Shown one piece after another: positions 1 through 64,000 of a stretch of DNA of 64,000 nt. Positions within the stretch are counted from its first letter, which is position 1; the number at the start of each line of letters is the position of its first letter. The translations under genes and the position numbers were made by a program. Source of the stretch: Planctomycetota bacterium (GTDB taxonomy: Bacteria; Planctomycetota; UBA1135; UBA2386); contig OZ245838.1 of NCBI GenBank assembly GCA_965228735.1, positions 7,040,001 through 7,104,000 of the forward strand, given 5' to 3'. The notes beneath the pieces are model-generated. The model was not told the DNA's origin. It searched no databases and saw only the letters and a list, made by a program, of their open reading frames with translations.

Positions 1-681
1 CTGCTCGGCGCCGCCATACTGATCGTTCCAGCCCTGGAACCAGACGAACCCTTCGATCCGCGCCTTCTTGCCGCGCAGCTTCGGGAACAGCTTGCCCATG
101 TCGTCGAGCGTCGCGTGGACCTCGTGGATCATCGCGCGGTAGTCCTTGCCGTACTCGGCCTTCAACTCGGCCATCGTCGGCGCCTTCTGCTTGCGTTTCT
201 CGGCGCGCTTGATGCGGTCTTCGAGTTCTTTGCCGAGCGCTTCGTCGTCGGGCAGCCCGGCCGACGGCGGTCGGAAGTCCTTCTTGATCGAGCGGCCGCC
301 CCACGCGGTCTTGATGAGCAGCACGGGACGCTTCATGCGGTCGCCGACGTAGTGGCCGAACGCGAGCTCGCAACCGGTGCGGTCCTTCGAGCCGTAGCCC
401 ATCGTGAGGTTGCCGTGCCGCCCGAGGAACTTGATGAACACGTCGTCGCGCTCGCGCCACGCCGAGTTGTCCTCGTTGCGGTAGGCGGCGAACGCGGCCT
501 TGGTCGCGGGAGCGGTCGCCTGGTGCTCGAGCAGCTTGTTCTGCGCCTTGCCTTCCATGTTGGACTGGCCGGCGAGGATGAAGACCGCGACGGTGTTCTG
601 CTGCGCGGTGAGCGGGAAACAGCAGAGTCCGGCAGCCAGAACGCCAAGGAGCGTCGCGATCGTTCGATCGAAGGTGGTCAT
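1..681 (-). CDS. Sialate O-acetylesterase (SASA/DUF303-like) carbohydrate esterase, partial (runs off the window start)
   Basis: Manual translation: MTTFDRTIATLLGVLAAG (signal peptide)...VFILAGQSNMEGK...LLIKTAWGGRS...GFVWFQGWND; GQSNM and WxQGxxD motifs. Confidence 0.85.
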   Translation of the reverse strand, partial: MTTFDRTIATLLGVLAAGLCCFPLTAQQNTVAVFILAGQSNMEGKAQNKLLEHQATAPATKAAFAAYRNEDNSAWRERDDVFIKFLGRHGNLTMGYGSKDRTGCELAFGHYVGDRMKRPVLLIKTAWGGRSIKKDFRPPSAGLPDDEALGKELEDRIKRAEKRKQKAPTMAELKAEYGKDYRAMIHEVHATLDDMGKLFPKLRGKKARIEGFVWFQGWNDQYGGAEQ

Positions 682-767
682 GGAGTTTGCTCGAGAAGGT
701 GCATTCGTGGGGGAGTCCATACGTCGAGTCATCATCACGTCGAAGCTCTGTCGCGCGGCCGACTCGG

Positions 768-2120
768 TCAGCGATGCTCGGGCGCGATCGCGATCGGGTG
801 CTCGGGCATCGACGCGAGTGCTTTGGCGAGCTTCCGGCGCTGAGCGCGCGTCCGGTCGTCGTCGGCATCGACCGGCAGCGGTGACTCCTCCTCCGGGTCG
901 GTCGTCAGGTCGAACAGCCGGCCGTCGCCGTAGAGCTTGTGCGTGTGGTCGCGCGCGAACCGGCCGCGCGCGAACTTCTGCCGTTCGGGCCGCGGGTTGT
1001 AGTAGCAGAACAGCCACTCGCGTTCCTCGGCGCGCCCGCCGGTCAGCTGCGGGAAGAACGACACGCCGTCGAGCGGCAGGCCGTCCGGCGGGGGCAGCTC
1101 GGCGGCCGCGAGCAGCGTCACGAAGAAGTCGGTGAAGTCGACGAGCGCATCGCACGTCGCGCCCCGTGGCACGGTGCCGGGCCAGCGCGCGATCAGGGGC
1201 ACGTGGGTGCCGCGATCGTTCGGCAGGCCCTTGCCGCCCCGCACCTCCTTGCCGTTCTGCCGGGAACGGATCTGGCGGCCCGTGCCGTTGTCACTCGTGA
1301 ACATGACGAGCGTGCGTTCGCGGCCGCCGTGCTCGTCGACCGTGTCGACGATGCGACCGACGAGCTCGTCCATCCGCGTCATCATCTGCGCGAAGCGGGC
1401 CTGCCGGCCGGCCTTGCCCTGCGGGGTCGCGGGGGCGCCCGGCGGCGACTCGTACGGGGAGTGCACGAGCGCCATCGGGAAGTAGAGCAGGTACGGCTTG
1501 CCCGCTTTCCGCTGGCGCTCGATGAACTCGACGGCGTGGTCGACGAACCGATCGGGGCCGTAGCCGGCCGGCTCCTGCTCGAGATACGTCCCGTCCCGCA
1601 CGAGCAGCGGGTTGCCGTAGCGCGAGCCGATACGGTCGACCTGCCACAGGCAGTGCGAGTCGAACCCGGCGGCGGCCGGCGTCGTGCCCGCGCCCTTGCC
1701 GAGCAGCTCCTGGCGCGAGCCGTAGAGCTGCCATTTGCCGACGACACACGTTGCGTAGCCCGCGTCCTGCAGCACGTTCGCGAACGTGACGCTGCCCTGC
1801 GGCAGAATGCCGAACGACACGTAGTTTCGGATGTTGCTCTGCCCCGTCATGATCTTGACGCGGCTCGGGGTGCAGAGCGGCTGCGAGTGGCAGTGAAGGA
1901 AGCGCATGCCTTCCGCGGCGAGCGCGTCGAGGCGCGGCGTGTCGTAGCTCTCGCCGCCGTAGGTCGAGAACGCTTCCACCCCGGCGTCGTCGGCCATGAT
2001 GAGGATCAGGTCGGGACGGGATCGATCCGGCGCGGTGTCGGCTCCGGTGCTCTGCGCGGTCACGGTCGCCGCGAAGAGCAAGGGGAGCAGCTGGCTGCGG
2101 CCGAGGTGCGGGAGTGGCAT
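768..2120 (-). CDS. Arylsulfatase-family sulfatase, secreted
   Basis: PDLILIMADD, LCTPSR formylglycine motif, GKWQL, FTSDNG, GGKG; start set at MPLPHLG, which has TAGGAT 7 nt upstream. Confidence 0.92.
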   Translation of the reverse strand: MPLPHLGRSQLLPLLFAATVTAQSTGADTAPDRSRPDLILIMADDAGVEAFSTYGGESYDTPRLDALAAEGMRFLHCHSQPLCTPSRVKIMTGQSNIRNYVSFGILPQGSVTFANVLQDAGYATCVVGKWQLYGSRQELLGKGAGTTPAAAGFDSHCLWQVDRIGSRYGNPLLVRDGTYLEQEPAGYGPDRFVDHAVEFIERQRKAGKPYLLYFPMALVHSPYESPPGAPATPQGKAGRQARFAQMMTRMDELVGRIVDTVDEHGGRERTLVMFTSDNGTGRQIRSRQNGKEVRGGKGLPNDRGTHVPLIARWPGTVPRGATCDALVDFTDFFVTLLAAAELPPPDGLPLDGVSFFPQLTGGRAEEREWLFCYYNPRPERQKFARGRFARDHTHKLYGDGRLFDLTTDPEEESPLPVDADDDRTRAQRRKLAKALASMPEHPIAIAPEHR

Positions 2121-2154
2121 GGCTCGCATCCTACCCCGGCGCGCGCGATGTCCT

Positions 2155-4056
2155 CTATCGCGCCTGGCGCGGCGCCGGCTTGCCGCGCTGATAGGCATTC
2201 CAGATCGCGTCGAGCCGATCGCGCGTCGCCTCGGCGATCGTCGCGAGCTCGCGCTTGCCGCGGTGGCGCCAATAACCCGCGATCTGGCGGGCTGCCGTGC
2301 GATAGTCGTGCAGCACACCCATCGCGCAGAGGTCGTGCTGCAGGAACGGATGCTCGAGCCAGCCGTCCGCCAGCTCGAACGGGGCGGGATCGGGCGGCGG
2401 CGGCCCGATCGCGAACAGCATTCCGGTGGGCGAGACCGCGCCGCCGTCGACGAGTTTGGCCGAGAGCAGGAATGCCACGGTCGTGCGGTCACACAACACG
2501 GTGCGGTTGTCGCGGCGTGCCCACTGCACCGCGGCGTCGAGCAGCGCCCGGTAGGTTCGGAGCTGCGCCTCGCTGTCGAGCGTGAACCAGTCCGTGTAGA
2601 CGTAGTCCGGGTCGACGGCGGCAATCGCCGCGAGGAACGCGTCGTATTCCTGTGCCACTGCGCCGTGCAACTCCGGCCACTGCCGCGGGAACAGACCCTT
2701 GTGCGGACCCTTGAAGCTCGCCGGCACGATGACGAGGTCGCTGCGGTAGTCCCGTTCTTCGATCGCGAGGCGCGTGAGGGTCTGCAGCTCCCAGCTGCTC
2801 AGCAGCACGAGCGCGCGGTCCGGACACGAGCGCGACACGTCCTCGAGCACCGCGGTGCCCGCGCGATACCCGCGGCGGCTGCCGGCGTCGCAGTTGATCG
2901 CGACGAGCAGCGCGAGAGCGGCGGCGGCAGCGGCGCCGGCGGCAGCGCGTCGCCACGCGAACAGCTCGTTCAAACCGATCGCCGCGAGCACGGTGAGCAC
3001 GCCGAGCGCGGGCAGCAGCGTCGCGTCCATGTTGGCGGTGTGCATCCGCAGCAGCTGCAGCAGCGCGAGGACGGCCGGGTAGCGGAGCGCGAGCCCGAGC
3101 ACGTAGCGCGCGCGCCGCCAGGCGACCCGGACTCCGAACGCGGCCGCGATCCAGAACGGTCCGAGATGCCACAGGAGCACCTCACCGAGCACGCGTGCGC
3201 GGCCCGCGTAGTCGACGCCGGCTTGCATCAGCGAGTCCCGGAAGAAACCGCCGCTGAGGTGATGCCAGAGCCGGCTCGGCGAGTCGGGCTGGCCGAACAG
3301 CAGCGCGGCGTCGTCAGCGGCGGTGACAGCGCTCGTCGCGAGCAGCAGCCAGGACAGCAGCATGATCCCGGTCGCGATCGCGAACGCCGGCAGCAGCGCG
3401 CGGATGGCGTCGATCAGCGTCACTCCGCGCAAACCCGCGGCGACGACGACGAGGAACGGGACCATGAGCACCATTGACACGTGGTGGTTGCCGAGCCCGA
3501 CGCCGATGCCGAGGCCGAGCAGCAGTTGCGTCCGCATGCTCTTGCCCGGTCGGACGACGCCGTGCAGTGCGAGAGCCGCCGCGCAGAACTGCAGCGCGTA
3601 GACCTCGGCCGAGTTGCTCCACTGCCACATCGTGGCGCCGAACGCCCCGGCGAGCGCCGCCAAGGCGGCCGCGTCGCGCGCTCGTTCCTGTCGTTCCACG
3701 TCGGCGAACACGCGCCGCAGCAAGGTCGCGATCGCGCGGTAGAGGACCACGCTGCCGGCCGCGGCGAACACCGCGTTCAGGGCGCTGACGGCCACGTACG
3801 AGCCCAGGCCGCCGGAGCCCAGCCCGCCCGCCACCGTCAGCCAGAGCGCGGCGGCCGCGACGAAGAGCGTCCCGCCCGGTGGGTGGGCCGGGCTCCAGTC
3901 CCGTGCGCACAGCGCGAACTCGGCCGCGTCGTCGAACGCCACGTCCGCACTCGCCGTCAGCAGATAGACCACGAGCGGAACGACCCCGACGATCACATCA
4001 CGCCATGGCAGGCGGGCTGGCCACTCGGGGCCTGAGCGATCGGGGGCAGCGGGCAC
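2155..4056 (-). CDS. DUF2723/TMEM260-like multi-pass GT-C glycosyltransferase (putative protein O-mannosyltransferase)
   Basis: DDAAEF...HPPG, W.WSNSAEVYAL and LGNHH motifs; many TM helices. Confidence 0.75.
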   Translation of the reverse strand: MPAAPDRSGPEWPARLPWRDVIVGVVPLVVYLLTASADVAFDDAAEFALCARDWSPAHPPGGTLFVAAAALWLTVAGGLGSGGLGSYVAVSALNAVFAAAGSVVLYRAIATLLRRVFADVERQERARDAAALAALAGAFGATMWQWSNSAEVYALQFCAAALALHGVVRPGKSMRTQLLLGLGIGVGLGNHHVSMVLMVPFLVVVAAGLRGVTLIDAIRALLPAFAIATGIMLLSWLLLATSAVTAADDAALLFGQPDSPSRLWHHLSGGFFRDSLMQAGVDYAGRARVLGEVLLWHLGPFWIAAAFGVRVAWRRARYVLGLALRYPAVLALLQLLRMHTANMDATLLPALGVLTVLAAIGLNELFAWRRAAAGAAAAAALALLVAINCDAGSRRGYRAGTAVLEDVSRSCPDRALVLLSSWELQTLTRLAIEERDYRSDLVIVPASFKGPHKGLFPRQWPELHGAVAQEYDAFLAAIAAVDPDYVYTDWFTLDSEAQLRTYRALLDAAVQWARRDNRTVLCDRTTVAFLLSAKLVDGGAVSPTGMLFAIGPPPPDPAPFELADGWLEHPFLQHDLCAMGVLHDYRTAARQIAGYWRHRGKRELATIAEATRDRLDAIWNAYQRGKPAPRQAR

Positions 4057-4108
4057 CGCCGGATGCTACCGGCGTCGGTGGAGCGTGCGATCGGTGTTTC
4101 GCCCGCCG

Positions 4109-4618
4109 TCACTCGGAGAACGTCACACCGACGAACGTCGTCTCCGTCGCCGCGGGTTCGCCGAGCCGCGCCGCGAGCGCGGCCAGCAGTTCTCGTTGGC
4201 GGGTGAACATCGCGAGCTTGAGGCTGCGACGCGAGCGATCCGCGCGTTCGAGCAGCAGCGTGAGATGGCGGTAGCCGCGGTTCTGCTCGTGCCCCGAGCC
4301 CCAGCGCCGGACGTCCTGCAGGGGGATCGCCTCGGTCCGCGTCACGAAACCGAGCCGCGGGCAGATCAAGTGATCGGACGTCAGCTGGACCTTCGCGTTC
4401 TTCCACGTCGTGATCGCGAACGGCTGCACGAGGGCCCCGACCGCGACCGCGACCCAGCGCTCGACATCGGTGCCGTCCGTGACGACGGTGCCGCGCGGCA
4501 CGAGTCCCGCGAGCTCGACGCCGCAGAGGACCGCGGCGACGGCGCCGATACCGCCGAGCATCAGCAGCGGGATCCGCCAGCTCCACTGCATCGTGCAAAC
4601 CACTGTCGTGTCGGCCAT
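4109..4618 (-). CDS. Hypothetical membrane protein (2 TM plus a PH-like soluble domain)
   Basis: MADTTVVCTMQWSWRIPLLMLGG...; TACCGT 6 nt upstream of the ATG. Confidence 0.6.
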   Translation of the reverse strand: MADTTVVCTMQWSWRIPLLMLGGIGAVAAVLCGVELAGLVPRGTVVTDGTDVERWVAVAVGALVQPFAITTWKNAKVQLTSDHLICPRLGFVTRTEAIPLQDVRRWGSGHEQNRGYRHLTLLLERADRSRRSLKLAMFTRQRELLAALAARLGEPAATETTFVGVTFSE

Positions 4619-4694
4619 AGGGGCACGGTAGCCGGCCGCGTGCCGGTCCTGCTGACCGCGGAATCGTTCCCGGTTGCGGGTGGGGCGCGAAAAT

Positions 4695-4713
4695 CTCCGA
4701 CAGATTGTAGGAG
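4695..4713. promoter_or_regulatory. Putative BlaI/CopY-type operator
   Basis: Imperfect palindrome CTCCGACA-gat-TGTAGGAG (7/8 arms) just upstream of the blaI-like gene; resembles TACA..TGTA boxes. Confidence 0.5.
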
Positions 4714-4735
4714 GTTCGGGCGACGATGGAGCGCG

Positions 4736-5146
4736 ATGACGCCACGGCCCAATCGTTCCACCAGCAAGTCCGCGATCACCGACGCCGAGCTCACGGTGCT
4801 CAAGGCCCTGTGGGACGACGGTCCCGGCACGGTCCGCGAGCTGCGCGAACGGCTCGGCACCGACTGGGCGTACACGACGGTGCAGACGTTGTTGTCGCGC
4901 CTCGAGGACAAGGGGCACGTCAAGGCCAACCGGCGGGGGCATGCGCACGTGTTCTCCGCGGTCGTCGCGCGCGACGAACTTGCCGAGCGCCACGTCGACG
5001 AGGTCGCGGATTCGCTGCTCGATGGGGCGGTCGCGCCGCTCGTCCTGCGGCTCGTCGAGCGCGGCGACTTCTCCAGCGCCGACATCGCCCGTTTCCGCAA
5101 GCTGCTGAAGGCCGCCGAACGCAAGAACGAGAAGGAGGACACGTGA
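4736..5146 (+). CDS. BlaI/MecI/CopY family transcriptional repressor
   Basis: ITDAELTVLKALW...WAYTTVQTLLSRLEDKGHV signature. Confidence 0.93.
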   Translation: MTPRPNRSTSKSAITDAELTVLKALWDDGPGTVRELRERLGTDWAYTTVQTLLSRLEDKGHVKANRRGHAHVFSAVVARDELAERHVDEVADSLLDGAVAPLVLRLVERGDFSSADIARFRKLLKAAERKNEKEDT

Positions 5147-7200
5147 CCTGGCTGCTCGTCAACACGGTGATCGCGGCGGTGCTCGCCCTAGTCGTCCTCG
5201 CGATCGGTCGGTTCGTCCGCCCCGCGCCGACGGTCGTGCACGGGTTGTGGCTGCTCGTGCTGCTCGAGCTCGTCGTGCCGCCGGTGTTCACGGTGGAGTT
5301 GCCGACGGGGTGGTTCGGCGATGGCGCCGAGGAACGAGTGGCGAGCGCCGAAGCCACGAACGTCGTCGTCCCGATCGAACGCACCCCGAGCGGCGCGCTC
5401 GAGCTCAAAGCACCCGCCGCCGAGGTCGCGGCGCTGACCGCGTTCGCGCGTTCTGCTCCCCGCACCCAAGAGAACGGCGCCAGTACGGATGCCAGCTCCG
5501 GCGCCGCGGCCGGGTCGCCGGCGGAGTCCCGCGAGAGATCCTCGGCAGAGCCCCAGCCAACCGTCCTCGAACCCGAAGCGACGGCGTCGCCCGGGCTGGA
5601 CTGGATGCTCTGGATCACGGTCGCCTGGGGTGTCGGGGGTGCCGCCGTGCTGCTGCGCATCGTCATCGCGGCGTGGCGCGGCCACCGCCGACTCAGAGCG
5701 CTCGGCGTCGTCACTCCGACCGTCGAACGTGAGGTCGAGGACATCGCGCGCCGCCTCGGCGTGCGCGTGCCGCAGCTGCTCGACGATCCGACGGCGCCGT
5801 CGCCCTACGTCTGGGGCCTGGGGTCGCCGCGCCTCGTGTTGCCCGTTTCGGCCCTGCGCGGCTGCAGCAGCAAGGGCCGCGCGGCCGTGATCGCGCACGA
5901 ACTCAGCCACCTTCGGCGCCGGGACCACTGGGTCGCGCACCTCGAGCTCGCGCTCGGCGTCGTGCTCTGGTGGCACCCGTTGTTCTGGTTCGCGCGCGAT
6001 CAGCTGCGGCTCTGGGCCGAGCTCGCCTGCGACGCGGCCGCCGTCACCCACATGCCGGACGCGGCGATCGACTACGCCACCGTGCTCGTCGACGCAGCGG
6101 CCCGTCCCGTCCACGAGACCCCGGGTCTGGCCGTCCTCGCAGCGAGGCCGGCGGCGCGGGTCGCATTCGAAAGAAGGTTGAACATGATTCTCAACAACAA
6201 GTTCTCGCGGCGCGTCTCGCCGCTGTGGTGCGTGCCGTTCGCGGCCCTCGCCTGCGGTCTGTTCGCCGCGCCCGCCGTTGCCCAGGGCAAGGGCAGGGCC
6301 GAAGAGGTCAAGATCGAGATCCGCATCAACGGCGAACGCGTCGACGACATGTCGGCGGCCGATCGCCGCGCGCTGCTGAAGCTGCTGCTCAAGCAGGACG
6401 CCAAGAAGAGTGCGCGCTCCGAAACGCGCCCCGAGCCGCGCCCCGAGCCGCGCCCCGAGCCACGCCCCGAGCCGCGTCGTCCGGGCCGGGCCGAAGCCGA
6501 GCTGCAGGCCGAGATGCAGAAGCTCGAGAAGAAGCTCGCGCGGCTGAAGCGCGGTGCGAAGCCCGGCCGCACGGGCATCGGCCTCGGCGACCTCCAGGAG
6601 CTCCGCGGTCTCGGTGGCGAGGTCGGCACCATGCTGCGCCAAGGCCTCGACGAGGCGCGTCGCGAGATCAGCAAGGACGAGGACCTGCGAGAGCTCGGCA
6701 TCACCGACGAGGTGCTCGACCTGCTCGACGACGTGGCCGCCGGCCGCGGGATCGAGTCCGGTCTCGACGACGTCATTCGCGCCGCGATGAAGGGTGCTGG
6801 TTCGATGGTGATCAAGGAGCTGAACGAGGACGAGGACCTGCGGAAGCTCGGCATCGCGGACGGCATCGGCGAGCTCGTCATCGGGTTCCTGAACAACGAG
6901 CGCAACCAGGACATGATCGGTGAGCTCGCCAACAAGGCGCTGCACAACGCGATCAAGGAAGCCAAGCAGGAGATCCGTTCCGACAAGGACCTGCAGGAGC
7001 TCGGCATCGCGGGCGACGTCGAGAACCTCATCGACGCGGCCGTCAAGGGCGGCGGCGACTTCGAGGGCAGCCTCGAGCGCCTCATCCAGAAGGCGACCAG
7101 CTCCGCCATGGAGATGGCCGAGCGCGAGATGGAGCAGGAGCTGCGGCGCGAGAAGGCGAAGGCGAAGCCGAGCCGCCGGTCGCAGCGCGTGATCCGCTGA
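5143..7200 (+). CDS. BlaR1-like peptidase M56 sensor with a repetitive helical C-terminal domain
   Basis: GTGA overlap with blaI; LWLLVLL..PP, HELSHLRRRDHW, WWHPL, ELACD motifs. Confidence 0.9.
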   Translation: MTWLLVNTVIAAVLALVVLAIGRFVRPAPTVVHGLWLLVLLELVVPPVFTVELPTGWFGDGAEERVASAEATNVVVPIERTPSGALELKAPAAEVAALTAFARSAPRTQENGASTDASSGAAAGSPAESRERSSAEPQPTVLEPEATASPGLDWMLWITVAWGVGGAAVLLRIVIAAWRGHRRLRALGVVTPTVEREVEDIARRLGVRVPQLLDDPTAPSPYVWGLGSPRLVLPVSALRGCSSKGRAAVIAHELSHLRRRDHWVAHLELALGVVLWWHPLFWFARDQLRLWAELACDAAAVTHMPDAAIDYATVLVDAAARPVHETPGLAVLAARPAARVAFERRLNMILNNKFSRRVSPLWCVPFAALACGLFAAPAVAQGKGRAEEVKIEIRINGERVDDMSAADRRALLKLLLKQDAKKSARSETRPEPRPEPRPEPRPEPRRPGRAEAELQAEMQKLEKKLARLKRGAKPGRTGIGLGDLQELRGLGGEVGTMLRQGLDEARREISKDEDLRELGITDEVLDLLDDVAAGRGIESGLDDVIRAAMKGAGSMVIKELNEDEDLRKLGIADGIGELVIGFLNNERNQDMIGELANKALHNAIKEAKQEIRSDKDLQELGIAGDVENLIDAAVKGGGDFEGSLERLIQKATSSAMEMAEREMEQELRREKAKAKPSRRSQRVIR
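6427..6474 (+). repeat. 12-bp coding tandem repeat x4 (RPEP)
   Basis: cgccccgagcc[g/a] repeated four times inside the M56 gene. Confidence 0.9.
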
Positions 7201-7216
7201 GGATCAAGTGCTGTGC

Positions 7217-7239
7217 GGTCGGGGCTCGATGCCCCGACC
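7217..7239. promoter_or_regulatory. GC-rich hairpin abutting the LEA gene start codon
   Basis: ggtcggggc-tcgat-gccccgacc, 9-bp stem ending immediately before ATG 7240. Confidence 0.4.
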
Positions 7240-8064
7240 ATGTGCCGTTCTCGACTCCTCGTCCTGGCCGCTTCCTTGGCGGCCATCCCGTTGGCTGGCT
7301 GCGCGTCCGGACCGGTCGTGCCCAAGCCGCCGTCGGTCCGCGCGCAGCTGCGGTCCAAGGTGATCACGCCGGAGTACATCGACTTCGTCGGCACGGTCGT
7401 GATCGAGAACCGCATGCGCGCCGACCTCGACATGCAACAGGTCGACTACGGTGCCGAGCTGCACGACGCCCCGCTGTGGGAGAAGTCGTTCGATGGCCTG
7501 CACCGGATGCGCCCCTGGGGCACGCAGACGGTCACGTTGCCGTTCCGCGTGCCTATGCAGGACATCAGCAGCCAGGTCGAGGACGTGCTCGCGGAAGAAT
7601 CCGTGCGAGTGCGCCTGACCGGCACCGTCGTGCCGGTCGGCTGGCAGCCGATCGCGTTCGCCGCGACCAAGGTCATCCCCGTGCCGCGGCCACCGAAGAT
7701 CGCGTTCGCCGGCACCGAGGGCGACCCGCTCGACGGCGAGTTCACGGTCTTCCTCGACGTGCAGAACGAGAACGAGTTTCCGATCTCGTGCGGCGCGATG
7801 CAGACCTGGTTGAAGCTCAACGGCAAGCGCTACGACCTCCTGCGCACCGAGGAGTTCAGCGAACTCGGCACGGGCGAACGCGGCCGCGTGGCCCTGACGA
7901 TGCGGCGCACGCGTGGCAAGGGCATCAGCATGATCGTCAACGTGCTGAAGAACCGCGCCGTCGACCTTCGCCTCGGCGGCGCGATGTCGTTCCGGTCGCC
8001 ACACGGTCTCTTCCACCTGCCCGTGGAGGTCGGCCCCGACGGCTTCGCGTCGCCGCCGCGATAG
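7240..8064 (+). CDS. LEA type 2 (WHy) domain lipoprotein, two domains
   Basis: Lipobox LAGC; VIENRM..DL and VQNENEFPI N-x-N motifs. Confidence 0.75.
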   Translation: MCRSRLLVLAASLAAIPLAGCASGPVVPKPPSVRAQLRSKVITPEYIDFVGTVVIENRMRADLDMQQVDYGAELHDAPLWEKSFDGLHRMRPWGTQTVTLPFRVPMQDISSQVEDVLAEESVRVRLTGTVVPVGWQPIAFAATKVIPVPRPPKIAFAGTEGDPLDGEFTVFLDVQNENEFPISCGAMQTWLKLNGKRYDLLRTEEFSELGTGERGRVALTMRRTRGKGISMIVNVLKNRAVDLRLGGAMSFRSPHGLFHLPVEVGPDGFASPPR

Positions 8065-8116
8065 CGCGCGCCGGCTCTGGCCGTGCAGCCCGGGCGACGC
8101 GGGCTACCATCGTGAC

Positions 8117-8887
8117 ATGGTGCTCGACTGGCTGCTCGCTCCGCTCCGCCACCGGCGCCGGCGCGCGCTGCTCGAGGAGCCGTTCCCGGCCGAGTGGGAG
8201 TCCGTGCTGCAGGGGCTGCCGTTCTTCCGGGCCCTCGACGAACGCGGCCAGCAGCGCGTGCGCGACGACCTGCGCGTCATCATCGCAGAGAAGGAGTGGG
8301 AGGGCTGCGGCGGGCTCGAGCTCACGGACACGATCCGGGTGACGATTGCCGCGCAGGCGAGCCTGCTGCTGCTCAACATCGAGCACGAGTACTACGCGAC
8401 GGTCGCTCGCATCCTCGTCTATCCGAGCGCGTACCGGACTGCGCCGAGCACCGACGCGTTGGGCATCGTGCACGAGGGGCAGGTCAACCTCGGCGAGGCG
8501 TGGCGCCGCGGGCCCGTCGTGCTGTCGTGGGATGCGGCGCGAGGCGGCGCACTCGACCCGGACGACGGCCACAATCTCGTGCTGCACGAGTTCGCGCACA
8601 AGCTCGACATGCTCGATGGCACCGCGGACGGCACGCCGCCGCTCGCCGGACGCGAGGAGCTGGCCGAATGGGGCGCGACGATGACGCGCGAGTTCGAGGC
8701 GCTGCGCCGCGACGCGGAGACCGGCCGGGTGCGCGTGCTCGATCACTACGGCGCGACCAACCCGGCGGAGTTCTTCGCGGTCGCGACGGAGTGCTTCTTC
8801 GAGAAGGCCGAGGCGCTGCGGTCGGAGCATCCGGCGCTCTACGAGCAGCTGCGCGGCTACTACCAGCAGGATCCGGCCGCGCGCTGA
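8117..8887 (+). CDS. mtfA: Zinc-dependent peptidase M90 (MtfA family)
   Basis: GEAW..GPVVLSW, NLVLHEFAHKLD, YGATNPAEFFAVATECFFE. Confidence 0.9.
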   Translation: MVLDWLLAPLRHRRRRALLEEPFPAEWESVLQGLPFFRALDERGQQRVRDDLRVIIAEKEWEGCGGLELTDTIRVTIAAQASLLLLNIEHEYYATVARILVYPSAYRTAPSTDALGIVHEGQVNLGEAWRRGPVVLSWDAARGGALDPDDGHNLVLHEFAHKLDMLDGTADGTPPLAGREELAEWGATMTREFEALRRDAETGRVRVLDHYGATNPAEFFAVATECFFEKAEALRSEHPALYEQLRGYYQQDPAAR

Positions 8888-9076
8888 CGCGGGTTGGCGA
8901 GCGAACCTGCCATGGGGTCGGGCCGGCGGCCGAACGTCGCAAGGCTCGGAACGGCGGCGCCGGGATGCGGCTCGCCGTAGGCCGAAGGTGCCGGCTCCGG
9001 GATCCGGCCGGACCCGCGCAGGCCCACGTCGACGCCGGTTCCCGCTGCCGCTCCGGCGAGGTACCCTGTTTTCGTC

Positions 9077-11086
9077 ATGCCTCGGCTCCCGCTTCCCATC
9101 GCCCTCGGTCTCGCTCTCTCCTGCATCGGATCGGTCAGTGCCGCCCTGGCCCAGTCGCCGATCGCGATGCCCGGGTTCACGTCGACCTACGTCGGCAACG
9201 CGACGCGCGGGTTCTACTTCACGTGTCCCGTCGACTGCGTGATCACCGGACTGCAGGCGCCCAACGAAGCGTCGCAGCCAGCACAGGTCGTCGAGGTGCT
9301 CGATCTCGGAACGACCGCTCCCGCCGCGTTCCCGGCGACGACGGCCCCGGTTGGGCAGCTGTTCTACGACAACGCGGTGCCGGCCGGCACCCGGGTCAGC
9401 ACGAGCGTCGCTCTGCAGGCCGGTCGGGTCTACGGCATCTTCGGTTGCGCGACCGCGAGTGCGGGCAGCGCGCAGACGTTCTCGTCCTACGGCAACGGCG
9501 AGTTCTCGACGACGATCCAGGGCAACGCCGTCGTGCTGCGGCGGCTCGTGACGCAGAGCGGCATCGCGAGCAACGGCGGCAACCAGCCGTGTTCGGCGTC
9601 GACGGGTTCGATCGGGCGCGTGCTCGTCGACATCGAGCCGGCGGCCGGGCTCTACCCGAGCTTCGAACTCGACGTTGCCACGGGCCCGTCGCCGCTCACG
9701 GTGCAGTTCACCGACACGAGCACGACGAACGATCCGGGCGGTGTCACGAGCTGGGCCTGGGACTTCGACAACGACGGCACGATCGACTCGACCGCGCAGA
9801 ACCCGAGCTACCAGTTCATGACGTGCGGCGACTTCGACGTCAGCCTCACCGTCTCCGACGCGACCAACCCGCCGGCGACCGAGCTGCGGTCGGCAGCGGT
9901 GCGCACCGATCTGCTCGATCCGGGATTCCAGGTCGCGCTGCTGAGCCCGCCGAACGTCTGGCAGTTCACCGACACCTCGAGTCCGACGCCGACCGCCTGG
10001 GCGTGGGACTTCGACCACGATGGCACCGTCGACTCGACGCTGCAGAACCCGACGTTCCCGTCGGTGGGGCCGTGCCTCGACACGACGGTCCGCCTGACCG
10101 TGACCCGTGACTGTCGGACCGAGGCCACGGTGCGGCCCGTGTTCCGCGCGGCGGAGTCGTTCTTCGGTCCGACCGCCGGTGGCAACGGCACCACGAGCCT
10201 GACCGCGGCCGGCAACTACTTCGACATCGAGGTGACCAACCCCGGCGGCATCCGTGTCTGCGGCCTGGCCGTCGCGCCGCACACAGTCGCCGGGCCGCTC
10301 GACCTGACGATCTACGTGACGGAGGACACGTTCGTCGGCAAGGCCGGCAACGCCGGCTTCTGGCGCCTCGCCAGCACCGGCACCGGCGTGTCCGCGGGTG
10401 GCACGTTCCTCGCCCCGATCCTCAGCGACGTCGCACTCGACACCCCGTTCCTGTTGCCGGCGGGGAACTACGGCATCGCGGTCTTCCTGAGTTCGCCGAG
10501 CGGCATGGGCATCGCCTACACCAATGGCCCGGGCGGCCCGTTCGTCGGCGCCGACCTCGTCATGCACCCGAGCGGGGAAGGCGCCGCGAGCACGACCGAA
10601 CTCGGCAACGTGGTGTTCGAGCCGCGCCTCTTCAACGGCGGGTTCTACTACGCGCGCTGCAGCGTCGACGGTGAGGCCGCCCGCGGCTTCTACGGCACCG
10701 GCTGCCCCGGCGCGCTCGGCGTCCCGCAGCTCGACCCCGGCGTGACCGAGCCGGCGCTCGGCACGACCTACCAGCTCGACGTCACCAACGTCCCGAACGG
10801 CCTCGCCCTGATGTTCACAGGCCTCAGCAAGACGACCTCGATCTTCGGCCCACTCCCGCTCGACGGCGCCGCCTTCGGCGCCCCGGGCTGCCAGATGCGA
10901 GCCAGCTCCGACGTCGTCGAGTTCCTCCTGACAGCGACCAACACGGCCACCTGGACCCTCCCGGTCCCGAACGACCCCACGTTCCTCTGCCTGCCCATCT
11001 TCAACCAGGCTGCCGTCCTGTCGAACGGAACGAACGCCCTCGGCTTCGTCCTCTCGGACGCCTGGGCTGCACAACTGGGCAACTAG
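9077..11086 (+). CDS. Secreted PKD-domain protein with shared C-terminal domain
   Basis: Signal peptide; two PKD repeats (VQFTDTS...WAWDFDNDGTIDST.QNP); C-terminal YGTGCPG...LSDA domain. Confidence 0.85.
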   Translation: MPRLPLPIALGLALSCIGSVSAALAQSPIAMPGFTSTYVGNATRGFYFTCPVDCVITGLQAPNEASQPAQVVEVLDLGTTAPAAFPATTAPVGQLFYDNAVPAGTRVSTSVALQAGRVYGIFGCATASAGSAQTFSSYGNGEFSTTIQGNAVVLRRLVTQSGIASNGGNQPCSASTGSIGRVLVDIEPAAGLYPSFELDVATGPSPLTVQFTDTSTTNDPGGVTSWAWDFDNDGTIDSTAQNPSYQFMTCGDFDVSLTVSDATNPPATELRSAAVRTDLLDPGFQVALLSPPNVWQFTDTSSPTPTAWAWDFDHDGTVDSTLQNPTFPSVGPCLDTTVRLTVTRDCRTEATVRPVFRAAESFFGPTAGGNGTTSLTAAGNYFDIEVTNPGGIRVCGLAVAPHTVAGPLDLTIYVTEDTFVGKAGNAGFWRLASTGTGVSAGGTFLAPILSDVALDTPFLLPAGNYGIAVFLSSPSGMGIAYTNGPGGPFVGADLVMHPSGEGAASTTELGNVVFEPRLFNGGFYYARCSVDGEAARGFYGTGCPGALGVPQLDPGVTEPALGTTYQLDVTNVPNGLALMFTGLSKTTSIFGPLPLDGAAFGAPGCQMRASSDVVEFLLTATNTATWTLPVPNDPTFLCLPIFNQAAVLSNGTNALGFVLSDAWAAQLGN

Positions 11087-11087
11087 C

Positions 11088-11583
11088 GCAACTGGACCAC
11101 GCCGCACGCCTGCGGCGCGGAGAACCGGTATCGCGGCACAAGCGGACTCTCGGCCTTCGGCCGAGTCGTCCTTGAGGATGTGAACGTACCGAACCCGATC
11201 TCTTGGTCTCGCTATGCGAACGGCGGGAGCGGCCGAGGTGAAGGTGTTCGCGTGAGGATGGCGTTACCGAACCCGTTTCAAATCCGCCACCGCCGACGTG
11301 GCTGTGTCCGTGTGCGGCGGCGGGCTGTGTCGAGGAGCGGCGTGGCGGATTCGAAACGGGTTCGGTAACGCCACGAGGGCCGGTGCACCACTCTCAGATG
11401 CGAAGTGGACGAGCGGCCGAAGGCCGCAAGTCCACCTGTGCCGCGATACCGGTTCTCCGCGCCGCAGGCGTGCGCTGGCAAGGAGGGCAAGCGAGCCGCG
11501 CGGAGGCGGCCTCCTGGCCGCTGAGCACGAGCGAGCGCCGGCCCGACGCAGTCCAGCGTGCGTCTGCGGCGTGGTCCAGTTGC
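11088..11583. mobile_element. MITE/REPIN-like non-coding element with nested inverted repeats
   Basis: Perfect 19-bp terminal IR GCAACTGGACCACGCCGCA (11088-11106 / 11565-11583); ~68-bp IR (11103-11171 / 11407-11474); 32-bp IR with 1 mismatch (11259-11290 / 11342-11373). Confidence 0.7.
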
Positions 11584-11584
11584 C

Positions 11585-12703
11585 TTAAAGGTCTTCGAGG
11601 AAGACCAGCAGCGCGTCCACGTCCTGCGGGGACAGGGCCTGGAACGCGGCGGTGACGGCAGCGGCTTCGCCGTCGTGGGCCTTGATCGCGTCGACGATGG
11701 TCTCGGCGCGGCCGTCGTGCATGTACGGAGCGGTGTCGCGGATGCCCCAGAGCGGTGGGGTGCGGTAGAAGCCCACGTCGGCGCCCGGCTCGGCCATGCC
11801 GCGGAAGCCGGCGGGCATGACGTTGTGGAGCAGGAGGTTCGAGTAGAGCGGGACCGGGCCGGCGCTGCCTTGCAGGGTCGGGATGTGGCAGACGGCGCAG
11901 CCGACGGTGTTGAACAGCTGTTCGCCGGTGGCGAGGCGCGGGTCGGTCGAGCCGCCGCGTGCGGGTGCCGGCAGCGATGCAATGAACGCCGTGAGGTCGT
12001 CGATGGCGGTCTGGTCGAGCTCCGGGTCGGGAACGCCGTCGCTGTCGCTCGGGACCGCGAAGCCGCGGCCGACGCTCGCCGTCGTGATCCCCATCTCCTG
12101 GCCCATCGCGTCGCGCACGAAGTCCTCGATCGTCGGGACCTGGGCCTTCCAGCCGAGGCGTCCGATCTCGATGCTGCCGCCGATCGTCAGCCGGCGCGCG
12201 ACGCCGAAGATGCCGTCGTTGTTGGCGTCGGTCGGGTCCTCGTTGGCCGTGATGATCGGGCCGGAGATCGTGTCGATCAGGCCGAGGCCGAACAGGGTCG
12301 GCGTCTGACGCTGCTCGAAGACGTCGGCTTGCAGGCCAGCCGTCGGATGTTCTTCGCGGCCGGCGGCGTCCGGGGACCGCAGCTTGCTGAGGATCTGGCC
12401 ACCCGGCAGGTTCTGGAACGGGCCGGCGCCGCCGTTGTCGTTGGCGAAGCGCGTGACGTTGAGCTCGAGCCCGCCGGCTCCCCCGAGTCCGGGGTCCTGA
12501 TGGCAGGCGCGGCAGCTGTCGGCGTTGATGTCCGGGGTGCCGAGGCCGTCCGCGACGTGGAAGTTCCGGTCGAACAGTTCGCGGCCGTTCGCGATGTTGC
12601 CGCCCGGGCCCTGGAAGAACGCCAACGCACCGACGGTGAGGGCAGTGCCGACCCCGAGGGCGAGGGTGTGGCGATGAGTGAGGGACTCGAACATTGCGAT
12701 CAC
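11585..12703 (-). CDS. Di-heme oxidoreductase (DHOR/DUF1111-like) family protein
   Basis: CRACH and CAVCH heme motifs, GRLGWKA, YRTPPLWG, YMHDGRA; GTG start overlaps the upstream stop (alternative ATG at 12694). Confidence 0.88.
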   Translation of the reverse strand: MIAMFESLTHRHTLALGVGTALTVGALAFFQGPGGNIANGRELFDRNFHVADGLGTPDINADSCRACHQDPGLGGAGGLELNVTRFANDNGGAGPFQNLPGGQILSKLRSPDAAGREEHPTAGLQADVFEQRQTPTLFGLGLIDTISGPIITANEDPTDANNDGIFGVARRLTIGGSIEIGRLGWKAQVPTIEDFVRDAMGQEMGITTASVGRGFAVPSDSDGVPDPELDQTAIDDLTAFIASLPAPARGGSTDPRLATGEQLFNTVGCAVCHIPTLQGSAGPVPLYSNLLLHNVMPAGFRGMAEPGADVGFYRTPPLWGIRDTAPYMHDGRAETIVDAIKAHDGEAAAVTAAFQALSPQDVDALLVFLEDL

Positions 12704-14010
12704 AGATGCTTGAGGAAGGTCAGGACGTCGTCGCGCTCGGCCTGCGTGAGACCGAGGTAGTCCTCGGTGCTGGCGCTGGCCTCGCCGCCGTGCATGCGGA
12801 TCGCGTCGTCGATCGTCGCGGCCCGGCCGTCGTGGAGGTAGGGCGGGAAGAGGGACACGCCCCACAGCGGCTGCGTGCGCCACTCCTGGCCATTGGCGAG
12901 TGGGCTCGACGGCGAGGCCTGCGGCGAGCCGAAGTTGATCCCGTCGGCGAGTGCCGGCCCCATGTCATGGATCAGGAGATCGGTGTAGGCCCGCACCGGA
13001 CCGCGCGACGACGGCAGCTCGGGAATGTGACACTTCGCGCAGCCGATCTGGTCGAACAGCGCTTCGCCGCGCAGCGCCGCTTCGTCGAACGGCAGCGGTT
13101 CGGGCGGCGCGAGAAAGCGGGTGAACGCGATCAGGTCACCGAGGTCGTTGTGCGCAAGCTCGGGATCGGGCACGCCGTCGTTGTCCGTCGTCGGATCGTT
13201 CGGGTTGCCCGACGCCTGCGGCGCCATGCCCGGCGCGAGCGACACGGTGCCCGCCGAACCGAGGAATGGGTTGGTCGTGATCCCCATCTGGTTGAACAGC
13301 GGGGCGCGCGTGAAGATCTCGACGTTGTTCGACTGCGCCTTCGTGCCGAACCGACCGATGCCGGACGGGTCGGTGTTGTAGCGCCCACTGATCCCGTCGT
13401 TGTCGGCGTCGTCGGGGTCCGCGTTGCCCAGGATGGTCGTGTTCGAGACGAACTCGAACAGGCCCGTGCCGAAGATCGGGATCGAGTTCCGTTGCGCCGA
13501 TACCACGGGGTAGAACGGGTGGGACATCGGCGTGCGCGGCGCATCGAGTTCGTGCGCGGTCGAGAACACGCGCCCGAAAGCCGGAACGACGACGCTCGGC
13601 AGACCCGACAGGTTGAACTGGAACGCCGGGCCGAGGCCCGGGTCGACCTGCGCGACGTAGAAGTTCCGGTAGAGCCCCGCGCCGCCGCCCGGTTCGGGGG
13701 TGCTGTGGCACGAGGCACACGACGTCGCGTTGTAGAGCGGGCCGACCCCTTCGCTCGGCGTGAAGCGCTTGCTGAAGAGGACGCGACCGCGTTCGAACGC
13801 GGCGAGTTCCGTCGGGGTCAGGCCGGGCAGCGGGTCACCGAGCGCGGTCCGCGTCGGCGTCGGTTCGGGGTCCGGGCCAGGGTTGATCGGCGGCTCGCTG
13901 CCACCGCTCGAAGTGTGGCGGCACGCGGTCAGGGCGAGCGCCGTGCTCGCGGCGAGAAGCAGCGCGGTGCGACGGGTTTGGGTGGGCACTGGAGTCGTTG
14001 GATCGGGCAA
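12700..14010 (-). CDS. Di-heme oxidoreductase (DHOR) family lipoprotein
   Basis: Lipobox LTAC; GVGPLYNATSCASCH, CAKCH, WRTQPLWG, YLHDGRA. Confidence 0.88.
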   Translation of the reverse strand: MPDPTTPVPTQTRRTALLLAASTALALTACRHTSSGGSEPPINPGPDPEPTPTRTALGDPLPGLTPTELAAFERGRVLFSKRFTPSEGVGPLYNATSCASCHSTPEPGGGAGLYRNFYVAQVDPGLGPAFQFNLSGLPSVVVPAFGRVFSTAHELDAPRTPMSHPFYPVVSAQRNSIPIFGTGLFEFVSNTTILGNADPDDADNDGISGRYNTDPSGIGRFGTKAQSNNVEIFTRAPLFNQMGITTNPFLGSAGTVSLAPGMAPQASGNPNDPTTDNDGVPDPELAHNDLGDLIAFTRFLAPPEPLPFDEAALRGEALFDQIGCAKCHIPELPSSRGPVRAYTDLLIHDMGPALADGINFGSPQASPSSPLANGQEWRTQPLWGVSLFPPYLHDGRAATIDDAIRMHGGEASASTEDYLGLTQAERDDVLTFLKHL

Positions 14011-14247
14011 TGGGAACGCGACTACGGCAACGGTAACACACGACAGCGGCCCGAGTGGAGGGCCGGCCCTCGGCAGTCGCGGAACGGGATACGCAGCGAC
14101 GTGTCAGTCCTAGAGCCGGAACCGGCTGACGTAACGGCCGATACCGGGGCCGGGGCTATGTCGCGTTCCCGCCGCCGGTTCCCGATCGCCGCTGCTGCCA
14201 GTGCGGCAGGCGCTTGCGCCGCTTCGGGCCGGCTGCATGCTGCCGGC

Positions 14248-14889
14248 ATGAACGCGGAACGCGCGGCGCGCCACATCGTCCTGCTCGGGGACTCGATCTT
14301 CGACAACGCCGTCTACGTTCCGGGCGAACCGGCGGTGCCGGACCAGTTGTCGGCGCTGGCGGTCGGTCGCGTGACGCTGGCGGCCCGCGACGGCGACCAG
14401 GTCGCCGGCGTGGCGGACCAACTCGTTGCGGTGCCCGCGGACGCGACCCACCTCGTGGTGAGCGTCGGCGGCAACGACGCGCTCGAGCACGTCGGCCTGC
14501 TGAACCGGCCGGTGAGCGCCTCCCGCGAGGTGTTCGGCGAACTGGCCGCGATTCAGGTCGCGTTCCGCGCGCACTACGAGCGCATGCTCACCGCGGTGCG
14601 GTCGCGCGGCCTGCCCGTGGTCGTCTGCACGATCTACGACTCCAACTACGAAGAGGGCAACAAGGCGTCAGCCGACGCCGCGTTGACGGTCTTCAACGAC
14701 GCGATCGTGCGGTGCGCCGGTGCCGCGGGCGTGCCGGTGATCGACCTGCGTCGCATCTTCACGGCGCCGACCGACTACGCCAACCCGATCGAGCCCTCGG
14801 CGGTCGGTGGCCAGAAGCTCGTCGAGGTGATCGCCCGCGTCTGCGTCGAACACGACTTCGCCGCGTCGCGCGCGACGCTCTACCCGTGA
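14248..14889 (+). CDS. SGNH/GDSL hydrolase
   Basis: HIVLLGDSIFDN, VSVGGND, DYANPIEPS. Confidence 0.88.
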   Translation: MNAERAARHIVLLGDSIFDNAVYVPGEPAVPDQLSALAVGRVTLAARDGDQVAGVADQLVAVPADATHLVVSVGGNDALEHVGLLNRPVSASREVFGELAAIQVAFRAHYERMLTAVRSRGLPVVVCTIYDSNYEEGNKASADAALTVFNDAIVRCAGAAGVPVIDLRRIFTAPTDYANPIEPSAVGGQKLVEVIARVCVEHDFAASRATLYP

Positions 14890-14929
14890 GCGGCCGGCGG
14901 ATCGCGGCGCGCCGCGTTACGATGGGCGA

Positions 14930-15535
14930 ATGACGGCTCCGAGCGCGCCAGACCAGAACGACCTCGATCCCGTCGAAGCGTGCTGGCGCTCGCTGACCCG
15001 CGGCATCGACATGCCGGCCGGCGAACGCGAGTGGTTCGGCGCGCAGGTCGCGTCGTGCGCGGTGCCGAAGGGCGAGCTGCTGATCGCGGAGGGCGAGCTG
15101 GTCGAGCACGCGTTCTTCCTGCTCGAAGGCATGGTGCGGCACGTCTCGAAGCGCGGTGACCGCCAGGTCACGTTCGGCTTCGACTACGAAGGACGGCTCA
15201 CGTCGGATCTGCTCGGGTTCTTCGGCGGCGAGCGCGCGCGGTCGTCGCTCGAGGCGATCGAGGACGTGACGGCGGTTCGGATCGGCCGCGCGACGCTCGA
15301 GGCCGGGTATGCCCGCGACCCCGTTTGGGAGCACCTCGGACGTCGGCGATTGCAGGAGACCGTCGTGCACCTCGCCGACAAGGAGGACCGCATCCGGACG
15401 CTGACGCCCGAACAGCGCTACCGCGCGCTCGTCGACGCGCGGTCGCCGCTGGCGCTGCGCGTGCCGCAGTACCTGCTCGCGGCCTACCTGGGAATCACGC
15501 CCGAGACGTTGAGCCGGATCCGCGGGCGATCTTGA
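14930..15535 (+). CDS. Crp/Fnr family transcriptional regulator
   Basis: cNMP-binding fold plus C-terminal VPQYLLAAYLGITPETLSRIR HTH. Confidence 0.9.
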   Translation: MTAPSAPDQNDLDPVEACWRSLTRGIDMPAGEREWFGAQVASCAVPKGELLIAEGELVEHAFFLLEGMVRHVSKRGDRQVTFGFDYEGRLTSDLLGFFGGERARSSLEAIEDVTAVRIGRATLEAGYARDPVWEHLGRRRLQETVVHLADKEDRIRTLTPEQRYRALVDARSPLALRVPQYLLAAYLGITPETLSRIRGRS

Positions 15536-15545
15536 TCCGGATCAA
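15532..15545. promoter_or_regulatory. FNR-type box
   Basis: Perfect TTGAT-ccgg-ATCAA overlapping the Crp/Fnr stop codon, upstream of the next gene. Confidence 0.7.
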
Positions 15546-15570
15546 CGCGGCGCGGACTAGCGTGCGGGCG

Positions 15571-17988
15571 ATGCAGACCCATGGTCGTTCCTCTGCGCCG
15601 CGCGCGGCTCTCGGCGTCGCGGTGGCCGTGCTCGTCGCGCTCGCTCCGCTGGCCCGCCCCGCTGCCGCGCAGGGCCCGTGGCGCCAGCTCGCCGATCCGG
15701 TCGCTGCCGGTTGGGACGAGGCCGGGGTCGCAGCGGCGCGCCAACTGGCGGAGAACGGTGGTTCGGCCGCGGTCGTCGTCGTCGATCGCGGCGTGATCGC
15801 GCACGCCTGGGGCGAGGTCGAACGCAAGTTCAAGTGCCACTCGGTGCGCAAGAGCATCCTGAGCCTGCTCTACGGCATCGCGGTCGAGCGCGGCCTCGTC
15901 GACCTCGAGGCGACCGTCGGAGCGCTCGGGATCGACGATCGGTCGGCGCTGTCCGACGTCGAGAAGTCGGCCCGGATCATCGACCTCCTGGCAGCGCGTT
16001 CGGGCGTCTACCACCCCGCGGCGAAGGAGCCGAACGACATGAAGCGTCGTCGGCCCGCGCGGTTCTCGCAGCGGCCGGACGAGCGATTCTTCTACAACAA
16101 CTGGGACTTCAACGTCGCCGGGGTCGTGCTCGCGCAACAGACCGGGAAGGACCTCTTCGCGACGTTCGACGAGTGGCTCGCCAAGCCACTGGGGCTCGAG
16201 GACTGGCAGTCGGACGACGGGCGCTACGAGCTCGAGCCGGGCAACTCGGAGCACGCGGCGTTCGCGTTCCGCATGTCGGCGCGTGACCTCGCCCGCATCG
16301 GCTGGCTCGTGAGCAACGACGGTCGCGTCGGAGAGCGGGCCGTCGTCCCGGCCGCGTGGATCGAGCGCAGCACGGGGCTCGTCTCGCGCTTCCAGAACGA
16401 CTCGGGCTACGGCCTGATGTGGTGGTGCTATCCCGCGGGGTCGCTCGCGAGCGCGCCGCGGCTCAATGAGCACGACGTGGTGCTCGCGCGCGGCACCGGC
16501 GGGCAGGCGGTCTTCGTCGTGCGCGGTCAGGACTTCGTCGTCGTGCACCGCGGCGACACGGACAACGGGCAGCGCGTCGGCGGCGGCACGGTGTTCGGAA
16601 TCGTCGAGGCGATGTTCGCGGCGCGCCCGGCCGCAGCGCCGGCCCGCGAGCTTTCGACCGAGGGCATCGTCGCGACGCCGCTCCCGGGCCGCCTGCCCCG
16701 GCGTCCCGAGCGCTCGGCCGTCGCGAGCACCGCGGCAGAACGGGCCGAAGTCGCCGGCGTCTATCGCTTCCCCCGACTCGGTCGCTGTCGCGTGTTCGAG
16801 CACGACGACCGGTTGTTCGTGCACGCCGCTCCCGGGAACGAGACCGAGCTGGTGCGCGTTCGCGCTGACGATGGACCCGACGGCGATGGTGGCGCTTCGT
16901 GGATCGCGGCGGTCGATGGCGGGGCGATGACGCCCGAGCGCGGCGCGAACGGTCGCGTCGTCGCCGTCACGGTCGAGGTCGGCGGCCGCGCTCTGCGCGG
17001 CGAACGGGTCCCACCCGACGGAGAGCTCTGGGTCGTGCACATCGACGAGGGCGGCGTGCGCCAGGTCGACCTCACGACCGGCATCGCCTCGGACCTCATC
17101 GCGACCGGCCGTGGACCGCACGAGATCGCGCTGTGCCCCGACGGTCGTCGCGCCGTCGTCGCGGACTACGCGGGCAGCCGGCTCGCGGTCGTCGACCTCG
17201 ACGCGCGCACCGTCGAGCGTCAGATCCCGCTCGCGCGCGATCCCGTGCCGGCGTTCTCCCGGCCGCACGGCGTCGCGGTGACCGACGACGGGACGGCGCT
17301 CGTGACGGCGGAGGCCAATCAGCGGTTGCTGCGGGTCGACCTCGAGCGTGGCGCGGTGCAGGCCGCGATGCCGACGGCGGCGCGCATGTCTCACATGGTC
17401 CTGCCGTTCGACGACGGGGCGCGCGCACTCGTCGCGAACAAGACGGACGGTGACCTGACGGTCGTCGACGTCGCGCAGGGCAAGGTCGTGCAGAAGATCG
17501 CGACGGGTGCCGGGGCGCAAGGGCTCGCGTTGCGGCCGGGCACCCGCGAGGTCTGGGTCACCAACATTGAGGCCGACTCGCTGTCGATCGTCGACCTCGA
17601 TTCGCTCACCGAGATCGCCGAGCTGCCGTGCCCGGACCATCCGGTGCGCGTCGCGTTCTCGCCGGATGGTTCGCGCGCGATCGTGAGTCACTACCGGCCG
17701 GGCACGGTGTCGATCTGGGGCGCGGCAGCGCGCCGTCTCCGGATCGAGTTGCCGTTGCCGCGACTGACGAACGAGGCCGCCGCCGCGCGACCGTCGCCCG
17801 CGCACCGCCGCGGCTTCCCGGTCACGACCCCGTTGCCTGTCGGGCTGCTCGTGCACCCGGACGGCGAGACCGCGTTCGTCGCGTGCACGCGCGGCGATCA
17901 GGTGATCGAGATCGACCTCGCGTTCGAGATCGTCGGCCGCCGGTTCGCGACGGGCCGCGCGCCCGACGGCATGATCTGGCGCCGGTGA
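15571..17988 (+). CDS. Serine hydrolase (beta-lactamase family) fused to a YVTN-type beta-propeller
   Basis: Signal peptide; SVRK (SxxK), YNN, ARG.GGQ; C-terminal repeats IATG.GPH / IATGAGAQG / ATGRAPDG. Confidence 0.85.
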   Translation: MQTHGRSSAPRAALGVAVAVLVALAPLARPAAAQGPWRQLADPVAAGWDEAGVAAARQLAENGGSAAVVVVDRGVIAHAWGEVERKFKCHSVRKSILSLLYGIAVERGLVDLEATVGALGIDDRSALSDVEKSARIIDLLAARSGVYHPAAKEPNDMKRRRPARFSQRPDERFFYNNWDFNVAGVVLAQQTGKDLFATFDEWLAKPLGLEDWQSDDGRYELEPGNSEHAAFAFRMSARDLARIGWLVSNDGRVGERAVVPAAWIERSTGLVSRFQNDSGYGLMWWCYPAGSLASAPRLNEHDVVLARGTGGQAVFVVRGQDFVVVHRGDTDNGQRVGGGTVFGIVEAMFAARPAAAPARELSTEGIVATPLPGRLPRRPERSAVASTAAERAEVAGVYRFPRLGRCRVFEHDDRLFVHAAPGNETELVRVRADDGPDGDGGASWIAAVDGGAMTPERGANGRVVAVTVEVGGRALRGERVPPDGELWVVHIDEGGVRQVDLTTGIASDLIATGRGPHEIALCPDGRRAVVADYAGSRLAVVDLDARTVERQIPLARDPVPAFSRPHGVAVTDDGTALVTAEANQRLLRVDLERGAVQAAMPTAARMSHMVLPFDDGARALVANKTDGDLTVVDVAQGKVVQKIATGAGAQGLALRPGTREVWVTNIEADSLSIVDLDSLTEIAELPCPDHPVRVAFSPDGSRAIVSHYRPGTVSIWGAAARRLRIELPLPRLTNEAAAARPSPAHRRGFPVTTPLPVGLLVHPDGETAFVACTRGDQVIEIDLAFEIVGRRFATGRAPDGMIWRR

Positions 17989-17989
17989 A

Positions 17990-19444
17990 TCAGCGCGGTG
18001 AGCCCGGAGGCGTCGTGGACGCAGTGCCGGTGTAGAGCGCCAATCGCAGCAGGTAGTCCTCGTAGAAGTCGGTCGAACCCGCGACGTAGCCCTCGACCGA
18101 GATCCGGCCGACGCCTTTGACCTGATGGGCGAAGCCGTCGTGCCATAGATCGGGCACGAGCGCGCGGCGCGGCTCGGTGTCGCGTTGCATGCGCCAGTGA
18201 GCCGCGGCGAGAGCGAAGGCCTGATCGCGCACCCAGCGCGGTTTGTGGCCCGCATCGATGAGCGCGAGGAAGTCGGCGCGGCGGGGTTCGTCCGTGATGA
18301 AACGGGCGAAGAACGTCCGCATCGCGTCCTTGGTGCGCGGGCCGAACTTGCCGTCGACGCGCAGCTCGGGTGCGACGAGGTCGTGTAGCAGCAGCTGCAG
18401 CGCGGCCGTCCGCGACGCGCCGCGGCCCGCATGGAAGTCGGCGAACACGAACGCCAGCCGCGGGTCGTGGGTGATGCGCGGGGGGATGCGATCGGGTGGA
18501 CGGTGGCCGTGCTCGGCTTCCCAGAGGCGTGCGACGATCGCGATACCGAGGTCACTGCCGGGCTCGGCCGCGAGGTAGCGTTCGCGTTCGGTGGCGCTCA
18601 GGGCGGAGGCGGCGACGCTCGAGACCTCGCGGGAGCGAGCGCCGAGAACGCCGTCGAGCGCGAGCGGGCGCCGGGTCACGTCGCTGAGCAGCTTCTGCCA
18701 GAGCGCGATCCGGTCCGCGCGTCGTGGCAGGGTGCCGAGCCAGTCGCGGGCGAGCGTGCGATCCGGTGTCGCCACCAGGCCGGGCGCGCCGCGCGAATGC
18801 ACGAACCCGGTGAGTCGGCGGTCGGGGAAATGGTCGCGGACGATCGGGTCGAGCACGGCCACGCAGGCTGCGACGCCGAGTTCGATGTCGGCCGCGAGCG
18901 TTTCGAGTTCGTTGACCGCGAGGTCGCGTCCGAGCGTGCGCTCGAACACGTCCTGCAGCCGCCAGCGCTGCACCTGCATCGGGCCGATCGTGTGGACCGG
19001 GTCGGGGACGCCGAGCTCGTGCACGAGTTGCGGGACCAGGCGCTCGAAGAGCCACTCGAGATCCGTCGCGAGGAAGTGCGATTCGCGGCGCACCTGCGCG
19101 GTGACGAGCGCGATGTAGCCGAGGTCCTCGGTCGGCGTGGCGCGCACGATGGCTTCGGCCCAGCGCTGCGCGTTCTGCACGTTGTCCTCGGCGAGCAGGC
19201 GCATGAGGGCGCTTACGAGCCGCTGTTGATCGGGGCGCAGCGCGGTGCGCTCCGGGCGGGCGGGCGGGGTGGTCGCCCGGTTCTGGTAGCCGAGGTAGAG
19301 CGTGCTGCCGAAATGGAACGTGCCGTAGAGCGCGAGCGCCGCGACGCCCACGCGCCACGTGAGCCGTGAGAGCCGCGACCAGCGCCGGGTGCGCGACTCT
19401 CCGACGCCTGCGCCCGACTCGCCCGCTCGGTGTCCGCCCGCCAT
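17990..19444 (-). CDS. DUF1615 (YaiW)-like lysozyme-fold protein with peptidoglycan-binding-like segments
   Basis: RRESHF, TIGPMQV, FADFHAGRGASRTAALQ, LALDGVLG and LRVDGKFGPRT; N-terminal TM; start uncertain. Confidence 0.6.
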   Translation of the reverse strand: MAGGHRAGESGAGVGESRTRRWSRLSRLTWRVGVAALALYGTFHFGSTLYLGYQNRATTPPARPERTALRPDQQRLVSALMRLLAEDNVQNAQRWAEAIVRATPTEDLGYIALVTAQVRRESHFLATDLEWLFERLVPQLVHELGVPDPVHTIGPMQVQRWRLQDVFERTLGRDLAVNELETLAADIELGVAACVAVLDPIVRDHFPDRRLTGFVHSRGAPGLVATPDRTLARDWLGTLPRRADRIALWQKLLSDVTRRPLALDGVLGARSREVSSVAASALSATERERYLAAEPGSDLGIAIVARLWEAEHGHRPPDRIPPRITHDPRLAFVFADFHAGRGASRTAALQLLLHDLVAPELRVDGKFGPRTKDAMRTFFARFITDEPRRADFLALIDAGHKPRWVRDQAFALAAAHWRMQRDTEPRRALVPDLWHDGFAHQVKGVGRISVEGYVAGSTDFYEDYLLRLALYTGTASTTPPGSPR

Positions 19445-19556
19445 GACCGGGCATGACGGTAGCACGGTCGGCATATTCGGGAACGGCAAACGTGCCGCGG
19501 ACGCCGATCCCGCCGGCCAGTTCACCGCGCGTTCTGCCTATACTCCCCGGCCTGCC

Positions 19557-20615
19557 ATGGAACTCATCCTCGTCGTCGCGCTCGCGACGCTGGCCGCATC
19601 GTTCGTCTGTTCGCTGTTCGAGGCCGCGCTCTACGCGGTGACGCCGGCGCAGATCGAACTCGCCAAGCAACGCGGGACGAAGGGCGCCAGACGGCTCGAG
19701 AAGCTGCGCAGCGACGTCGAAGAGCCGATCGCGGCGATCCTGACGATCAACACGATCGCGCACACGATCGGCGCCGCCTGGTGCGGCGCGATGGTCGCGC
19801 GCGAGTACGGCGACGGCGCGGTCGCGGTCTTCGCGACGGTGTTCACCGTGGCCGTGCTCGTGCTCACCGAGATCATCCCGAAGAGCCTCGGTGTGCGGCT
19901 CGCCGCGAGCTTCGGTCCGAGTCTCGCGTGGCCGCTGCAGCTGCTGACCTGGTTCGCGTGGCCGATCGCGCGCCCGACGCGCGCCGCGATGCGCTGGCTC
20001 ACGGGCGGCAAGGGGCCGGTCGGGCCGAGCGAGGACGAGGTGGTCGTGTTCTCGCAGCTGGCGCGCCGTCACGGTCAGGTCCGCCGCGAGGAGCACGAGT
20101 GGGTGCGGAATGCCCTGACGCTCGACCAGGTGCGCGTGCGCGAGATCATGACACCGCGCCGGGTCGTCGAGATGCTGCCGGAGTCGATGCCGCTGCAGGA
20201 CGCGATCGCGCGCACGGATCGCTGGGTCCACAGTCGGGTGCCGCTGCACGCGGCCGACGACACGGATCAGGTGATCGGCGTGGTCTACCGCCGCGAGGTG
20301 TTCGACGCCGCGGTCAGCGGCCGCGAGATCGCGACCCTCGCGGAGCTCAAGAAGCCGCTCGAGAACGTGCCGGAGACGATGGCCGCGCACGAGCTGCTGC
20401 GGCTGTTCCTGCGGCGCCGGCGTCACCTCGTCGGGGTCGTCGACGAGTACGGCGCGTTCGAGGGCATCGTGACCCTCGAGGACGTGCTCGAGGCGATGCT
20501 CGGCGAGGAGATCGTCGACGAGCACGACGAGATCGTCGATTTGCAGGAGCACGCGCGGCAGTCGAACCCGCATGCCGGGCTCGAGGGTGAGTCGGGCAGC
20601 AATCCCCAGTCCTGA
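19557..20615 (+). CDS. CNNM/hemolysin (DUF21 plus CBS) family protein
   Basis: SFVCSLFEAAL, TEIIPKSLG, HSRVP, VVDEYG..EGIVTLEDVLE..LGEEIVDEHD. Confidence 0.92.
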   Translation: MELILVVALATLAASFVCSLFEAALYAVTPAQIELAKQRGTKGARRLEKLRSDVEEPIAAILTINTIAHTIGAAWCGAMVAREYGDGAVAVFATVFTVAVLVLTEIIPKSLGVRLAASFGPSLAWPLQLLTWFAWPIARPTRAAMRWLTGGKGPVGPSEDEVVVFSQLARRHGQVRREEHEWVRNALTLDQVRVREIMTPRRVVEMLPESMPLQDAIARTDRWVHSRVPLHAADDTDQVIGVVYRREVFDAAVSGREIATLAELKKPLENVPETMAAHELLRLFLRRRRHLVGVVDEYGAFEGIVTLEDVLEAMLGEEIVDEHDEIVDLQEHARQSNPHAGLEGESGSNPQS

Positions 20616-20658
20616 ATCCACTGCCCCGTAGCCCGGCGGACGGGTTACGATCGACGGC

Positions 20659-21588
20659 ATGAAGCGAAGTCTGCTCGTCGCGCTGGTCCTGTCGGTCGCC
20701 GGGTTCTCGGCGGACGCTGTCGCACAGGCGCGGTCGCGCGCGGATGCCGCGCTGCTCCTCAGGGCGTTCGCGGCGGCCGGCGGCAAAGTGCAGAAGGTCG
20801 TCGACGCGATCGACATCCACGTCGAGAAGACGTGGGACGCTCCGTGGATCGCGACGTCCGAGAACTTCGAGGTCCGCACTCTCGCGGGCTATGGCTATGG
20901 CCGCGACCTCGCGCTCGGGCTCGAAGCCCGCCTCGTCGACTTCAACAAGACGCTCGGAATCGATTACGTGCCGCGGAGCCGGCACAAGGTGCTGCTGTTT
21001 CCCGACGCGACGGCGTACAACAACTACGCCAACGCCAACAACGCCGACGAGCGATCGTCGATGTACGGGAGCTTCTACTCGCCGCAGCCCGAACAGGCGG
21101 TCGCGGCGCTGTTCCACCCGAATCCGCAGTGGACGCGCATGCAGGTCACGCACAGTTCGGTGAACCAATGGCTCGCCAGCGCCTATCCGCGCACGACGAT
21201 TCCGGACTGGATCGACGAGGGGCTCGCCGCCTACATCACGTTGTTCTGGGACTACTACTATCACCTGGACCAATTCGAGGCGCTGCGGCGAGAGGGGCGG
21301 CTGCTGCCGCTCCGGCAGCTCCTGTCGGAAACGACGGCCAACTACGGCGATGCGACCGGCGCCCACCTGCGCTTCATGCAGCTCAGCATGCTGTTCTGCT
21401 ACCTGATCCGGTACTGCGAAACGACGCGTACGCAGGAGGACGGCAGCGCGGCGCCGTTCCGCGACTACCTGCAGAAGGTGCTGGCCGGCGAATCGACCGA
21501 GGGCACGGTGGTGCGCGAGCTGCTCACCGATACCGAGAAGGCCGCGGCGTTCGAGCGCGAGTTCCTCGGCTACGAGTTCCCGCGGTAG
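20659..21588 (+). CDS. Secreted DUF1570/peptidase MA-like protein with a degenerate zinc motif
   Basis: Signal peptide; PDWIDEGLA and LLPLRQLL motifs; HSSVNQ where HExxHQ is expected. Confidence 0.65.
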   Translation: MKRSLLVALVLSVAGFSADAVAQARSRADAALLLRAFAAAGGKVQKVVDAIDIHVEKTWDAPWIATSENFEVRTLAGYGYGRDLALGLEARLVDFNKTLGIDYVPRSRHKVLLFPDATAYNNYANANNADERSSMYGSFYSPQPEQAVAALFHPNPQWTRMQVTHSSVNQWLASAYPRTTIPDWIDEGLAAYITLFWDYYYHLDQFEALRREGRLLPLRQLLSETTANYGDATGAHLRFMQLSMLFCYLIRYCETTRTQEDGSAAPFRDYLQKVLAGESTEGTVVRELLTDTEKAAAFEREFLGYEFPR

Positions 21589-21594
21589 CTGCTG

Positions 21595-23967
<2,373 letters not shown>

Positions 23968-24161
23968 CGGTGGGTTGGCAGGATCAAACGAGAGCGGGTG
24001 CGTCCAGTCCAGGCCCGCGGCGCGAAAGACCCGCCCTCGGGACCTGCGAGTTCTCGGCACCAATACTCCGGGAACGGACGTCCGGTGGCGGAGAAGTCGT
24101 TCGGGAACATTTCTGGTGAAGCCGAACCCGCAGCGCCGGCGGGTCGCACGTAGGCCGCCGC

Positions 24162-25622
24162 ATGCGCCGTTTGCATCTGCACCTGCACCGCGTCACCGCC
24201 GCCGTTCTCCTCGTAGCCGCAGCAACCGCCGAAATCGTCGCCCAGGACGGGAATTCGATCGCGTCCGAGGGGTTGAATCACGAACCGCAGGTCGCCGATC
24301 TGCGGGTGGCGGGAGAGGGGCGCGACCGCGTGACGTTCACCGTCCGATGGCCGAACGCGTTCTGCACGGCGCGGAACCACGATGCCGCGTGGATCGTGTT
24401 GCGGGGGCCGGACGCGCGGGCGCCGACGGTGCGGGTCGCGACGCACGGCCACCGGGCGGAGGGTGACCGGCCGGGTCGGGTGATCGCCTCCGCCGATGGC
24501 CGCGGCGTGTTCGTGGAGCCGACGGTCGCGTTCGAAGGGTCGGCGGACGTCGAATGGCGCGTGACCGTCGCGCTCGCCGAGGCGGCGCCGGAGCCGGTGA
24601 CCGCGTGGGCGGTCGGGATGGTGTTCGTGCCCGCGGGGCCGTTCGAGGCCGGGGACGACGATCCGATCGCGCTGCAGTTCGGTGCGCTGCACACGGTCGG
24701 TGACGACGGCCAGTCCGTCGGCCCGGTTCGGATCGAGAGCGAGGCGGAGCTCGCGGTCGGCGAGGGTGCTGGCGAACTGCGCTACCGCCGGGGTCAGTAT
24801 CGCGGTGATGGTGCCGGGCCCGTGCCGGCTGCGTGGCCGAAAGGAACGCGCGCGTTCTACGTCATGCGGCGCGAACTGTCGCAGGGGCTCTACGCGCGCT
24901 TCCTGTCGGCGCTGCCCGGGGACTGGCAGGCCGCGCGCGGTCCGATCGAGCTGCAGGGGAAGGAGACCGCGACGTGCTCGATCATCCGGACCGAGGCTGG
25001 TTGGCGGGCGGATGCGCCGACCCGGCCGTGCAACTTCGTCTCGTGGGACGACACCGCCGCGCTCATGGACTGGCTCGCGTTGCGGCCGATGACGGAGCTC
25101 GAGTTCGAGAAGGCGGCGCACGGTCCGCGACGGCCCGTGCCGCTCGACTATCCGTGGGGCACCGCCGCGCTCGCGGATCTCGACCGCAGGGTGACGCCGA
25201 CGCGTGACCTCGAGAACGCAACGCCCGCGGCCGAGCGTGACCTCACCGAGGCGACGCGCGCGCCGTTCGGCGCGTCGTTCTACCGGGTCATGGATCTCGC
25301 CGGCAGCCTGTGGGAGCGCGTCGTCACGCTCGGGCATCCGAAGGGGCGCGCGTTCGTCGGCTCGCACGGTGATGGGCGGCTCGGTGAGCTCGGTACCGCG
25401 ACCAACGCGGATTGGCCGCGGCAGGAGCAGGGCGGCGACGCGGCGTTCGGGATCGGCTACCGCGGCGGCGCGGAGTACTTCGTGCCGGTCAAGGCAGGGG
25501 ATCCGACCAACCCCGCGAGCCCGGTCGCGCTGCGGACCTACGGCGCGTGGGAGGGCGGTCAGCGGTACAAGACGTACAGTGCGCGCGGCTGCCGCACGGC
25601 GGACGGCAATCGGCCGCGCTGA
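24162..25622 (+). CDS. Formylglycine-generating enzyme (SUMF1) domain protein, secreted
   Basis: MVFVPAGPFEAG, LRPMTELEFEKAA.G, YPWG, MDLAGSLWE. Confidence 0.8.
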   Translation: MRRLHLHLHRVTAAVLLVAAATAEIVAQDGNSIASEGLNHEPQVADLRVAGEGRDRVTFTVRWPNAFCTARNHDAAWIVLRGPDARAPTVRVATHGHRAEGDRPGRVIASADGRGVFVEPTVAFEGSADVEWRVTVALAEAAPEPVTAWAVGMVFVPAGPFEAGDDDPIALQFGALHTVGDDGQSVGPVRIESEAELAVGEGAGELRYRRGQYRGDGAGPVPAAWPKGTRAFYVMRRELSQGLYARFLSALPGDWQAARGPIELQGKETATCSIIRTEAGWRADAPTRPCNFVSWDDTAALMDWLALRPMTELEFEKAAHGPRRPVPLDYPWGTAALADLDRRVTPTRDLENATPAAERDLTEATRAPFGASFYRVMDLAGSLWERVVTLGHPKGRAFVGSHGDGRLGELGTATNADWPRQEQGGDAAFGIGYRGGAEYFVPVKAGDPTNPASPVALRTYGAWEGGQRYKTYSARGCRTADGNRPR

Positions 25623-25718
25623 CGGCGTGGTGTGCCGGCGGAGGCGGTTCGCGCCGGCAGATCGAACCGGGTACCGTACGTCGGTGAAGCTCCGGGCAAG
25701 ACCCGCTAAGTTGCGCGG

Positions 25719-26390
25719 ATGATCGCACGCGAGTTGGTCGGCACCGCGCAGGTGCAGGATGGTGGCGAACTTCGCTGCTACCGCCACGACCGCGACTACT
25801 TCGTCTTCGCCGGCAACACCGAGCTCATGAGCACGCGCGTGTTCGGTTCCGAGGAAGTGCTCGCGGAGCTCGCGATCGAACGGCGTGGGAAGGCGAACGC
25901 GAAGCGCGTGCTCGTCGGCGGTCTCGGCATGGGCTACTCGCTGGCGCGCACGCTGGCGTTGGTCGGGCCGGACACCAAGGTCGACGTCGCCGAGCTCGTG
26001 CCCGAGATGGTGCAGTGGCACCGCGACTGGTTCGCGGAGTTCAACGGCCATCCGCTGGACGATCCGCGCACCGAGCTCGTCGTCGCGGACGTGATCGACG
26101 TCGTCAAGGACCGGGTCAGCACCTACGACGTGATCCTGCTCGACGTCGACAATGGCCCCGAAGCGTTGCTGCGGCCGGGCAACCAGAGCCTCTACAGCCA
26201 GCGCGGCCTGCCGCGCGTGCGCGCCGCGCTGAAGAGCGGCGGCGTGCTCGCGATCTGGTCCTCGGCCGAGCACCCACGCTTCGAACGCCGCCTCCAACGC
26301 ACCGGCTTCGACGTCACCCGCAAGTTCGTGCGAGCCCGCCGCGACAAGGGCCCCCGCCGCGTCATCTGGATCGCCGAACGCCTCGCCTGA
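25719..26390 (+). CDS. Spermidine synthase-like SAM-dependent transferase
   Basis: VLVGGLGMGY, DVILLDVDNGP, GGVLAIWS. Confidence 0.88.
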   Translation: MIARELVGTAQVQDGGELRCYRHDRDYFVFAGNTELMSTRVFGSEEVLAELAIERRGKANAKRVLVGGLGMGYSLARTLALVGPDTKVDVAELVPEMVQWHRDWFAEFNGHPLDDPRTELVVADVIDVVKDRVSTYDVILLDVDNGPEALLRPGNQSLYSQRGLPRVRAALKSGGVLAIWSSAEHPRFERRLQRTGFDVTRKFVRARRDKGPRRVIWIAERLA

Positions 26391-28275
26391 AGGGGTTGGT
26401 GTCTGTGCCAGGTACGGTACGCAACCCCCGGACGACGGGGTTGGCGTCGAACGCGGCTTCGTCCGCCAGCTCTGCGACGCGGCACGTGTCGCGCGGGCGG
26501 CTCGCGAGCGCGAGGTAGGCGGCGCGGCGAGTCCACGGGTTGGCGTGGGTCGTGTGCTGTGCGATGCGAATAGTGAGGTCGTTCGGCCAGTTCGGCAGTC
26601 GGCGGGCCGCGAGCAGCAGGCTGCGCAGTTCGCCGCCGCGTTCGGGGAAGACCCTCGCCAGCTGGTTGCGCAGTTCTTTGCCGCTCGCCGGCGAACGGGC
26701 CACCGCAGTGAGCATCGCGGCGTGCAGCTCGCGGAGACGGTGCTGCATCGCGTCCTTCTCGTTGCCTTCGGGCACCGGCAGATCCAACTCGATCGCGACT
26801 TCCCAGGCGATGCCGACGCGACCTCGGCGCTCGCCGATCGTCGTGCGGACCCATTCGGTCAGCGCTTCGGTCCCGGGCGTCCCCAGGCTGGCCGCGCAGA
26901 GCGCGGCCGCGTGCGCGGTGGCGTGATCGGCGCCGCGCCACAGCCGTTCCAACGTGGCGATCGCACGCGCCCGAGCGCGCGCCGGCGGTCGTGGCGCAGA
27001 GCGCAGAACCATCCCGAGGTAGCCGCGGCGATCGGTGTCTTTCGCCTGCCGCGGAGCAGCGGCGACGGCACCGGTCAGGTCGCACCCCGCGGGGTTGCCG
27101 AGGGCGCGCCACATGCGCAGGAGATCCAGCGCGCCGTAGTTCTCGAGCCGGAGATCGTCGATCGCGAACGGTTGATTCCGGTCGGCGGCGAGGCGTTCGA
27201 GCCGATGCCGCGCCGCGACTGCGGTCGCGGCCTCGTACTCCGACGCGGCGAGGTTCGCGCGATACCAGTCGAACCTGCCTTCCGGCAACTGCGGCAGAAC
27301 GGCCACGAGCGTGGCGATCACGCCGCGCCGCCAGTCGTTGAGGCCCTCCGGCGCGGGCGGCGGCCACTTCTCCAGGCCGCGCGAGTACCAGCCGAACATC
27401 CGCGTGGCGACTTCGGCGTTCGTGCGCGGTGCGCCCAGCAGGTGGCAGGTCAACTTGAAGTTGCCGGGCAGCGGGCTGCGCGTGATGGCGAGCATCCGCT
27501 CCGGGTCGCCGAAGACCGACGCCAGCGCGAGTGTCCGGGACGCGGCGTCGTGCGGACTGCGGATCGGCAGGACGCTCGTCCGCGTCGGCGCGGTCACCGA
27601 CCCGGCCTGCCAGTTGCCGAGTTTCACCGCGCGGTTGCCCGGCGCGCCGAGCGCGTCGGCCATCGCTTCGATGCGTGGTGCGAGACCGCCCGCATCCGGG
27701 TGCGCATCGAGCAGCCACACGAGCCGCTCGAACGCCGGCTGCGCGACGGCCTCCTCGCGGTCGAGCAGGGCGAACAACAGGTTCGCGAGCCGGTCTGGGT
27801 CGGCGGTCAACCCGGCGCGCTCGCCGATGCTCGCGATCGCGAACGTGGCGAGCACGGGATCTGGCGTGGTCGCCGCGAGTCCGAGCAACGCTTCGCCGCC
27901 GGTCGGGTCCCGCCGCGACGCGGAGCGGAACGACTGCTGCGGGCCAGCCCCGGCAGCCGCGCCGGTCCGGCCGCCGCCGTAGCTCTGCAACCCGCGTTCG
28001 ACCGCCCGCATCGCGGCGAGCTCGTCCGCGCGCCAATCCGCGCGGCGGACGCGAGTCTTCGGCGGCAGCCCGAGCGTGCGGCGCCGGTCCGCGAGCTCCC
28101 GTAGCCGCGCGGCGGCCCCATCCGCGAGCCGAACGTGGACGACCTCGGCCGTGGGCTCCTGCGGCCGGGGTGCCGCCAGCGGGGTCGAGGCGAGGAGCGA
28201 GAGCGCGGCGGATCCGAGCATGCTGAGTCCTGCGAGTCGGGTCGACGTCGCCTGACTTGGCGACGCAAAGTTCAC
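26362..28275 (-). CDS. Hypothetical secreted alpha-helical (HEAT-like) protein
   Basis: Long ORF with a signal-peptide-like N-terminus, downstream of and co-oriented with the ECF sigma. Confidence 0.55.
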   Translation of the reverse strand: MNFASPSQATSTRLAGLSMLGSAALSLLASTPLAAPRPQEPTAEVVHVRLADGAAARLRELADRRRTLGLPPKTRVRRADWRADELAAMRAVERGLQSYGGGRTGAAAGAGPQQSFRSASRRDPTGGEALLGLAATTPDPVLATFAIASIGERAGLTADPDRLANLLFALLDREEAVAQPAFERLVWLLDAHPDAGGLAPRIEAMADALGAPGNRAVKLGNWQAGSVTAPTRTSVLPIRSPHDAASRTLALASVFGDPERMLAITRSPLPGNFKLTCHLLGAPRTNAEVATRMFGWYSRGLEKWPPPAPEGLNDWRRGVIATLVAVLPQLPEGRFDWYRANLAASEYEAATAVAARHRLERLAADRNQPFAIDDLRLENYGALDLLRMWRALGNPAGCDLTGAVAAAPRQAKDTDRRGYLGMVLRSAPRPPARARARAIATLERLWRGADHATAHAAALCAASLGTPGTEALTEWVRTTIGERRGRVGIAWEVAIELDLPVPEGNEKDAMQHRLRELHAAMLTAVARSPASGKELRNQLARVFPERGGELRSLLLAARRLPNWPNDLTIRIAQHTTHANPWTRRAAYLALASRPRDTCRVAELADEAAFDANPVVRGLRTVPGTDTNPFRRGVRRSR

Positions 28276-28341
28276 GGCAGAGTAGAGCGATCTGCTGGCG
28301 CGGGCAACCGGCCGCCGCGAACGGCCCGGGGGGCCAGCCCT

Positions 28342-28378
28342 GTTGGACCGGCCAGCGTTGGACCGGCGTTGGACCGGC
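28342..28378. repeat. Three direct copies of GTTGGACCGGC
   Basis: Copies at 28342, 28357 and 28368, immediately downstream of the ECF stop. Confidence 0.7.
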
Positions 28379-29064
28379 TAGGCCAGGCGATCCAGGTCGG
28401 ACGTGACGTCGCCGCGCCGCAGCGCGTGGACCTGCTCCGCGAGCCGCTTCAACGCCCGGCTGTGCCGCATCCGCGCCGCGTTCTCGCTGATCCCGAGCAG
28501 CTCGCCCAGCTCCTTGAACGGCACCTTGTCCCACAGCCGCATGTGGATCACGCGCTGGTCCTCCTCGTCGAGCAGGTCGATCGCGAGGCGGACCCATTCA
28601 CGGCGTTCTTCACGGTCCATCACCTGGCTCGGCCGCGTCACGTCGCGGTCGGGCGGGTCGAGGTGCAGGATGCTGTCCGAACCGATCGGTCGTTCGAGGT
28701 CGGCGTCGCGGCGCTGTCGCCGCAGCCAGCGCTGACCGTCGACGATGTCGCTCGCGATGATGCGCGCGACCAGGGCGCGGAAGTGTTCGCGGTCGGCGAT
28801 CTCGAACCGCGGTCCGAGCTCCATCACCTGGACCATCGCGTCCTGCACGAGGTCGACGGACTCGACCTTGTCGCGCAAACGGCCGGCGAGCTTCTTGCGC
28901 ACGTAGGCGTGGATCCACGGCAGGTTGTCGCGGATGAGCTCGTCGAGCGCCGAACGGTCGCCACCGTGCCAGCGACGCAGCAGTTGCAGGGTATCGGCGG
29001 AGCCGGAGCTCATGGCGGCATTGGAGGCCGCGCGGGGTGCGGCGTCAAACACCGCCGCCGTCAT
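28378..29064 (-). CDS. ECF RNA polymerase sigma factor (Planctomycete kinase-associated type)
   Basis: GDRSALDEL, ESVDLVQD, TRPSQ, LGISENAARMRHSRALKRL; ATGA overlap with the kinase stop. Confidence 0.9.
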   Translation of the reverse strand: MTAAVFDAAPRAASNAAMSSGSADTLQLLRRWHGGDRSALDELIRDNLPWIHAYVRKKLAGRLRDKVESVDLVQDAMVQVMELGPRFEIADREHFRALVARIIASDIVDGQRWLRRQRRDADLERPIGSDSILHLDPPDRDVTRPSQVMDREERREWVRLAIDLLDEEDQRVIHMRLWDKVPFKELGELLGISENAARMRHSRALKRLAEQVHALRRGDVTSDLDRLA

Positions 29065-32000
29065 CGTTCGAAGCGGGCGCGGAGCTCCCGGAACTTCGGG
29101 TGGTCCCGCAGTGCCGCGAGATCGGGGCGCTCGAGCAGGTGCAGGGCCTCGTCGCGGTCGTGGGGCAGGGCGGCATCGATCCAACCGCACGCCAGATCGC
29201 GCATCGTCGCGCCGCGCTGCTCGGCTTCGGCTTCGTCGAGCAGGCCGATCGCGGTGATGAGGAAGCGCACGCCCTGCAACAGGCGGCTGCGATCCATCGG
29301 CGCGAGCTCGACCGTGCCGATCGCGGCGCGCTCGAGCAGTTCGGGGCTCTTCATCCGCGCCGCGGTCTGCGCGAGCAGGTTGTAGTGCACGGCCAGATAA
29401 CTGCGGGCCGTCTCGTTGTTGGGCGACTGGTTCAGCGCCGTCGTCTGCAGCTCGATGGCCTCGTCGAGCATCTCGAACGCCTCGGCCGGCGGGCGACCGG
29501 AGAAGCGCAGCAACCAGTTCGCGCGGTTGCTGAGCAGACCGCCGAGCGCCGTGCGATAGCGCGGCACGTCCGGCCACTGCTCGATCAGCTGGCGCAGGAC
29601 CTTCATGCCGGCCGCGAAGTGGTGCTCGAGCACGTCGACGTCGCGCGCGACCTTCATGTACTCGACCTGGGCGCGCACCTTGTGCGCCGTCGCGAGGTTG
29701 AACATGTCGTCGGGCTGGGCGCCGGGCCGCGACGCGAGGTCCTCGGCGATCGGGAGCAGGCGCGCGATCGCCTTCGCGGCCGCCGGCACGGTCTTGTTCT
29801 TCGCCGACTGCTGCATGGCCTGCACGAGCTCGAGGTGCAGCAGGTCGCGGCGGTAGAACGGCGTGTTCGGGAACTTGTCGCAGAGGTCGCGCAGGATGCG
29901 CAGGCCGGCCTCGCGGTGATCGCGGCTCTGGTCCTGGACCCCGAGCCGGCGGCTCACGTCGGCGAGCCCGAGGTGCACACGCGCGAGGCGGAAGAGGTAC
30001 GGCGGGAAGCCGGGGCGCTCCGTGAGGAGTTGGTCGAGCAGCTCTTTGGCGCCGAGGAAGTGATCGCGCGCCGCGATCAGGCGGCCGCGGCCCAGCAGGA
30101 TCGACGCCAGGTTGGTGCGGCTGAGCACGTAGAGTCGGGTCGACTCGACGTCCTCCGGGTCCTCGAGGGCGAGTTCGCGCCAGATCGCGGTCGCGCGTTC
30201 GGTGTACTCCTGCGCTTCCGCCGTCGGCTGGATGCGCATCGCATGGCGCCGACGGGCGTCGAGCAGCATGGCGCGCGCCGAGCGGGCGTCGCGCCAGCGT
30301 TGCGCCGACAGCTTCGTGCGCTGCAACGCGCCGAGCAGGGACTCGGCGCGCTCGATGTCCGGCATCGCCTCGTCGAAGCGCCGCAGGTCGAGCAGGGCCT
30401 GGGCGCGTGATTCGTGCATCACGGCGAGGTCGATCGTCGCGATGATCGGGAGGCGGTTGTCGGGGAACCCGGTGCGCATCAACTCGATCGCCTCACTCAG
30501 CGAGGCCAGAGCACCCTCGGGCTGCGCCAGCGACTGCTGCATCTTGGCGAGCGAGCCGCGCGCTCGGGCCGCCTCGTAGAGCAGCATCGGGTCGTCGGCC
30601 GCGATCTCGACGAACTGATCGCTGAGCTCCGTCGCGTCCTCGAGCAGCTGGATCCGCAGCGGTTCGGTGTGTGGCAGCGCCTCGAGCTCGTACTCGGCGA
30701 CGCGGGTGTAGAGTCGCCGCACCGCGGAGCGCGCCTGGGTGAGGAAGCGCTGCGCGAGCTCGTGCTGTTCCTGGGTCCGCTGCTTCTCCGCGGCGAGCTC
30801 GTCGCGCGCGTTCTTGAAGTGAACCATCGCCGCGAGCGGCGTCACGACGAGGAGCAGGAACGCGAAGACGCCGGCCAGGGTCGCCGCGGGCTTGCGGCGG
30901 GCGAAGCGCAGCGCCTTGAACAGCGGCGAGATCGGTCGTGCGGCGATGGGTTCGCGCGCGAGATAGCGCCGCAGGTCTTCCGCGAGTTCCTGCGCGGAGT
31001 AGCGTCGGCGCGGGTCCTTCTCGAGGCTCTTGAGCGCGATCGTCTCGAGGTCGCGCGGCACGTTGGGGCTGCGGGAGCGCAGCGCCGGCGGCTCGTGGGT
31101 CGCGATCGCGTTCATCACCTGCCGCGTCGTGCTGCCGGAGAACGGCGCGGACAAGGTCAGCAGCTCGTAGAGCACGACGCCGAGCGAGAACACGTCGCTG
31201 CGACCGTCGATCGGCGCGCGACCGGCCTCGACCTGCTCCGGGCTCACGTACTGCGGCGTGCCGGCGAACTCGCCCGTGTGGGAGAGGCTCGCGGCCTCGA
31301 GGTCCTTCGCGAGGCCGAAGTCGACGACGCACACCTGGCCCGTCTCCGAGATGAGCACGTTCTGCGGCTTGATGTCACGGTGCACGACGCCGCGGTCGTG
31401 CGAGTATGCGAGCGCCTCGGCGATGCGGGCCGTGAGTTCGGCGATCTGGTCGAAGTAGTTCTGACCCGCGGTGCCGCTCGCCGCGGTCGCCGTCTTCGCT
31501 GCCGCGCCCGACTCGTGGAAGCGCGTCGTGACGAGCACGTCGCGGCTGCCGAGGCGTGACGCGTCGCCGCGGACGCGGGCCTTCACCTCGTCCATGACGA
31601 CGCGCAGGCTCTTGCCCTCGACGAGCTCCATCGCGATGAAGTGCGTGCCGTCGTGCTCGCCGACCGCGTGGATCCGGACGATGTCTCTGTGCACGAGTTT
31701 GGCCGCCGCGGCGGCCTCACGGCGGAAGCGTTCGACCTGGCGCCGGGACAGCGTGAGCGAGGGCGACAGGACCTTGAGCGCGATGCGGCGACCGAGCGAC
31801 TGCTCGACCGCTTCGTAGACGATGCCCATGCCGCCCCGTCCGAGCTCGCGACCGAGGCGATAGTCCCCGAGTCGGCGCTCGTCGGCGGCGTCGCCCTCGC
31901 CGGCCGTGCCCGGGCGATCGTCGAGCATCGGCTCGAGCAGGTCGCGGATCCGTTCGTTCTGCTCGAGATAGTCGTCCACCGACTCGCGCTCCGCCGGGTT

Positions 32001-32096
32001 CTCGGCGCGGTCGATGTAGGCCTCGACGGCGTCGGCGAGCCGGTCGAGATCGTCGTCGGGCGACGTGTCGAAGGAGGATTCGGTGGGGGGCGTCAC
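29061..32096 (-). CDS. Ser/Thr protein kinase with TM helix and TPR-like C-terminus
   Basis: LGRGGMGIVYEA, HRDIKPQN, DFGLAK, GTPQYVSPEQ, PRDLETI; GTG start inferred. Confidence 0.92.
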   Translation of the reverse strand: MTPPTESSFDTSPDDDLDRLADAVEAYIDRAENPAERESVDDYLEQNERIRDLLEPMLDDRPGTAGEGDAADERRLGDYRLGRELGRGGMGIVYEAVEQSLGRRIALKVLSPSLTLSRRQVERFRREAAAAAKLVHRDIVRIHAVGEHDGTHFIAMELVEGKSLRVVMDEVKARVRGDASRLGSRDVLVTTRFHESGAAAKTATAASGTAGQNYFDQIAELTARIAEALAYSHDRGVVHRDIKPQNVLISETGQVCVVDFGLAKDLEAASLSHTGEFAGTPQYVSPEQVEAGRAPIDGRSDVFSLGVVLYELLTLSAPFSGSTTRQVMNAIATHEPPALRSRSPNVPRDLETIALKSLEKDPRRRYSAQELAEDLRRYLAREPIAARPISPLFKALRFARRKPAATLAGVFAFLLLVVTPLAAMVHFKNARDELAAEKQRTQEQHELAQRFLTQARSAVRRLYTRVAEYELEALPHTEPLRIQLLEDATELSDQFVEIAADDPMLLYEAARARGSLAKMQQSLAQPEGALASLSEAIELMRTGFPDNRLPIIATIDLAVMHESRAQALLDLRRFDEAMPDIERAESLLGALQRTKLSAQRWRDARSARAMLLDARRRHAMRIQPTAEAQEYTERATAIWRELALEDPEDVESTRLYVLSRTNLASILLGRGRLIAARDHFLGAKELLDQLLTERPGFPPYLFRLARVHLGLADVSRRLGVQDQSRDHREAGLRILRDLCDKFPNTPFYRRDLLHLELVQAMQQSAKNKTVPAAAKAIARLLPIAEDLASRPGAQPDDMFNLATAHKVRAQVEYMKVARDVDVLEHHFAAGMKVLRQLIEQWPDVPRYRTALGGLLSNRANWLLRFSGRPPAEAFEMLDEAIELQTTALNQSPNNETARSYLAVHYNLLAQTAARMKSPELLERAAIGTVELAPMDRSRLLQGVRFLITAIGLLDEAEAEQRGATMRDLACGWIDAALPHDRDEALHLLERPDLAALRDHPKFRELRARFER

Positions 32097-32277
32097 GGGG
32101 GTTGCGCGGCGGTCGTATCCCGACCTCGTCGGACGGCGCGAAATCGCACGGGAATTCCCACGATAAACCGAACGTACGGCGGCTGCGCCGGATCGAGCGC
32201 GCTTGACGCTAGGCCGCGCGCCAGCGATCGTTTGGGGCCCCGACTCGCCGCCCCCGCGAACGGCCCTGATCCTCGCC

Positions 32278-34128
32278 ATGCTGACCGTCATCGTCGCTCT
32301 GTCCGCCCTGGCCCTGCCGCCGCAGGAACCCCTGAAGCTCGGTGTCATCGCGCGCCTCGAGCGTGGCCAGCCGGAGCTCGCCTACGGTCGTGGGGCGACG
32401 TTCGCCGTGACCGCGATCAACCGTGCGGGGGGCGTCGACGGCGCAAAGGTCGAACTGGTCGTGGAGCCGGCCGAGTCGGCGGCGGCTGTCGCAGCGGCGG
32501 TCGAGAAGCTGCAGGCGGCCGGCGTGCACGCGCTGCTGCCGCCGCTCGAGGCCGGGATCGCAAGGGCCGCAGCCAAGGCGGCGGGTGAACTGCCGATGCC
32601 GCGCTACGCGATCCCGGTGCCCGCGATGATGGGCGCGATCGACGCGCTGCTCGCCGAGCGGCTGTGCATGACCAAGGTCGGACTCGTGCGGGGTCGCAAG
32701 CGCCCCGACCGCACGTTCGCGAAGACGTTCGGCGAGACTCTGACCGCGCCGACCCGCCTGCTGTGGGACATCGACGTGCGGACGTCGCCGCGCAAGTTCA
32801 GCAAGACGTGGACCGAATCGCGGCCCGAGGTGCTCGTGTTCGACGTGCCGCCGGCCGATGTGCAGAGCTTTCTCGCCGCGCACATCGGCGACGACCCGAT
32901 CCCGATGGTTCTCACGCCGCGCGCGTGGAGCTCGGCGCTCCTGCCCGAGGCGAAGAAGCGGGCGACGTTCGTGGTGCACGGCACGTCCCCGGCGCAGTCG
33001 GCGACGGAGTCCGAACTGCGCGAGGTCTACGAGCGCGACTTCGGCACGCCGGGGTTCGGCGCCGCCGAGGGCTTCGAGGCGGTCACTGCGTTGGCGCGCG
33101 CGTTCGACGCCGCGAACGGTCGTGATGCCGCGGCGGTCACGGCGGCGCTGCAGGGCAGCGCGATCGAGGGTGTGCGCGGGCGGTTGCCGTGGGACCAGGA
33201 CAGCAAGGCGTTCCTCGCTCCCGTCGGCATCTGGCTCGTCGACGAGGACTCGGTGCTGCGGCCGTACGCGCCGCGCATCGTGCCGCGTGAGCAGAAGGGC
33301 ACAGCAGTCGGCGGCGAGGTCGTGCCCGAGCGCGCCGTGCCGCAGGCCGGCATCGGGGTGCCGTTCGGCACCTGGAGGACGCGGCGGTTCGGGCTCGACG
33401 AGGGCGCGCAGTGGGTCATCTGCGAGTGGGCCGACGACGGCGGGTACGCCACGGCAACCGAGGACCTCGTGCAGCTGGGCCTGTCGACGGGCGGCAAGTC
33501 GCCGATCGTCGACCACCTCGTGAAGGAGGAGATCTTCGCGCGCGTGCTCGCGATCACGTCGACCAAGTTCGGTCGCAAGAAGGACGGCAGCGCGGTGCCG
33601 GGCAAGAGTCTGAACATCTGCTTCGGCGTCTACGCCGATCCGAAGGCGCGCAAGAAGAAGCGCCAGCGACTGTGGCCCGCGCGGTTCGGCGGCGACCACG
33701 AGGGCGCGGGGGGTGAGGCGTTCGGGACGTTCTGTCGCGTCTACACGGCGTTCATCCGGCGCACGATCTTCCAGTCGCACGCGCTCGAGCCGGCGGTCTC
33801 GGCCGCCGATCGCGAGTTCCTCGACGGCAGCTACCGCTTCGGCGACGACCTGGAGAAGGATCGGCGCAGCGAGCTGATCCGGGCGTTGATCAACGGCTAC
33901 GCGGGCTCGATGGCATTGACGCTCGCGCACGAGGTCGGCCACCTCGGGACGCTCGGGCACGTCACCGAACCGCCGACGGCGATCATGAACGTCGACGAGG
34001 GCGGCGGGATCGATTACCCGGAGGCCAAGTTCTGCGAAAGTTCGTGGGCGATCCTCGTCGAGCAGCTCGGCCTGGTGGGCACGACCGCGGGCACGTCGAA
34101 GAAGAAGCGCGGCCGCAACCGGGAGTAG
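32278..34128 (+). CDS. Periplasmic binding protein (Leu/Ile/Val type) fused to a metzincin metalloprotease domain
   Basis: LKLGVI...AVTAINRAGGVDG.KVELVV N-terminus; HEVGHLGTLGH at 33928-33960 and AIMN Met-turn. Confidence 0.7.
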   Translation: MLTVIVALSALALPPQEPLKLGVIARLERGQPELAYGRGATFAVTAINRAGGVDGAKVELVVEPAESAAAVAAAVEKLQAAGVHALLPPLEAGIARAAAKAAGELPMPRYAIPVPAMMGAIDALLAERLCMTKVGLVRGRKRPDRTFAKTFGETLTAPTRLLWDIDVRTSPRKFSKTWTESRPEVLVFDVPPADVQSFLAAHIGDDPIPMVLTPRAWSSALLPEAKKRATFVVHGTSPAQSATESELREVYERDFGTPGFGAAEGFEAVTALARAFDAANGRDAAAVTAALQGSAIEGVRGRLPWDQDSKAFLAPVGIWLVDEDSVLRPYAPRIVPREQKGTAVGGEVVPERAVPQAGIGVPFGTWRTRRFGLDEGAQWVICEWADDGGYATATEDLVQLGLSTGGKSPIVDHLVKEEIFARVLAITSTKFGRKKDGSAVPGKSLNICFGVYADPKARKKKRQRLWPARFGGDHEGAGGEAFGTFCRVYTAFIRRTIFQSHALEPAVSAADREFLDGSYRFGDDLEKDRRSELIRALINGYAGSMALTLAHEVGHLGTLGHVTEPPTAIMNVDEGGGIDYPEAKFCESSWAILVEQLGLVGTTAGTSKKKRGRNRE

Positions 34129-34265
34129 GCGAGGTCCTGGAGCCAGCCGGATCTTGGCACAAGAACGGGAATAGTGGCTCCGATCGCCCGTCGTTACCGA
34201 ACCGGCGGGCAGGCATTCGCGTTTGCGGTTAGCATGGTCCCGTCTTCGTGGACGAGGAGAACTGC

Positions 34266-35576
34266 ATGCCCCAAGCCAACCATTCGCGGCCCCGCGCTGC
34301 CGCTGCTCTGCTGGTCGTCGCCGCCCTGATCGGCGGTGGCTCGGCACCGCTGGCCGCTCAGGGCCGCATCGCATGGGAGACGGACTTCGAGGCGGCTCTC
34401 GCGCGCAGCAAGGCCGAGAACAAGCCGATCATGGCGTGCTTCAGCATGAAGGGCGAGCGCGTCTGCGACGTCATCATCGCGGAGCACTACAGCGACCCGA
34501 AGCTCGTCGAGCTGAGCAAGCACACGATCAACCTGTTCTGTTCGCCGCACGGCACCCCCGAACAGCGTGAGCTCGAGAAGCGCGTGCGGATCGACCTGCT
34601 GAAGGGCGACGAGTCGACGTGGATGGTCGCGCCGCAGCACTGCGTGTTCCTGCCGGACGGGACGCTCGTCTGGGCCGTGCCGTACTACATCGCGGCGGGT
34701 GAGCTCGAATGGATGTGGGTCGAGGGCATCCGTAAGGTCGACGCGGCGTTCGAGTGGACGCCGACCGATCGCTACCGCGCGCCGCGCAAGCTCGCGGCCG
34801 AGATCGAGAAAGAAGAGCAGGCCCAGGCGCCGCCGCCGACCCCGGCGGAGATCAAGGCGATCCTCAAGGAGATCAAGAAGGGCTTCGGCGGCTTCTACGA
34901 GGCCAACGAGAAGCTGCCGATCATCGTGCGCAGCGAGAGCCGGCAGGCGAAGCAGTTCGTCGAGCGCCTGCTCGAAGCGCACGACACGACCGAGTCGAGC
35001 AAGATCACGATCCTCGCGTACATCAGCCGCCACGCCGCGCGCAGCTGGTGGAGCGTCGTGAAGTGCGTGCTCGAGGACGAGAAGAAGGATGTGCGCCTCG
35101 CCGCGATCCGCACGCTCGGCGACCTCGGCGAGAAGCGTTCGACGTCGACGATCATGGGTCGCTGGCGCAAGGAGGACAACAAGGCCGTCAAGGGCGCGAT
35201 CCTGCAGGCGGCCGTGCAGTGCGGGCCGAACAACAGCAAGGTCGTCAAGTTGCTGCCGTTCGTCATCGCCGACTACGACGAAGTCGACCTGCGCATCCAG
35301 GCCACGCTCGCGATCGCGAGTCTCGAGGACAAGAAGGCCGTGGCCGAGGGACTCGAAGCCGCGCTGACCTCCGACACGCCGCGCATCCGCGCCGCGGGTG
35401 CGTGGGCCGTCGCCACGCGCCGCGAGACCGCGCTCGCGGGCGCCGTCGATGCCGCGTTGAAGAAGGAACAGGACGCCGCAGCGAAGAAGTGGCTGCAGGC
35501 CGCGGTGAAGGCGCTCGGCGGCGAACAGGTGGACGCGCTGCGTGAGTTCCCGGAGCTGAAGAACTTCGGGTGGTAG
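34266..35576 (+). CDS. Secreted thioredoxin-like plus HEAT-repeat protein
   Basis: IAWETDFEAALARSKAENKPIM (Thioredoxin_7-like), ERVC; HEAT-like DVRLAAIRTLG and RIRAAGAWAV. Confidence 0.7.
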   Translation: MPQANHSRPRAAAALLVVAALIGGGSAPLAAQGRIAWETDFEAALARSKAENKPIMACFSMKGERVCDVIIAEHYSDPKLVELSKHTINLFCSPHGTPEQRELEKRVRIDLLKGDESTWMVAPQHCVFLPDGTLVWAVPYYIAAGELEWMWVEGIRKVDAAFEWTPTDRYRAPRKLAAEIEKEEQAQAPPPTPAEIKAILKEIKKGFGGFYEANEKLPIIVRSESRQAKQFVERLLEAHDTTESSKITILAYISRHAARSWWSVVKCVLEDEKKDVRLAAIRTLGDLGEKRSTSTIMGRWRKEDNKAVKGAILQAAVQCGPNNSKVVKLLPFVIADYDEVDLRIQATLAIASLEDKKAVAEGLEAALTSDTPRIRAAGAWAVATRRETALAGAVDAALKKEQDAAAKKWLQAAVKALGGEQVDALREFPELKNFGW

Positions 35577-35715
35577 CGCGGTGGGGGCGAATCGTGATCA
35601 CGGAGAACGCTCGAGACTCACGGCCACGCTCGTGGTCCAGGTGCTCTTGCACTTCGCAGTCCGTTCCGCCGAGTCGACGGTCGCCGCGCGTAGCGTTTGA
35701 CCGGCGGTAGCCAGG

Positions 35716-35949
35716 ATGTTCCTCGACTTCGGCATTGTCGTAAACGCGATCCTCCTGGTGCTGGGGATCCTCTGGTGCCGCGAGATGTTCGGCCGCCTGC
35801 CCAAGGACCTCGAGGAGTACCGGACGGCGCAGGATCCGAGCGTGCGACAGACCTTGATGATCCTCTGGATCGCCACCGGGTTGATCGTCGTGCTGCTCGT
35901 CAACTTCCTCGTCGGCATCCTCGGCAACGTCGGGTTGTTCGGCGGTTGA
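35716..35949 (+). CDS. Small two-TM membrane protein
   Basis: 77 aa, two hydrophobic helices, typical codon usage. Confidence 0.65.
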   Translation: MFLDFGIVVNAILLVLGILWCREMFGRLPKDLEEYRTAQDPSVRQTLMILWIATGLIVVLLVNFLVGILGNVGLFGG

Positions 35950-36003
35950 ACCCACGCGTAGGGGATCACGAGTGGTCGAGTCGGGCGCCGTATCCCCTCC
36001 AAC

Positions 36004-36018
36004 TGGCATGCTTGTTGC
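36004..36018 (+). promoter_or_regulatory. Sigma-54 (-24/-12) promoter
   Basis: TGGCATG-cttg-TTGC matches TGGCACG-N4-TTGC. Confidence 0.65.
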
Positions 36019-36030
36019 GCGTGGAGGGGT

Positions 36031-36480
36031 ATGACTTCCACGACCAAGAACACCGTTGCCGTTGCGAACGAGCTACGACGCCTGTTGCGCGGAGAGATCG
36101 CTGCCGCTGAGACCTATGCCCAGGCGCTGGAAGCCGCCGATGAATCCGTCGCGCGGATTCTCGGGCCGCTGCAGGATGATCATGGCCGCGCGATCAAGTT
36201 CCTCGCCGAGCAAGTGTCTGCGCACGGCCAGGATCCGACGACGAGTTCCGGCGTGTGGGGCGGTTTCGCCCGCGCCGTCGAGGGCGGGGCCAAGCTGCTG
36301 GGCATGAAGGTCGCGTTGACCGCGTTGCGCGAAGGCGAGCGCGCGGGCCTGGCCGACTACGAGGATGCCCTGCGGACCGGTGAGCTGCCGGAAGTCTGCC
36401 GCCATCGAATCGAATCCGAGTTCGTTCCGGCACAGCGCCAGCACATCGAGACGCTCGATCGCCTGATCGCGTCGAAGTGA
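36031..36480 (+). CDS. DUF2383/PA2169 family four-helix (ferritin-like) protein
   Basis: LLRGEIAAAETY.QAL, SSGVWG, LREGE..GLADYEDAL. Confidence 0.85.
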   Translation: MTSTTKNTVAVANELRRLLRGEIAAAETYAQALEAADESVARILGPLQDDHGRAIKFLAEQVSAHGQDPTTSSGVWGGFARAVEGGAKLLGMKVALTALREGERAGLADYEDALRTGELPEVCRHRIESEFVPAQRQHIETLDRLIASK

Positions 36481-36610
36481 CCTATTGGGAACACCGAGCG
36501 CCCGTCGCAGTCGCGCTGATCGGAGGGCCGGATGCCGGTGAGAAGCCGCGCTTCCGAGCGCCGGCAGCCAAACTGCCGATCTGATCCAACGGATCGATCG
36601 TCGGCGTTGT

Positions 36611-36625
36611 CGGCACAACAGTTGC
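36611..36625 (+). promoter_or_regulatory. Possible sigma-54 promoter
   Basis: CGGCACA-acag-TTGC with correct GG/GC spacing. Confidence 0.45.
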
Positions 36626-36740
36626 CGAGCAGAACGCGATGATCCGCAGGCTTCGCCCGGGGAAGGGCCCGCGTCCGCGAGACAGCTCTTTCGCGGTCGT
36701 CGAGCCCTCGCGCCCACTCACTCTCAACCAACGTTCCGTC

Positions 36741-37178
36741 ATGCAATCCTTCCGTTCGATCCACGATCTGCTCGTCTGGGTGCAGGACCTGCATCGCCGA
36801 TGCTGCGTCCGGTTCGCGCGCGCCCGACAAGAGTGCGCCGAACACCGCTACCGCGCCCTGCTGGAGTTCCTTCGCGACCGCGAAGCCGAGCAGTTCGCGG
36901 CCATCGCGCGCCTGATCGCGAGCGGCGATGATCGGCTGCGATGTTTCGTGCAGCGGGTGCCCGAAGCGGCACTGCAAGCCGCCGCCACGATCGAGCCGAC
37001 CGGACCGGACTTCGATGCCGAGGTCTTGCGATACCGCCAGCGCGATCGGGCGCTGATCGGGGCCTACGAACAGCTCGCGGCGAACGTGGGCCACAAGGCC
37101 GGATCGATCCTGCGCGAACTCCTGAGCATGCGAGCCAGGACCCAGGCGCGCCTTCGCGAGGCGCTGATCGACTCGTGA
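36741..37178 (+). CDS. Hypothetical ferritin-like four-helix protein
   Basis: MQSFRSIHDLL..., LLEFLRDRE, YEQLA helical pattern. Confidence 0.55.
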   Translation: MQSFRSIHDLLVWVQDLHRRCCVRFARARQECAEHRYRALLEFLRDREAEQFAAIARLIASGDDRLRCFVQRVPEAALQAAATIEPTGPDFDAEVLRYRQRDRALIGAYEQLAANVGHKAGSILRELLSMRARTQARLREALIDS

Positions 37179-37234
37179 GCGCGGATCCCGACCGCGGTTA
37201 AGGTGTCGCGCCTCGAACTGCCGATGGCACGGGC

Positions 37235-37657
37235 ATGGCCAAGAACCCCCTGCGCCTGCTCCTGCCCCTGGGGCTGCTGTTCGCCCTGAGCAGCTGCTCG
37301 ATGTATTCCACGGCCCGCGAATTCAACGGGCACGTCGGCCCCGACGGGCGGCCGGTGTTCGTAATGACGGCGACCTACCTCGGCGTTCACCTCGTCGGCT
37401 TGGTGCCGATGGTCGGCGACACGACGATCGAGGCGATGGTCGAGGACGCGACGGACCACATCGAGAAGGCCGACGCCAAGAAGTTGCGGCTCGTCGAGAC
37501 GGAGTCGGTGAACTTCTGGTACGGCGTGCCGCCGCTGTCGTGGATCTTCTCGCCGGTGATCACGAGCGTGACGTTCGAGTACGAACCGACGGATGCCGCG
37601 CTCGCGGCCGCGGGGCTGGGCCCGGCGACCGATGCCGCGGCGAGTCCGGGTCGTTGA
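37235..37657 (+). CDS. Hypothetical lipoprotein
   Basis: Lipobox LSSC after a hydrophobic stretch. Confidence 0.7.
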   Translation: MAKNPLRLLLPLGLLFALSSCSMYSTAREFNGHVGPDGRPVFVMTATYLGVHLVGLVPMVGDTTIEAMVEDATDHIEKADAKKLRLVETESVNFWYGVPPLSWIFSPVITSVTFEYEPTDAALAAAGLGPATDAAASPGR

Positions 37658-37716
37658 CCCTGGATCGCCCGCGGATTGCGCGGAACCGCGCCGCGCGACG
37701 GCCGTAAGTTCCCGGC

Positions 37717-38178
37717 ATGCCGCGCCGCCGCCAGAGCATCGCCTACACGATCCGCGACCTGCTGCCGATCGTCGTGCTCGGATCGCCGATCGTCTTCCTG
37801 CTCGCCGATCCCTGGAAGTCTTGAATCGAGCAGGAGGTGTGCGGCCCCCGGGTGGCGGCCGACGTGCAGCGCCTGGCCTTCGCGGCGGACGAGTTCTACG
37901 GCATTCACGACCGTTGGCCGAGTCACGCGGAGCTGCTCGCGATCGATGACTCGATGCCGGAGCGGGACGTCTGGGGACACGAATACACGTTCGAGTTCGA
38001 CGCCGAGGGCCACCTACAGGTCCGCAGTCCCGGCGTCGACGAACGGCGCCACACGGCGGACGACATCGTCTCGTGGGTGATGCGGGGCGGGCAGCGCTTC
38101 GAGGAACGCCAGGTCGTCCAGCAGCTGTTGGAGGAACGGGCGGCGCGGGAGCGGGCCGGCGAACGACCGCGTCGCTGA
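37717..38178 (+). CDS. GspG-like pseudopilin with an in-frame TGA at codon 36 (candidate selenoprotein or pseudogene)
   Basis: MPRRRQSIA|YTIRDLLPIVVLG prepilin-like N-terminus; TGA 37822-37824; same frame continues to DVWGHEY...RSPGVD...TADDI; TAAGTT 6 nt before the ATG. Confidence 0.6.
37842..37861 (+). promoter_or_regulatory. Candidate SECIS hairpin
   Basis: cggcc-c-cc-GGGT-gg-c-ggccg; loop starts 26 nt after the TGA. Confidence 0.35.
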
Positions 38179-38180
38179 GC

Positions 38181-39449
38181 CTATTCGTGGCGCAGCGCTT
38201 CGACGGGGTCCATCGTCGCCGCGCGCCACGCGGGGTAGACCCCGAACCCGACGCCGACCGCGGTCGAGATGCCGAACGCGAGCAGCACGTGATCGACGCG
38301 GACGATCGTGAGGTTGCCGCTCACGTGCGAGATGATCTGCGGGATCAGCAGGCCGAGCGCGACGCCGAGCACGCCGCCGCACGCGCTGAGCACCGACGTC
38401 TCGACGAGGAACTGGGCGATGATGTTGCTGCGCCGGGCGCCGAGCGCGCGGCGGACACCGATCTCACGCGTGCGCTCGGTCACGGTCGCGAGCATGACGT
38501 TCATGATGCCGATGCCGCCGACGAGCAGTGAGATCACCGCGATCGAGCCGAGCACGATGTTGAAGATCTGCGCCGTGGCCTCGCGTTGGCGCAGCAGCTC
38601 GAGCGGCACGATCAGCTTCACGTCGTCCTTCGCGCGGCGCCCGATCTCGAGCATGTCCTCGAGCAACAGCGACGTCGGGATCACGTCGTCGGTCGTCGGC
38701 ATCTGCAGCTTGATCTCGTGCAACTCGACCCGGGTCCGCTCCTCGCTGCCCATGCTGCGCTTGCGGATCTCATCGCCGAAACGGGCGCGCGAGGTCGAGA
38801 CCGGCACGAACATGCAGTCGTCGAGCGCCACACCGCCCGGGCTCGCCTCGCGGCCGAGGCCCGCGAGCATGCCGATGACGGTGAAGCGCGTCATGCCCGC
38901 CTGCACGGTGCTGCCGATCGGGTTCTCGATCGGGAACAGCGTCTCCGCCAGGCCATGGCCGAGCACGGCGACGTTCTTCGAGCGGTCGATGTCGACGGGC
39001 GACAGCCAGCGCCCCTCCTCGAGCTCGAGGCTCATGAGGTCGAGGTAGGGGACCTCGGTGCCGACGACGATGCTGCTCGCCCAGCGGTAACCCTTGCGCA
39101 GGCTGTGCGGCGTCTCGCGCACGCTGACGACGCGATTGGCATCGTCGATGAGCGTCCGGATACGGGTCGCGTCCTCGTAGGTCAGCCCGTAGGCGAACGT
39201 CTGCCAGCGGCTGCCCGAAATCGTCTCGGCCGTCTCGGGCGGCCGTTGGCTCCGCACCATGAGGTTGGTCGGGCCGAGCGCTTTGAGCTGCTCGAGCGCC
39301 GCGAAGCTCGCGCCTTCGCCAACGGCGAGCATCGCGATCACGGACGCGACACCGAACAGCAGCCCGAGCACGGTCAGGAACGACCGCAGCCGGTGCATGA
39401 GCAGGCTCTTCACTCCGAGCCGAGCCGTTCGAAAACTGCCGCGCAGCAT
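38181..39449 (-). CDS. MacB-like ABC transporter permease
   Basis: LRSFLTVLG, LLVGGIGIMNVML.TVTERTREIGVRRALGA, PAWRAATMDPVEALRHE. Confidence 0.93.
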   Translation of the reverse strand: MLRGSFRTARLGVKSLLMHRLRSFLTVLGLLFGVASVIAMLAVGEGASFAALEQLKALGPTNLMVRSQRPPETAETISGSRWQTFAYGLTYEDATRIRTLIDDANRVVSVRETPHSLRKGYRWASSIVVGTEVPYLDLMSLELEEGRWLSPVDIDRSKNVAVLGHGLAETLFPIENPIGSTVQAGMTRFTVIGMLAGLGREASPGGVALDDCMFVPVSTSRARFGDEIRKRSMGSEERTRVELHEIKLQMPTTDDVIPTSLLLEDMLEIGRRAKDDVKLIVPLELLRQREATAQIFNIVLGSIAVISLLVGGIGIMNVMLATVTERTREIGVRRALGARRSNIIAQFLVETSVLSACGGVLGVALGLLIPQIISHVSGNLTIVRVDHVLLAFGISTAVGVGFGVYPAWRAATMDPVEALRHE

Positions 39450-39461
39450 CGTCGCGTGGGC

Positions 39462-41240
39462 TCAGCCGCCCCCATTCGAGCCAGCACCGTTCGAGCCAGC
39501 ACCGTTGGAGCCAGCACCGTTCGGGCCGGCGTTCTCGGTCCCGCCGTCGCTGGCGGCCGACGTGTCGTCCGTCGCCTCGTCGGTCTCCCCGGTCGCTTCC
39601 GCGTCGGGCAACATCGCGCCCGGCGGTCGCACGAGGTGGATCTCGTCGCCCTCTTCGATCCCGGCGGCGAGCGCGACGTGCGTCAGGTTGCTGCCGCCGA
39701 CCTCGACCGGGGTCGCGACCGGACCCTCGTCCGTCGCGAGCCACACGTAGTGCTGGTCGCGCCGGCGTTCGAGCGCCGGCAGCGGGATGTAGAGCACGTC
39801 CTCGAGATCGCCGACCTGGATGGTCACGCTCGCGTTCATCCCCGGCCGCACCGTGCCGTCCGAGTTGTCGCGGTCGAGCGCGACGTGCACCTTGTATTCC
39901 TTGACCTCGCGGCTGCGGCGGGTCGGCACGGGCAGCGTCGAGACCGACGCGACGTGCCCCTCGAAGATCTGGCCGGGGAATGCGTCCACCTTGATCGCCG
40001 CGGGCTGGCCGACGACGACCTTGTCGACCTGCGCCTCGTGCACGCGCAACTCCGCCGTCATCTTGCGGATGTCGGGCAGGATCACGATGTCCTGGCGCTC
40101 GCGGACCTCCATGCCCTCGTAGACCGGTTCGTCCCAGTCGTAGCGGCCGTAGACGACGAGCCCGGAGGACGGCGCGAGCATCACCGCGTGCTTCAGCTGC
40201 TCGTTCCAGTTGTCGAGGCGGTCCTTCGCGAGCTTGTATTCGGCCTCCGCGCTGATGAGCTCGGCCGATTGCTGCACCCGGCGGGCCTCGTTCGCGGCCT
40301 TGACGCTCTCGAGCCCGAGCCGCGCGTTGTCTTCCTCTTGCTTGAGGCCGATCAGCGTCTCGTGCAGCGTGAACTTGACGAGCAGCTGCAGGTTGTTGAG
40401 CGCGACCGTGACGCGGGAGCGGTTGCGCTTGTGGTTGATGCGGTCACGTTCGAGTTCGTTACGCGTGATGAACCCGTTCGCCGCGAGGTCCTTGCTGTGG
40501 TTGAACGTGTCCTGGGCGAGTGCGAAGTCGGCGCGGGCGAGGCTGATCTCGTCGATCTGCGTGAGCACCTGGTTGGCCATCTCGCCCATCTCGAGGTCGT
40601 AGGCCGTCTCGGACCCGAGAATCTCGGCGATGCGCGCGACGAGTTCGTCCGCGCTCCGCGCCGGCAACAGGTCCGTCATGCCCTCGACGGCGAACAGCGC
40701 CTCGAGTTCGTCGACCATCTGACGGTTGGTGCCCGCGTTCTCGTCCTCGTTCGGGCCGCGCGCGGCCTGCGACGTGCGGGCCTGGCCGAGGAACTTGCCG
40801 AGCTTGATGCGGGCGATCTTGAGCCGGCTCTCGGCGGTGCGTTCGGCCGCGAGCAGCTCCTTCTCCATCACCTCGTGGTTCTTGCGCGCCTGCTTCACCG
40901 CGGCGTCGGCCCGTGCGACGGCGATCGCCTGGCTGGCCTGCTTCTCCTCGATGAGGCTCGCGTCGAGCTCGGCGACCTTCTCGCCCGGCTCGACCACCGT
41001 GCCCTCCTCGATCAGGTAGATCAGCGTGTTGCGCCCCTCGAGGCGCGACACGACGCGCGTGTCGGATTGGGCCTCGATCTCCGCGCGTTCGCGCACGGTC
41101 ACGGGGAGCGTGCCGCGGGTCACGGTGTAGCGCAGTTGATCCGTCGCGGTGGACGTGTCATCGCACCCGGCGAACACGCCGACCAGGCAGGTGATGGCGA
41201 GCGCACGAGCCGGGGCTGCAATCGAAGCGGATTCGGTCAT
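39462..41240 (-). CDS. MacA/HlyD-like efflux periplasmic adaptor lipoprotein
   Basis: Lipobox FAGC; EEGTVVEPGEKVAELD, APSSGLVVY, VRPGMNASVTI. Confidence 0.88.
   Translation of the reverse strand: MTESASIAAPARALAITCLVGVFAGCDDTSTATDQLRYTVTRGTLPVTVRERAEIEAQSDTRVVSRLEGRNTLIYLIEEGTVVEPGEKVAELDASLIEEKQASQAIAVARADAAVKQARKNHEVMEKELLAAERTAESRLKIARIKLGKFLGQARTSQAARGPNEDENAGTNRQMVDELEALFAVEGMTDLLPARSADELVARIAEILGSETAYDLEMGEMANQVLTQIDEISLARADFALAQDTFNHSKDLAANGFITRNELERDRINHKRNRSRVTVALNNLQLLVKFTLHETLIGLKQEEDNARLGLESVKAANEARRVQQSAELISAEAEYKLAKDRLDNWNEQLKHAVMLAPSSGLVVYGRYDWDEPVYEGMEVRERQDIVILPDIRKMTAELRVHEAQVDKVVVGQPAAIKVDAFPGQIFEGHVASVSTLPVPTRRSREVKEYKVHVALDRDNSDGTVRPGMNASVTIQVGDLEDVLYIPLPALERRRDQHYVWLATDEGPVATPVEVGGSNLTHVALAAGIEEGDEIHLVRPPGAMLPDAEATGETDEATDDTSAASDGGTENAGPNGAGSNGAGSNGAGSNGGG
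39472..39531 (-). repeat. 15-bp coding tandem repeat x4 (AG[P/S]NG)
   Basis: ccgttcgagccagca-like units at the 3' end of the adaptor gene. Confidence 0.85.
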
Positions 41241-41421
41241 TCGGGGCCCAGGGAGTCTAGGCGAGGATCGCCGCGCGCGAACGCGGAGATGCGCGACCTC
41301 AAACCTGTTACATCATCGTCGGGGCCGTCGCATGGCGCTCGGATCCCCGCCGGTCAGTTGCCCGAACCGCGAGATCGTGCAACCTCACGGCGAGTCCGCG
41401 CGGAGTAGGCTCGTGCGGCCG

Positions 41422-44400
41422 ATGTCTCCCGAAGCCCTGTTTCGCCAGTATCGCGACTTCGGCGACGCCGAAGCGCTCGGGGCCGTGTTCGACCGCCTCG
41501 CGCCGGAGTTGGCGCTGATCGCGGCCCATCTCGTCGGCGCTGACGCAGCCGAAGACCTCGTGCAGGCGACGTTTCTCGATGCGATCGAGCAGCGTGATCG
41601 CTGGGATGGCAGTCGTCCGCTCGCGCCGTGGCTCGTCGGTCTGCTCGGGATGCACGTGCGGCGGGCCCGACGCGAACGCGGTCGGTGGCCCGACGCCGGG
41701 CGTCTCGGGGATCGCCGGTCGGACGTCGATGACCGCGACGGCCCGGCAGCAGCGGCGGTATCGCGGGACACGCTCGCGCTCGTCCGGCGCACGGTCGCGC
41801 AGCTGCCCTCGCACTACCGGACCGTATTGTCGCTGCGCCTCGTCGACGGACTCGAGGTGCAGGCCATCGCGCGCAGCCTCGGCGTGCCGCTCGGAACGGT
41901 GAAGGCGCGGCTGCATCGCGGTCTCGATCTCCTGCGACGGACACTGCCCGCGGGGGTCGCGGGAGCGGTGGCTGCGCTCGGGCTCGTCGAGCCCGCGCTC
42001 GGTGCGGTTCGGGCCGCCGTCGTCGATGCGGCGATGCGGCCTGGCGTCGGTGCCGGCGTCGGCGGCGCGGTCGGCACGGGCGTCGGGACATTGGCCGTGA
42101 CGGGAGCCTGGATCATGAAGCAGTGGATCATCGGGAGCGCGATCGTGCTCGTCGTGTTCGCGGGTTGGCTCGTCGTGCGGTCGGACGCGACGGAGCCGGG
42201 GCAAACCGAAGCCGGGTCAGCCAGTCCGGCCGGTGCTGCCACGGCGGCGCCCGGGGAGCGATCGTCGAACCCCGCGCCCGTCGCTGCGCCGGCCACCGTC
42301 GAACGTGCGATCGTGCCAGCCGCGACGCCACAGTCGCGACTGGGCGCGTTGCGCGTGGCCGTCGTGTGGCGTTCGGACGGTGCGCCGGTCGCCGGCGTGC
42401 AGGTCGAATTGTATCGGCACGGTCGGCGGCGTGCCGTCGACATCGCGCATAGCGCCGACGATGGGGTCGTGACCTTTGCGGACTTGCCGCCCGGTGACTA
42501 CCGGGCGAGCATCGTCGCGCTGCCGCATGCGCCGTGCGAGATTCGGATCGCAGCCGGGACCGCGATCGAACGCGAACTTCCGGTCGGCGGCGATGTGCGG
42601 CTGCGTGTTCTGGTCGCAACCGCGGACGGCGCGCCGTGGTCCGACGCGGCGGTGTGGGCCTACGATCACCTGGGTGGCCCCCTCGGCGGGCGACTGCTCG
42701 GGCGCACCGACGTCGCCGGGGTCCTCGAGTATCGCGGCCTGCCGCCCGCGTCCGTGTGGGCGCGTGCCGTCGGACGCATGCCGAGTCGACTCCACGCCCT
42801 GCCCTCGGACCTCGCGCGCGGGGCTCGGCCGTCGCCCACCGAAGTCCTGCTCGTTCTCGGTGGCTCGGGGGCCGCAGTGCATGGTGTCGTGACGGATCCC
42901 GACGGTCGGGTGGTCCCGGACGCGATCGTCGCGGTCGCCGTCGTGGACGAGTTCGGCGGCACGGACGATCCGCCCGAGGTCACGACGACGACGGACGCGG
43001 CCGGCCGCTTCGCGCTGTCGGAGCTGCCGGTCGGCGAGCGCAACATCGTCGCCACGGCGCCTGGGTTCGCGGCGATCGAGGCGCGGGTCGAGACGCTGGC
43101 CGACGAGGTCGCGTTCGTGCAGCTGCAGCTGCGGCGTGGTGCGAGCATCCGCGGTCGGGTGCGCGATGCCGGCGGCCGGCCGGTCCCGTCGTTGCCGGTC
43201 ACCGTGGGCACGGACGGCGGCGCCACCGGCATCCAGCGCCACGGAGGACGGTTGCGCACGACGCGGACCGACGAGGCCGGGGACTATCGGATCGACGGGA
43301 TCGTGCCGGGGAACGGCAGGGTGCTGGTGCATCTGCAGCCGGTCAGCAAGCGCGAGTTCGTGTTCGTCGATGGTGAGGCGTACGAGTTCGACGTGCAGCC
43401 GGCGCCCCGTGGCGCGATCACAGGCGTGCTCGTCGACGAGGACGGCGAACCGCTCGCGGGTTGGTCCGTGGGGGCCTCGAGTGGCAGGTTCGGCGCCGCC
43501 CCGTTCGCCACCGCCACCGATGCAGGCGGACGGTTCGAGCTCGCGGTTCCCGCCGGCCGAGCGTACGAGCTGCTCGTCTTCGCGCCGCGACAGGGCCACT
43601 GGACCCCGTTCTCGTCACGGCCCCGGCTCGCCGTGTCGGGGGTTTCTCCCGGGGGCGAGCCGATGCGGTTGGAGGTGCCGGACGCGGCGCTGGGCGATGC
43701 CGTCCTGCATGGCAGCGTCGCGCTCCCTGATGGCGAGGCGAGCCGCGCGTCGCTCGACCTGCGCGGGATCGTCGCGGGTAGTGCAGCCGTCGTGGTCGAT
43801 CGTGTCACGATCGCGGCGGGGGCGGCGCCGACGTTCCGATTCGAGCACCTGCCGCCGGGACGATACCGACTCGCGTGCGACTTCGGTGGCCGCGGTCGCA
43901 TCGTGCGTGACGACATCGTCGTGCGAGCGGGTGAGGAGCGCGAGCTCGGCCCGCTGGGCCTCGGGGGGCAAGTGCCGGTTCGCTTGCGGTTGCGGCGCCC
44001 CGACGGTGCACCGGTGACCGGCGCGAGCCTGCGGCTGGTGCCGGGTTGGATCGCGCTCACGGAGTCGCGCCCCGGAGAGTACGAATCTGCGCCGGTGCAG
44101 CTCGGGCGGTTCGAGGTTTCGGCGTTCGGGCCCGGGATCGCCCCGGCGAAGTGGACCATCGATGTCGGTGATGACACGCCGATCGATCACACGCTCGCAA
44201 CGGCGTCGACCGTCGAGTTCGTGATCTCGCCGCGGTCCGAGCGCAAGTCCTGGCGCGGAACGCTCGCGATCGAGCTGCGCGCGACCGGCCCGCGGCCGCT
44301 CGTCCAGGCGATCGTCACTTTGCCCGGTGACCCGATGTACTCGTGGTCGCTCGGGCTGCTGCCGGGCACGTACACGCTGAACGTGCGTGACAACCAGGGC

Positions 44401-44463
44401 AGCGTCGAGCGCACGGTGACCGTCGGCGCCGGCGCGCAGCGGTTCGACGTTCCGTTGCGCTGA
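41422..44463 (+). CDS. ECF sigma factor with TM helix and extracytoplasmic carboxypeptidase-regulatory-like repeats
   Basis: AEDLVQATFL, LGVPLGTVKARLHRG; TM helix; repeated G.V.D..G.PV / TD..GRF motifs. Confidence 0.85.
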   Translation: MSPEALFRQYRDFGDAEALGAVFDRLAPELALIAAHLVGADAAEDLVQATFLDAIEQRDRWDGSRPLAPWLVGLLGMHVRRARRERGRWPDAGRLGDRRSDVDDRDGPAAAAVSRDTLALVRRTVAQLPSHYRTVLSLRLVDGLEVQAIARSLGVPLGTVKARLHRGLDLLRRTLPAGVAGAVAALGLVEPALGAVRAAVVDAAMRPGVGAGVGGAVGTGVGTLAVTGAWIMKQWIIGSAIVLVVFAGWLVVRSDATEPGQTEAGSASPAGAATAAPGERSSNPAPVAAPATVERAIVPAATPQSRLGALRVAVVWRSDGAPVAGVQVELYRHGRRRAVDIAHSADDGVVTFADLPPGDYRASIVALPHAPCEIRIAAGTAIERELPVGGDVRLRVLVATADGAPWSDAAVWAYDHLGGPLGGRLLGRTDVAGVLEYRGLPPASVWARAVGRMPSRLHALPSDLARGARPSPTEVLLVLGGSGAAVHGVVTDPDGRVVPDAIVAVAVVDEFGGTDDPPEVTTTTDAAGRFALSELPVGERNIVATAPGFAAIEARVETLADEVAFVQLQLRRGASIRGRVRDAGGRPVPSLPVTVGTDGGATGIQRHGGRLRTTRTDEAGDYRIDGIVPGNGRVLVHLQPVSKREFVFVDGEAYEFDVQPAPRGAITGVLVDEDGEPLAGWSVGASSGRFGAAPFATATDAGGRFELAVPAGRAYELLVFAPRQGHWTPFSSRPRLAVSGVSPGGEPMRLEVPDAALGDAVLHGSVALPDGEASRASLDLRGIVAGSAAVVVDRVTIAAGAAPTFRFEHLPPGRYRLACDFGGRGRIVRDDIVVRAGEERELGPLGLGGQVPVRLRLRRPDGAPVTGASLRLVPGWIALTESRPGEYESAPVQLGRFEVSAFGPGIAPAKWTIDVGDDTPIDHTLATASTVEFVISPRSERKSWRGTLAIELRATGPRPLVQAIVTLPGDPMYSWSLGLLPGTYTLNVRDNQGSVERTVTVGAGAQRFDVPLR

Positions 44464-44524
44464 ATGCCGACGCGGGCAAATCGGCGAATGCGCGGGCGCG
44501 CCTCGTGTGATATGCCGGCGACCC

Positions 44525-45115
44525 ATGACCTCGATGCGCCCGCTGCCCGTTCGTTCGTCGGTGCTGGCCGTCCTGGTGTTCGCCGCCTGTCAGGGCGCCG
44601 CTGCCGATCGTGGACCGGATCCGTCGCCAGCTGCGGTCGATCCGCGTCTGGCGGTCGCGCCGTTGCCCTACACCGCCGAGCAGATTCGCGAAGCGCACCC
44701 GAGCGGAACGACGATGCGCTTTCGGGTCACCCAGCCGAACGGCACCGGGGTGCAGAGCATGCAGTTCTCCGACTCCGACCCGATCGGGGTGACCGTGGCC
44801 ATGGCCAGGGTCGATGCGAGTGGTGCGACGACGGGAAAGGCGGTGACGACGCGCTCGACGTGGCGTGAGCTGCAGTCGCATGCTGCGTTCCCCGCGCTGC
44901 AGACCCGGCGCGAACGGTCGCGCTGCGTCGTGCCGGCCGGCGACTACGCGTGCTGGCACTACACCGTCTCCGAGACGACGGCCGACGGCCGGGCGGTGAC
45001 GTCACAGTACTGGTTCGCGGACCGCAAGCCGGGGCCACCCGTCCAACTCGTTCGCGCCGTCGACGGCCAGGAGGTCTATCGCATGGAACTCGTCGACTAC
45101 CAGCGCGGGCGCTGA
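44525..45115 (+). CDS. Hypothetical lipoprotein
   Basis: Lipobox FAAC; VPAG.Y.C beta-rich segment. Confidence 0.65.
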   Translation: MTSMRPLPVRSSVLAVLVFAACQGAAADRGPDPSPAAVDPRLAVAPLPYTAEQIREAHPSGTTMRFRVTQPNGTGVQSMQFSDSDPIGVTVAMARVDASGATTGKAVTTRSTWRELQSHAAFPALQTRRERSRCVVPAGDYACWHYTVSETTADGRAVTSQYWFADRKPGPPVQLVRAVDGQEVYRMELVDYQRGR

Positions 45116-45122
45116 TCGCAGG

Positions 45123-45539
45123 TCACGGCAGCAGTATCCCGGCGACGATGTGGACGAGGGCGTCCGGCAGGGCGAAGCCGAGACCGTCCAGCCAGCTCGG
45201 CTCCGTCGGGGCGAGCGCGGTCAGCGTTGCGGACGGGACCCAGTTGCCGTGGCACGCGCTGCACCGCAAGAAGCTCAGGCCGCCACGCGAACGGCTGCCG
45301 AGAGTCGATGCGGTGCACCGCGGGCACACCTCGGCGCCGGCTGCCGGTGCTGCCACGTCGGCGCGGGCGACCTCGCGCGCGCTGTTCTCGCCGGCGTGCC
45401 GGGCCCAGGTCTCGAGCTCACCGCGGTCGAACCACAGGCCGCGGCACCGGTCCCGGCACACGTCGAGGCGGACTCCGTGCACGGTCGTCTCGTGCAGGAG
45501 GCCGCGGCACTGTGGGCAGATCAGGTTCGGTACGGTCAT
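45123..45539 (-). CDS. zf-TFIIB domain protein (two zinc fingers)
   Basis: CPQC...DVCRDRCRGLWFDRGEL; CPRC...CSACHGNW. Confidence 0.8.
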   Translation of the reverse strand: MTVPNLICPQCRGLLHETTVHGVRLDVCRDRCRGLWFDRGELETWARHAGENSAREVARADVAAPAAGAEVCPRCTASTLGSRSRGGLSFLRCSACHGNWVPSATLTALAPTEPSWLDGLGFALPDALVHIVAGILLP

Positions 45540-45792
45540 CGGGAATCGGAACGTTGGTGGCCGAACACGCGCGGTAGTTGTCACGAAGTCGAACGGCCGA
45601 TTCGGAGCCCGGACGCGCCGTTGGGTTTTCGTCAACACGCAGCGCTCGTGCCCGTTGTGTGGGCGCCACGTGAAGACTGCGTCGCCCCATCGTGGGGGGC
45701 GAACTCCACCCTGGTCGCGCCTATGATTTTCGGCGCGGAATCCCCCGCAAAATCTCGCCCGGCGCTGCTTTCTGCAGCCACACTTCTACGAC

Positions 45793-46884
45793 ATGCAACA
45801 CGCGCTTCTTTCCCTCGCCTCGGCGGGCGTTCTCGCCACTGCCGCGTTCGCCCAGTCCTCGACGGCTTGTCTGCCCATCGGCACCAACGGTGCGGTGGGC
45901 TGCCAGTCCGCGAGCGCTCCCGTCCTGACCGGCGGCGTGATCGCGACCGGTATTATCGACTTCGACTACAACCAGACGACCGCGATTCTCGAGGTTCGGG
46001 TCACCAACACCTCGCCGGTGCTGACCAACGCCAACAACCCGGTGATCACCGGGGTCGCGTTCAGCTTCCCGTTCAACACCGTCAACAACGCGACGCTCGT
46101 GTCGCAGACGGCGCTCGCCGGTGCGACGCCGAACTTCGGCATGCAGTTCACGTCCGGTCAGTTCCTGCTGCAGGGCTGCATGGGCTGCTTCAGCGTCGTC
46201 CTGACCGCGAACGGTCCGGGTGGCGGTATCGGCAATGATCTCGCGACGCAGTTCGCCAACCCGCCGGTCGTGCTCGGCCGCACGACGTTCCGGTTCCAGC
46301 TCAGCGGTCCGGGTGTCGGCACGCTCGATGCTGACGCGATCTCGTCGATGCTGTCCGGCGGTGGCACCTACAACGTCGCCTCGTCGTTCTTCTTCGAAGG
46401 CGGCGGTGCGAGCGGTTCCGAGAACGGCTATGTCTCGAGCGGCTTCCCGTGCTGCCCGAACAACGCGATGTTCCAGAGCGCCGGTACCGGTTGTGCGCCG
46501 TCGTTCCTCAGTGCCCCGACCGTCACGGGTGTCGGTCTGCCCTACGTCGGTGACGACGTGGTCGTCGACGTCAGCAGCCCCGCCACGCCGAACGCGCCGG
46601 GTCTCCTGATCCACGGCTTCTCGAACACGTTCGATCCGTTCTTCGGTGTGCAACTGCCGCTCGACCTGTCGATCTACGGCTTCCCGGGCTGCTCGCTCTA
46701 CCCGAGCAACGAGTTCGTGCTGCCGATCCTGACCGACGCCACCGGCAGCGCCGGCTACTCGGTCTCGATCCCCGGCTTCGGCAAGTGGTGCGGCCGCACG
46801 ATCACCTACCAGGCGTTCTTCGTGGCGCCGAACGGTGGTGCGATCCTGAGCTCCGACGGGCTCACGGCGACCCTCGGCAGCTGA
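45793..46884 (+). CDS. Secreted protein with shared C-terminal domain
   Basis: Signal peptide ending AFA-Q; C-terminal GTGC...PYVG...LPLDL..YGFPGC...YQA...SSDG. Confidence 0.8.
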   Translation: MQHALLSLASAGVLATAAFAQSSTACLPIGTNGAVGCQSASAPVLTGGVIATGIIDFDYNQTTAILEVRVTNTSPVLTNANNPVITGVAFSFPFNTVNNATLVSQTALAGATPNFGMQFTSGQFLLQGCMGCFSVVLTANGPGGGIGNDLATQFANPPVVLGRTTFRFQLSGPGVGTLDADAISSMLSGGGTYNVASSFFFEGGGASGSENGYVSSGFPCCPNNAMFQSAGTGCAPSFLSAPTVTGVGLPYVGDDVVVDVSSPATPNAPGLLIHGFSNTFDPFFGVQLPLDLSIYGFPGCSLYPSNEFVLPILTDATGSAGYSVSIPGFGKWCGRTITYQAFFVAPNGGAILSSDGLTATLGS

Positions 46885-46905
46885 GCTGGCGAGCTGATCA
46901 GCGTT

Positions 46906-46928
46906 CGGCCCGCCACCCCGGCGGGCCG
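46906..46928. terminator. Hairpin between convergent genes
   Basis: cggcccgcc-acccc-ggcgggccg, 9-bp stem, no clear U-tract. Confidence 0.4.
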
Positions 46929-46977
46929 CCGACCGGCGGCTGTCGCGCTCTGCGGCAGCCGTTGCCGGGTATGGACG

Positions 46978-48198
46978 CTACTTCGCGGCGGTCTCGACGC
47001 GGCGCAGCGCGATCCCGAGCGGCTTCGGCCCCGGATCACGGTTGCGCTGGTTGAAGCGCCACGCACCGCGCCGTTCGCCGACGGCGACGAGCTCGAAGCT
47101 CTCGAAGTCGCCCGTCTTGCTGTGCCAGCGTGACCGGCCGTAGAGCGTGGCGCGGTAGCCTTGCTGGCCGGCGTCCATCACGGCCTCGCCGCGATACTCG
47201 ATCGTCCAGACCGAGCGCTCGACCGCCGTTCGTTGCATGGTCAGGGTCGCGGTCTCGATGTGCTGCTCGCGCCAATGCGGCGCCTGGCCGCGAACGTTGT
47301 CGACGAGCACCTCGCGATAGAGCCGTCGCACGACCTCGTCGTCGACCGGTCGGGGTTTCTTGCTCTTCGTCACGAACACCTTTGGGTCGTCGAACGCGAT
47401 CCAGTTGCGGTTCCAGGCCCACTTCACGAACTCGGTCCAGTTGCGGTCGTCGAAGCGGTTGCGCTGATATCGGCGCACGGACTCGGGGTCGTCCATGCTC
47501 GCGAGGTCGCGCAATGAAACGGCGAATGCGAGCGCCTTGCCCTCGATGTCGGGCGGCATCACCCGGTCGGCGACCGGCACGGGCGCGTTCTCGTAGCCGC
47601 GCCGCTGGCGCAGCTTCTGCCAGCGCTGCAGCGCCCGGCGCAGGCGCTCGCGCATGTCCTCGCGGTCACCGCCGGCTGCGAACCGCCCTTCGAGATACTC
47701 GGCGTCGGGGCCGATCATGTAGATGCCCTGTTTGGTTCCCGGGTGGTTCCAGTCACCTTCGGGCATCGACTCGCCGTACTTGCGGAAGAAGCGGTGGGTC
47801 GGATCGTTCGCGATCCGCTGCACGTGCTGCGGGTTCTCGGGGTAGAGCCCGTAGGCCTCGTCGGCGACGGTGACGAACTCTCGGCTGAGCTTCTGGATCT
47901 CCGGGTCTGACCAGACCAGTTGGCGTCCGCGGACGCCGTTGTTTCAAGTGCAGCCGAGCGGGTGGCCGTTCATCGTCCAGAGCAGGATCGGGCGACCGAG
48001 CTCTCTGGCCTCCGCGATCGCCGGGCCGAGCCGGTTGCGCCAGCCGACCTGCTGGAACGACAGCTCGAGCTCGTCGGGCTCGATGGCCTCGAGCCAGTCG
48101 TCGAGGTTCTTCGGTCCGAGGGTGGGCAGCTCGGTTTGCGCGATGCTCGGCGATGCCAACGCGAACGCCAGCGCCACTGGCGACAGTGCGATCCTCAT
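46978..48198 (-). CDS. Secreted thioredoxin-like selenoprotein candidate (GCT-U, Sec85)
   Basis: Signal peptide; W...AIAEARELGRPILLWTMNGHPLGCT-TGA(47944-47946)-NNGVRGRQLVWSDPEI, open in frame for 321 more codons. Confidence 0.8.
47904..47937 (-). promoter_or_regulatory. Candidate SECIS region
   Basis: mRNA after UGA: GGCGUC-CGCG-GACGCC (+7..+22), then GGUCU-GGUC-AGACC (+27..+40). Confidence 0.55.
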
Positions 48199-48215
48199 GC
48201 GCGTGACCATACCGC

Positions 48216-50060
48216 CTAATCGTGGCGGAACACGAGCACGCGCGGGCGGTCGGCCGGGATGCGTTCGACGAGCGTCCAGCCCGCCGGTGGGTCGGCGACG
48301 ACGAGGCCGCGCTCGGGATCGTCGCGCACCCAGCTCGCGCAGATGCGGTGCGCGCGCTCTCCCGTCGGCGGCTCGACGATCGCGAAGCGCACGGTGCGGC
48401 CCCACGGCAGGTTCATCACGTCGGCCAGCTCGGCCTCGGTGTGCGGGAACGGATACCGCGTGCCTTGCACGTGCTCGTCCCAGTCCGCGGTGCGGCCGTC
48501 GGTCGGCCCGAGCAGGTAGTGCAGGTGACCGGCCCGGCCGACGTGCTCGCGCAAGAACGCGTGCACGGCCGGTTGTTCGGGTGCCGGCGAGAACCGGTTC
48601 GGATCGAAGGTCAGCGCGCCGCAGGTCAGGCTCTGGATGGCGAGGCCGAGTCCAACAAGGAGCGCGATGATCGGCGGCGCGACCCGCAGGGGCTGCGGCA
48701 GCCGCGCGACGTGGCCCGCGATCGGGGCCAGCAGCAGCGGCACGAGCACCGCGAGGAAGCGCCAGCCGGGGACGACCTGGGCGTACCACGCGAACGGCAG
48801 GAAGAACAGGACGAAGAGCAGCAGCAGCAAGGAGCGGCGCGCCGGCCGGTCGTCGGTCCACAGCGCGATGCCGACCCAGAGCAGCAAGGGCAGGCCGCAC
48901 GCCAGCGCGGGGTCGACGGGCGAGAAGATCTCGAGCTGGTGCAGCCCCTGTTTGACCGAGCCGAGTCCGAGTCGCATCGCGATGTCGACGATCGAGTGGG
49001 TCGCGAGGTAGTGCGACAGGCTCGCCTGCGCCATCGCGTCCGGGTCGAAGAACGCGTTCCAGCTGTCGAGCCAGAACACCTTGCTCGTGTTGATGTTCCA
49101 GAGCGGCGTGCCGAACACGACGGCGTTGCGCCAGAGTAAAGGCAGCGCCGTGAGCGCGAACGCGGGCACGAGCACGGCGATCGCCGGCAGCGCGCGGTGG
49201 CGCCGCCGAGCGAGCAGCCACAGCACGGTCGTGACCACGAGGAGCGTGCCGGTGCCCTTGAGCAGATAGGCGAGTCCCGCGGCGACGCCCGCGACCGCCC
49301 AGGTCCACCAGCGTTGGCGTTCGCGCTCGCGATCGACGTGGTCGACCCAAACGAGCAGCGCGGCCATCTGCCAGCTCTCGCACGCGACCATCGTCGCGTG
49401 ATCCAGGAACGTGCCGTTCGTGAGCACGAGTGCAGAGACGGCGAGGCTCGGTCCGTCGCCCCATCGCCGGCGGCAATAGCGCAGCACGAGCAGCAGGGTC
49501 GCGATCGCGCCGGCGAGCGCTAGGAGGCGCGCGCGATCGGAGAACCGGTCGCTCCGTTCGGCGAACGTCGACAGCGCGGCCATGTAGAGCGGGTGCTGGT
49601 TGTCGCGGCGGTACTCGCCGCGAAAACACCGGCCCGGCAGCGCCGCGGCCCCGCCCGCGTCCGCGATCTCCAGACTCTGCGACAGGTAGAACTTCGCGTC
49701 CTTCGTCAGCGTGTGGTCGGTCGCGATGCGCGCGAGCCCCGTCAGCGCGAGGGCGAGCACGAGCAGGCCGGCAAAGAGCGGATACCGACGAACGCGCAGT
49801 TCGGCCGGTGGCGCCTGCGGCAGGCGGGCGAGTCGCAGGGCGTGGGGGAGCAGGAGCGCGATCGGCAGCGCGAACAGCAGCGCGAAGCGGAGTCCGTTCG
49901 CGATCTCGGGGGTCACGAAGTCGACGTCGCCGTCGCTCGCGAACCCGTCGATCAGCGCTTTCCAGTCCGCGCCCGACCAGATCGCTCCCGCGATGGTCGC
50001 GGCTCCGCAGAGCCCGAGCAGCGCTCGGGTGATCCTCGTCCTGGCCGTCGCGCCGGTCAT
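48216..50060 (-). CDS. ArnT/GT39-like (GT-C) membrane glycosyltransferase
   Basis: D...Y, HPLY, AGLAYLLKGT, WRN...FGTP motifs; many TM helices. Confidence 0.75.
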   Translation of the reverse strand: MTGATARTRITRALLGLCGAATIAGAIWSGADWKALIDGFASDGDVDFVTPEIANGLRFALLFALPIALLLPHALRLARLPQAPPAELRVRRYPLFAGLLVLALALTGLARIATDHTLTKDAKFYLSQSLEIADAGGAAALPGRCFRGEYRRDNQHPLYMAALSTFAERSDRFSDRARLLALAGAIATLLLVLRYCRRRWGDGPSLAVSALVLTNGTFLDHATMVACESWQMAALLVWVDHVDRERERQRWWTWAVAGVAAGLAYLLKGTGTLLVVTTVLWLLARRRHRALPAIAVLVPAFALTALPLLWRNAVVFGTPLWNINTSKVFWLDSWNAFFDPDAMAQASLSHYLATHSIVDIAMRLGLGSVKQGLHQLEIFSPVDPALACGLPLLLWVGIALWTDDRPARRSLLLLLFVLFFLPFAWYAQVVPGWRFLAVLVPLLLAPIAGHVARLPQPLRVAPPIIALLVGLGLAIQSLTCGALTFDPNRFSPAPEQPAVHAFLREHVGRAGHLHYLLGPTDGRTADWDEHVQGTRYPFPHTEAELADVMNLPWGRTVRFAIVEPPTGERAHRICASWVRDDPERGLVVADPPAGWTLVERIPADRPRVLVFRHD

Positions 50061-50101
50061 CGGCGGCGGATGATACGGCCGTTGCCGCCGAGCGCCCCTG
50101 T

Positions 50102-52261
50102 TCAGCCGGCGTTCTTGCGGCGCCGCGCCGGACGCTTGGGCGCGCGCCGTTGCGCATCGCGACTCGGAGGCTCGAGGTCGAACGGCTCGCCGTTCTGCGT
50201 GCGGCAGAGGATCCGCTGGTGCCCGTCGATCACCGCCGGCCGGAGCACCACGCCGCGGGTGCAGAGCTCCGCGACCTGTTGCCGCGTCAGCGTCAGGCCG
50301 CGGTAGACCTTGGGCAGGCGGAACTCGCAGTTCTCGCGCCATCGCGAGCACCCGTACGCCTTCTGGCCCTCGACGACCGGCGCCTGGCAGCGCGGGCAGT
50401 TGCCGAGCGAATTGCTCGCGACCGGGGCCAGGCCGCCGCCGACGATCTGCTCCGTGCTGCTCACGATCTCCGCCATGAACTCGTCGCGGGCGCGCTGTCC
50501 GCGTTCGATCTGACCGAGCTTGAACTCCCACTCACCGGTCAGCTCCGGTGACTTGAGAACGGGCGACGCGATGATCGCGACGAGGTAGCGGCCGAGGTCG
50601 GTGACGCGCAGCGCCTTCTTGTCGCGGCGGATGTAGCGGCGCGACAACAGCGTCTCGACGATCGCCGCGCGCGTTGCCGGGGTGCCGAGGCCGCGGCCGC
50701 GCATCGCCTCGCGCAGCTGCTCGTCGTCCACGAGTTTGCCCGACGTCTCCATCGCCGCGAGCAGCGTGTTCTCGGTGAACGGGCGCGGCGGCTTGGTCTT
50801 GCCCTCGTGCAGCTCCGGCTCGTGGGGGCCGCTCTCGCCCTCGGTGAGCTCCGGCAGCTCCTGGGCGTCGTCGTCGTCGTCCGCCGGCTTCTTCTTGCTG
50901 CTCTTCTTCTTCGCCGCCTTCTTCGCCGTCTTTTTATGGGCCTCCTTCGGCTCGAGCGCGCTCCAACCCGGGTCGGTGATGACCACCCCGCGCGCGCGGA
51001 ACGGCACGTCCGCGGCGACCGCGTGCGCCGTCGTCACGTCCTGCTGCTTGTCGCCGAGGAACACCTGCACGAGGCGCGTCGCGACCGCGTCGAACACCTG
51101 CTGCTGTTCACCGGACAGCGCTTGGATCGCCCCCGTCGGCACGATCGCGTGGTGGTCGCTGACCTTGTTGTCGTCGAACACGCGCCGTGGTGCTGCACGC
51201 GGGCCGCGCTCGCCCTCGGGCGCGCCGCCGATCCAGTCCGCGAGGAGCTGCATCGCCTCCGGGTTCCAGCCACGCAGCTTGCCGAGCGTCTGCCGCACCG
51301 GCTCGATCATGTCCTTGCTCAGATGGCGACTGTCCGTTCGGGGGTAGGTCAGCAGCTTCTTCTCGTAGAGCTCCTGCGCGACCTCGAGCGTGCGCGCCGC
51401 GGACATGCCGTGGCGCTGGTTCATGTCGCGCTGCAGCTGCGTGAGGTCGTAGAGCAGCGGCGGCGGCTGCGACTCGCTCTTCTTCTCGATCTTCTGGATC
51501 GTGAGGGGCTCGCCCTCGACCTTCTGCAGCAGCTCGGCGGCCGGCTCCTGCTCGCGGAACCGGTCACCGGTGAACTTGAAGCGCGCCGCGCGATACTTCG
51601 TGCGCAGCTCCCAGAACGGCCGCGGATCGAACACCCGGATCTCGTCGTCGCGCTGCGCGATCATCGCGAGCACCGGGGTCTGCACGCGGCCGAGGCTCCA
51701 CAGCACGCTGCCGCCGCCGAACTTCACCGTGTAGGCTCGCGTCGCGTTGAGGCCGACGATCCAGTCGGCCTCGCTGCGGCTGCGCGCCGCGCTGTGCAGG
51801 TGCTCGTACTCGCGGCCCGACTTGCGCGACTCGAGCGCCTTCTTGATCGCCGTCTCGGTCAACGAGCTGAGCCACAGCCGCGTGTGCTCGCGTTCGGGGC
51901 AGCCCGCGTACTCGAGGATGTAGCGGAAGATGAGCTCGCCCTCGCGGCCCGCGTCCGTCGCGCACACGAGCTCGTCGGCGGTGCGGCAGAGCTCGGCGAC
52001 GATGTCGAGCTGCTCCTTGCGGCCGCTCGCGTCGGTCGGCTTGAGCTCGAAGCGCTGCGGCACGAACGGCAGCCGTTCGAGCGACCAACGCTTCAACGCC
52101 GGGTCGTACTCGTCGGGCGACTTGAGCGTCGCGAGGTGGCCGAGCGCCCAGGTGACGCGCCAGCCATTGCCCTCGAGGTAGCCGTCGCGGCGCTGGTTGG
52201 CCCCGAGGACCTTGGCGAGGTCCCTGGCAACCGACGGTTTCTCGGCCACGACGACGTTCAC
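50102..52261 (-). CDS. topB: DNA topoisomerase III
   Basis: VVAEKPSVARDLA, ATDAGREGELIF, SLGRVQTP, LTYPRTDS, GLGTPATRA; C-terminal zinc ribbon. Confidence 0.95.
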   Translation of the reverse strand: MNVVVAEKPSVARDLAKVLGANQRRDGYLEGNGWRVTWALGHLATLKSPDEYDPALKRWSLERLPFVPQRFELKPTDASGRKEQLDIVAELCRTADELVCATDAGREGELIFRYILEYAGCPEREHTRLWLSSLTETAIKKALESRKSGREYEHLHSAARSRSEADWIVGLNATRAYTVKFGGGSVLWSLGRVQTPVLAMIAQRDDEIRVFDPRPFWELRTKYRAARFKFTGDRFREQEPAAELLQKVEGEPLTIQKIEKKSESQPPPLLYDLTQLQRDMNQRHGMSAARTLEVAQELYEKKLLTYPRTDSRHLSKDMIEPVRQTLGKLRGWNPEAMQLLADWIGGAPEGERGPRAAPRRVFDDNKVSDHHAIVPTGAIQALSGEQQQVFDAVATRLVQVFLGDKQQDVTTAHAVAADVPFRARGVVITDPGWSALEPKEAHKKTAKKAAKKKSSKKKPADDDDDAQELPELTEGESGPHEPELHEGKTKPPRPFTENTLLAAMETSGKLVDDEQLREAMRGRGLGTPATRAAIVETLLSRRYIRRDKKALRVTDLGRYLVAIIASPVLKSPELTGEWEFKLGQIERGQRARDEFMAEIVSSTEQIVGGGLAPVASNSLGNCPRCQAPVVEGQKAYGCSRWRENCEFRLPKVYRGLTLTRQQVAELCTRGVVLRPAVIDGHQRILCRTQNGEPFDLEPPSRDAQRRAPKRPARRRKNAG

Positions 52262-52324
52262 GCCGTCGCACCGTAGAGAACGGCGCAGCTATCGCAAGTC
52301 GCGAGCGTGCTGCCGTGCTCGGCC

Positions 52325-55300
52325 TTACCGCACGACGAAGTCGCGTTCGATCTCGGTGCGGCTCGCCGGGATCGTGAGAGGTTGATCACGCAGCGGCTGA
52401 CCCATGCCACGTGAGATCGCGATCGTGTAGCTCGGGCCGCGGGTCAGCACGATGCGAAAGCGGCCGTCCTTGCCCGTGCTCTGCCAGCCGCTCACGGGGT
52501 GGAGTTCGAGCGTGCCGCCGTGCTGCGGCACGTGCGTTCGGCCGCCGACGATCGCGCTGCCGACCGGCTTCTTGGCATTGTCGATCGTGCGACCCGTGAC
52601 CGTGACCTCCTCGCGACCGACGTAGCGGCCGTCGCGGAACGGCACGAGGTCGATTCGCACCGGCGTCGGATCCCGGCTCGGCAGCGCATCGCAGCGGAAC
52701 CTTTGTTTTTCGAACGGATTCCGCACATGCACGTACCGAGCGTTCGGGTCGGCGTGGAACGTGAGCGCCTGTTCGCGGGCGTCGAGGCCCTCGGCGCGGA
52801 AGCGCCCCTCGGCATCCGTGCGCACGCTGACGGTCGTGCCGTCCTGCCCTTGCCCATTCACGTAGACCCGCCCGTTCGCCAGCGGCTCGCCCGCGACGGT
52901 TACGACGCCCGCTACGGCGAGTCCGGTCCAGCGCAGCGTGAAGACGTATCCCGGCTGCGCGTCCTTCGGCAGCTGCAGTGACCAGCGGCGGCCGTCCGGC
53001 GCGGTCACGTACAGGTAGGCCTCCGGCACGAGATCCAAGGGCACGCTGCCGTCCGCCCCGACGTCGACCGGCTCGTGATCGGGAAGCTGCGCCGCGGACG
53101 CGCGGGCGCGGAAGCCCTGGAACCCGCCATCGGGCCCTTCGCCGGCGAACGCGAGGAACGGGCGGATCGTCGGGTTGGCGGGAATCCGCAGTTCAACGAC
53201 AGGTCGTTCGCCGGCCGCGGCTTCGATGGTCTCGACGATCGCACCGACCCACGAGTGCTCGGCTGCCTGCCGCGGCGCAAAGACCTTGAGCTGGCCCGGG
53301 GCGAACGGGCCGAGTACGGCCTTGCCGGTGGCGTCGGTGCGGGCGCGCCGCTGCTGATGATCGACGGTTCCGATGGCGACGTTGTGATCGGCGCGCGGCT
53401 TGCCGTCCGGGCCGACGACGTGGACCTCGACGTGCACGGCGCCCGCGAGGTCGATCACGCGGTCGTCGTCGTCAGCCGCCACCGCTACCGCGAACTGCGC
53501 TTCGCAGAGCTCGCCGACGAACACCTCGCACAGGTAGTTGCCGGCCGGCGCCGTGAGCTCGAACTGGCCCTCGCTCGTCGTAGTCGCCGCGTCGATCACG
53601 CACTCGGTGTTGTGCTGCCAGTTGAGCTGATTGAACGGGCGCAGCTGCACGTTGGCGCCGGCTACCGGGTCCGTTCCACGCACGACGCGGCCCGCGAAAC
53701 GGGCCGGCGCGCCGGGTTCGAGCTGGACCTCGTGCGGCTGCAGGTCGGCGCCGAAGAGCTCGATGCGTTGCAGGACCGCCGGCCGATACCCGTCGGCCCA
53801 CACCGTGACATCGAGCTGACTCGGAAACACACCGCGATGCTCCCGCGGCATCTCGAGCACCTGCTGCGCCCGGAACGGCGCGAGCGCGAACCAGCCGTCC
53901 TCGGCGTGGAACGTGCCGGTGTGTCGCGGCGTGCCGTTGTCGTCCGCCGAACGGATTCGGATCGTCTCGATCGGTCGCCCGGTCGCCTTGTCCGTGACAT
54001 GGATCCGCGCCCCGCCCCAACGCGTCACGTGCACGGTGCCCGCCTCGTCGGTCGACAGGCTCGTCGACGTGATCCAGCGTTGCCCGTTCTGCTTGATGAT
54101 GTTGCGGGTCACGGTCCACCCCGGCGTGAGGCACGTGACGCTGACGCTCGTTGCGCCGACCCGCGCCGTGAAGCGGCCCTTGCCGTCGGTCTCCGTGAAC
54201 CACTGGCCGCCCTCGCCTTCGAGTCGGAGCCGCAGCGGTTCGGGGACCAGTTGTTCGTGGTCGGTGAGCACGAACCCGACGAGCTCGCGCACGGGCCACA
54301 GGCTGATCGTGAGGGCCGCGTTCGTCGCGCCGTCCGTGCTCGTGGTCGAGCGGACCACGCCGAACCGCGGGCCAGAGGTTGGGTCACCCTCGAACGCGAA
54401 CCGGCGCGGCGCGCGGCCGTCGGCGCGGGCCTCGACCACGACGCCGGTCAGGGGGACCGGCAGTGCGCAGCGGCCGTCCGAGTCGGTCGTGCGGCGCAGC
54501 AGCGCTGGCTTGGTCTCGTCCCGAGGCGGCACGAGGAACGGGTGCTCGGCGCCGCGCAGCGTGACGTCGAGGGGCAGGTCCCGTGGGATGCGAACGGATT
54601 CGCCGAGGTCGTGGGGGATGCCGGTCGCACCCATCTGCGTGGTGCCGGCGAGCTCGCGCTGCAGCTCGAGCAGCGTGAGCTCGCGGGGGCCGAACAGCGC
54701 GAGGTCGGCGCCTTCGATCGGCTGTCTCGTCACGCCGTCGATCACCTGCACGTCGAGAGTCCAGGCCGCTTCGACGACGGCATCGACGACGGGGGCGGCG
54801 ACGCGCTCGGCGGCCGCGGGTGTCACGTTCCGGTCGCTGGCGCGCTTCGGCGTCGACGGCTCGACGGACGCCGGGGTGGGGGCGGGTGCCGCTACGTGAT
54901 CGGTCCGTGGCGTGTCGCTCTCGCCCGGCCACCAGGCCACGCCGAGAACGGTCACGCAGACGGCGACGAGCGCTGTGAGAACGACGGTTTGCTTGCTCAT
55001 GACGATTCCCAGAACGGTGATGCCGGCGCCCGTTGCGGCGACGGCGCCCGCGGCCGCCTTGGCCGCGGTGAGGCGCGCGCCGGCGGCGATGACCTCGGTG
55101 CGGATCGCGGCGAGCCCGCGCGTCGCGGTCATCGCGGTCGCGGCGAGGGCGGTGGCGAGTCCCGCCGGCAGCGCGCGCCGCGCCATCTCGAGGCCGCGGT
55201 GGATCTGCGAGCGCACGGTCGCCGGGCTGCGGTCGAGGACGAGCGCGATCTCGGCCGGCTCCATGCCGTGCACGAGGCGCAGCAGGGTCGGCTCGCGGAA

Positions 55301-55696
55301 CGGTTCGCGCAGGCGTTCGATCGCGTTGCGGGCCGTGTCCGACAGTTCGCGGTCCGCGACGCCGTCGGCCGGCTGCGGCTCAGTGCCCGAGACCTGATCG
55401 CCGTCCGCGCCGAGGTCGGGCGAGCGTCGACTGCGGCGACGCTCGCTCTTGGCCCGGTTGGTCAGGATCCCGGCAAGCCACGGCGTGACGGACCGCTTGC
55501 CCTCGAAGCGGTCGGCGCTCTCGATGGCGGCGAGGAACGTGTCCTGCAGCAGATCTTCGGCGGCGGCGACGTCGCGGGTCAGGTGCGACGCGAGGCGCAG
55601 CAGCTCCGGCGCGACCCGGTCGAACAGCTTCGCGAGGGCGTCGACCTGATCGCGGTCGCGCCAGCGCAGAAACAGTCGGGTCGCTCGGTCTCGCAT
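52325..55696 (-). CDS. ECF sigma factor with TM helix and carboxypeptidase-regulatory-like repeats
   Basis: AAEDLLQDTFL, ATVRSQIHRGL; TM helix; repeated TD..GRF beta-sandwich motifs. Confidence 0.85.
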   Translation of the reverse strand: MRDRATRLFLRWRDRDQVDALAKLFDRVAPELLRLASHLTRDVAAAEDLLQDTFLAAIESADRFEGKRSVTPWLAGILTNRAKSERRRSRRSPDLGADGDQVSGTEPQPADGVADRELSDTARNAIERLREPFREPTLLRLVHGMEPAEIALVLDRSPATVRSQIHRGLEMARRALPAGLATALAATAMTATRGLAAIRTEVIAAGARLTAAKAAAGAVAATGAGITVLGIVMSKQTVVLTALVAVCVTVLGVAWWPGESDTPRTDHVAAPAPTPASVEPSTPKRASDRNVTPAAAERVAAPVVDAVVEAAWTLDVQVIDGVTRQPIEGADLALFGPRELTLLELQRELAGTTQMGATGIPHDLGESVRIPRDLPLDVTLRGAEHPFLVPPRDETKPALLRRTTDSDGRCALPVPLTGVVVEARADGRAPRRFAFEGDPTSGPRFGVVRSTTSTDGATNAALTISLWPVRELVGFVLTDHEQLVPEPLRLRLEGEGGQWFTETDGKGRFTARVGATSVSVTCLTPGWTVTRNIIKQNGQRWITSTSLSTDEAGTVHVTRWGGARIHVTDKATGRPIETIRIRSADDNGTPRHTGTFHAEDGWFALAPFRAQQVLEMPREHRGVFPSQLDVTVWADGYRPAVLQRIELFGADLQPHEVQLEPGAPARFAGRVVRGTDPVAGANVQLRPFNQLNWQHNTECVIDAATTTSEGQFELTAPAGNYLCEVFVGELCEAQFAVAVAADDDDRVIDLAGAVHVEVHVVGPDGKPRADHNVAIGTVDHQQRRARTDATGKAVLGPFAPGQLKVFAPRQAAEHSWVGAIVETIEAAAGERPVVELRIPANPTIRPFLAFAGEGPDGGFQGFRARASAAQLPDHEPVDVGADGSVPLDLVPEAYLYVTAPDGRRWSLQLPKDAQPGYVFTLRWTGLAVAGVVTVAGEPLANGRVYVNGQGQDGTTVSVRTDAEGRFRAEGLDAREQALTFHADPNARYVHVRNPFEKQRFRCDALPSRDPTPVRIDLVPFRDGRYVGREEVTVTGRTIDNAKKPVGSAIVGGRTHVPQHGGTLELHPVSGWQSTGKDGRFRIVLTRGPSYTIAISRGMGQPLRDQPLTIPASRTEIERDFVVR

Positions 55697-55862
55697 TCGT
55701 TGGTTCTGGACTGGGGATGGGGGGGCGTTCCCGGATTCTCGCCAAAACCGTCAGCGCGTGCAGCGTGGGATCCCGCGCGCCGCATCCGATGAATACGAGC
55801 GTGTGACGAAGCGGGGACGGCAACGTTGCCCTCCGGCCGGCGGAACTCGCTACCCTGCGCCG

Positions 55863-56885
55863 ATGAACACCACGATCGGCAGCGGTCTCGCCGCGTTCGT
55901 TCTCGCCGGCGCGCTCCAGGCGCCGAACCTGCTCGCGCAGAATCACGTGTCGTATCCGCAGGACACGACGACGGGCGGCAACGGCAACAACATCGCGTTC
56001 GGCGTGAGTTCGGGTGCCAGCCTCGACGAAGGGCGGTATCAGCAGCTGATCCCGCGCACGCATCTGCCGAGCACGGGCGCCGTGATCCTCGGCGTGGAGG
56101 TCGTCTCGCGGGCGCTGCAGCCGCACACGCTCACGCACGAGTCGCTGCAGATCACGCTGAGCCACGACGCGCGGACGCAGCTCGATCCGAGCGCGGCGAC
56201 CAACCTGCCCGCGCCGGTCGTCGTGCTAGCAGTGCAGAACTTCAGCAACGCCTACGCCGCGGGGCAGTGGTCGGCGATCCAGTTCACGACGCCGTTCGTC
56301 TACGACGGGGTGAGTGACCTCGTGATCGACGTGCAGAAGGTGTTCGACCGATCGACGTCGACGGTGCCGGTCGGGGGCTCGAGCATGAGCCGAGCCGGCC
56401 ACCCGGGACGGCCCGACCTGCCGGACTCGCGCTGGGCATTCGGGTCGTACGGCAGCGGCGCTGCGACGAGCTCGACGTTGAACTTCTTCGGTGACCCGCT
56501 GCTGTTGCGTCTTCAGGTCGGCGGCCTGCCGACGACGGTGCTGCGCGGCGACCGGGTGGGCAACACCGGCAACTTCTTCGCGCTGGCCAACCCGTTCGAG
56601 GTCGAGGTGCGCGCGGCGAGCGGCGATCTGTTCGGGGTCTTCGCGTCGACGAGCTTCCAGGCACCGATGACCTTTCCGCTGCTGTCCGGCACGCTGCAGA
56701 TCACGCTGCCACAGACGCTGAAGGTCGGCCTGATGCCGGCAACCGGGGTCGATGTCACGACGATCACGCTGCCGAACAACAACGCGTTCGTCGGCACGCA
56801 CCTCACGTTCCAGTCCGGCGTCGTGCCGAGCGGCGCGGGCTCGGGGCTCTGGACCAACGCGACGGACATGTTCGTGAATCCGTAG
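55863..56885 (+). CDS. Secreted protein with shared C-terminal domain
   Basis: Signal peptide ending LLA-Q; RYQQL, PFVYDG.SDLVID; C-terminal LPNNNAFVG...FQ...WTNA. Confidence 0.78.
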   Translation: MNTTIGSGLAAFVLAGALQAPNLLAQNHVSYPQDTTTGGNGNNIAFGVSSGASLDEGRYQQLIPRTHLPSTGAVILGVEVVSRALQPHTLTHESLQITLSHDARTQLDPSAATNLPAPVVVLAVQNFSNAYAAGQWSAIQFTTPFVYDGVSDLVIDVQKVFDRSTSTVPVGGSSMSRAGHPGRPDLPDSRWAFGSYGSGAATSSTLNFFGDPLLLRLQVGGLPTTVLRGDRVGNTGNFFALANPFEVEVRAASGDLFGVFASTSFQAPMTFPLLSGTLQITLPQTLKVGLMPATGVDVTTITLPNNNAFVGTHLTFQSGVVPSGAGSGLWTNATDMFVNP

Positions 56886-56937
56886 CGCGATAGCGATCGC
56901 CGAAGCCGCCGCCGAACGTATGCTCCCTGCCCGATCC

Positions 56938-57300
56938 ATGAAGCAACTGCTGTCCCCGCTGCTCCTGCTGCTGTTTCTCCTGCTGGGCGCCTGCGCCTCC
57001 GCGCCGCCCGGCCGCACCGTGTACCTGCTCGGCGACTTCTCGCCCGCGAACGAACGCGCCGAGCTCGTGCGCTGGCTCGAAGCCAACGGCCACACGGTCG
57101 TGCAGACGATCGACGATTCGGTCGAACTCGTCGTCGTCGGCCGCAACCCGCGCGGCGCCGATGGCGCAGGCGCGGTGCCGCTCGACGAACTGCCGGACTA
57201 CAACACCGCGATCGCCCTCGACCTCGACCTCGTCGCGGCGCGCGACCTGCCGGCCCGCCTCGGCCACGGCGGGCCCTACGTGCCGACGGTCGATCGCTGA
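56938..57300 (+). CDS. Lipoprotein with a BRCT-like domain
   Basis: Lipobox LGAC; VYLLGDF...RAELVRWLEANGHTVVQTIDDSVELVVVG. Confidence 0.6.
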   Translation: MKQLLSPLLLLLFLLLGACASAPPGRTVYLLGDFSPANERAELVRWLEANGHTVVQTIDDSVELVVVGRNPRGADGAGAVPLDELPDYNTAIALDLDLVAARDLPARLGHGGPYVPTVDR

Positions 57301-57306
57301 CGGCGC

Positions 57307-58935
57307 TCAGTCGGGCAGCGTGATGTCACCGAGGTCGACGTCCGCGTTGACCGGCACTTCGAACTCGGTCAGCAGGGTGTGGTGGTCCTGCCAACCGACG
57401 CGCAGGTCGTGGCGGCCAGGGCGAACGGTGAACTCGAACGCGCCGGTCGCGTCGGAATGCCCGCCGCGACCGCCCCAGTCCAGGTGGTCGTGGGCGTGAG
57501 CGGTGATCAGCACCCGCGGCGCGGGTTCTCCGGACCGGGTCCGCAGAGTGCCGCGAGCCCGCTGTGGACGCCGAACTATGACCGGTTCGAGTTCCGTCGT
57601 GCGGCCGGCGGTGAGGCTGAAACGCGGACTCCTCCCCTGGAGTTCAAACTTCTCGACGGCGACGAACACGCCGTCGCCGATGTCCGCGTTGAGGCCCGCG
57701 AATGCGAATCGACCGGTCGCATCGGTGTCCGTCGTGAGGATCCGGCTCGTGTGCGGCCCACGCGGCGTTTGCCAGTGCAGGAAGAGCGTGGCCGATGCGC
57801 CGGCGAGTGGCGCGCCGTCCGCCGTCACGCACCGGCCAGTCACCCCGGCGGCGGCCGCAGTGTGGATGACGATCTCGTCACGGATCGGCGGGTAGCGATA
57901 CAGCATGTGGCGGCAGTGCAGGCTGCGTGCGGCCTCGGGATCGCGCTCGTCGACGACCCGGGGGCCGTCGCCGAGAGTCAGGACGATGTGATTGTCGTCC
58001 GGTGTGCGGCAGACGAACTCGAACCGACCTTCCCCATCCGTCGTGAGGCGATGATCGGGGCCGAAGTTCTCGTGGACGAGGACCACGTGCCCGGCGACGG
58101 GGGCGTCGCGCTCGTCGAGGACCCGGCCGCGCACGATCCGTTCGGGATACGGGCGAAACGTCGTGACCCAGTCGATCCGGCCCGGTCGCGGGTCCGGGTC
58201 GAGTCCCTGGTTGATCGGGTCCGGATACATCCCGTCACACCAGATCCCGGCCGAGAGTTCGAGGTCCGTCGGGAGACCCGCCAGCGTGACCTCGTCGGTC
58301 TCGTCGATCGTGCCCTCGATATGAAGGCTCGGGGGGTAGTTGGAGAAGAGGGTGTACCGCGTCGGCAGGTAGGCCCCTTCGCGCTCGATGCGAATGCGGA
58401 TCCAGCGCCCGTTGGCCGGCTCGAGCCGCAGGTCGAGCGTCGTATCCGATTCGACGACGCGTTCGAGAACGACCATCTGGTAACCGTTGCGCCACACGTT
58501 GAAGTGGTGACGACCTGGCTCCAGCTCGAGCGTGTAGCGCCCGTCCCGATCCGTGATGGCCTGCTCGTAGCTCATGCGAACGGCGACCTCCGGGATCGGG
58601 TCGCCATGCGTATCCGTGACCTGGCCCGTGATCGACACCGTGTTCGTGAACGCGAAGCTCAGCGCCTGGCCACCTGCTTCGCGGTCGTGGTGCCACCCGA
58701 CCAGGTCCTTGTGCCCCGGCTTCGAGACGACGAGGCGCGATCGGCGTTCGTCGTCGCCGGGGACCTCGAACGCGAACTCGCCACGTTCGTCGGTCGTGGT
58801 CGCGGCGGTCGCCGTCGTGGAGTCGCCGCGATAGAGCGTGACGGCCGCCCCCGCGAGCGGCTGCCCGTCGATGTCGACGACGAGGCCGGCCAGTTGGATC
58901 GGGGTTGCAGCGTTCTGTCCGTTCGGGCGCGGCAT
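57307..58935 (-). CDS. Carboxypeptidase-regulatory-like repeat protein
   Basis: Several G.V.D..G.P / TD..GRF repeats; no obvious signal peptide. Confidence 0.75.
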   Translation of the reverse strand: MPRPNGQNAATPIQLAGLVVDIDGQPLAGAAVTLYRGDSTTATAATTTDERGEFAFEVPGDDERRSRLVVSKPGHKDLVGWHHDREAGGQALSFAFTNTVSITGQVTDTHGDPIPEVAVRMSYEQAITDRDGRYTLELEPGRHHFNVWRNGYQMVVLERVVESDTTLDLRLEPANGRWIRIRIEREGAYLPTRYTLFSNYPPSLHIEGTIDETDEVTLAGLPTDLELSAGIWCDGMYPDPINQGLDPDPRPGRIDWVTTFRPYPERIVRGRVLDERDAPVAGHVVLVHENFGPDHRLTTDGEGRFEFVCRTPDDNHIVLTLGDGPRVVDERDPEAARSLHCRHMLYRYPPIRDEIVIHTAAAAGVTGRCVTADGAPLAGASATLFLHWQTPRGPHTSRILTTDTDATGRFAFAGLNADIGDGVFVAVEKFELQGRSPRFSLTAGRTTELEPVIVRRPQRARGTLRTRSGEPAPRVLITAHAHDHLDWGGRGGHSDATGAFEFTVRPGRHDLRVGWQDHHTLLTEFEVPVNADVDLGDITLPD

Positions 58936-59104
58936 GGTGGCATCTGAGGTCGCGGATCGGCCGGGGAGGCGCGAGCGCGATCCTGCACTGCACCGCAGGA
59001 TAGTCGAGCCGGAGTGCTGCGAGTCCGGCAACCGCGGTGACGCTGGCCGGGTCGGTGACTATTCGCCGGTGTCGCTCGAATCCCTGGACCCTGGAGGCCT
59101 CCGT

Positions 59105-60220
59105 ATGCCCCGTTCGCTCTTCACGCCGTTCGCCGCTGCCCTGTTTGCCACGACGGCTCTGACGCAGACGTTCGTCGTCGACGCCCAGAATGGCCCCGGC
59201 ACGAACTTCACGACCATCGCCGCTGCCGTCGGCGCCGTGCCCGATGGCGCGACGCTGATCGTGCGGCCAGGGATCTACACCGGATTCTCCGTCGTCCAGA
59301 AAGGCGTGAACGTGCTCGCGGATCCGGGCGTCCATGTCTACTCGGGCATCACGATTCTCGAGGTCGGACCGCAACAGAAGGTCGTCATTCGCGGGGTGGA
59401 GTGGGGCAACCCGACCGGGGTCGGAACGTTGGCCGTGCGCGATTGTCGCGGCCCCGTCCTCGTCGAGGACTGCGCGGGGACGCCGGCCAACGCGCCGTTC
59501 GGCGGGACGATCTCGATCCAGGCCAGTGACTCCGTGCACCTCGCGCGGACCCTGGTCGTCAGTCCCCTGTTCGAGCCGGTCGAGACGTCGGGCAGCGACG
59601 TGACGATCACCGACAGCCAGCTGCGCGGCCCGATCGGCCGCACCGGTCTGCAGCAGATCGGTGGCCGCACGCGGATCAGCAATACCTACGTCGAGGGCGC
59701 TGGGAGCGTGCTGCCCGCGTCGCCGACGAGCGTCGTCGGCATGCTCGGCGGCGAACTGACCCTCGACGGCGACTCGGCGCTCGTCGGTGCCGCGCCCGTC
59801 ATGGTCGGCATCGAAGGCAACGGGAACGCGATCGTCGACCCCGGCGCGACGATCCTCTCGACGAATCGGATCGGCGCCGGGATCACCGAGTTCTCGCGCG
59901 CGCTCGCGCGCTGCTCGGCGTCGACCGCGGCGCTCGGCGGCACGGCCACCGCCACGATCGAAGGCCCGTCCGGCAGCTTCGCGGTGGCGCTCGCGGGCTT
60001 CGTCGGCGCCGCGCAGAACGTGCCGGGACCGATGTATCCGCTGTGGATCGACCTCGGGACGATGATCCCGGTGGTCAGCGGCGTCACCCCGCTGACGTCG
60101 AGCTACACGGTGCCGAACGCGGCGTGGGTGCGCGGCATCACGTTCGGTTGGCAGGGTCTGGTCTACGACCAGACGAACGGACTGCAGCTCAGCAACCCGG
60201 GCATCTACACGCACTGGTAG
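59105..60220 (+). CDS. Secreted beta-helix-like protein with shared C-terminal domain
   Basis: Signal peptide; FVVDAQNGPGTNFTTIAAAV...VRPGIY; C-terminal VPN....G..FGWQG...LSNP. Confidence 0.8.
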   Translation: MPRSLFTPFAAALFATTALTQTFVVDAQNGPGTNFTTIAAAVGAVPDGATLIVRPGIYTGFSVVQKGVNVLADPGVHVYSGITILEVGPQQKVVIRGVEWGNPTGVGTLAVRDCRGPVLVEDCAGTPANAPFGGTISIQASDSVHLARTLVVSPLFEPVETSGSDVTITDSQLRGPIGRTGLQQIGGRTRISNTYVEGAGSVLPASPTSVVGMLGGELTLDGDSALVGAAPVMVGIEGNGNAIVDPGATILSTNRIGAGITEFSRALARCSASTAALGGTATATIEGPSGSFAVALAGFVGAAQNVPGPMYPLWIDLGTMIPVVSGVTPLTSSYTVPNAAWVRGITFGWQGLVYDQTNGLQLSNPGIYTHW

Positions 60221-60238
60221 GAGCGTGCGCGAGCGCCG

Positions 60239-60265
60239 CGGGTCGCGGCAGTGGCCCGCGACCCG
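60239..60265. terminator. Hairpin between convergent genes
   Basis: cgggtcgcgg-cagtggc-ccgcgacccg, 10-bp stem. Confidence 0.45.
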
Positions 60266-60269
60266 GCTG

Positions 60270-61076
60270 CTACTTGCCGTTCTTCTTGCCTGCTTCCGCG
60301 CGCTTGTTCTTCAGGTAGGCGCGCCAGTACTTGCGGTACTTCTGCGGCACCTTCGGCGTGCTGCCGCGGTGCTTCAGTGAGTTGAGGTAGGGCTGCAGCT
60401 CACCCCAGGTCTCCGCGCCCTCACCCGGGCGGCCCGGGCCGGTGGCGTTCTCGGGCGGGTTGGTGCCGCGACGGTTCGCGCCGCGCGCGTCGCGTTCGTT
60501 GCCGTCCGCGGGTTGGCTCGCCTGCTGCTCGTCACCCTGTTCGGTCGGATCGCCCGTCGGCTGGCGGAGATCCTGCTTCGCGAACTCGGGCGTGCTGGAC
60601 TCGCGGCGGTTCTGCGGCGAGCGCTGCGACGCCGCGCCAGTCGCCTTCGAACCCGGCTCGTTCTCGCCGCGACCGCTCTGGTCTCGGCCATTCTGACGTT
60701 GCGACGAGTTGTTCTGGCCGGACCGGCCAGAGCCACCGCCGCTTCAATTGCCGCACTGGTCCTTCAGCTCGTGCAGCTTCTCGATGAGGCGGTCGATGCC
60801 ATCGGCAGCGGCCTTGCTGCCGTCCATCGAACGCGCGAGCTTGTCCTTCGACGTCGTGCGGCCGCTCTGTGACGCGCTCGACTCGAGGAGCATGCGGTCG
60901 ACGTCTTCGAGCTGCTCGGTGACCTCACGCGCGATCTCCTGGATCTGCCGCATGGTGTCGGACGTGGTCGGAGCGGTGCTTGCGTCTTGCGCGGTGAGCC
61001 GGGCTGGGCAGAACAGCAGCGTGGCGAACGCCAAAGCGATCGGTGCCGCGAATCGTCTCGGGTCAGGGCCGGTCAT
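60270..61076 (-). CDS. Secreted coiled-coil/low-complexity selenoprotein candidate (CGN-U, Sec111)
   Basis: Signal peptide; ...LKDQCGN-TGA(60744-60746)-SGGGSGRSGQ..., open in frame to WGELQPY...VPQKYRKYWRAYLK...TAG. Confidence 0.8.
60713..60731 (-). promoter_or_regulatory. Candidate SECIS hairpin
   Basis: mRNA UCUGGCC-GGUCC-GGCCAGA starting at +13 after the UGA, GGUC in the loop. Confidence 0.7.
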
Positions 61077-61172
61077 CGTCCATCTCCTTGGTGGTGACCA
61101 GTGCGGGGTGCCAGAGTCTTGGGGTGAGCAACAGAGGATACGGCATGGCGGGGCAGCCGTCGACCGGGTCGG

Positions 61173-63620
61173 CTACCGCAGGTCCACCCGCGCCTCGGGC
61201 GCCTTCAGGCTCTCGGGAATCGTCATGTCGGTCTCGCCCCGCAAGCCGTCGTCGGTCCAGAACTCGAGGTGGTAGCGGCCCGGCGCGAGCGTGTAGCTCA
61301 GCTCGTAGGGTCGCAGCGGCGAGGTGTAGAGCTTGCCCTCGTACTCGCGCGCGATCCGGCCGGTCGCGTCGGTGAAGCGGTAGCCGCGCGTCTTCGACTT
61401 CGACTGGCCCTCGGGCCACCAGATCGCGACCTTGCCGATCGCGCCGGCGCGCAGGTCGAACGTCGCGTCCGTGGTCTGGCCGGCGACGACCGTCGCGCTG
61501 CCGCTGAGCGCGACCATGCCCTTGAAGTAGGCGGTGATCTTGTAGTCGCCCGGCGTGAGGCTCGCGGCGACGATCTCGCTCTTGCGGCCGATCTCGACCC
61601 GCGTGCCGAGGGCATCACCGTCGCGACGCAGGTAGAAGTTCGGTTCGAACTCCGTCGCCCGCGCGTCCCGGTTCACGAGCACGCGCAGGCTGCCGCCCGT
61701 CTCCGTCGCGAGCACGCCGGTGTCGACGTCGCCGCCCGGCGGCAGCTCGTGCCAATCCGACGACGCGAGCACCGTCTCGCCCTCCTTGAGAATGACGCGG
61801 AACTTGCACGGCTTCACGTCTTCGACGCGGAACGCGCCGTTCTCGATCTTGACGCCCGGCCGGAACCACCCCGCGTCGGAGTTGATCGTGACCGTCACGT
61901 TGTTGGGGTTCTGGATCCGCGCGCCGGAGTCCGCGATGCGGCCGCTGACCGTGCCCGTCGCCTGCTTGACCGGTTTGTCGTAGTCGACCGTGAACTCGAC
62001 GATGCCCTGGTCCGGGACGACGCCGCTGCGTCGCGGCGCGGTGTTGCCCTTCGGTGCGTCGAACGGCGGCTGCACGCGCACCTCGTAGACGGAGGGCTCG
62101 AGGCAGAGGAACCGGAACGTGCCGTCCTTACTGCTGTTGATCGTGTGCTTTTCGCCGCTGCGCTCGTCCTGCAGCGTGACGAACAGATACGGGATCGGGT
62201 GGCCGTCGCGATACCGCACGATGCCGCTGATCGTGCGGCCCGGATCGATGACCGGGTCCCACTGCACGTCGCTGCCGGGCTCGACCGTCAGCGTCTCACG
62301 CGCGAGCGCGACCGAGATGCCGTCGCGGCCGCTGTGCTGCCGTTGCGCGAACATCCAGACCTCGCCCGGGGTGACGTTCTCGATCCGATAGCGCCCGTTC
62401 TCGTCGGTGATCGCCTGCAGGCCGCCGAACGTCTCGTCGAAGTCGATCTGCCCGCCGGCGAGGAAGCTCGTCCCCGGTTCGCGGTCGTATGCCGACACGG
62501 TGGCCCCGACCTCGGGCTCGCCCTTCTCGTTCTTCACGTGGCCGTGGACGATCGCGCCGCTCGACAGCTCGATGTCGAGCGTCGTGGTCGCTGCCGCGAC
62601 GACCTTGGCCTCGCCGCGCCAGATGCCGAACCCGGGAGCGCGCGCGGTGAGCGGCGTCGTTCCGGTGCGCAGTCCGATGAGCGTGTAGCGCCCGTTGCTG
62701 TCGGTCTCGACCGTGCGGATCGACCACGCCTCGATGAAGCGGCCGCCTTCGTAGTCGAGGTTGCGCGGGCGCTTGCCGGCCGCGACCTGGGCGCCGGCGA
62801 TCGGTTCGCCTTTCGAATCCGTGACGATGCCCGTGAGCCCGCCGCCGCCCGGGCGCAGCTGCAGATCGACGCGGGCCGGCATCGAGCTCACGTCGACGAT
62901 GTCGAGGTCGACGAGTGCGGACGGCGCGAAGCCGCGCCCGATCGCGCCGAGCGAGCACCCGGGCGGCAGGTCCACGAGCTCGAACTTGCCGGTCTCGTCC
63001 GAGTGTCCGAGAACGCGCGCGCCTTCCCACGACGTGCGCGCCGTCTGCAGCCAGATCTCGGCGTTCGCCACCGGCCTGTTGCGCGGGTCGGTCACCATGC
63101 CGGTGACGTCGACTCCGGGCTTGACCTCGAACTCGAACTCGTTGAGGCCGGGCTCGACCGTCAGGCTCTTCTGATCGCGCCGTTCCGTCGACAGGTAGTA
63201 CTTGCCCGGCGTGAGGCCGGCGAACTCGGCGCGGCCGTGCTCGTCGGTCGTGCCAAGCGCGGAAGACCGCGAGATCCGGTTGCCGCGCATGCGCTGCACT
63301 CGGATCTTGACGTTGCGCACGATCGCGCCGCCTTCTTTCGAAACCGTCGTGACGCGCAGCAGCGCTTCACCGTCAGCGATCTCGGGCTCGCCGTCACCCG
63401 TCGCCGTCGCTTCCGTCCGCAGTTCGTTGCTGGCCGGTTGCGGCGCTTCGTCGACGTCGGTCGCGGCGAGCTCGCCGTCCGAGGTGTCGGCGGTGAGGTT
63501 CGTCTCCGGCGCGTTCGGGGTCGGCGCCGGCGCGGCGTCACCGCGAGACCAGAACAACCAGATGGCGCCGGCCACGGCAGCGAGCAGCAGCGCGACGACG
63601 GGGAGCTTCGATCGGGGCAT
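61173..63620 (-). CDS. Membrane-anchored carboxypeptidase-regulatory-like repeat protein
   Basis: GAGGA Shine-Dalgarno before MPRSKLPVVALLL (TM); repeated G.VTD..G.PI / TD..GRY motifs. Confidence 0.82.
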   Translation of the reverse strand: MPRSKLPVVALLLAAVAGAIWLFWSRGDAAPAPTPNAPETNLTADTSDGELAATDVDEAPQPASNELRTEATATGDGEPEIADGEALLRVTTVSKEGGAIVRNVKIRVQRMRGNRISRSSALGTTDEHGRAEFAGLTPGKYYLSTERRDQKSLTVEPGLNEFEFEVKPGVDVTGMVTDPRNRPVANAEIWLQTARTSWEGARVLGHSDETGKFELVDLPPGCSLGAIGRGFAPSALVDLDIVDVSSMPARVDLQLRPGGGGLTGIVTDSKGEPIAGAQVAAGKRPRNLDYEGGRFIEAWSIRTVETDSNGRYTLIGLRTGTTPLTARAPGFGIWRGEAKVVAAATTTLDIELSSGAIVHGHVKNEKGEPEVGATVSAYDREPGTSFLAGGQIDFDETFGGLQAITDENGRYRIENVTPGEVWMFAQRQHSGRDGISVALARETLTVEPGSDVQWDPVIDPGRTISGIVRYRDGHPIPYLFVTLQDERSGEKHTINSSKDGTFRFLCLEPSVYEVRVQPPFDAPKGNTAPRRSGVVPDQGIVEFTVDYDKPVKQATGTVSGRIADSGARIQNPNNVTVTINSDAGWFRPGVKIENGAFRVEDVKPCKFRVILKEGETVLASSDWHELPPGGDVDTGVLATETGGSLRVLVNRDARATEFEPNFYLRRDGDALGTRVEIGRKSEIVAASLTPGDYKITAYFKGMVALSGSATVVAGQTTDATFDLRAGAIGKVAIWWPEGQSKSKTRGYRFTDATGRIAREYEGKLYTSPLRPYELSYTLAPGRYHLEFWTDDGLRGETDMTIPESLKAPEARVDLR

Positions 63621-63845
63621 GCGAGTCCTCCGGAGATCGTGACGATACCGGATCCGACGCAGCAGCTGGTCCCGAACTCCGGCTACCGCAGCTGGAGTGC
63701 GCGAACGACAGGTTGGTCGCGGACTTCGATCTCCTCGTCGATCGTCATGGTGCTTTGCAGCTTGTTCGGGCCGGACGCGGTAATGCGATAGTGGCCCGGT
63801 GGGAACTGCAGACAAGGCACCCGCGGTGGTCGACAGATCCCCGGG

Positions 63846-63998
63846 TCAGCGATCCCAGTCGGCCGGCAGTCGGATTTCGATCTCGGCGGCTTCGTGCTCG
63901 GTGAACGAGATGGGCGGGAGGGTCACGAACATCCGTTCGCGCGCGGCCAGATCGTCGAAGTGCGCGATGAGGTGCTCCCGAAAAGCCGCCTCATCCTG
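63846..63998 (-). CDS. 3' end of a hypothetical gene entering from the window end
   Basis: Frame QDEAAFREHLIAHFDDLAARERMFVTLPPISFTEHEAAEIEIRLPADWDR* with typical codon usage. Confidence 0.5.
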   Translation of the reverse strand, partial: QDEAAFREHLIAHFDDLAARERMFVTLPPISFTEHEAAEIEIRLPADWDR

Positions 63999-64000
63999 CA

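Follow-up and report, generated by a model that had tools for sequence, protein, structure and literature searches.

Three genes in a stretch of planctomycete DNA each contain an in-frame TGA codon that is predicted to be translated as selenocysteine (Sec) via the standard SelB/SECIS route, and they appear to cluster by chance, as members of a selenoproteome predicted to comprise about 49 genes, the majority with products that are likely to be exported. I estimate the probability of this overall reading at about 0.88. The stretch analyzed, called the window here, is 64,000 nucleotides in length (G000:C1:7040001-7104000) and belongs to a genome assembled as a single 7.19-Mb contig with 69% GC; homologs of the window genes are labelled mainly Planctomycetota. 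G000 denotes the window's own genome, G001 a relative of the same genus, and the other G numbers denote relatives in a 61-genome set. A hexamer coding model trained on G000 revealed coding sequence on either side of three TGAs in positions 37717-61076, in the genes designated c1, c2, and c3. Apart from the TGAs of c1 and c3, only that of c2 is flanked on each side by coding sequence and accompanied by a hairpin within this span. Each TGA is followed by a canonical hairpin, and both codon and hairpin are conserved across relatives. The incorporation of selenium into the three proteins is predicted from these sequence features together with the sel machinery found in the genome. The features are as follows.

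37717-38178, + strand: c1 gene, 153 aa, a single ORF once the TGA is read through; predicted Sec is U36
37822-37824, + strand: predicted Sec codon TGA of c1 (U36); TGA in 10/10 aligned copies
37842-37864, + strand: putative SECIS hairpin of c1, loop CGGGT, beginning 25 nt after the UGA; score at least 17 in 10/10 copies
48210-46978, - strand: c2 gene, 410 aa, a single ORF once the TGA is read through; predicted Sec is U89
47946-47944, - strand: predicted Sec codon TGA of c2 (U89); TGA in all 80 homolog loci kept
47899-47922, - strand: putative SECIS hairpin of c2, loop GGTC, beginning 32 nt after the UGA; score at least 13 in 77/80 homolog loci
61076-60270, - strand: c3 gene, 268 aa, a single ORF once the TGA is read through; predicted Sec is U111
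60746-60744, - strand: predicted Sec codon TGA of c3 (U111); same column in G001, G020, and G032
60713-60731, - strand: putative SECIS hairpin of c3, loop GGTCC, beginning 20 nt after the UGA; stem kept in G001

The initial annotation had described three genes with export signals, each with a TGA near a Cys and a hairpin with a GGU-containing loop 20-32 nt after the UGA. The TGAs, hairpins, and loop distances were all found as described, and the N-termini of c1, c2, and c3 are all hydrophobic by a simple heuristic. The neighboring Cys did not hold for c1, where the column of Cys42 is Cys in only 3 of 10 aligned copies. It was also correct that the three genes share no operon, unrelated genes lying between them, and that the window contains no sel genes. 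The window also contains two long ORFs with ECF sigma-factor-like N-termini, at 41428-44463 (+) and 52325-55696 (-); in the latter, Sigma70 r2/r4 regions are fused to carboxypeptidase-regulatory-like domains. A window site at 39462-64 was rejected as an ABC-transporter junction without a hairpin.

Does this organism have the means to decode Sec? The full decoding set (selA, selB, selC, and selD, for SelA, SelB, tRNASec, and SelD) was found elsewhere in G000, and the SelD gene has its own in-frame TGA. SelA was detected in 60 of the 61 genomes of the order. Thus, the lack of Sec machinery, which had been named as grounds for abandoning the idea, does not apply. Could the UGA instead specify tryptophan (code 4) or be passed by generic read-through, or do the TGAs result from sequencing errors or pseudogene lesions? 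In favor of such mundane origins, in-frame operon junctions are many in high-GC genomes (157 TGA, 102 TAG, and 32 TAA in G000). However, TGA is the main terminal stop in G000 (3419 of 5015 coding segments), and the only tRNA with a UCA anticodon is tRNASec, tRNATrp having CCA. Errors and lesions are opposed by the conservation of Sec codons across genera and phyla, and the c1 sequence is identical in contigs from three runs, although the source of the assembly may be among those runs. A single run that may be RNA gave 0 contigs on c1, which says nothing about its expression. These alternatives are largely refuted and seem very improbable.

A hairpin with a GGU loop might be a product of GC richness, in which case it should occur equally often after true TGA stops, as the initial annotation pointed out. 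I compiled a trusted set of 32 Sec sites chosen by their redox motifs (SelD and 31 sites taken from a list drawn up without a hairpin filter). The GGU-loop rule was satisfied by 3/3 candidates and by 15 of these 32 sites, against 178/3174 terminal TGAs, 87/1503 TAG/TAA stops, 255/4000 Trp codons, and 292/4000 Cys codons. The hairpin is therefore about 8-fold enriched at motif-picked Sec sites over true TGA stops and is not a GC artefact. A rule limited to pentaloops was discarded because it missed tetraloops (18/32 at a score of at least 14), and it was widened once to G[G/T] loops, in agreement with the published bSECIS consensus of an apical-loop G[G/U] located 16-37 nt after the UGA (PMC13188914). 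With the wider rule at a score of at least 15, 28 of 32 motif-picked sites were positive, compared with 13-16% in the four controls. Since this rule was tuned on the trusted set, which includes c2 paralogs, out-of-sample tests weigh more: c1 scored at least 17 in 10/10 copies and c3 in 4/4, and c2 scored at least 15 in 23/29. In a family related to the candidates, all 10 rows with U scored 16-20 and all three rows with Cys scored 0-7. At four conserved Sec codons (206071, 839879, 2784758, and 4263499), the downstream sequence does not satisfy this rule in G000 or in G001; they possibly represent a second SECIS class.

How many such genes does the genome have? In-frame read-through candidates with a hairpin score of at least 15 made up 53 of 241 TGA sites, 13 of 152 TAG sites, and 3 of 44 TAA sites. 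When candidates were compared with 1.94 Mb of G001, 23 of the 36 TGA sites with a hairpin and a match had conserved flanks and either TGA or Cys in G001, against none of the 61 TAG/TAA sites keeping the stop in this way; some of the matches are paralogs. Further evidence came from paralog searches, family scans, searches of relatives, and a comparison with as much as 2.3 Mb of G001, in part selected around candidates. The accepted set has 49 genes with 52 Sec codons in G000, a count from which C-terminal Sec or very short genes may be missing. For 41 of the 49 genes, a homolog elsewhere has U or C at the Sec column, and the other eight were accepted on a domain motif and a hairpin only; four accepted Sec sites fail the hairpin rule. 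Independent searches for AhpC-TSA and Thioredoxin_7 gave 14 TGA-containing matches, all 14 of which had been on the list beforehand. By a hand count, about 60 of the 150 AhpC-TSA matches listed in 13 genomes carry TGA, so the Sec richness looks lineage-wide. Two unbiased scans of G000 against G001 were dominated by antisense matches and matches of low complexity, and no credible further Sec site was seen among the rows listed.

Several candidates were rejected. The site at 222294 in G000 is an operon junction, for which G001 shows a TAG and a frame shift. Junctions were also recognized at 4856408 (BufA precursor/BufB) and 3613315 (a Kelch gene and an HTH-shikimate kinase gene), and at 2785064 a BCP stop is followed by another gene. 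Those at 4349919, 4577434, 4654131, 6666112, 6714717, and 3878292 are terminal stops on comparison with G001. The TGAs at 1641495, 5411355, and 5446986 are kept in G001 with a weak hairpin and were tentatively read as operon junctions, and 666354 has no homolog found and is likely non-coding in that frame.

The density of three genes had been taken to imply a Sec-rich organism. The outcome was right, but the reasoning was not: when 49 genes were placed at random, some triple fell within 23 kb in 37% of 20,000 trials (p about 0.37), so the triple is a chance cluster. The proposal of a large envelope selenoproteome stands with a similar reservation. Export-like N-termini were found in 38 of the 49 Sec genes and, by the same lenient rule, in 2927 of 4898 genes (p 0.012). 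The background rate is thus 60%, and much of the export bias is that of the proteome itself.

For c2, the assignment of the TGA as a Sec codon is nearly certain. It encodes an exported-type protein with a thioredoxin-fold domain (residues 50-203) carrying a CxU motif in GHPLGCTUNNG, followed by a C-terminal beta domain. G000 has four c2 paralogs, and 30 of 61 related genomes contain homologs. Scanning species genomes recovered at least 557 loci, of which 80 from Planctomycetota, Armatimonadota, and a few other taxa were kept and read. No Cys form was found among these 80, and the classic Cys/Sec-pair test thus fails for c2. All of the best 120 database proteins listed are fragments after the UGA; they cover 63-77% of the query, as expected if they begin there. 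In the AlphaFold (AF2) model (pLDDT 87.6; strand 75-80, U89, helix 90-99), the CxU lies where the active-site helix begins, after strand 1, as in a thioredoxin fold. The best structural match of residues 50-203 is the DsbD-gamma-like 3f9u (Z 10.7, rmsd 2.1, 108 aligned), and the fold of this domain also matches 2lst, 3ph9, and 3ira. Most likely, c2 would act in the periplasm as a selenol/thiol oxidoreductase whose CxU heads the active-site helix of its DsbD-gamma-like fold. It has the fold, the placement of the redox residue at this helix, and the export signal in common with Thioredoxin_7/DsbD-gamma/DsbH, VPGUxxT (NF041382/3), and Trx7/PDZ (NF041199) proteins, and differs from Thioredoxin_7-type and VPGUxxT selenoproteins by its GHPLGCTUNNG motif, its additional C-terminal beta domain, and the lack of a Cys form among the loci read. 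No Pfam family (E<=0.01) and no NCBIfam family (E<=0.1) matched c2, the VPGUxxT and Trx7-PDZ models included. In a synonymous-codon shuffle, its hairpin gave p = 0.08. The c2 protein is related to that of 2546238 (hhalign 87.7%, E 3.4e-6), and the active-site segments of c2 and of 2546238/5497385 presumably resemble that of animal selenoprotein N (SELENON), which is a lead only. At G000:C1:4856162-4857274 (L106), a Bufferin-type RiPP precursor (BufA2-like) and the MNIO maturase BufB adjoin a c2 paralog.

It is very probable that the c1 TGA is a Sec codon as well. The c1 protein is membrane-anchored and has a GspG/pseudopilin fold, with the motif PxxSUI where the TM helix meets the pilin domain. 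S35, U36, and I37 are invariant in the 10 aligned copies. A class-wide search of 301 genomes gave 15 matches at E<=1e-24, all of the window's c1 family and each with one TGA; the next-best match was at 3e-15. All seven database matches are fragments of 85-113 aa that begin after the UGA. Hence, as the initial annotation expected, gene callers fragment such genes, c1 (7/7 entries) and c2 (120/120 listed) alike. Neither a Cys form at the Sec column nor a conserved Cys partner was found among the 10 aligned copies, so the Cys/Sec-pair test fails for c1 too. The c1 hairpin follows in part from the encoded amino acids (p 0.04-0.30 per copy in synonymous shuffles).

The AF2 model of c1 (pLDDT 88.5) shows the TM helix, a short break at PxxSU, and the pseudopilin domain. 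From residue 36, it matches EpsG 4lw9 (Z 9.5, rmsd 2.0, 84 aligned); the best Foldseek E was 0.012, and a weak T2SSG match was found in 4 of 10 copies. D84, G106, D108, D115, and D116 are invariant and lie in what I take to be the Ca-binding loop region of GspG-type pseudopilins. Prepilins have a class III signal peptide with the motif G|FxxxE, and no GFxxxE site was seen in the 10 aligned copies. No T2SS genes were recognized in the 1.5-kb flanks of eight c1 loci, whose neighbors vary. Thus, c1 residues 36-120 share the globular pseudopilin fold of GspG/PulG/EpsG (PF08334), matching EpsG and PulG, whereas c1 differs in having no GFxxxE, a helix broken by PxxSU, no recognized T2SS neighbors, and the Sec at a domain junction. 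It resembles a tethered pilin-fold surface protein and was not filed as GspG. Uncleaved and tethered to the membrane, c1 would present a lone Sec at the outer membrane surface, which would most likely bond with the Cys of a partner, another copy of c1, or a soft metal. I propose this function only tentatively. The membrane-anchored protein of 2927091 (-) (G000:C1; L237:8531-9250) likewise has a lone Sec directly after a TM helix; it has no Pfam family, and its TUSS motif and hairpin (score 25) are kept in G001.

The weakest and most unusual of the three cases is c3, although its TGA too is likely to be a Sec codon. The protein is exported-type, Q/G-rich, and likely coiled-coil, and contains CGNU (CxxU). 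No Pfam match was found, and among named Atlas clusters DUF4175 is closest (0.77), a lead only. The family is present in 45 of 61 relatives, and among 30 loci read, TGA occurs only in G000 (CGNU), G001 (CGNU), G020 (CGLU), and G032 (SGLU). Most of the 31 rows of the c3 tree have neither Sec nor Cys at that place, and the Cys residues near it in the homologs L028, L036, and L042 are unaligned to the Sec column. G000 also has a Sec-free paralog at 314807-315611, the last gene of an operon which I presume to be BatA/vWA-like. After the TGA, the net indels relative to G001 are -30 and +18 nt, and the frame is kept; no start in the frame of the C-terminal half gives its own ORF of at least 60 aa. 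The constraint is weak and equal on both sides (pN/pS 0.307/0.442 before the TGA, 0.308/0.453 after). The c3 hairpin is not explained by the protein sequence (synonymous-codon shuffle p=0.0015), and its score is at least 17 in all four Sec copies.

Are the TGAs of c1 and c3 real stops or selenium-dependent switches? The main product would then be a short N-terminal peptide, the full-length protein being made only at plentiful Sec-tRNA, and the Sec would be a regulatory linker rather than a reactive residue. The absence of a conserved Cys partner in c1 fits such a switch, as does the position of U111 of c3 at the boundary of a helix and a disordered linker, missing from most homologs. On the other hand, SUI is invariant in c1, and the tree of 31 rows, with Sec in four, needs two changes; a single Sec clade is rejected (p-AU 0.0008). 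Sec was thus gained twice at the same place in c3, and three of the four Sec copies carry a Cys three positions before it. I consider the switch unlikely. In the main reading, c3 would be a duplicated structural protein that has newly acquired a CxxU redox or metal site, a role that I suggest with considerable doubt.

What kinds of proteins make up the set? About 33 of the 49 genes belong to known families or motifs, mostly redox, and about 16 are uncatalogued, seven of them thioredoxin-type and nine without a recognized thioredoxin-type fold at the Sec.

Known kinds: SelD, Prx/BCP, TlpA, Trx7, DsbD, Grx, MsrA, VPGUxxT, AhpD, ArsC, Rdx, deiodinase-like, HMA, rhodanese, DG-like
Uncatalogued, thioredoxin-type (7): c2 (four genes), 2546238, 5497385, 3235945
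Uncatalogued, non-thioredoxin (9): c1, c3, three FG-GAP, ASPIC/UnbV, 5150736, 2927091, double-Sec 2123/2372

The use of Sec in non-canonical secreted or structural proteins, as the initial annotation envisaged, is real for about nine genes. It is a minority use: about two thirds of the set are known families, and a thioredoxin fold is present in c2 itself. The 16 genes have no identifiable family in Table 1 of PMC13188914 and matched no NCBIfam selenoprotein model, in a scan covering all but 2927091 and two c2 paralogs; the families of Haft and Tolstoy 2025 were compared via these two sources. No Sec was seen among five molybdopterin-oxidoreductase matches in G000, and a search for GPx in G000 (93% complete) found none.

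Among the individual loci, the gene at G000:C1:5457300-5460272 (L109:801-3773 +) encodes an ASPIC/UnbV and FG-GAP protein with D[CL]USxFWR, and U and hairpin are present in 6/6 loci. Three FG-GAP repeat proteins with UC...PQFVD (G000:C1:406817 (-), 3065085 (+), and 5872224 (-)), one of them fused to a methyltransferase, keep the TGA in G001. The exported protein at 5150271-5152226 (L108:772-2727 +) has DWLUMCL (UxC) in an unnamed domain joined to DsbD_N, with U in 10/10 loci. The exported protein at 1929-2525 (L090:1430-2026 -) has two Sec residues (GIGGU and GLGU), both TGAs being kept in G001; it is weakly HMA-like with no family match. A VPGUxxT type 2 protein (NF041383) at 6693398-6694438 (L258:899-1939 -) has a second Sec in an MsrA-like half, and both are kept in G001. 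At 204483-205540, tandem peroxiredoxins comprise a Cys copy and a Sec copy; the latter has Cys in G001 with the hairpin kept (score 21), indicating a recent Sec/Cys switch.

It may be that the selenoproteome is real but ordinary, composed mostly of known thioredoxin-type families in a lineage rich in exported proteins and no larger than that of equally searched Sec-rich bacteria. The 33 genes of known kinds and the 60% background export rate speak for this, and the 46-63 genes of the BSepDB top ten are known families only (PMC13326102), which understates other genomes. It is opposed by the 16 genes without a family and by the predominance of anaerobes among the richest organisms stated in the review PMC13188914. 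I regard this view as possible but rather doubtful; it is compatible with the main reading and would lower its novelty alone. In the bolder alternative, to which I give slightly less than even odds, this order of oxygen-respiring Planctomycetota would be an overlooked Sec-rich lineage with an envelope selenoproteome rivalling the largest known. The role of Sec would be that of a surface cross-link or a metal/redox switch rather than of an enzyme active site, in uncatalogued scaffolds (the pseudopilin fold, the FG-GAP and ASPIC/UnbV propellers, and the c3 coiled-coil), the last having gained Sec twice at one site without an aligned Cys intermediate. G000 has two heme-copper oxidase (COX1) genes and one further weak match, which suggests that it respires oxygen. 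In the main reading too, the organism would run envelope redox and metal chemistry with Sec while respiring oxygen.

According to a 2026 review (PMC13188914), anaerobes predominate among the bacteria richest in Sec, and aerobes seldom retain selenoproteins; another paper (PMC5029168) states that 78.3% of Sec-rich organisms are anaerobic, Sec users overall being both aerobic and anaerobic. If the prediction is true, a planctomycete that has heme-copper oxidases and encodes about 49 selenoproteins, three quarters of them export-like, is a clear exception. Several families, including non-enzyme scaffolds, would be added to the 119 catalogued, and those with no Cys form seen would escape searches for Cys/Sec pairs. 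Hundreds of 'hypothetical proteins' in databases would be fragments missing the signal peptide and the active site. The titles and abstract openings listed contained no description of planctomycete selenoproteomes, a bacterial SELENON, or Sec pilins.

In comparison with known systems, the mechanism shows no difference from bacterial Sec decoding: all four components (SelA, SelB, SelD, and tRNASec) are present, and c1-c3 have an in-ORF G[G/U] loop within the consensus distance. What differs is the targets, which are mostly envelope proteins. In size, the 49 genes with 52 Sec codons are similar to the largest published selenoproteomes, the Olavius delta-1 symbiont with 63 and the BSepDB top ten with 46-63, among which no Planctomycetota appear (PMC13326102); since BSepDB tallies known families and the present count includes about 16 uncatalogued genes, this is not like for like. 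The present set differs also in belonging to a planctomycete with heme-copper oxidases. A known recoding mechanism serves a gene set that is unusually large, envelope-biased, and equipped with uncatalogued scaffolds.

Follow-up and report, generated by a model that had tools for sequence, protein, structure and literature searches.

A minus-strand gene in the window (the whole 64,000-nucleotide stretch of Planctomycetota DNA analyzed here) was found to encode a member of a real selenoprotein family that is absent from the annotation libraries and from the 2026 catalogue checked, even though a selenoprotein with a thioredoxin fold is in itself of a known kind. The in-frame UGA of this gene is almost certainly decoded as selenocysteine (Sec), and both domains of the encoded protein, a thioredoxin-fold domain and a C-terminal beta-sheet domain, are probably homologous to those of selenoprotein N (SELENON).

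The reading frame and its internal TGA codon

The gene occupies a single 406-codon frame on the minus strand (ATG at 48198, terminal TAG at 46980-46978) with a lone internal TGA at codon 85 (47946-47944; Table 1). The preliminary description had regarded the split open reading frame as one gene mis-annotated as two, and the homologs bore this out, as almost all of them have both halves in one frame rather than as separate genes in other frames or at other loci; gene callers split the frame everywhere, and database homologs (261-332 amino acids, query coverage 64-78%, 120 matches listed) have the length of the downstream piece. The context of the TGA was as first quoted, with the upstream part in frame with the open reading frame at 46978-47823, and third-position GC was 0.9 on both sides of the TGA. 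Contigs of four public runs covered the TGA site with zero differing letters; as these runs may include the source sample, this agreement argues only against an assembly error. A gene for a PMT_2-type glycosyltransferase (Pfam) ends 17 nt upstream of the ATG, and a scan for promoters and terminators gave results at chance level. The signal peptide proposed earlier was also recognized by us, as the first 20 residues look cleavable by eye and homologs have similar hydrophobic N-termini; the protein is very probably exported.

Table 1. Features of the selenoprotein gene and its predicted product (positions in the window)
Feature	Positions	Strand	Basis
Full gene, 406 amino acids with TGA read as Sec	46978..48198	-	Reading frame and homologs
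Likely cleavable signal peptide, residues 1-20	48139..48198	-	By eye; homologs also begin with a hydrophobic stretch
Thioredoxin-fold domain of DsbD-gamma/AGR/Thioredoxin_7/UAS type, residues ~47-199	47602..48060	-	Structural matches of model residues 25-177
Cys83, sole Cys here; not present in all family members	47950..47952	-	Sequence and homolog sites
In-frame TGA, codon 85, predicted Sec, where the helix after strand 1 begins	47944..47946	-	Alignment and model
First hairpin after the UGA, in close relatives only	47922..47937	-	GGCGUC-CGCG-GACGCC
Candidate SECIS hairpin with GGUC loop; the closing Ser codon, TCA, is rare	47904..47917	-	GGUCU-GGUC-AGACC
C-terminal antiparallel beta-sheet domain, residues ~222-402, probably homologous to the upstream beta region of SELENON-type proteins	46993..47535	-	Models and profile match

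Selenocysteine decoding

The preliminary description had made a Sec reading dependent on the presence of tRNA-Sec and SelB; the genome was found to hold tRNA-Sec (76.6 bits), SelB (336.6 bits), SelA (454.3 bits) and SelD, whose own gene contains a TGA, with all of these matches exceeding the curated cut-offs. TGA is also the commonest ordinary stop of this genome (1971 of 3003 long ORFs), which indicates that the genetic code is standard; a code change, with TGA read as Trp or Gly, was ruled out on this count.

Coding conservation was observed on both sides of the TGA, with N86, N87, G88 and V89 being near-invariant. Three paralogs in the genome (27-34% identity) have a TGA at the identical site, and homologs, often with several copies per genome, were found in 89 of the 301 phylum genomes searched; among the database matches listed, the close ones carry the labels Planctomycetes and Fimbriimonadaceae. 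We aligned 54 sites (loci L021-L074, i.e., top-ranked matches as well as four loci chosen for absence of a stop), which showed TGA in 48 cases, Ser in 3 (including one gene counted twice), Cys in 2 (including L057; one of the two is a generic thioredoxin hit), one poorly aligned site, and never TAA or TAG. Among 150 representatives, 27 cross the site in one frame (10 with Cys, 9 with Ser and 8 with other residues), while 9 are short proteins that terminate exactly at the motif. The Cys counterparts that had been expected at the TGA thus exist, both at L057 and in 10 of the 27 unsplit representatives, and Ser, Asp, Gly, Ala and Asn forms also persist among the homologs.

SelA was present in 85 of 85 genomes with a TGA form as compared to a background of 221 of 301 genomes, an association that is overstated by its p-value, as kin genomes are not independent. 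Two family genomes were without SelA; one (G142) has the Ser form and the other (G148) a copy without the N-terminal part. Outside the phylum, two genomes with a TGA form were checked, one of which (G401, a 2.8 Mb MAG) had no SelA match, and among 151 genomes searched from the phylum of G402, a single one matched the family profile.

The CxU motif noted in the preliminary description is present in this protein (C-T-U, with Cys83) and fails as a family signature. A Cys at position -2 was found at 42 of 50 TGA sites and is thus optional, which makes CxU common in the family without defining it. All 7 TGA forms without this Cys have a Cys elsewhere, and a second Cys follows strand 2 in 29 of 47 TGA forms.

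At the nucleotide level, the focal gene (window 47933-47981) and its 27%-identical paralog C1:4855623 have in common a nearly identical stretch of approx. 40 bases that surrounds the TGA. In all four paralogs, the codon before the TGA is ACT, a rare Thr codon, and a T before the TGA was also seen at three other Sec sites of the genome. Tandem copies were observed at L181 (G221:C37) and L180 (G108:C42); in G221, a TGA form adjoins a Ser form.

Both of the hairpins described earlier downstream of the TGA do exist; the first was seen in close relatives only, and the GGUC loop of the second begins 32 nt past the UGA. The accessible part of PMC13188914 gives a SECIS model with G in the first two loop positions, a distance of 16-37 nt after the UGA, a stem of 4-16 bp and an energy of at most -7.5. 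The loop, spacing and 5-bp stem of the second hairpin fit this model; the hairpin alone has an energy of -4.7 kcal/mol, and the 50-nt region folds no better than shuffled sequences (z = -1.29; 23 of 200 shuffles as stable). The TCA codon that closes the hairpin represents 3% of the Ser codons in the genome. Most homologs have an alternative stem with an RGUNN loop located approx. 9 nt closer to the UGA, and the two registers, which were defined post hoc and of which B occurs mostly in one clade, are nearly exclusive (A only in 30, B only in 10, both in 1 and neither in 6; n = 47). SECIS covariation, which had been suggested as a check, was not above shuffles in either register (397 of 500 and 72 of 500 shuffles as high, percent paired). 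The GGUC hairpin is a plausible candidate for the SECIS.

Domain folds and relatives

An AlphaFold model based on a 109-row alignment (pLDDT 95.5, pTM 0.92) placed U85 at the nucleophile position after strand 1 (model residue 63, directly before helix 64-73), in agreement with the earlier view that the TGA sits at the thioredoxin active site. Model residues 25-177 matched 3f9u (Z 12.4, rmsd 2.1, 108 aligned), 2lst (Z 10.8) and AGR3 (3ph9; Z 10.8), and the same fold is found in DsbD-gamma, DsbH, DUF255, AGR2-AGR3 and UAS (Z 9.6-12.4 over 104-131 residues). The designation as Thioredoxin_7-like was thus confirmed for the fold, although Pfam detected Thioredoxin_7 in only 7 of the 109 homologs aligned (E = 0.002 at best) and not in the protein itself. 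The protein sequence had no hit in Pfam, NCBIfam or PDB. When the profile was compared to PDB sequences, U85 was aligned with the active-site Cys of AGR2 in weak matches (E = 0.67-1.1), the best of which (E = 0.67) is not significant alone.

Compared to DsbD-gamma/AGR-type folds, the focal protein has a longer loop before the nucleophile, an extra beta domain and Sec, and it lacks a CxxC; as its motif is U-N-N-G, with no Cys at +3, there is no UxxC either. The alignment suggests that Q157-G158 (T-x-Q-G) apparently replaces the thioredoxin cis-Pro, which speaks to some extent against a purely catalytic role. The acidic residue E114 at the end of strand 2 is conserved in 50 of 51 sequences. Residues ~222-402 form a long antiparallel sheet (pLDDT 87.7 when folded alone), in which R230-D231, N263, D300, Q305, R376, N383 and R385 are near-invariant polar residues. 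A fold search with this domain alone yielded generic barrels (best Z 7.4) and no Foldseek match at E 0.001; such weak matches show neither a new nor a known fold. A PDB sequence match of the beta-domain profile was rejected as a chance hit.

With a natural Cys homolog as query, Atlas ranked the cluster "Selenoprotein N" second (0.91, 194 of 256 features; a lead only), while the beta part alone retrieved only unnamed bacterial clusters. A metagenome motif scan yielded 41 loci, from which 12 frames were aligned, 11 of them long and eukaryote-type and one bacterial-type; the label "SELENON-type" used here is based on the SCUG motif, as defined in the accessible part of PMC12839072, and on EF-hand hits in the two frames tested (L126 and L146), and not on named SELENON records. 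With the bacterial-type frame as query, 11 more were found in 401 phylum genomes, with 10 readable as a beta domain followed by a C-U thioredoxin domain. These bacterial SELENON-type genes (L148 and L152-L162, i.e., from 11 of 401 phylum genomes and a metagenome) gave no EF-hand hit in the two proteins tested. The bacterial and eukaryotic SELENON-type sets, which share no rows, match across 335 columns (E = 2.4e-68).

The resemblance to SELENON noted in the preliminary description proved to be homology at the profile level. The thioredoxin profile of the family matched the bacterial SELENON-type proteins with E = 3.6e-8 and with Sec aligned to Sec, as compared to E = 3e-4 for the mixed SELENON-type set and E = 0.038 for the eukaryotic rows alone; as the latter match is weak, the link to SELENON runs via the bacterial forms.

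The C-terminal domain, previously called uncharacterised, indeed has no clear PDB match, but it and the beta region located before the thioredoxin domain of SELENON-type proteins are probably homologous (E of approx. 1e-4, with controls far lower). The beta profile of the family matched this region over 114-134 columns (E = 2.7e-4, and 1.3e-4 when trimmed; hhalign probability 42-70%), with scores of 34.0 and 36.8 as compared to maxima of 18.1 and 22.6 for 57 unrelated family profiles. Not one of 240 column or block shuffles reached the observed score of 32.5 (best 30.0), and the reversed profile scored 15.5. The SELENON-type beta HMM in turn matched one family member, P0198, with E = 8e-7 (among 292). 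The match was weaker with mixed profiles (E = 0.005-0.04) and not significant against the whole eukaryote-dominated SELENON alignment (E = 0.32 and 0.37).

A quick thioredoxin-domain tree (built from 94 rows and 146 columns, with A4 sampled at every second row), which is tentative due to its long branches, placed the family in a long-branched clade of its own (SH-aLRT 99) and separated the family, the SELENON-type and the LDDEFCU-type proteins from 14 other Trx7-like proteins of the genome (SH-aLRT 96). The LDDEFC-TGA genes represent a second, uncatalogued Sec-thioredoxin family, with a member in this genome (C1:2546238, plus strand; L075) and clear Sec/Cys alternation across 28 of 201 phylum genomes. 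The thioredoxin domain of C1:2546238 is closer to SELENON than that of the focal gene (E = 3.5e-14), and the protein shows no beta-domain match.

The focal protein, SELENON and the bacterial SELENON-type proteins have in common a domain of the Thioredoxin_7/UAS type in which the Sec residues align and a Gly follows at +3; they also share a predicted extracytoplasmic targeting, and their beta-sheet domain is probably the same. It is likely, however, that the domains occur in reversed order, i.e., thioredoxin-beta here as compared to beta-thioredoxin in SELENON-type proteins. Where SELENON-type proteins have SCUG (accessible part of PMC12839072), the focal family has C-T-U-N-N-G. Moreover, the EF-hand of eukaryotic SELENON, which was detected in L126 and L146, was found by Pfam in none of 109 family members, the N-terminal membrane anchor of SELENON is absent by eye, and, unlike in SELENON-type proteins, there is no Pro at the cis-Pro position. 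As neither SCUG nor an EF-hand is present, we regard the focal protein as a SELENON relative with reversed domain order and not as a SELENON member. On balance, it seems probable that the family belongs, as a domain-permuted branch, to a large bacterial SELENON superfamily that is itself uncatalogued, with Sec as the default and Cys as the exception, which exists in Planctomycetota beside beta-thioredoxin orthologs and thioredoxin-only forms.

Catalogued bacterial thioredoxin-fold selenoproteins (Trx7/PDZ NF041199, VPGUxxT NF041382/3, Sec.1 CxU, TlpA UGC and deiodinase-like) resemble the focal protein in having an in-frame UGA in a thioredoxin fold and a downstream hairpin. The focal protein and two paralogs gave no NCBIfam or Pfam hit, including NF041199, NF041382 and NF041383, while the same procedure, as a positive control, recovered NF041383 on another gene of the genome (E = 1.6e-66). 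For the Sec.1 family (CxU; representative WP_232817751.1), the comparison covered the Pfam profile PF13192, which matched none of the 109 family members with E of 0.1 or below. An in-frame TGA marks the active site in further thioredoxin-like genes of this genome, i.e., C1:3235945 (plus strand), near 5497250 (plus strand), 6694255 (minus strand), near 7165765 (minus strand) and near 4263613 (minus strand); two of these five were scanned, and 6694255 was identified as VPGUxxT (NF041383), whereas 3235945 gave a weak hit only.

Full-text literature searches retrieved no paper describing the focal family or a bacterial SELENON. A doctoral thesis reportedly deals with a SELENON ortholog from Poribacteria, and no such paper was found in the literature search; bacterial SELENON orthologs may already be known. 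In the accessible parts of the sources, Table 1 of PMC13188914 (119 families; the 2026 catalogue) has no entry with the focal architecture or for bacterial SELENON, and the family is unmentioned in PMC13326102, PMC12013277, PMC13745706, PMC4807772, PMC7474598 and PMC12839072, the supplements of which could bear on novelty. As Cys forms are rare, searches with Cys queries would tend to miss the family.

Proposed function and significance

We consider it rather probable, as the best explanation of the data as a whole, that a single Sec gene encodes a likely exported two-domain thioredoxin-fold enzyme whose selenol acts on oxidised Cys of a specific envelope substrate. SelB would read the GGUC hairpin, allowing the UGA to be read through as Sec, and the signal peptide would direct the protein through the Sec export route to the periplasm. 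The selenol of U85 would then attack a disulfide or sulfenic acid on the substrate to form a Se-S intermediate, and would so reduce or rearrange the oxidised Cys, as proposed for selenoprotein N; invariant polar residues of the beta domain would select the substrate. Because there is no Cys at +3, the Se-S bond would be resolved by Cys83, by another Cys in the family or by an outside thiol. Periplasmic location and oxidoreductase activity are thus predictions from sequence, and the chance of a thiol-disulfide reductase or isomerase action in particular is somewhat better than even. A purely catalytic reading is weakened by the 17 of 27 unsplit homologs that have no Cys at the site.

Alternatively, the same selenoprotein might act on a small molecule held between the domains (by deiodinase-type dehalogenation, or by peroxide or metal(loid) chemistry), which we regard as unlikely. 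The C-T-U spacing with its optional -2 Cys and the conserved acidic residue of strand 2 (E114) are reminiscent of deiodinases, as is the second Cys after strand 2 of the resolving cysteines of glutathione peroxidases, and the lack of CxxC and cis-Pro as well as the abundance of invariant polar residues on the beta domain would also be in line with such a role. The top structural matches, however, are DsbD-gamma/AGR-type thioredoxins (a deiodinase is not among the listed fold matches, which does not exclude such a fold), the closest profile relatives are SELENON-type, and neither the T4_deiodinase (PF00837) nor the GPx Pfam profile matched any of 109 members with E of 0.1 or below.

We also investigated the gene neighbourhood across 26 loci, which revealed no conserved neighbours or electron donor apart from an ECF sigma factor, located upstream on the same strand, at 4 loci (L171, L175 and L176, from three genomes of family f56, and L169, from G157). 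At the f56 loci, a long unannotated gene lies between the ECF sigma factor gene and the family gene, and could be termed an anti-sigma factor by position only. The PMT_2-type glycosyltransferase and the topoisomerase upstream in the window are not common to other loci. The window also contains, on the plus strand, two paralogous 1100-amino-acid proteins (41149-44463 and 52325-55696) that have ECF-sigma-like N-termini, as judged by eye, and long C-terminal regions. Fusions were observed as well; in P0172, P0175 and P0177 the whole two-domain module forms the C-terminus of Ser/Thr protein kinases, and P0188 carries a fused SecDF P1 head domain.

It is conceivable, albeit quite improbable, that the module serves above all for binding or sensing in the envelope under the control of a redox switch, and Sec would then represent this switch rather than a turnover catalyst. 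The three kinases (with a hydrophobic stretch between kinase and module in P0175), the ECF sigma factors and the persistence of Ser, Asp, Gly, Ala and Asn forms are consistent with this possibility, and the accessible part of PMC7474598 presents SELENON as a sensor with a coupled redox activity. On the other hand, the sigma linkage is limited to 4 of 26 loci, mostly kin, and nearly every free-standing copy retains Sec, which would be costly for a passive binder. Finally, that the TGA is a real stop (separating two coupled genes or marking a pseudogene) or a Trp or Gly codon can hardly be maintained, as the ubiquitous splitting by gene callers and the statistically weak SECIS are set against a thioredoxin fold that would be cut at its active site, the 48 of 54 sites with TGA and none with TAA or TAG, the SelA in all 85 TGA-form genomes, the existence of Cys homologs and the ordinary use of TGA as a stop.

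Overall, our analyses describe a family that is widespread (89 of 301 phylum genomes) yet unlisted in the libraries and the 2026 catalogue checked, and link a probable bacterial envelope protein to SELENON, a human myopathy protein of poorly defined chemistry. They suggest that the SELENON beta region is a mobile domain that accompanies thioredoxin in either order. According to the accessible part of PMC7474598, SELENON was without a solved structure in 2020; the bacterial SELENON-type genes (L148 and L152-L162) are probably the best models for human SELENON, and with soluble forms from bacteria, the structure, the trapping of substrates and the part played by the beta domain become directly accessible to experiments. 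If the proposed relationship is true, soluble proteins of 380 residues would open a route to the unsolved structure and chemistry of SELENON, and the catalytic core of SELENON would be an ancient bacterial envelope module.

Follow-up and report, generated by a model that had tools for sequence, protein, structure and literature searches.

Several catalogued selenoprotein families carry the CxxU motif: GrdA; SelW-like proteins; AhpD/CMD-like proteins; Trx7/PDZ proteins; and the TonB-receptor type with FCYXU. All combine an in-frame UGA with a downstream bSECIS element, and in all of them selenocysteine (Sec, U) and cysteine interchange. Catalogued selenoprotein families normally have Cys homologs throughout. 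The bSECIS consensus, as given in a recent selenoproteome review, comprises a loop of 3-9 nt; a stem of 4-16 bp; an MFE of -7.5 or below; and G in the first two loop positions, 16-37 nt from the UGA (PMC13188914). The planctomycete family described here shares the in-frame UGA, the downstream element and the Sec/Cys interchange, and its founding copy shares CxxU. It differs in lacking a recognised oxidoreductase or metal-binding domain, being all-helical plus disordered; in the spacing of its motif, which is not conserved; and in that most homologs have no Cys.

Table 1 of the same review lists 119 prokaryotic selenoprotein families, none of them described like this one (PMC13188914). Comparison with these 119, which set the family apart by Pfam and NCBIfam models and by description, gave no match. 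Planctomycetes, coiled proteins and signal peptides go unmentioned in the review text (PMC13188914), as do planctomycetes in the main text of two further papers (PMC13326102, PMC13745706). The literature searched held no paper on the family, although supplements and BSepDB could hold one.

The second described system is the Bat (Bacteroides aerotolerance) operon, including Rhizobium RL3499-RL3502 and Borrelia bb0170-bb0176, in which, as in the home operon of the present family, MoxR, DUF58, BatA and vWA are followed by membrane-anchored and exported subunits. Bat proteins have been proposed to supply periplasmic reducing power or to maintain envelope integrity, neither of which is proven (PMC5700661). 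In Leptospira biflexa, deletion of all bat genes left oxidative-stress tolerance unchanged (PMC3557215), and this speaks against a general redox role. MoxR-vWA pairs have also been proposed to insert metals (PMC3495828). No selenoprotein is described in a Bat system in the literature searched.

The window, the whole stretch of DNA analysed, spans 64,000 nt of contig OZ245838.1 from a Planctomycetota bacterium (host genome, G000; other G-numbers denote related genomes). Its gene of interest runs on the minus strand from 61076 to 60270, a frame of 268 codons when TGA is read as U. The table-11 ORF ends after 110 aa with KDQCGN; the TGA at 60746-60744 is codon 111, the sole recoded codon, and is followed by 157 codons and a terminating TAG. 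The initial annotation had the coordinates, the TGA and the open frame beyond it right and gave no strand; the gene lies on the minus strand only, and a plus-strand reading of 60270..61076 was rejected, since the plus frame is not the gene. Together, C108-G-N-U111 form the CxxU motif. The features, with the evidence for each in brackets, are as follows.

61084..61089, minus strand: RBS-like AAGGAG, 7 nt ahead of the ATG (sequence)
60270..61076, minus strand: full coding sequence, 268 aa including U111, ending in TAG (frame and coding score; homologs align end to end)
60990..61076, minus strand: predicted signal peptide, aa 1-29, ending at the family-conserved A-Q (hydropathy, alignment)
60753..60965, minus strand: predicted helical hairpin, aa 38-68 and 75-108 (AlphaFold2 model)
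60753..60755, minus strand: Cys108 (TGC), final residue of helix 2 (kept in G001, matched in G020 only)
60744..60746, minus strand: in-frame TGA, putative selenocysteine 111 (frame, contigs, homologs)
60701..60742, minus strand: SECIS-like stem-loop, upper stem 60731-60713, loop GGUCC (folding)
60417..60743, minus strand: G/S/Q/E/P-rich linker, predicted disordered, with a conserved RREN/ST-P-F patch (pLDDT, alignment)
60279..60407, minus strand: conserved WGxL...P..YR..Y tail with two short predicted helices (alignment, model)
60240..60264, no strand assigned: 9-bp G+C hairpin between the TAG and the stop of the convergent neighbour (sequence)

The last of these lacks a U-tract and may possibly mark the transcript end; a promoter and terminator scan around the gene found none by its rule, an Rfam search gave two chance matches only, far below gathering, and the listed sequencing runs include no RNA runs. 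The gene sits among unrelated neighbours, a carboxypeptidase-regulatory-repeat protein and the convergent gene, and is not syntenic with the G001 copy. The protein encoded at window positions 52325-55696 (minus strand) joins an ECF sigma factor to a long extracytoplasmic part that contains carboxypeptidase-regulatory repeats, and two further proteins with such repeats flank the finding.

A hexamer model trained on the host genome scores the frame at 0.38 after the TGA versus 0.27 before it, and the five other frames at -0.43 to -1.2; the score dips to -0.06 across the first 40 codons past the TGA, where the hairpin lies. No in-frame start codon occurs in the 130 codons that follow the TGA; none precedes the tail. 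The initial annotation had singled out codon 60744-60746 for a check against reads. Logan contigs from all four runs examined, representing four studies, bridge it unchanged, with no alternative letter or indel; such contigs drop rare variants, one of the four runs may be the source sample, and one differs from the window copy at two other places. These observations bear on a conventional reading, in which the TGA is a true stop in a pseudogene, a split gene or a miscalled sequence, and the hairpin arises by chance. Since the genome also has a stop-free paralog, it could tolerate a broken duplicate. Against this stand the recurrence of the TGA in four studies, the lack of a restart codon, and a downstream frame under codon selection.

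The upper hairpin begins at nt +13 after the UGA, has 7-8 bp, and opens its GGUCC loop 19-20 nt after the UGA, so the hairpin described in the initial annotation (7-8 bp at +13, GGUC in the loop) is borne out by folding. Its energy is -13.1 kcal/mol. For the 57-nt region the folding energy is -26.6 kcal/mol (z -3.4), a value equalled or bettered by 1 of 200 shuffled sequences. The hairpin agrees with the review's consensus (PMC13188914) on all four counts. In G001 the loop reads AGUCU, and a C-G pair of the stem is replaced by U-G.

The ease with which G+C-rich DNA folds is a point in favour of the true-stop reading. A loose version of the published bSECIS rule matched 29 of 30 family TGAs together with 61% of random TGAs, and was therefore dropped as uninformative. 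A strict rule was used instead: a loop of 4-6 nt starting G-G/U, 15-24 nt past the UGA, on a stem of at least 5 pairs. Since the target and host examples were already known when this rule was drawn up, the test is not blind. TGA 111 of the window copy passes, as do 26 of 39 family TGAs (21/30 in the order, 5/9 outside it) and 10 of 20 host TGAs picked by known-family protein motifs; the TGA of selD fails. By comparison, 43 of 2,558 terminal-looking TGAs pass, and none of 715 junction codons from 55 Sec-free homologs; the absence of the strict hairpin from Sec-free homologs argues against a chance fold.

The 13 failures are mostly first UGAs of double-Sec genes, behind which a strong hairpin still lies. 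Six double-Sec genes (G045, G077, G132, G133, G149, G151; loci L047, L131, L132, L135, L136, L138) place the second UGA inside the apical loop of the first hairpin, with a further rule-passing hairpin behind that second UGA. The G053 TGA has no convincing hairpin and fails both the strict and the loose rule.

The host genome encodes the complete selenocysteine apparatus for which the initial annotation had suggested looking: selA, selB and selD above cut-off, and a tRNA-Sec. The selD gene itself has an in-frame TGA. Because selB is above cut-off in 91 of 121 Planctomycetota genomes of a phylum sample, and selA is found in 60 of 61 relatives, this co-occurrence is weak, non-discriminating evidence.

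Databases annotate the family solely as hypothetical protein of Planctomycetota. A protein-family word search returned no Sec forms, because protein databases contain only shortened versions of them. A 40-row profile had matches, some weak or confined to the tail, in 320 of the order's 339 genomes; it also matched 73 of the 121 genomes of the phylum sample. Within the order, at least 23 matches bear a TGA (among the best 150 of 446 matches; the other 296 are weaker). All 23 were read, and among the matches listed they hold 30 TGAs, every one in a Gly/Ser stretch within about 30 residues after helix 2. Outside the order are 10 TGA-bearing matches; the 8 strong enough to read hold 9 TGAs, all at this junction. 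The totals are at least 31 TGA-bearing genomes (the host and 30 others) and at least 39 TGAs, in several orders of Planctomycetota. Eight genes have two TGAs, seven of them within the order, among the matches listed.

Cysteine takes the place of the TGA in other homologs. G228, G230 and G231 read GGTU where their congener G229 reads GGTC (TGC) and lacks the hairpin; likewise, at a second site, GGLU in six genes is matched by GGLC in three. Among stop-free representatives, Cys makes up 41 of 4,576 junction residues versus 5 of 26,675 residues elsewhere, an enrichment of about 48-fold, and 26 of 143 such representatives have a junction Cys (143 of 150 were counted; one fusion and six without the helix motif were left out). 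The alignment with G001 has 47 of 63 tail residues identical, with changes mostly at third positions.

A junction shared by at least 31 genomes and interrupted by TGA only, together with the Cys swaps, makes a true stop very improbable. The conserved TGA, the Cys swap, the hairpin statistics and the sel machinery instead make a real selenoprotein very likely, and TGA 111 is almost certainly recoded as selenocysteine, as the initial annotation had proposed, in a SelB-dependent manner.

The CxxU pair, which that annotation took as the defining feature, is confined to 3 of 31 TGA-bearing genomes (G000, G001, G020) among the matches listed. Elsewhere the junction reads lone U, CU, UxxC, U..C, U..CC or U..U. 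Most homologs have neither residue: 55 of 85 near-full-length homologs, in a TGA-enriched set, and 117 of 143 stop-free representatives lack any junction Cys or Sec. Homologs of this kind, non-Cys and without the hairpin, were named in the initial annotation as refuting evidence; they are indeed the majority, yet they do not show the TGA to be a stop. They indicate that the junction residue is optional and not needed for core function.

An AlphaFold2 model (40 rows, pTM 0.34) has helices at 38-68 and 75-108, a low-confidence linker, tail helices at 229-235 and 245-266, and no strands. The block from aa 41 to 110 has pLDDT 72-89, versus mostly below 50 over aa 121-186. Tail residues W224, G225, L227, P244, Y247 and R248 are invariant or nearly so over 40 diverse rows. 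The N-terminus has a hydropathy peak of 2.6 and no hydrophobic segment follows; A29, in the conserved A-Q, is nearly invariant. Judged from these sequence features, export to the periplasm is highly probable. Membership in the thioredoxin fold fails, since the model has no strands and the motif follows the C-terminus of a helix rather than sitting at the N-terminus of one, and the family does not keep the CxxU/CxxC spacing of thioredoxin-fold selenoproteins. The model predicts a Sec on a flexible hinge after a helical hairpin. In these respects the initial picture held: a probably exported 268-aa protein, without a thioredoxin fold, with Sec at the junction of a helix and a disordered linker, and with a conserved tail.

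Its remark that no such family was recognised is likewise matched by the searches. Foldseek returned generic helical hairpins only, none at E<=0.001; a PDB sequence search returned generic helical or poly-Q matches only; and neither Pfam nor NCBIfam gave a match near cut-off for P0002 and two other Sec forms. In the Atlas the stop-free paralog falls among Planctomycetota clusters without names; the nearest named cluster is DUF4175 (PF13779; score 0.78, 64 of 256 shared features), a lead only, and none of 40 family members matches any Pfam model, DUF4175 included. DUF4175 proteins have helical repeats and Q/G-rich linkers, a likeness to this family, and occur in similar operons.

The initial annotation missed the Bat-like operon context and the Sec-free paralog. 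In the host, the family member at G000:C1:314808-315593 is stop-free, has no junction Cys, and is the last gene of an operon encoding MoxR; DUF58; BatA; a vWA/GATase-like protein; a PQQ propeller; a prenyltransferase-like toroid; and helical proteins of 788 and 980 aa. The family thus supplies the small gene that closes a MoxR-DUF58-BatA-vWA envelope operon, and the window copy is a detached paralog that lies outside it. Unlike described Bat systems, the planctomycete operon adds the propeller, the alpha-alpha toroid, the two long coiled coils and the WGxL-tail protein. In one representative (P0101, 1,204 aa) the large coiled-coil subunit and the small member share one frame; a signal-peptide-like remnant is kept between the parts, so this fusion may be an assembly artefact.

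Among the matches listed, the 23 TGA copies of the order divide into 15 inside the operon, 6 apart from it, and 2 at contig ends. Five of the 15 stand in tandem with a stop-free copy (G053, G119, G132, G133, G137), and five genomes keep the two forms apart (G000, G001, G045, G149, G151).

This arrangement could reflect a selenium-dependent length switch, in which low selenium would yield only the exported helical hairpin, ample selenium would yield the protein with its tail, and the Sec residue itself would be incidental. The TGA falls exactly at the domain boundary and most homologs need no chalcogen, as such a switch would have it. The replacement of Sec by Cys at the exact codon, with hairpin loss, in G229; the enrichment of Cys at the junction; and the second TGA of eight genes, which a switch does not need, make it quite unlikely.

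The orphan copies (G000, G001, G020, G032, G291, G045) raise the separate possibility that a detached selenoprotein no longer belongs to the Bat-like complex and acts independently, perhaps as a protein that self-assembles and buffers redox state in the periplasm. The window copy also has a long branch from the operon paralog. This too seems rather improbable: the hairpin and tail retain family-conserved residues, the tail of the window copy being 79% identical in protein to that of the operon paralog; 15 TGA copies lie inside the operon; and in G020, G032 and G291, where unrelated DNA comes after the operon's large gene (cut by the contig end in G291), no full copy other than the detached TGA copy was found. 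That the window copy joins the complex of the MoxR-DUF58-BatA-vWA operon as its Sec-free paralog would is reasonably likely.

Sec may have reached its present distribution by repeated gain, by repeated loss from a Sec-bearing ancestor, or by transfer of a short junction. In a tree built with the junction removed, the window and G001 copies fall within a Sec-free clade, grouped with the G000 operon paralog (99/94). An AU test rejected a single origin for the window and G001 copies together with the G020, G032 and G291 copies (p 0.0008; 30 of 85 rows, junction removed, the tested group having been named after the first tree was seen). Over window positions 60298-60420, DNA identity between the tail and the operon paralog is 88-90%, with one identical stretch of ~36 nt, versus 60-80% elsewhere. 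From sequence identity, gene conversion is possible, and the position of the window copy may therefore be pulled toward the paralog. Caution is also advised by the spread across the phylum and by KCGxUSGG, which is nearly the same in the two groups.

A parallel case exists in a sister operon of the host, which has no MoxR in the stretch read. It encodes a 649-aa helical protein whose two TGAs fall in a Gly loop that follows a helix.

G000:C1:4484628-4486577 (L146:6629-8578), minus strand: paralogous large subunit of the sister operon (in-frame TGAs)

Its loci in 30 relatives have Sec (TGA) in 18, Cys only in 10, and neither in 2. This subunit resembles the small one in being likely exported and helical, in its Bat-like operon, in having its Cys/Sec on a Gly-rich loop that immediately follows a helix, in its variable spacing, and in its type of hairpin. 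It differs in belonging to another protein family and operon, and in having Cys/Sec in 28 of 30 loci versus a minority of the small-subunit family. In a model of the operon-1 large subunit, the matching site is a low-confidence loop between two long helices. Homology of the small hairpin to the last repeat of that subunit was not supported (profile probability 1%), and the shared loop position is therefore resemblance only.

The preferred reading is an exported selenoprotein whose Sec hinge serves a Bat-like envelope complex as an optional, reversible redox switch or cross-link, with a probability of roughly 0.45 for the chain as a whole. SelB would recode UGA 111 via the downstream hairpin to yield the 268-residue protein; the precursor would be exported to the periplasm; the helical hairpin and WGxL tail would attach it to the complex; U111 would pair reversibly with C108, or with the hinge of a neighbour, through an Se-S or Se-Se bond; and this bond would stabilise or regulate the assembly. 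The variable spacing and frequent absence of the residue argue for an accessory, non-catalytic role of Sec. Selenenyl-sulfide or diselenide chemistry has an even chance of being that role.

Alternatively, the hinges could be ligands for a soft metal (Cu, Zn, Hg, Ag), or for a cluster placed between adjacent subunits, with a part in sensing or in supplying the envelope complex. Such a site would suit the flexible Gly/Ser loop and its variable combinations of several chalcogens (U..U, U..CC, CxxCxxC, CxC), the nearby His of one clade (HPHxPGGxU), and the metal insertion proposed for MoxR-vWA pairs (PMC3495828). Many members have a single U or C, the spacing is not fixed, and the loci read contain no metal-resistance genes, all of which render metal binding unlikely.

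Extended to the group, the redox reading would make planctomycete Bat-like complexes selenium-stapled assemblies. Sec/Cys hinges, gained and lost repeatedly on the small or the large subunit, would lock and release a periplasmic scaffold by diselenide or selenenyl-sulfide bonds; Sec would serve structurally outside enzymes, in part through nested recoding signals with a second UGA in the first SECIS loop. This extension is speculative, and doubtful as a whole.

The host is rich in selenoprotein candidates: motifs assigned by eye to TlpA/Trx, Prx, Grx, MsrA, AhpD, deiodinase-like and HMA types account for at least 20 TGAs. The window holds a second likely selenoprotein, predicted to be exported, of 410 aa (46978-48210, minus strand; TGA 47946-47944). 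It has an NGHPLGCT-U motif with a hairpin behind the TGA, looks thioredoxin-like by eye, and has no Pfam or NCBIfam match; it may resemble eukaryotic selenoprotein N. Paralogs with a TGA at the same motif lie at G000:C1:3484699(+) and 6929513(+). Elsewhere in this genome, two DxNxDG-type repeat proteins (FG-GAP-like by eye) at G000:C1:3065085(+) and 406817(-) have a TGA in U-C..S.PQFVD, with a clear AGUUC-loop hairpin at the former. A small, likely exported protein at G000:C1:2372 and 2123 (minus strand; HMA-like by eye) has two TGAs (CSGIGG-U, VKGLG-U), with a hairpin behind each. Two TGAs at G000:C1:6694255 and 6693895 (minus strand) share one frame, a thioredoxin-like FQEVPG-U-KTC preceding an MsrA-like segment, possibly a double-Sec fusion.

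Together, these results very likely define an uncatalogued selenoprotein family across several orders of Planctomycetota. What is new is the predicted placement of an optional Sec on the hinge of a modelled, non-enzymatic envelope subunit. Annotation splits or truncates genes of the family. Pipelines based on Sec/Cys homology would tend to miss it, because it has no enzyme fold, an optional hinge Sec, and mostly Cys-free homologs. Genes with two UGAs offer natural material for testing overlapping SECIS elements. Moreover, the family offers a first chemical handle on the Bat/MoxR envelope operons, for which a periplasmic redox role has been proposed yet remains unproven. That idea can be tested directly on natural variants with U, with C, or with neither, which even occur side by side within a single operon.
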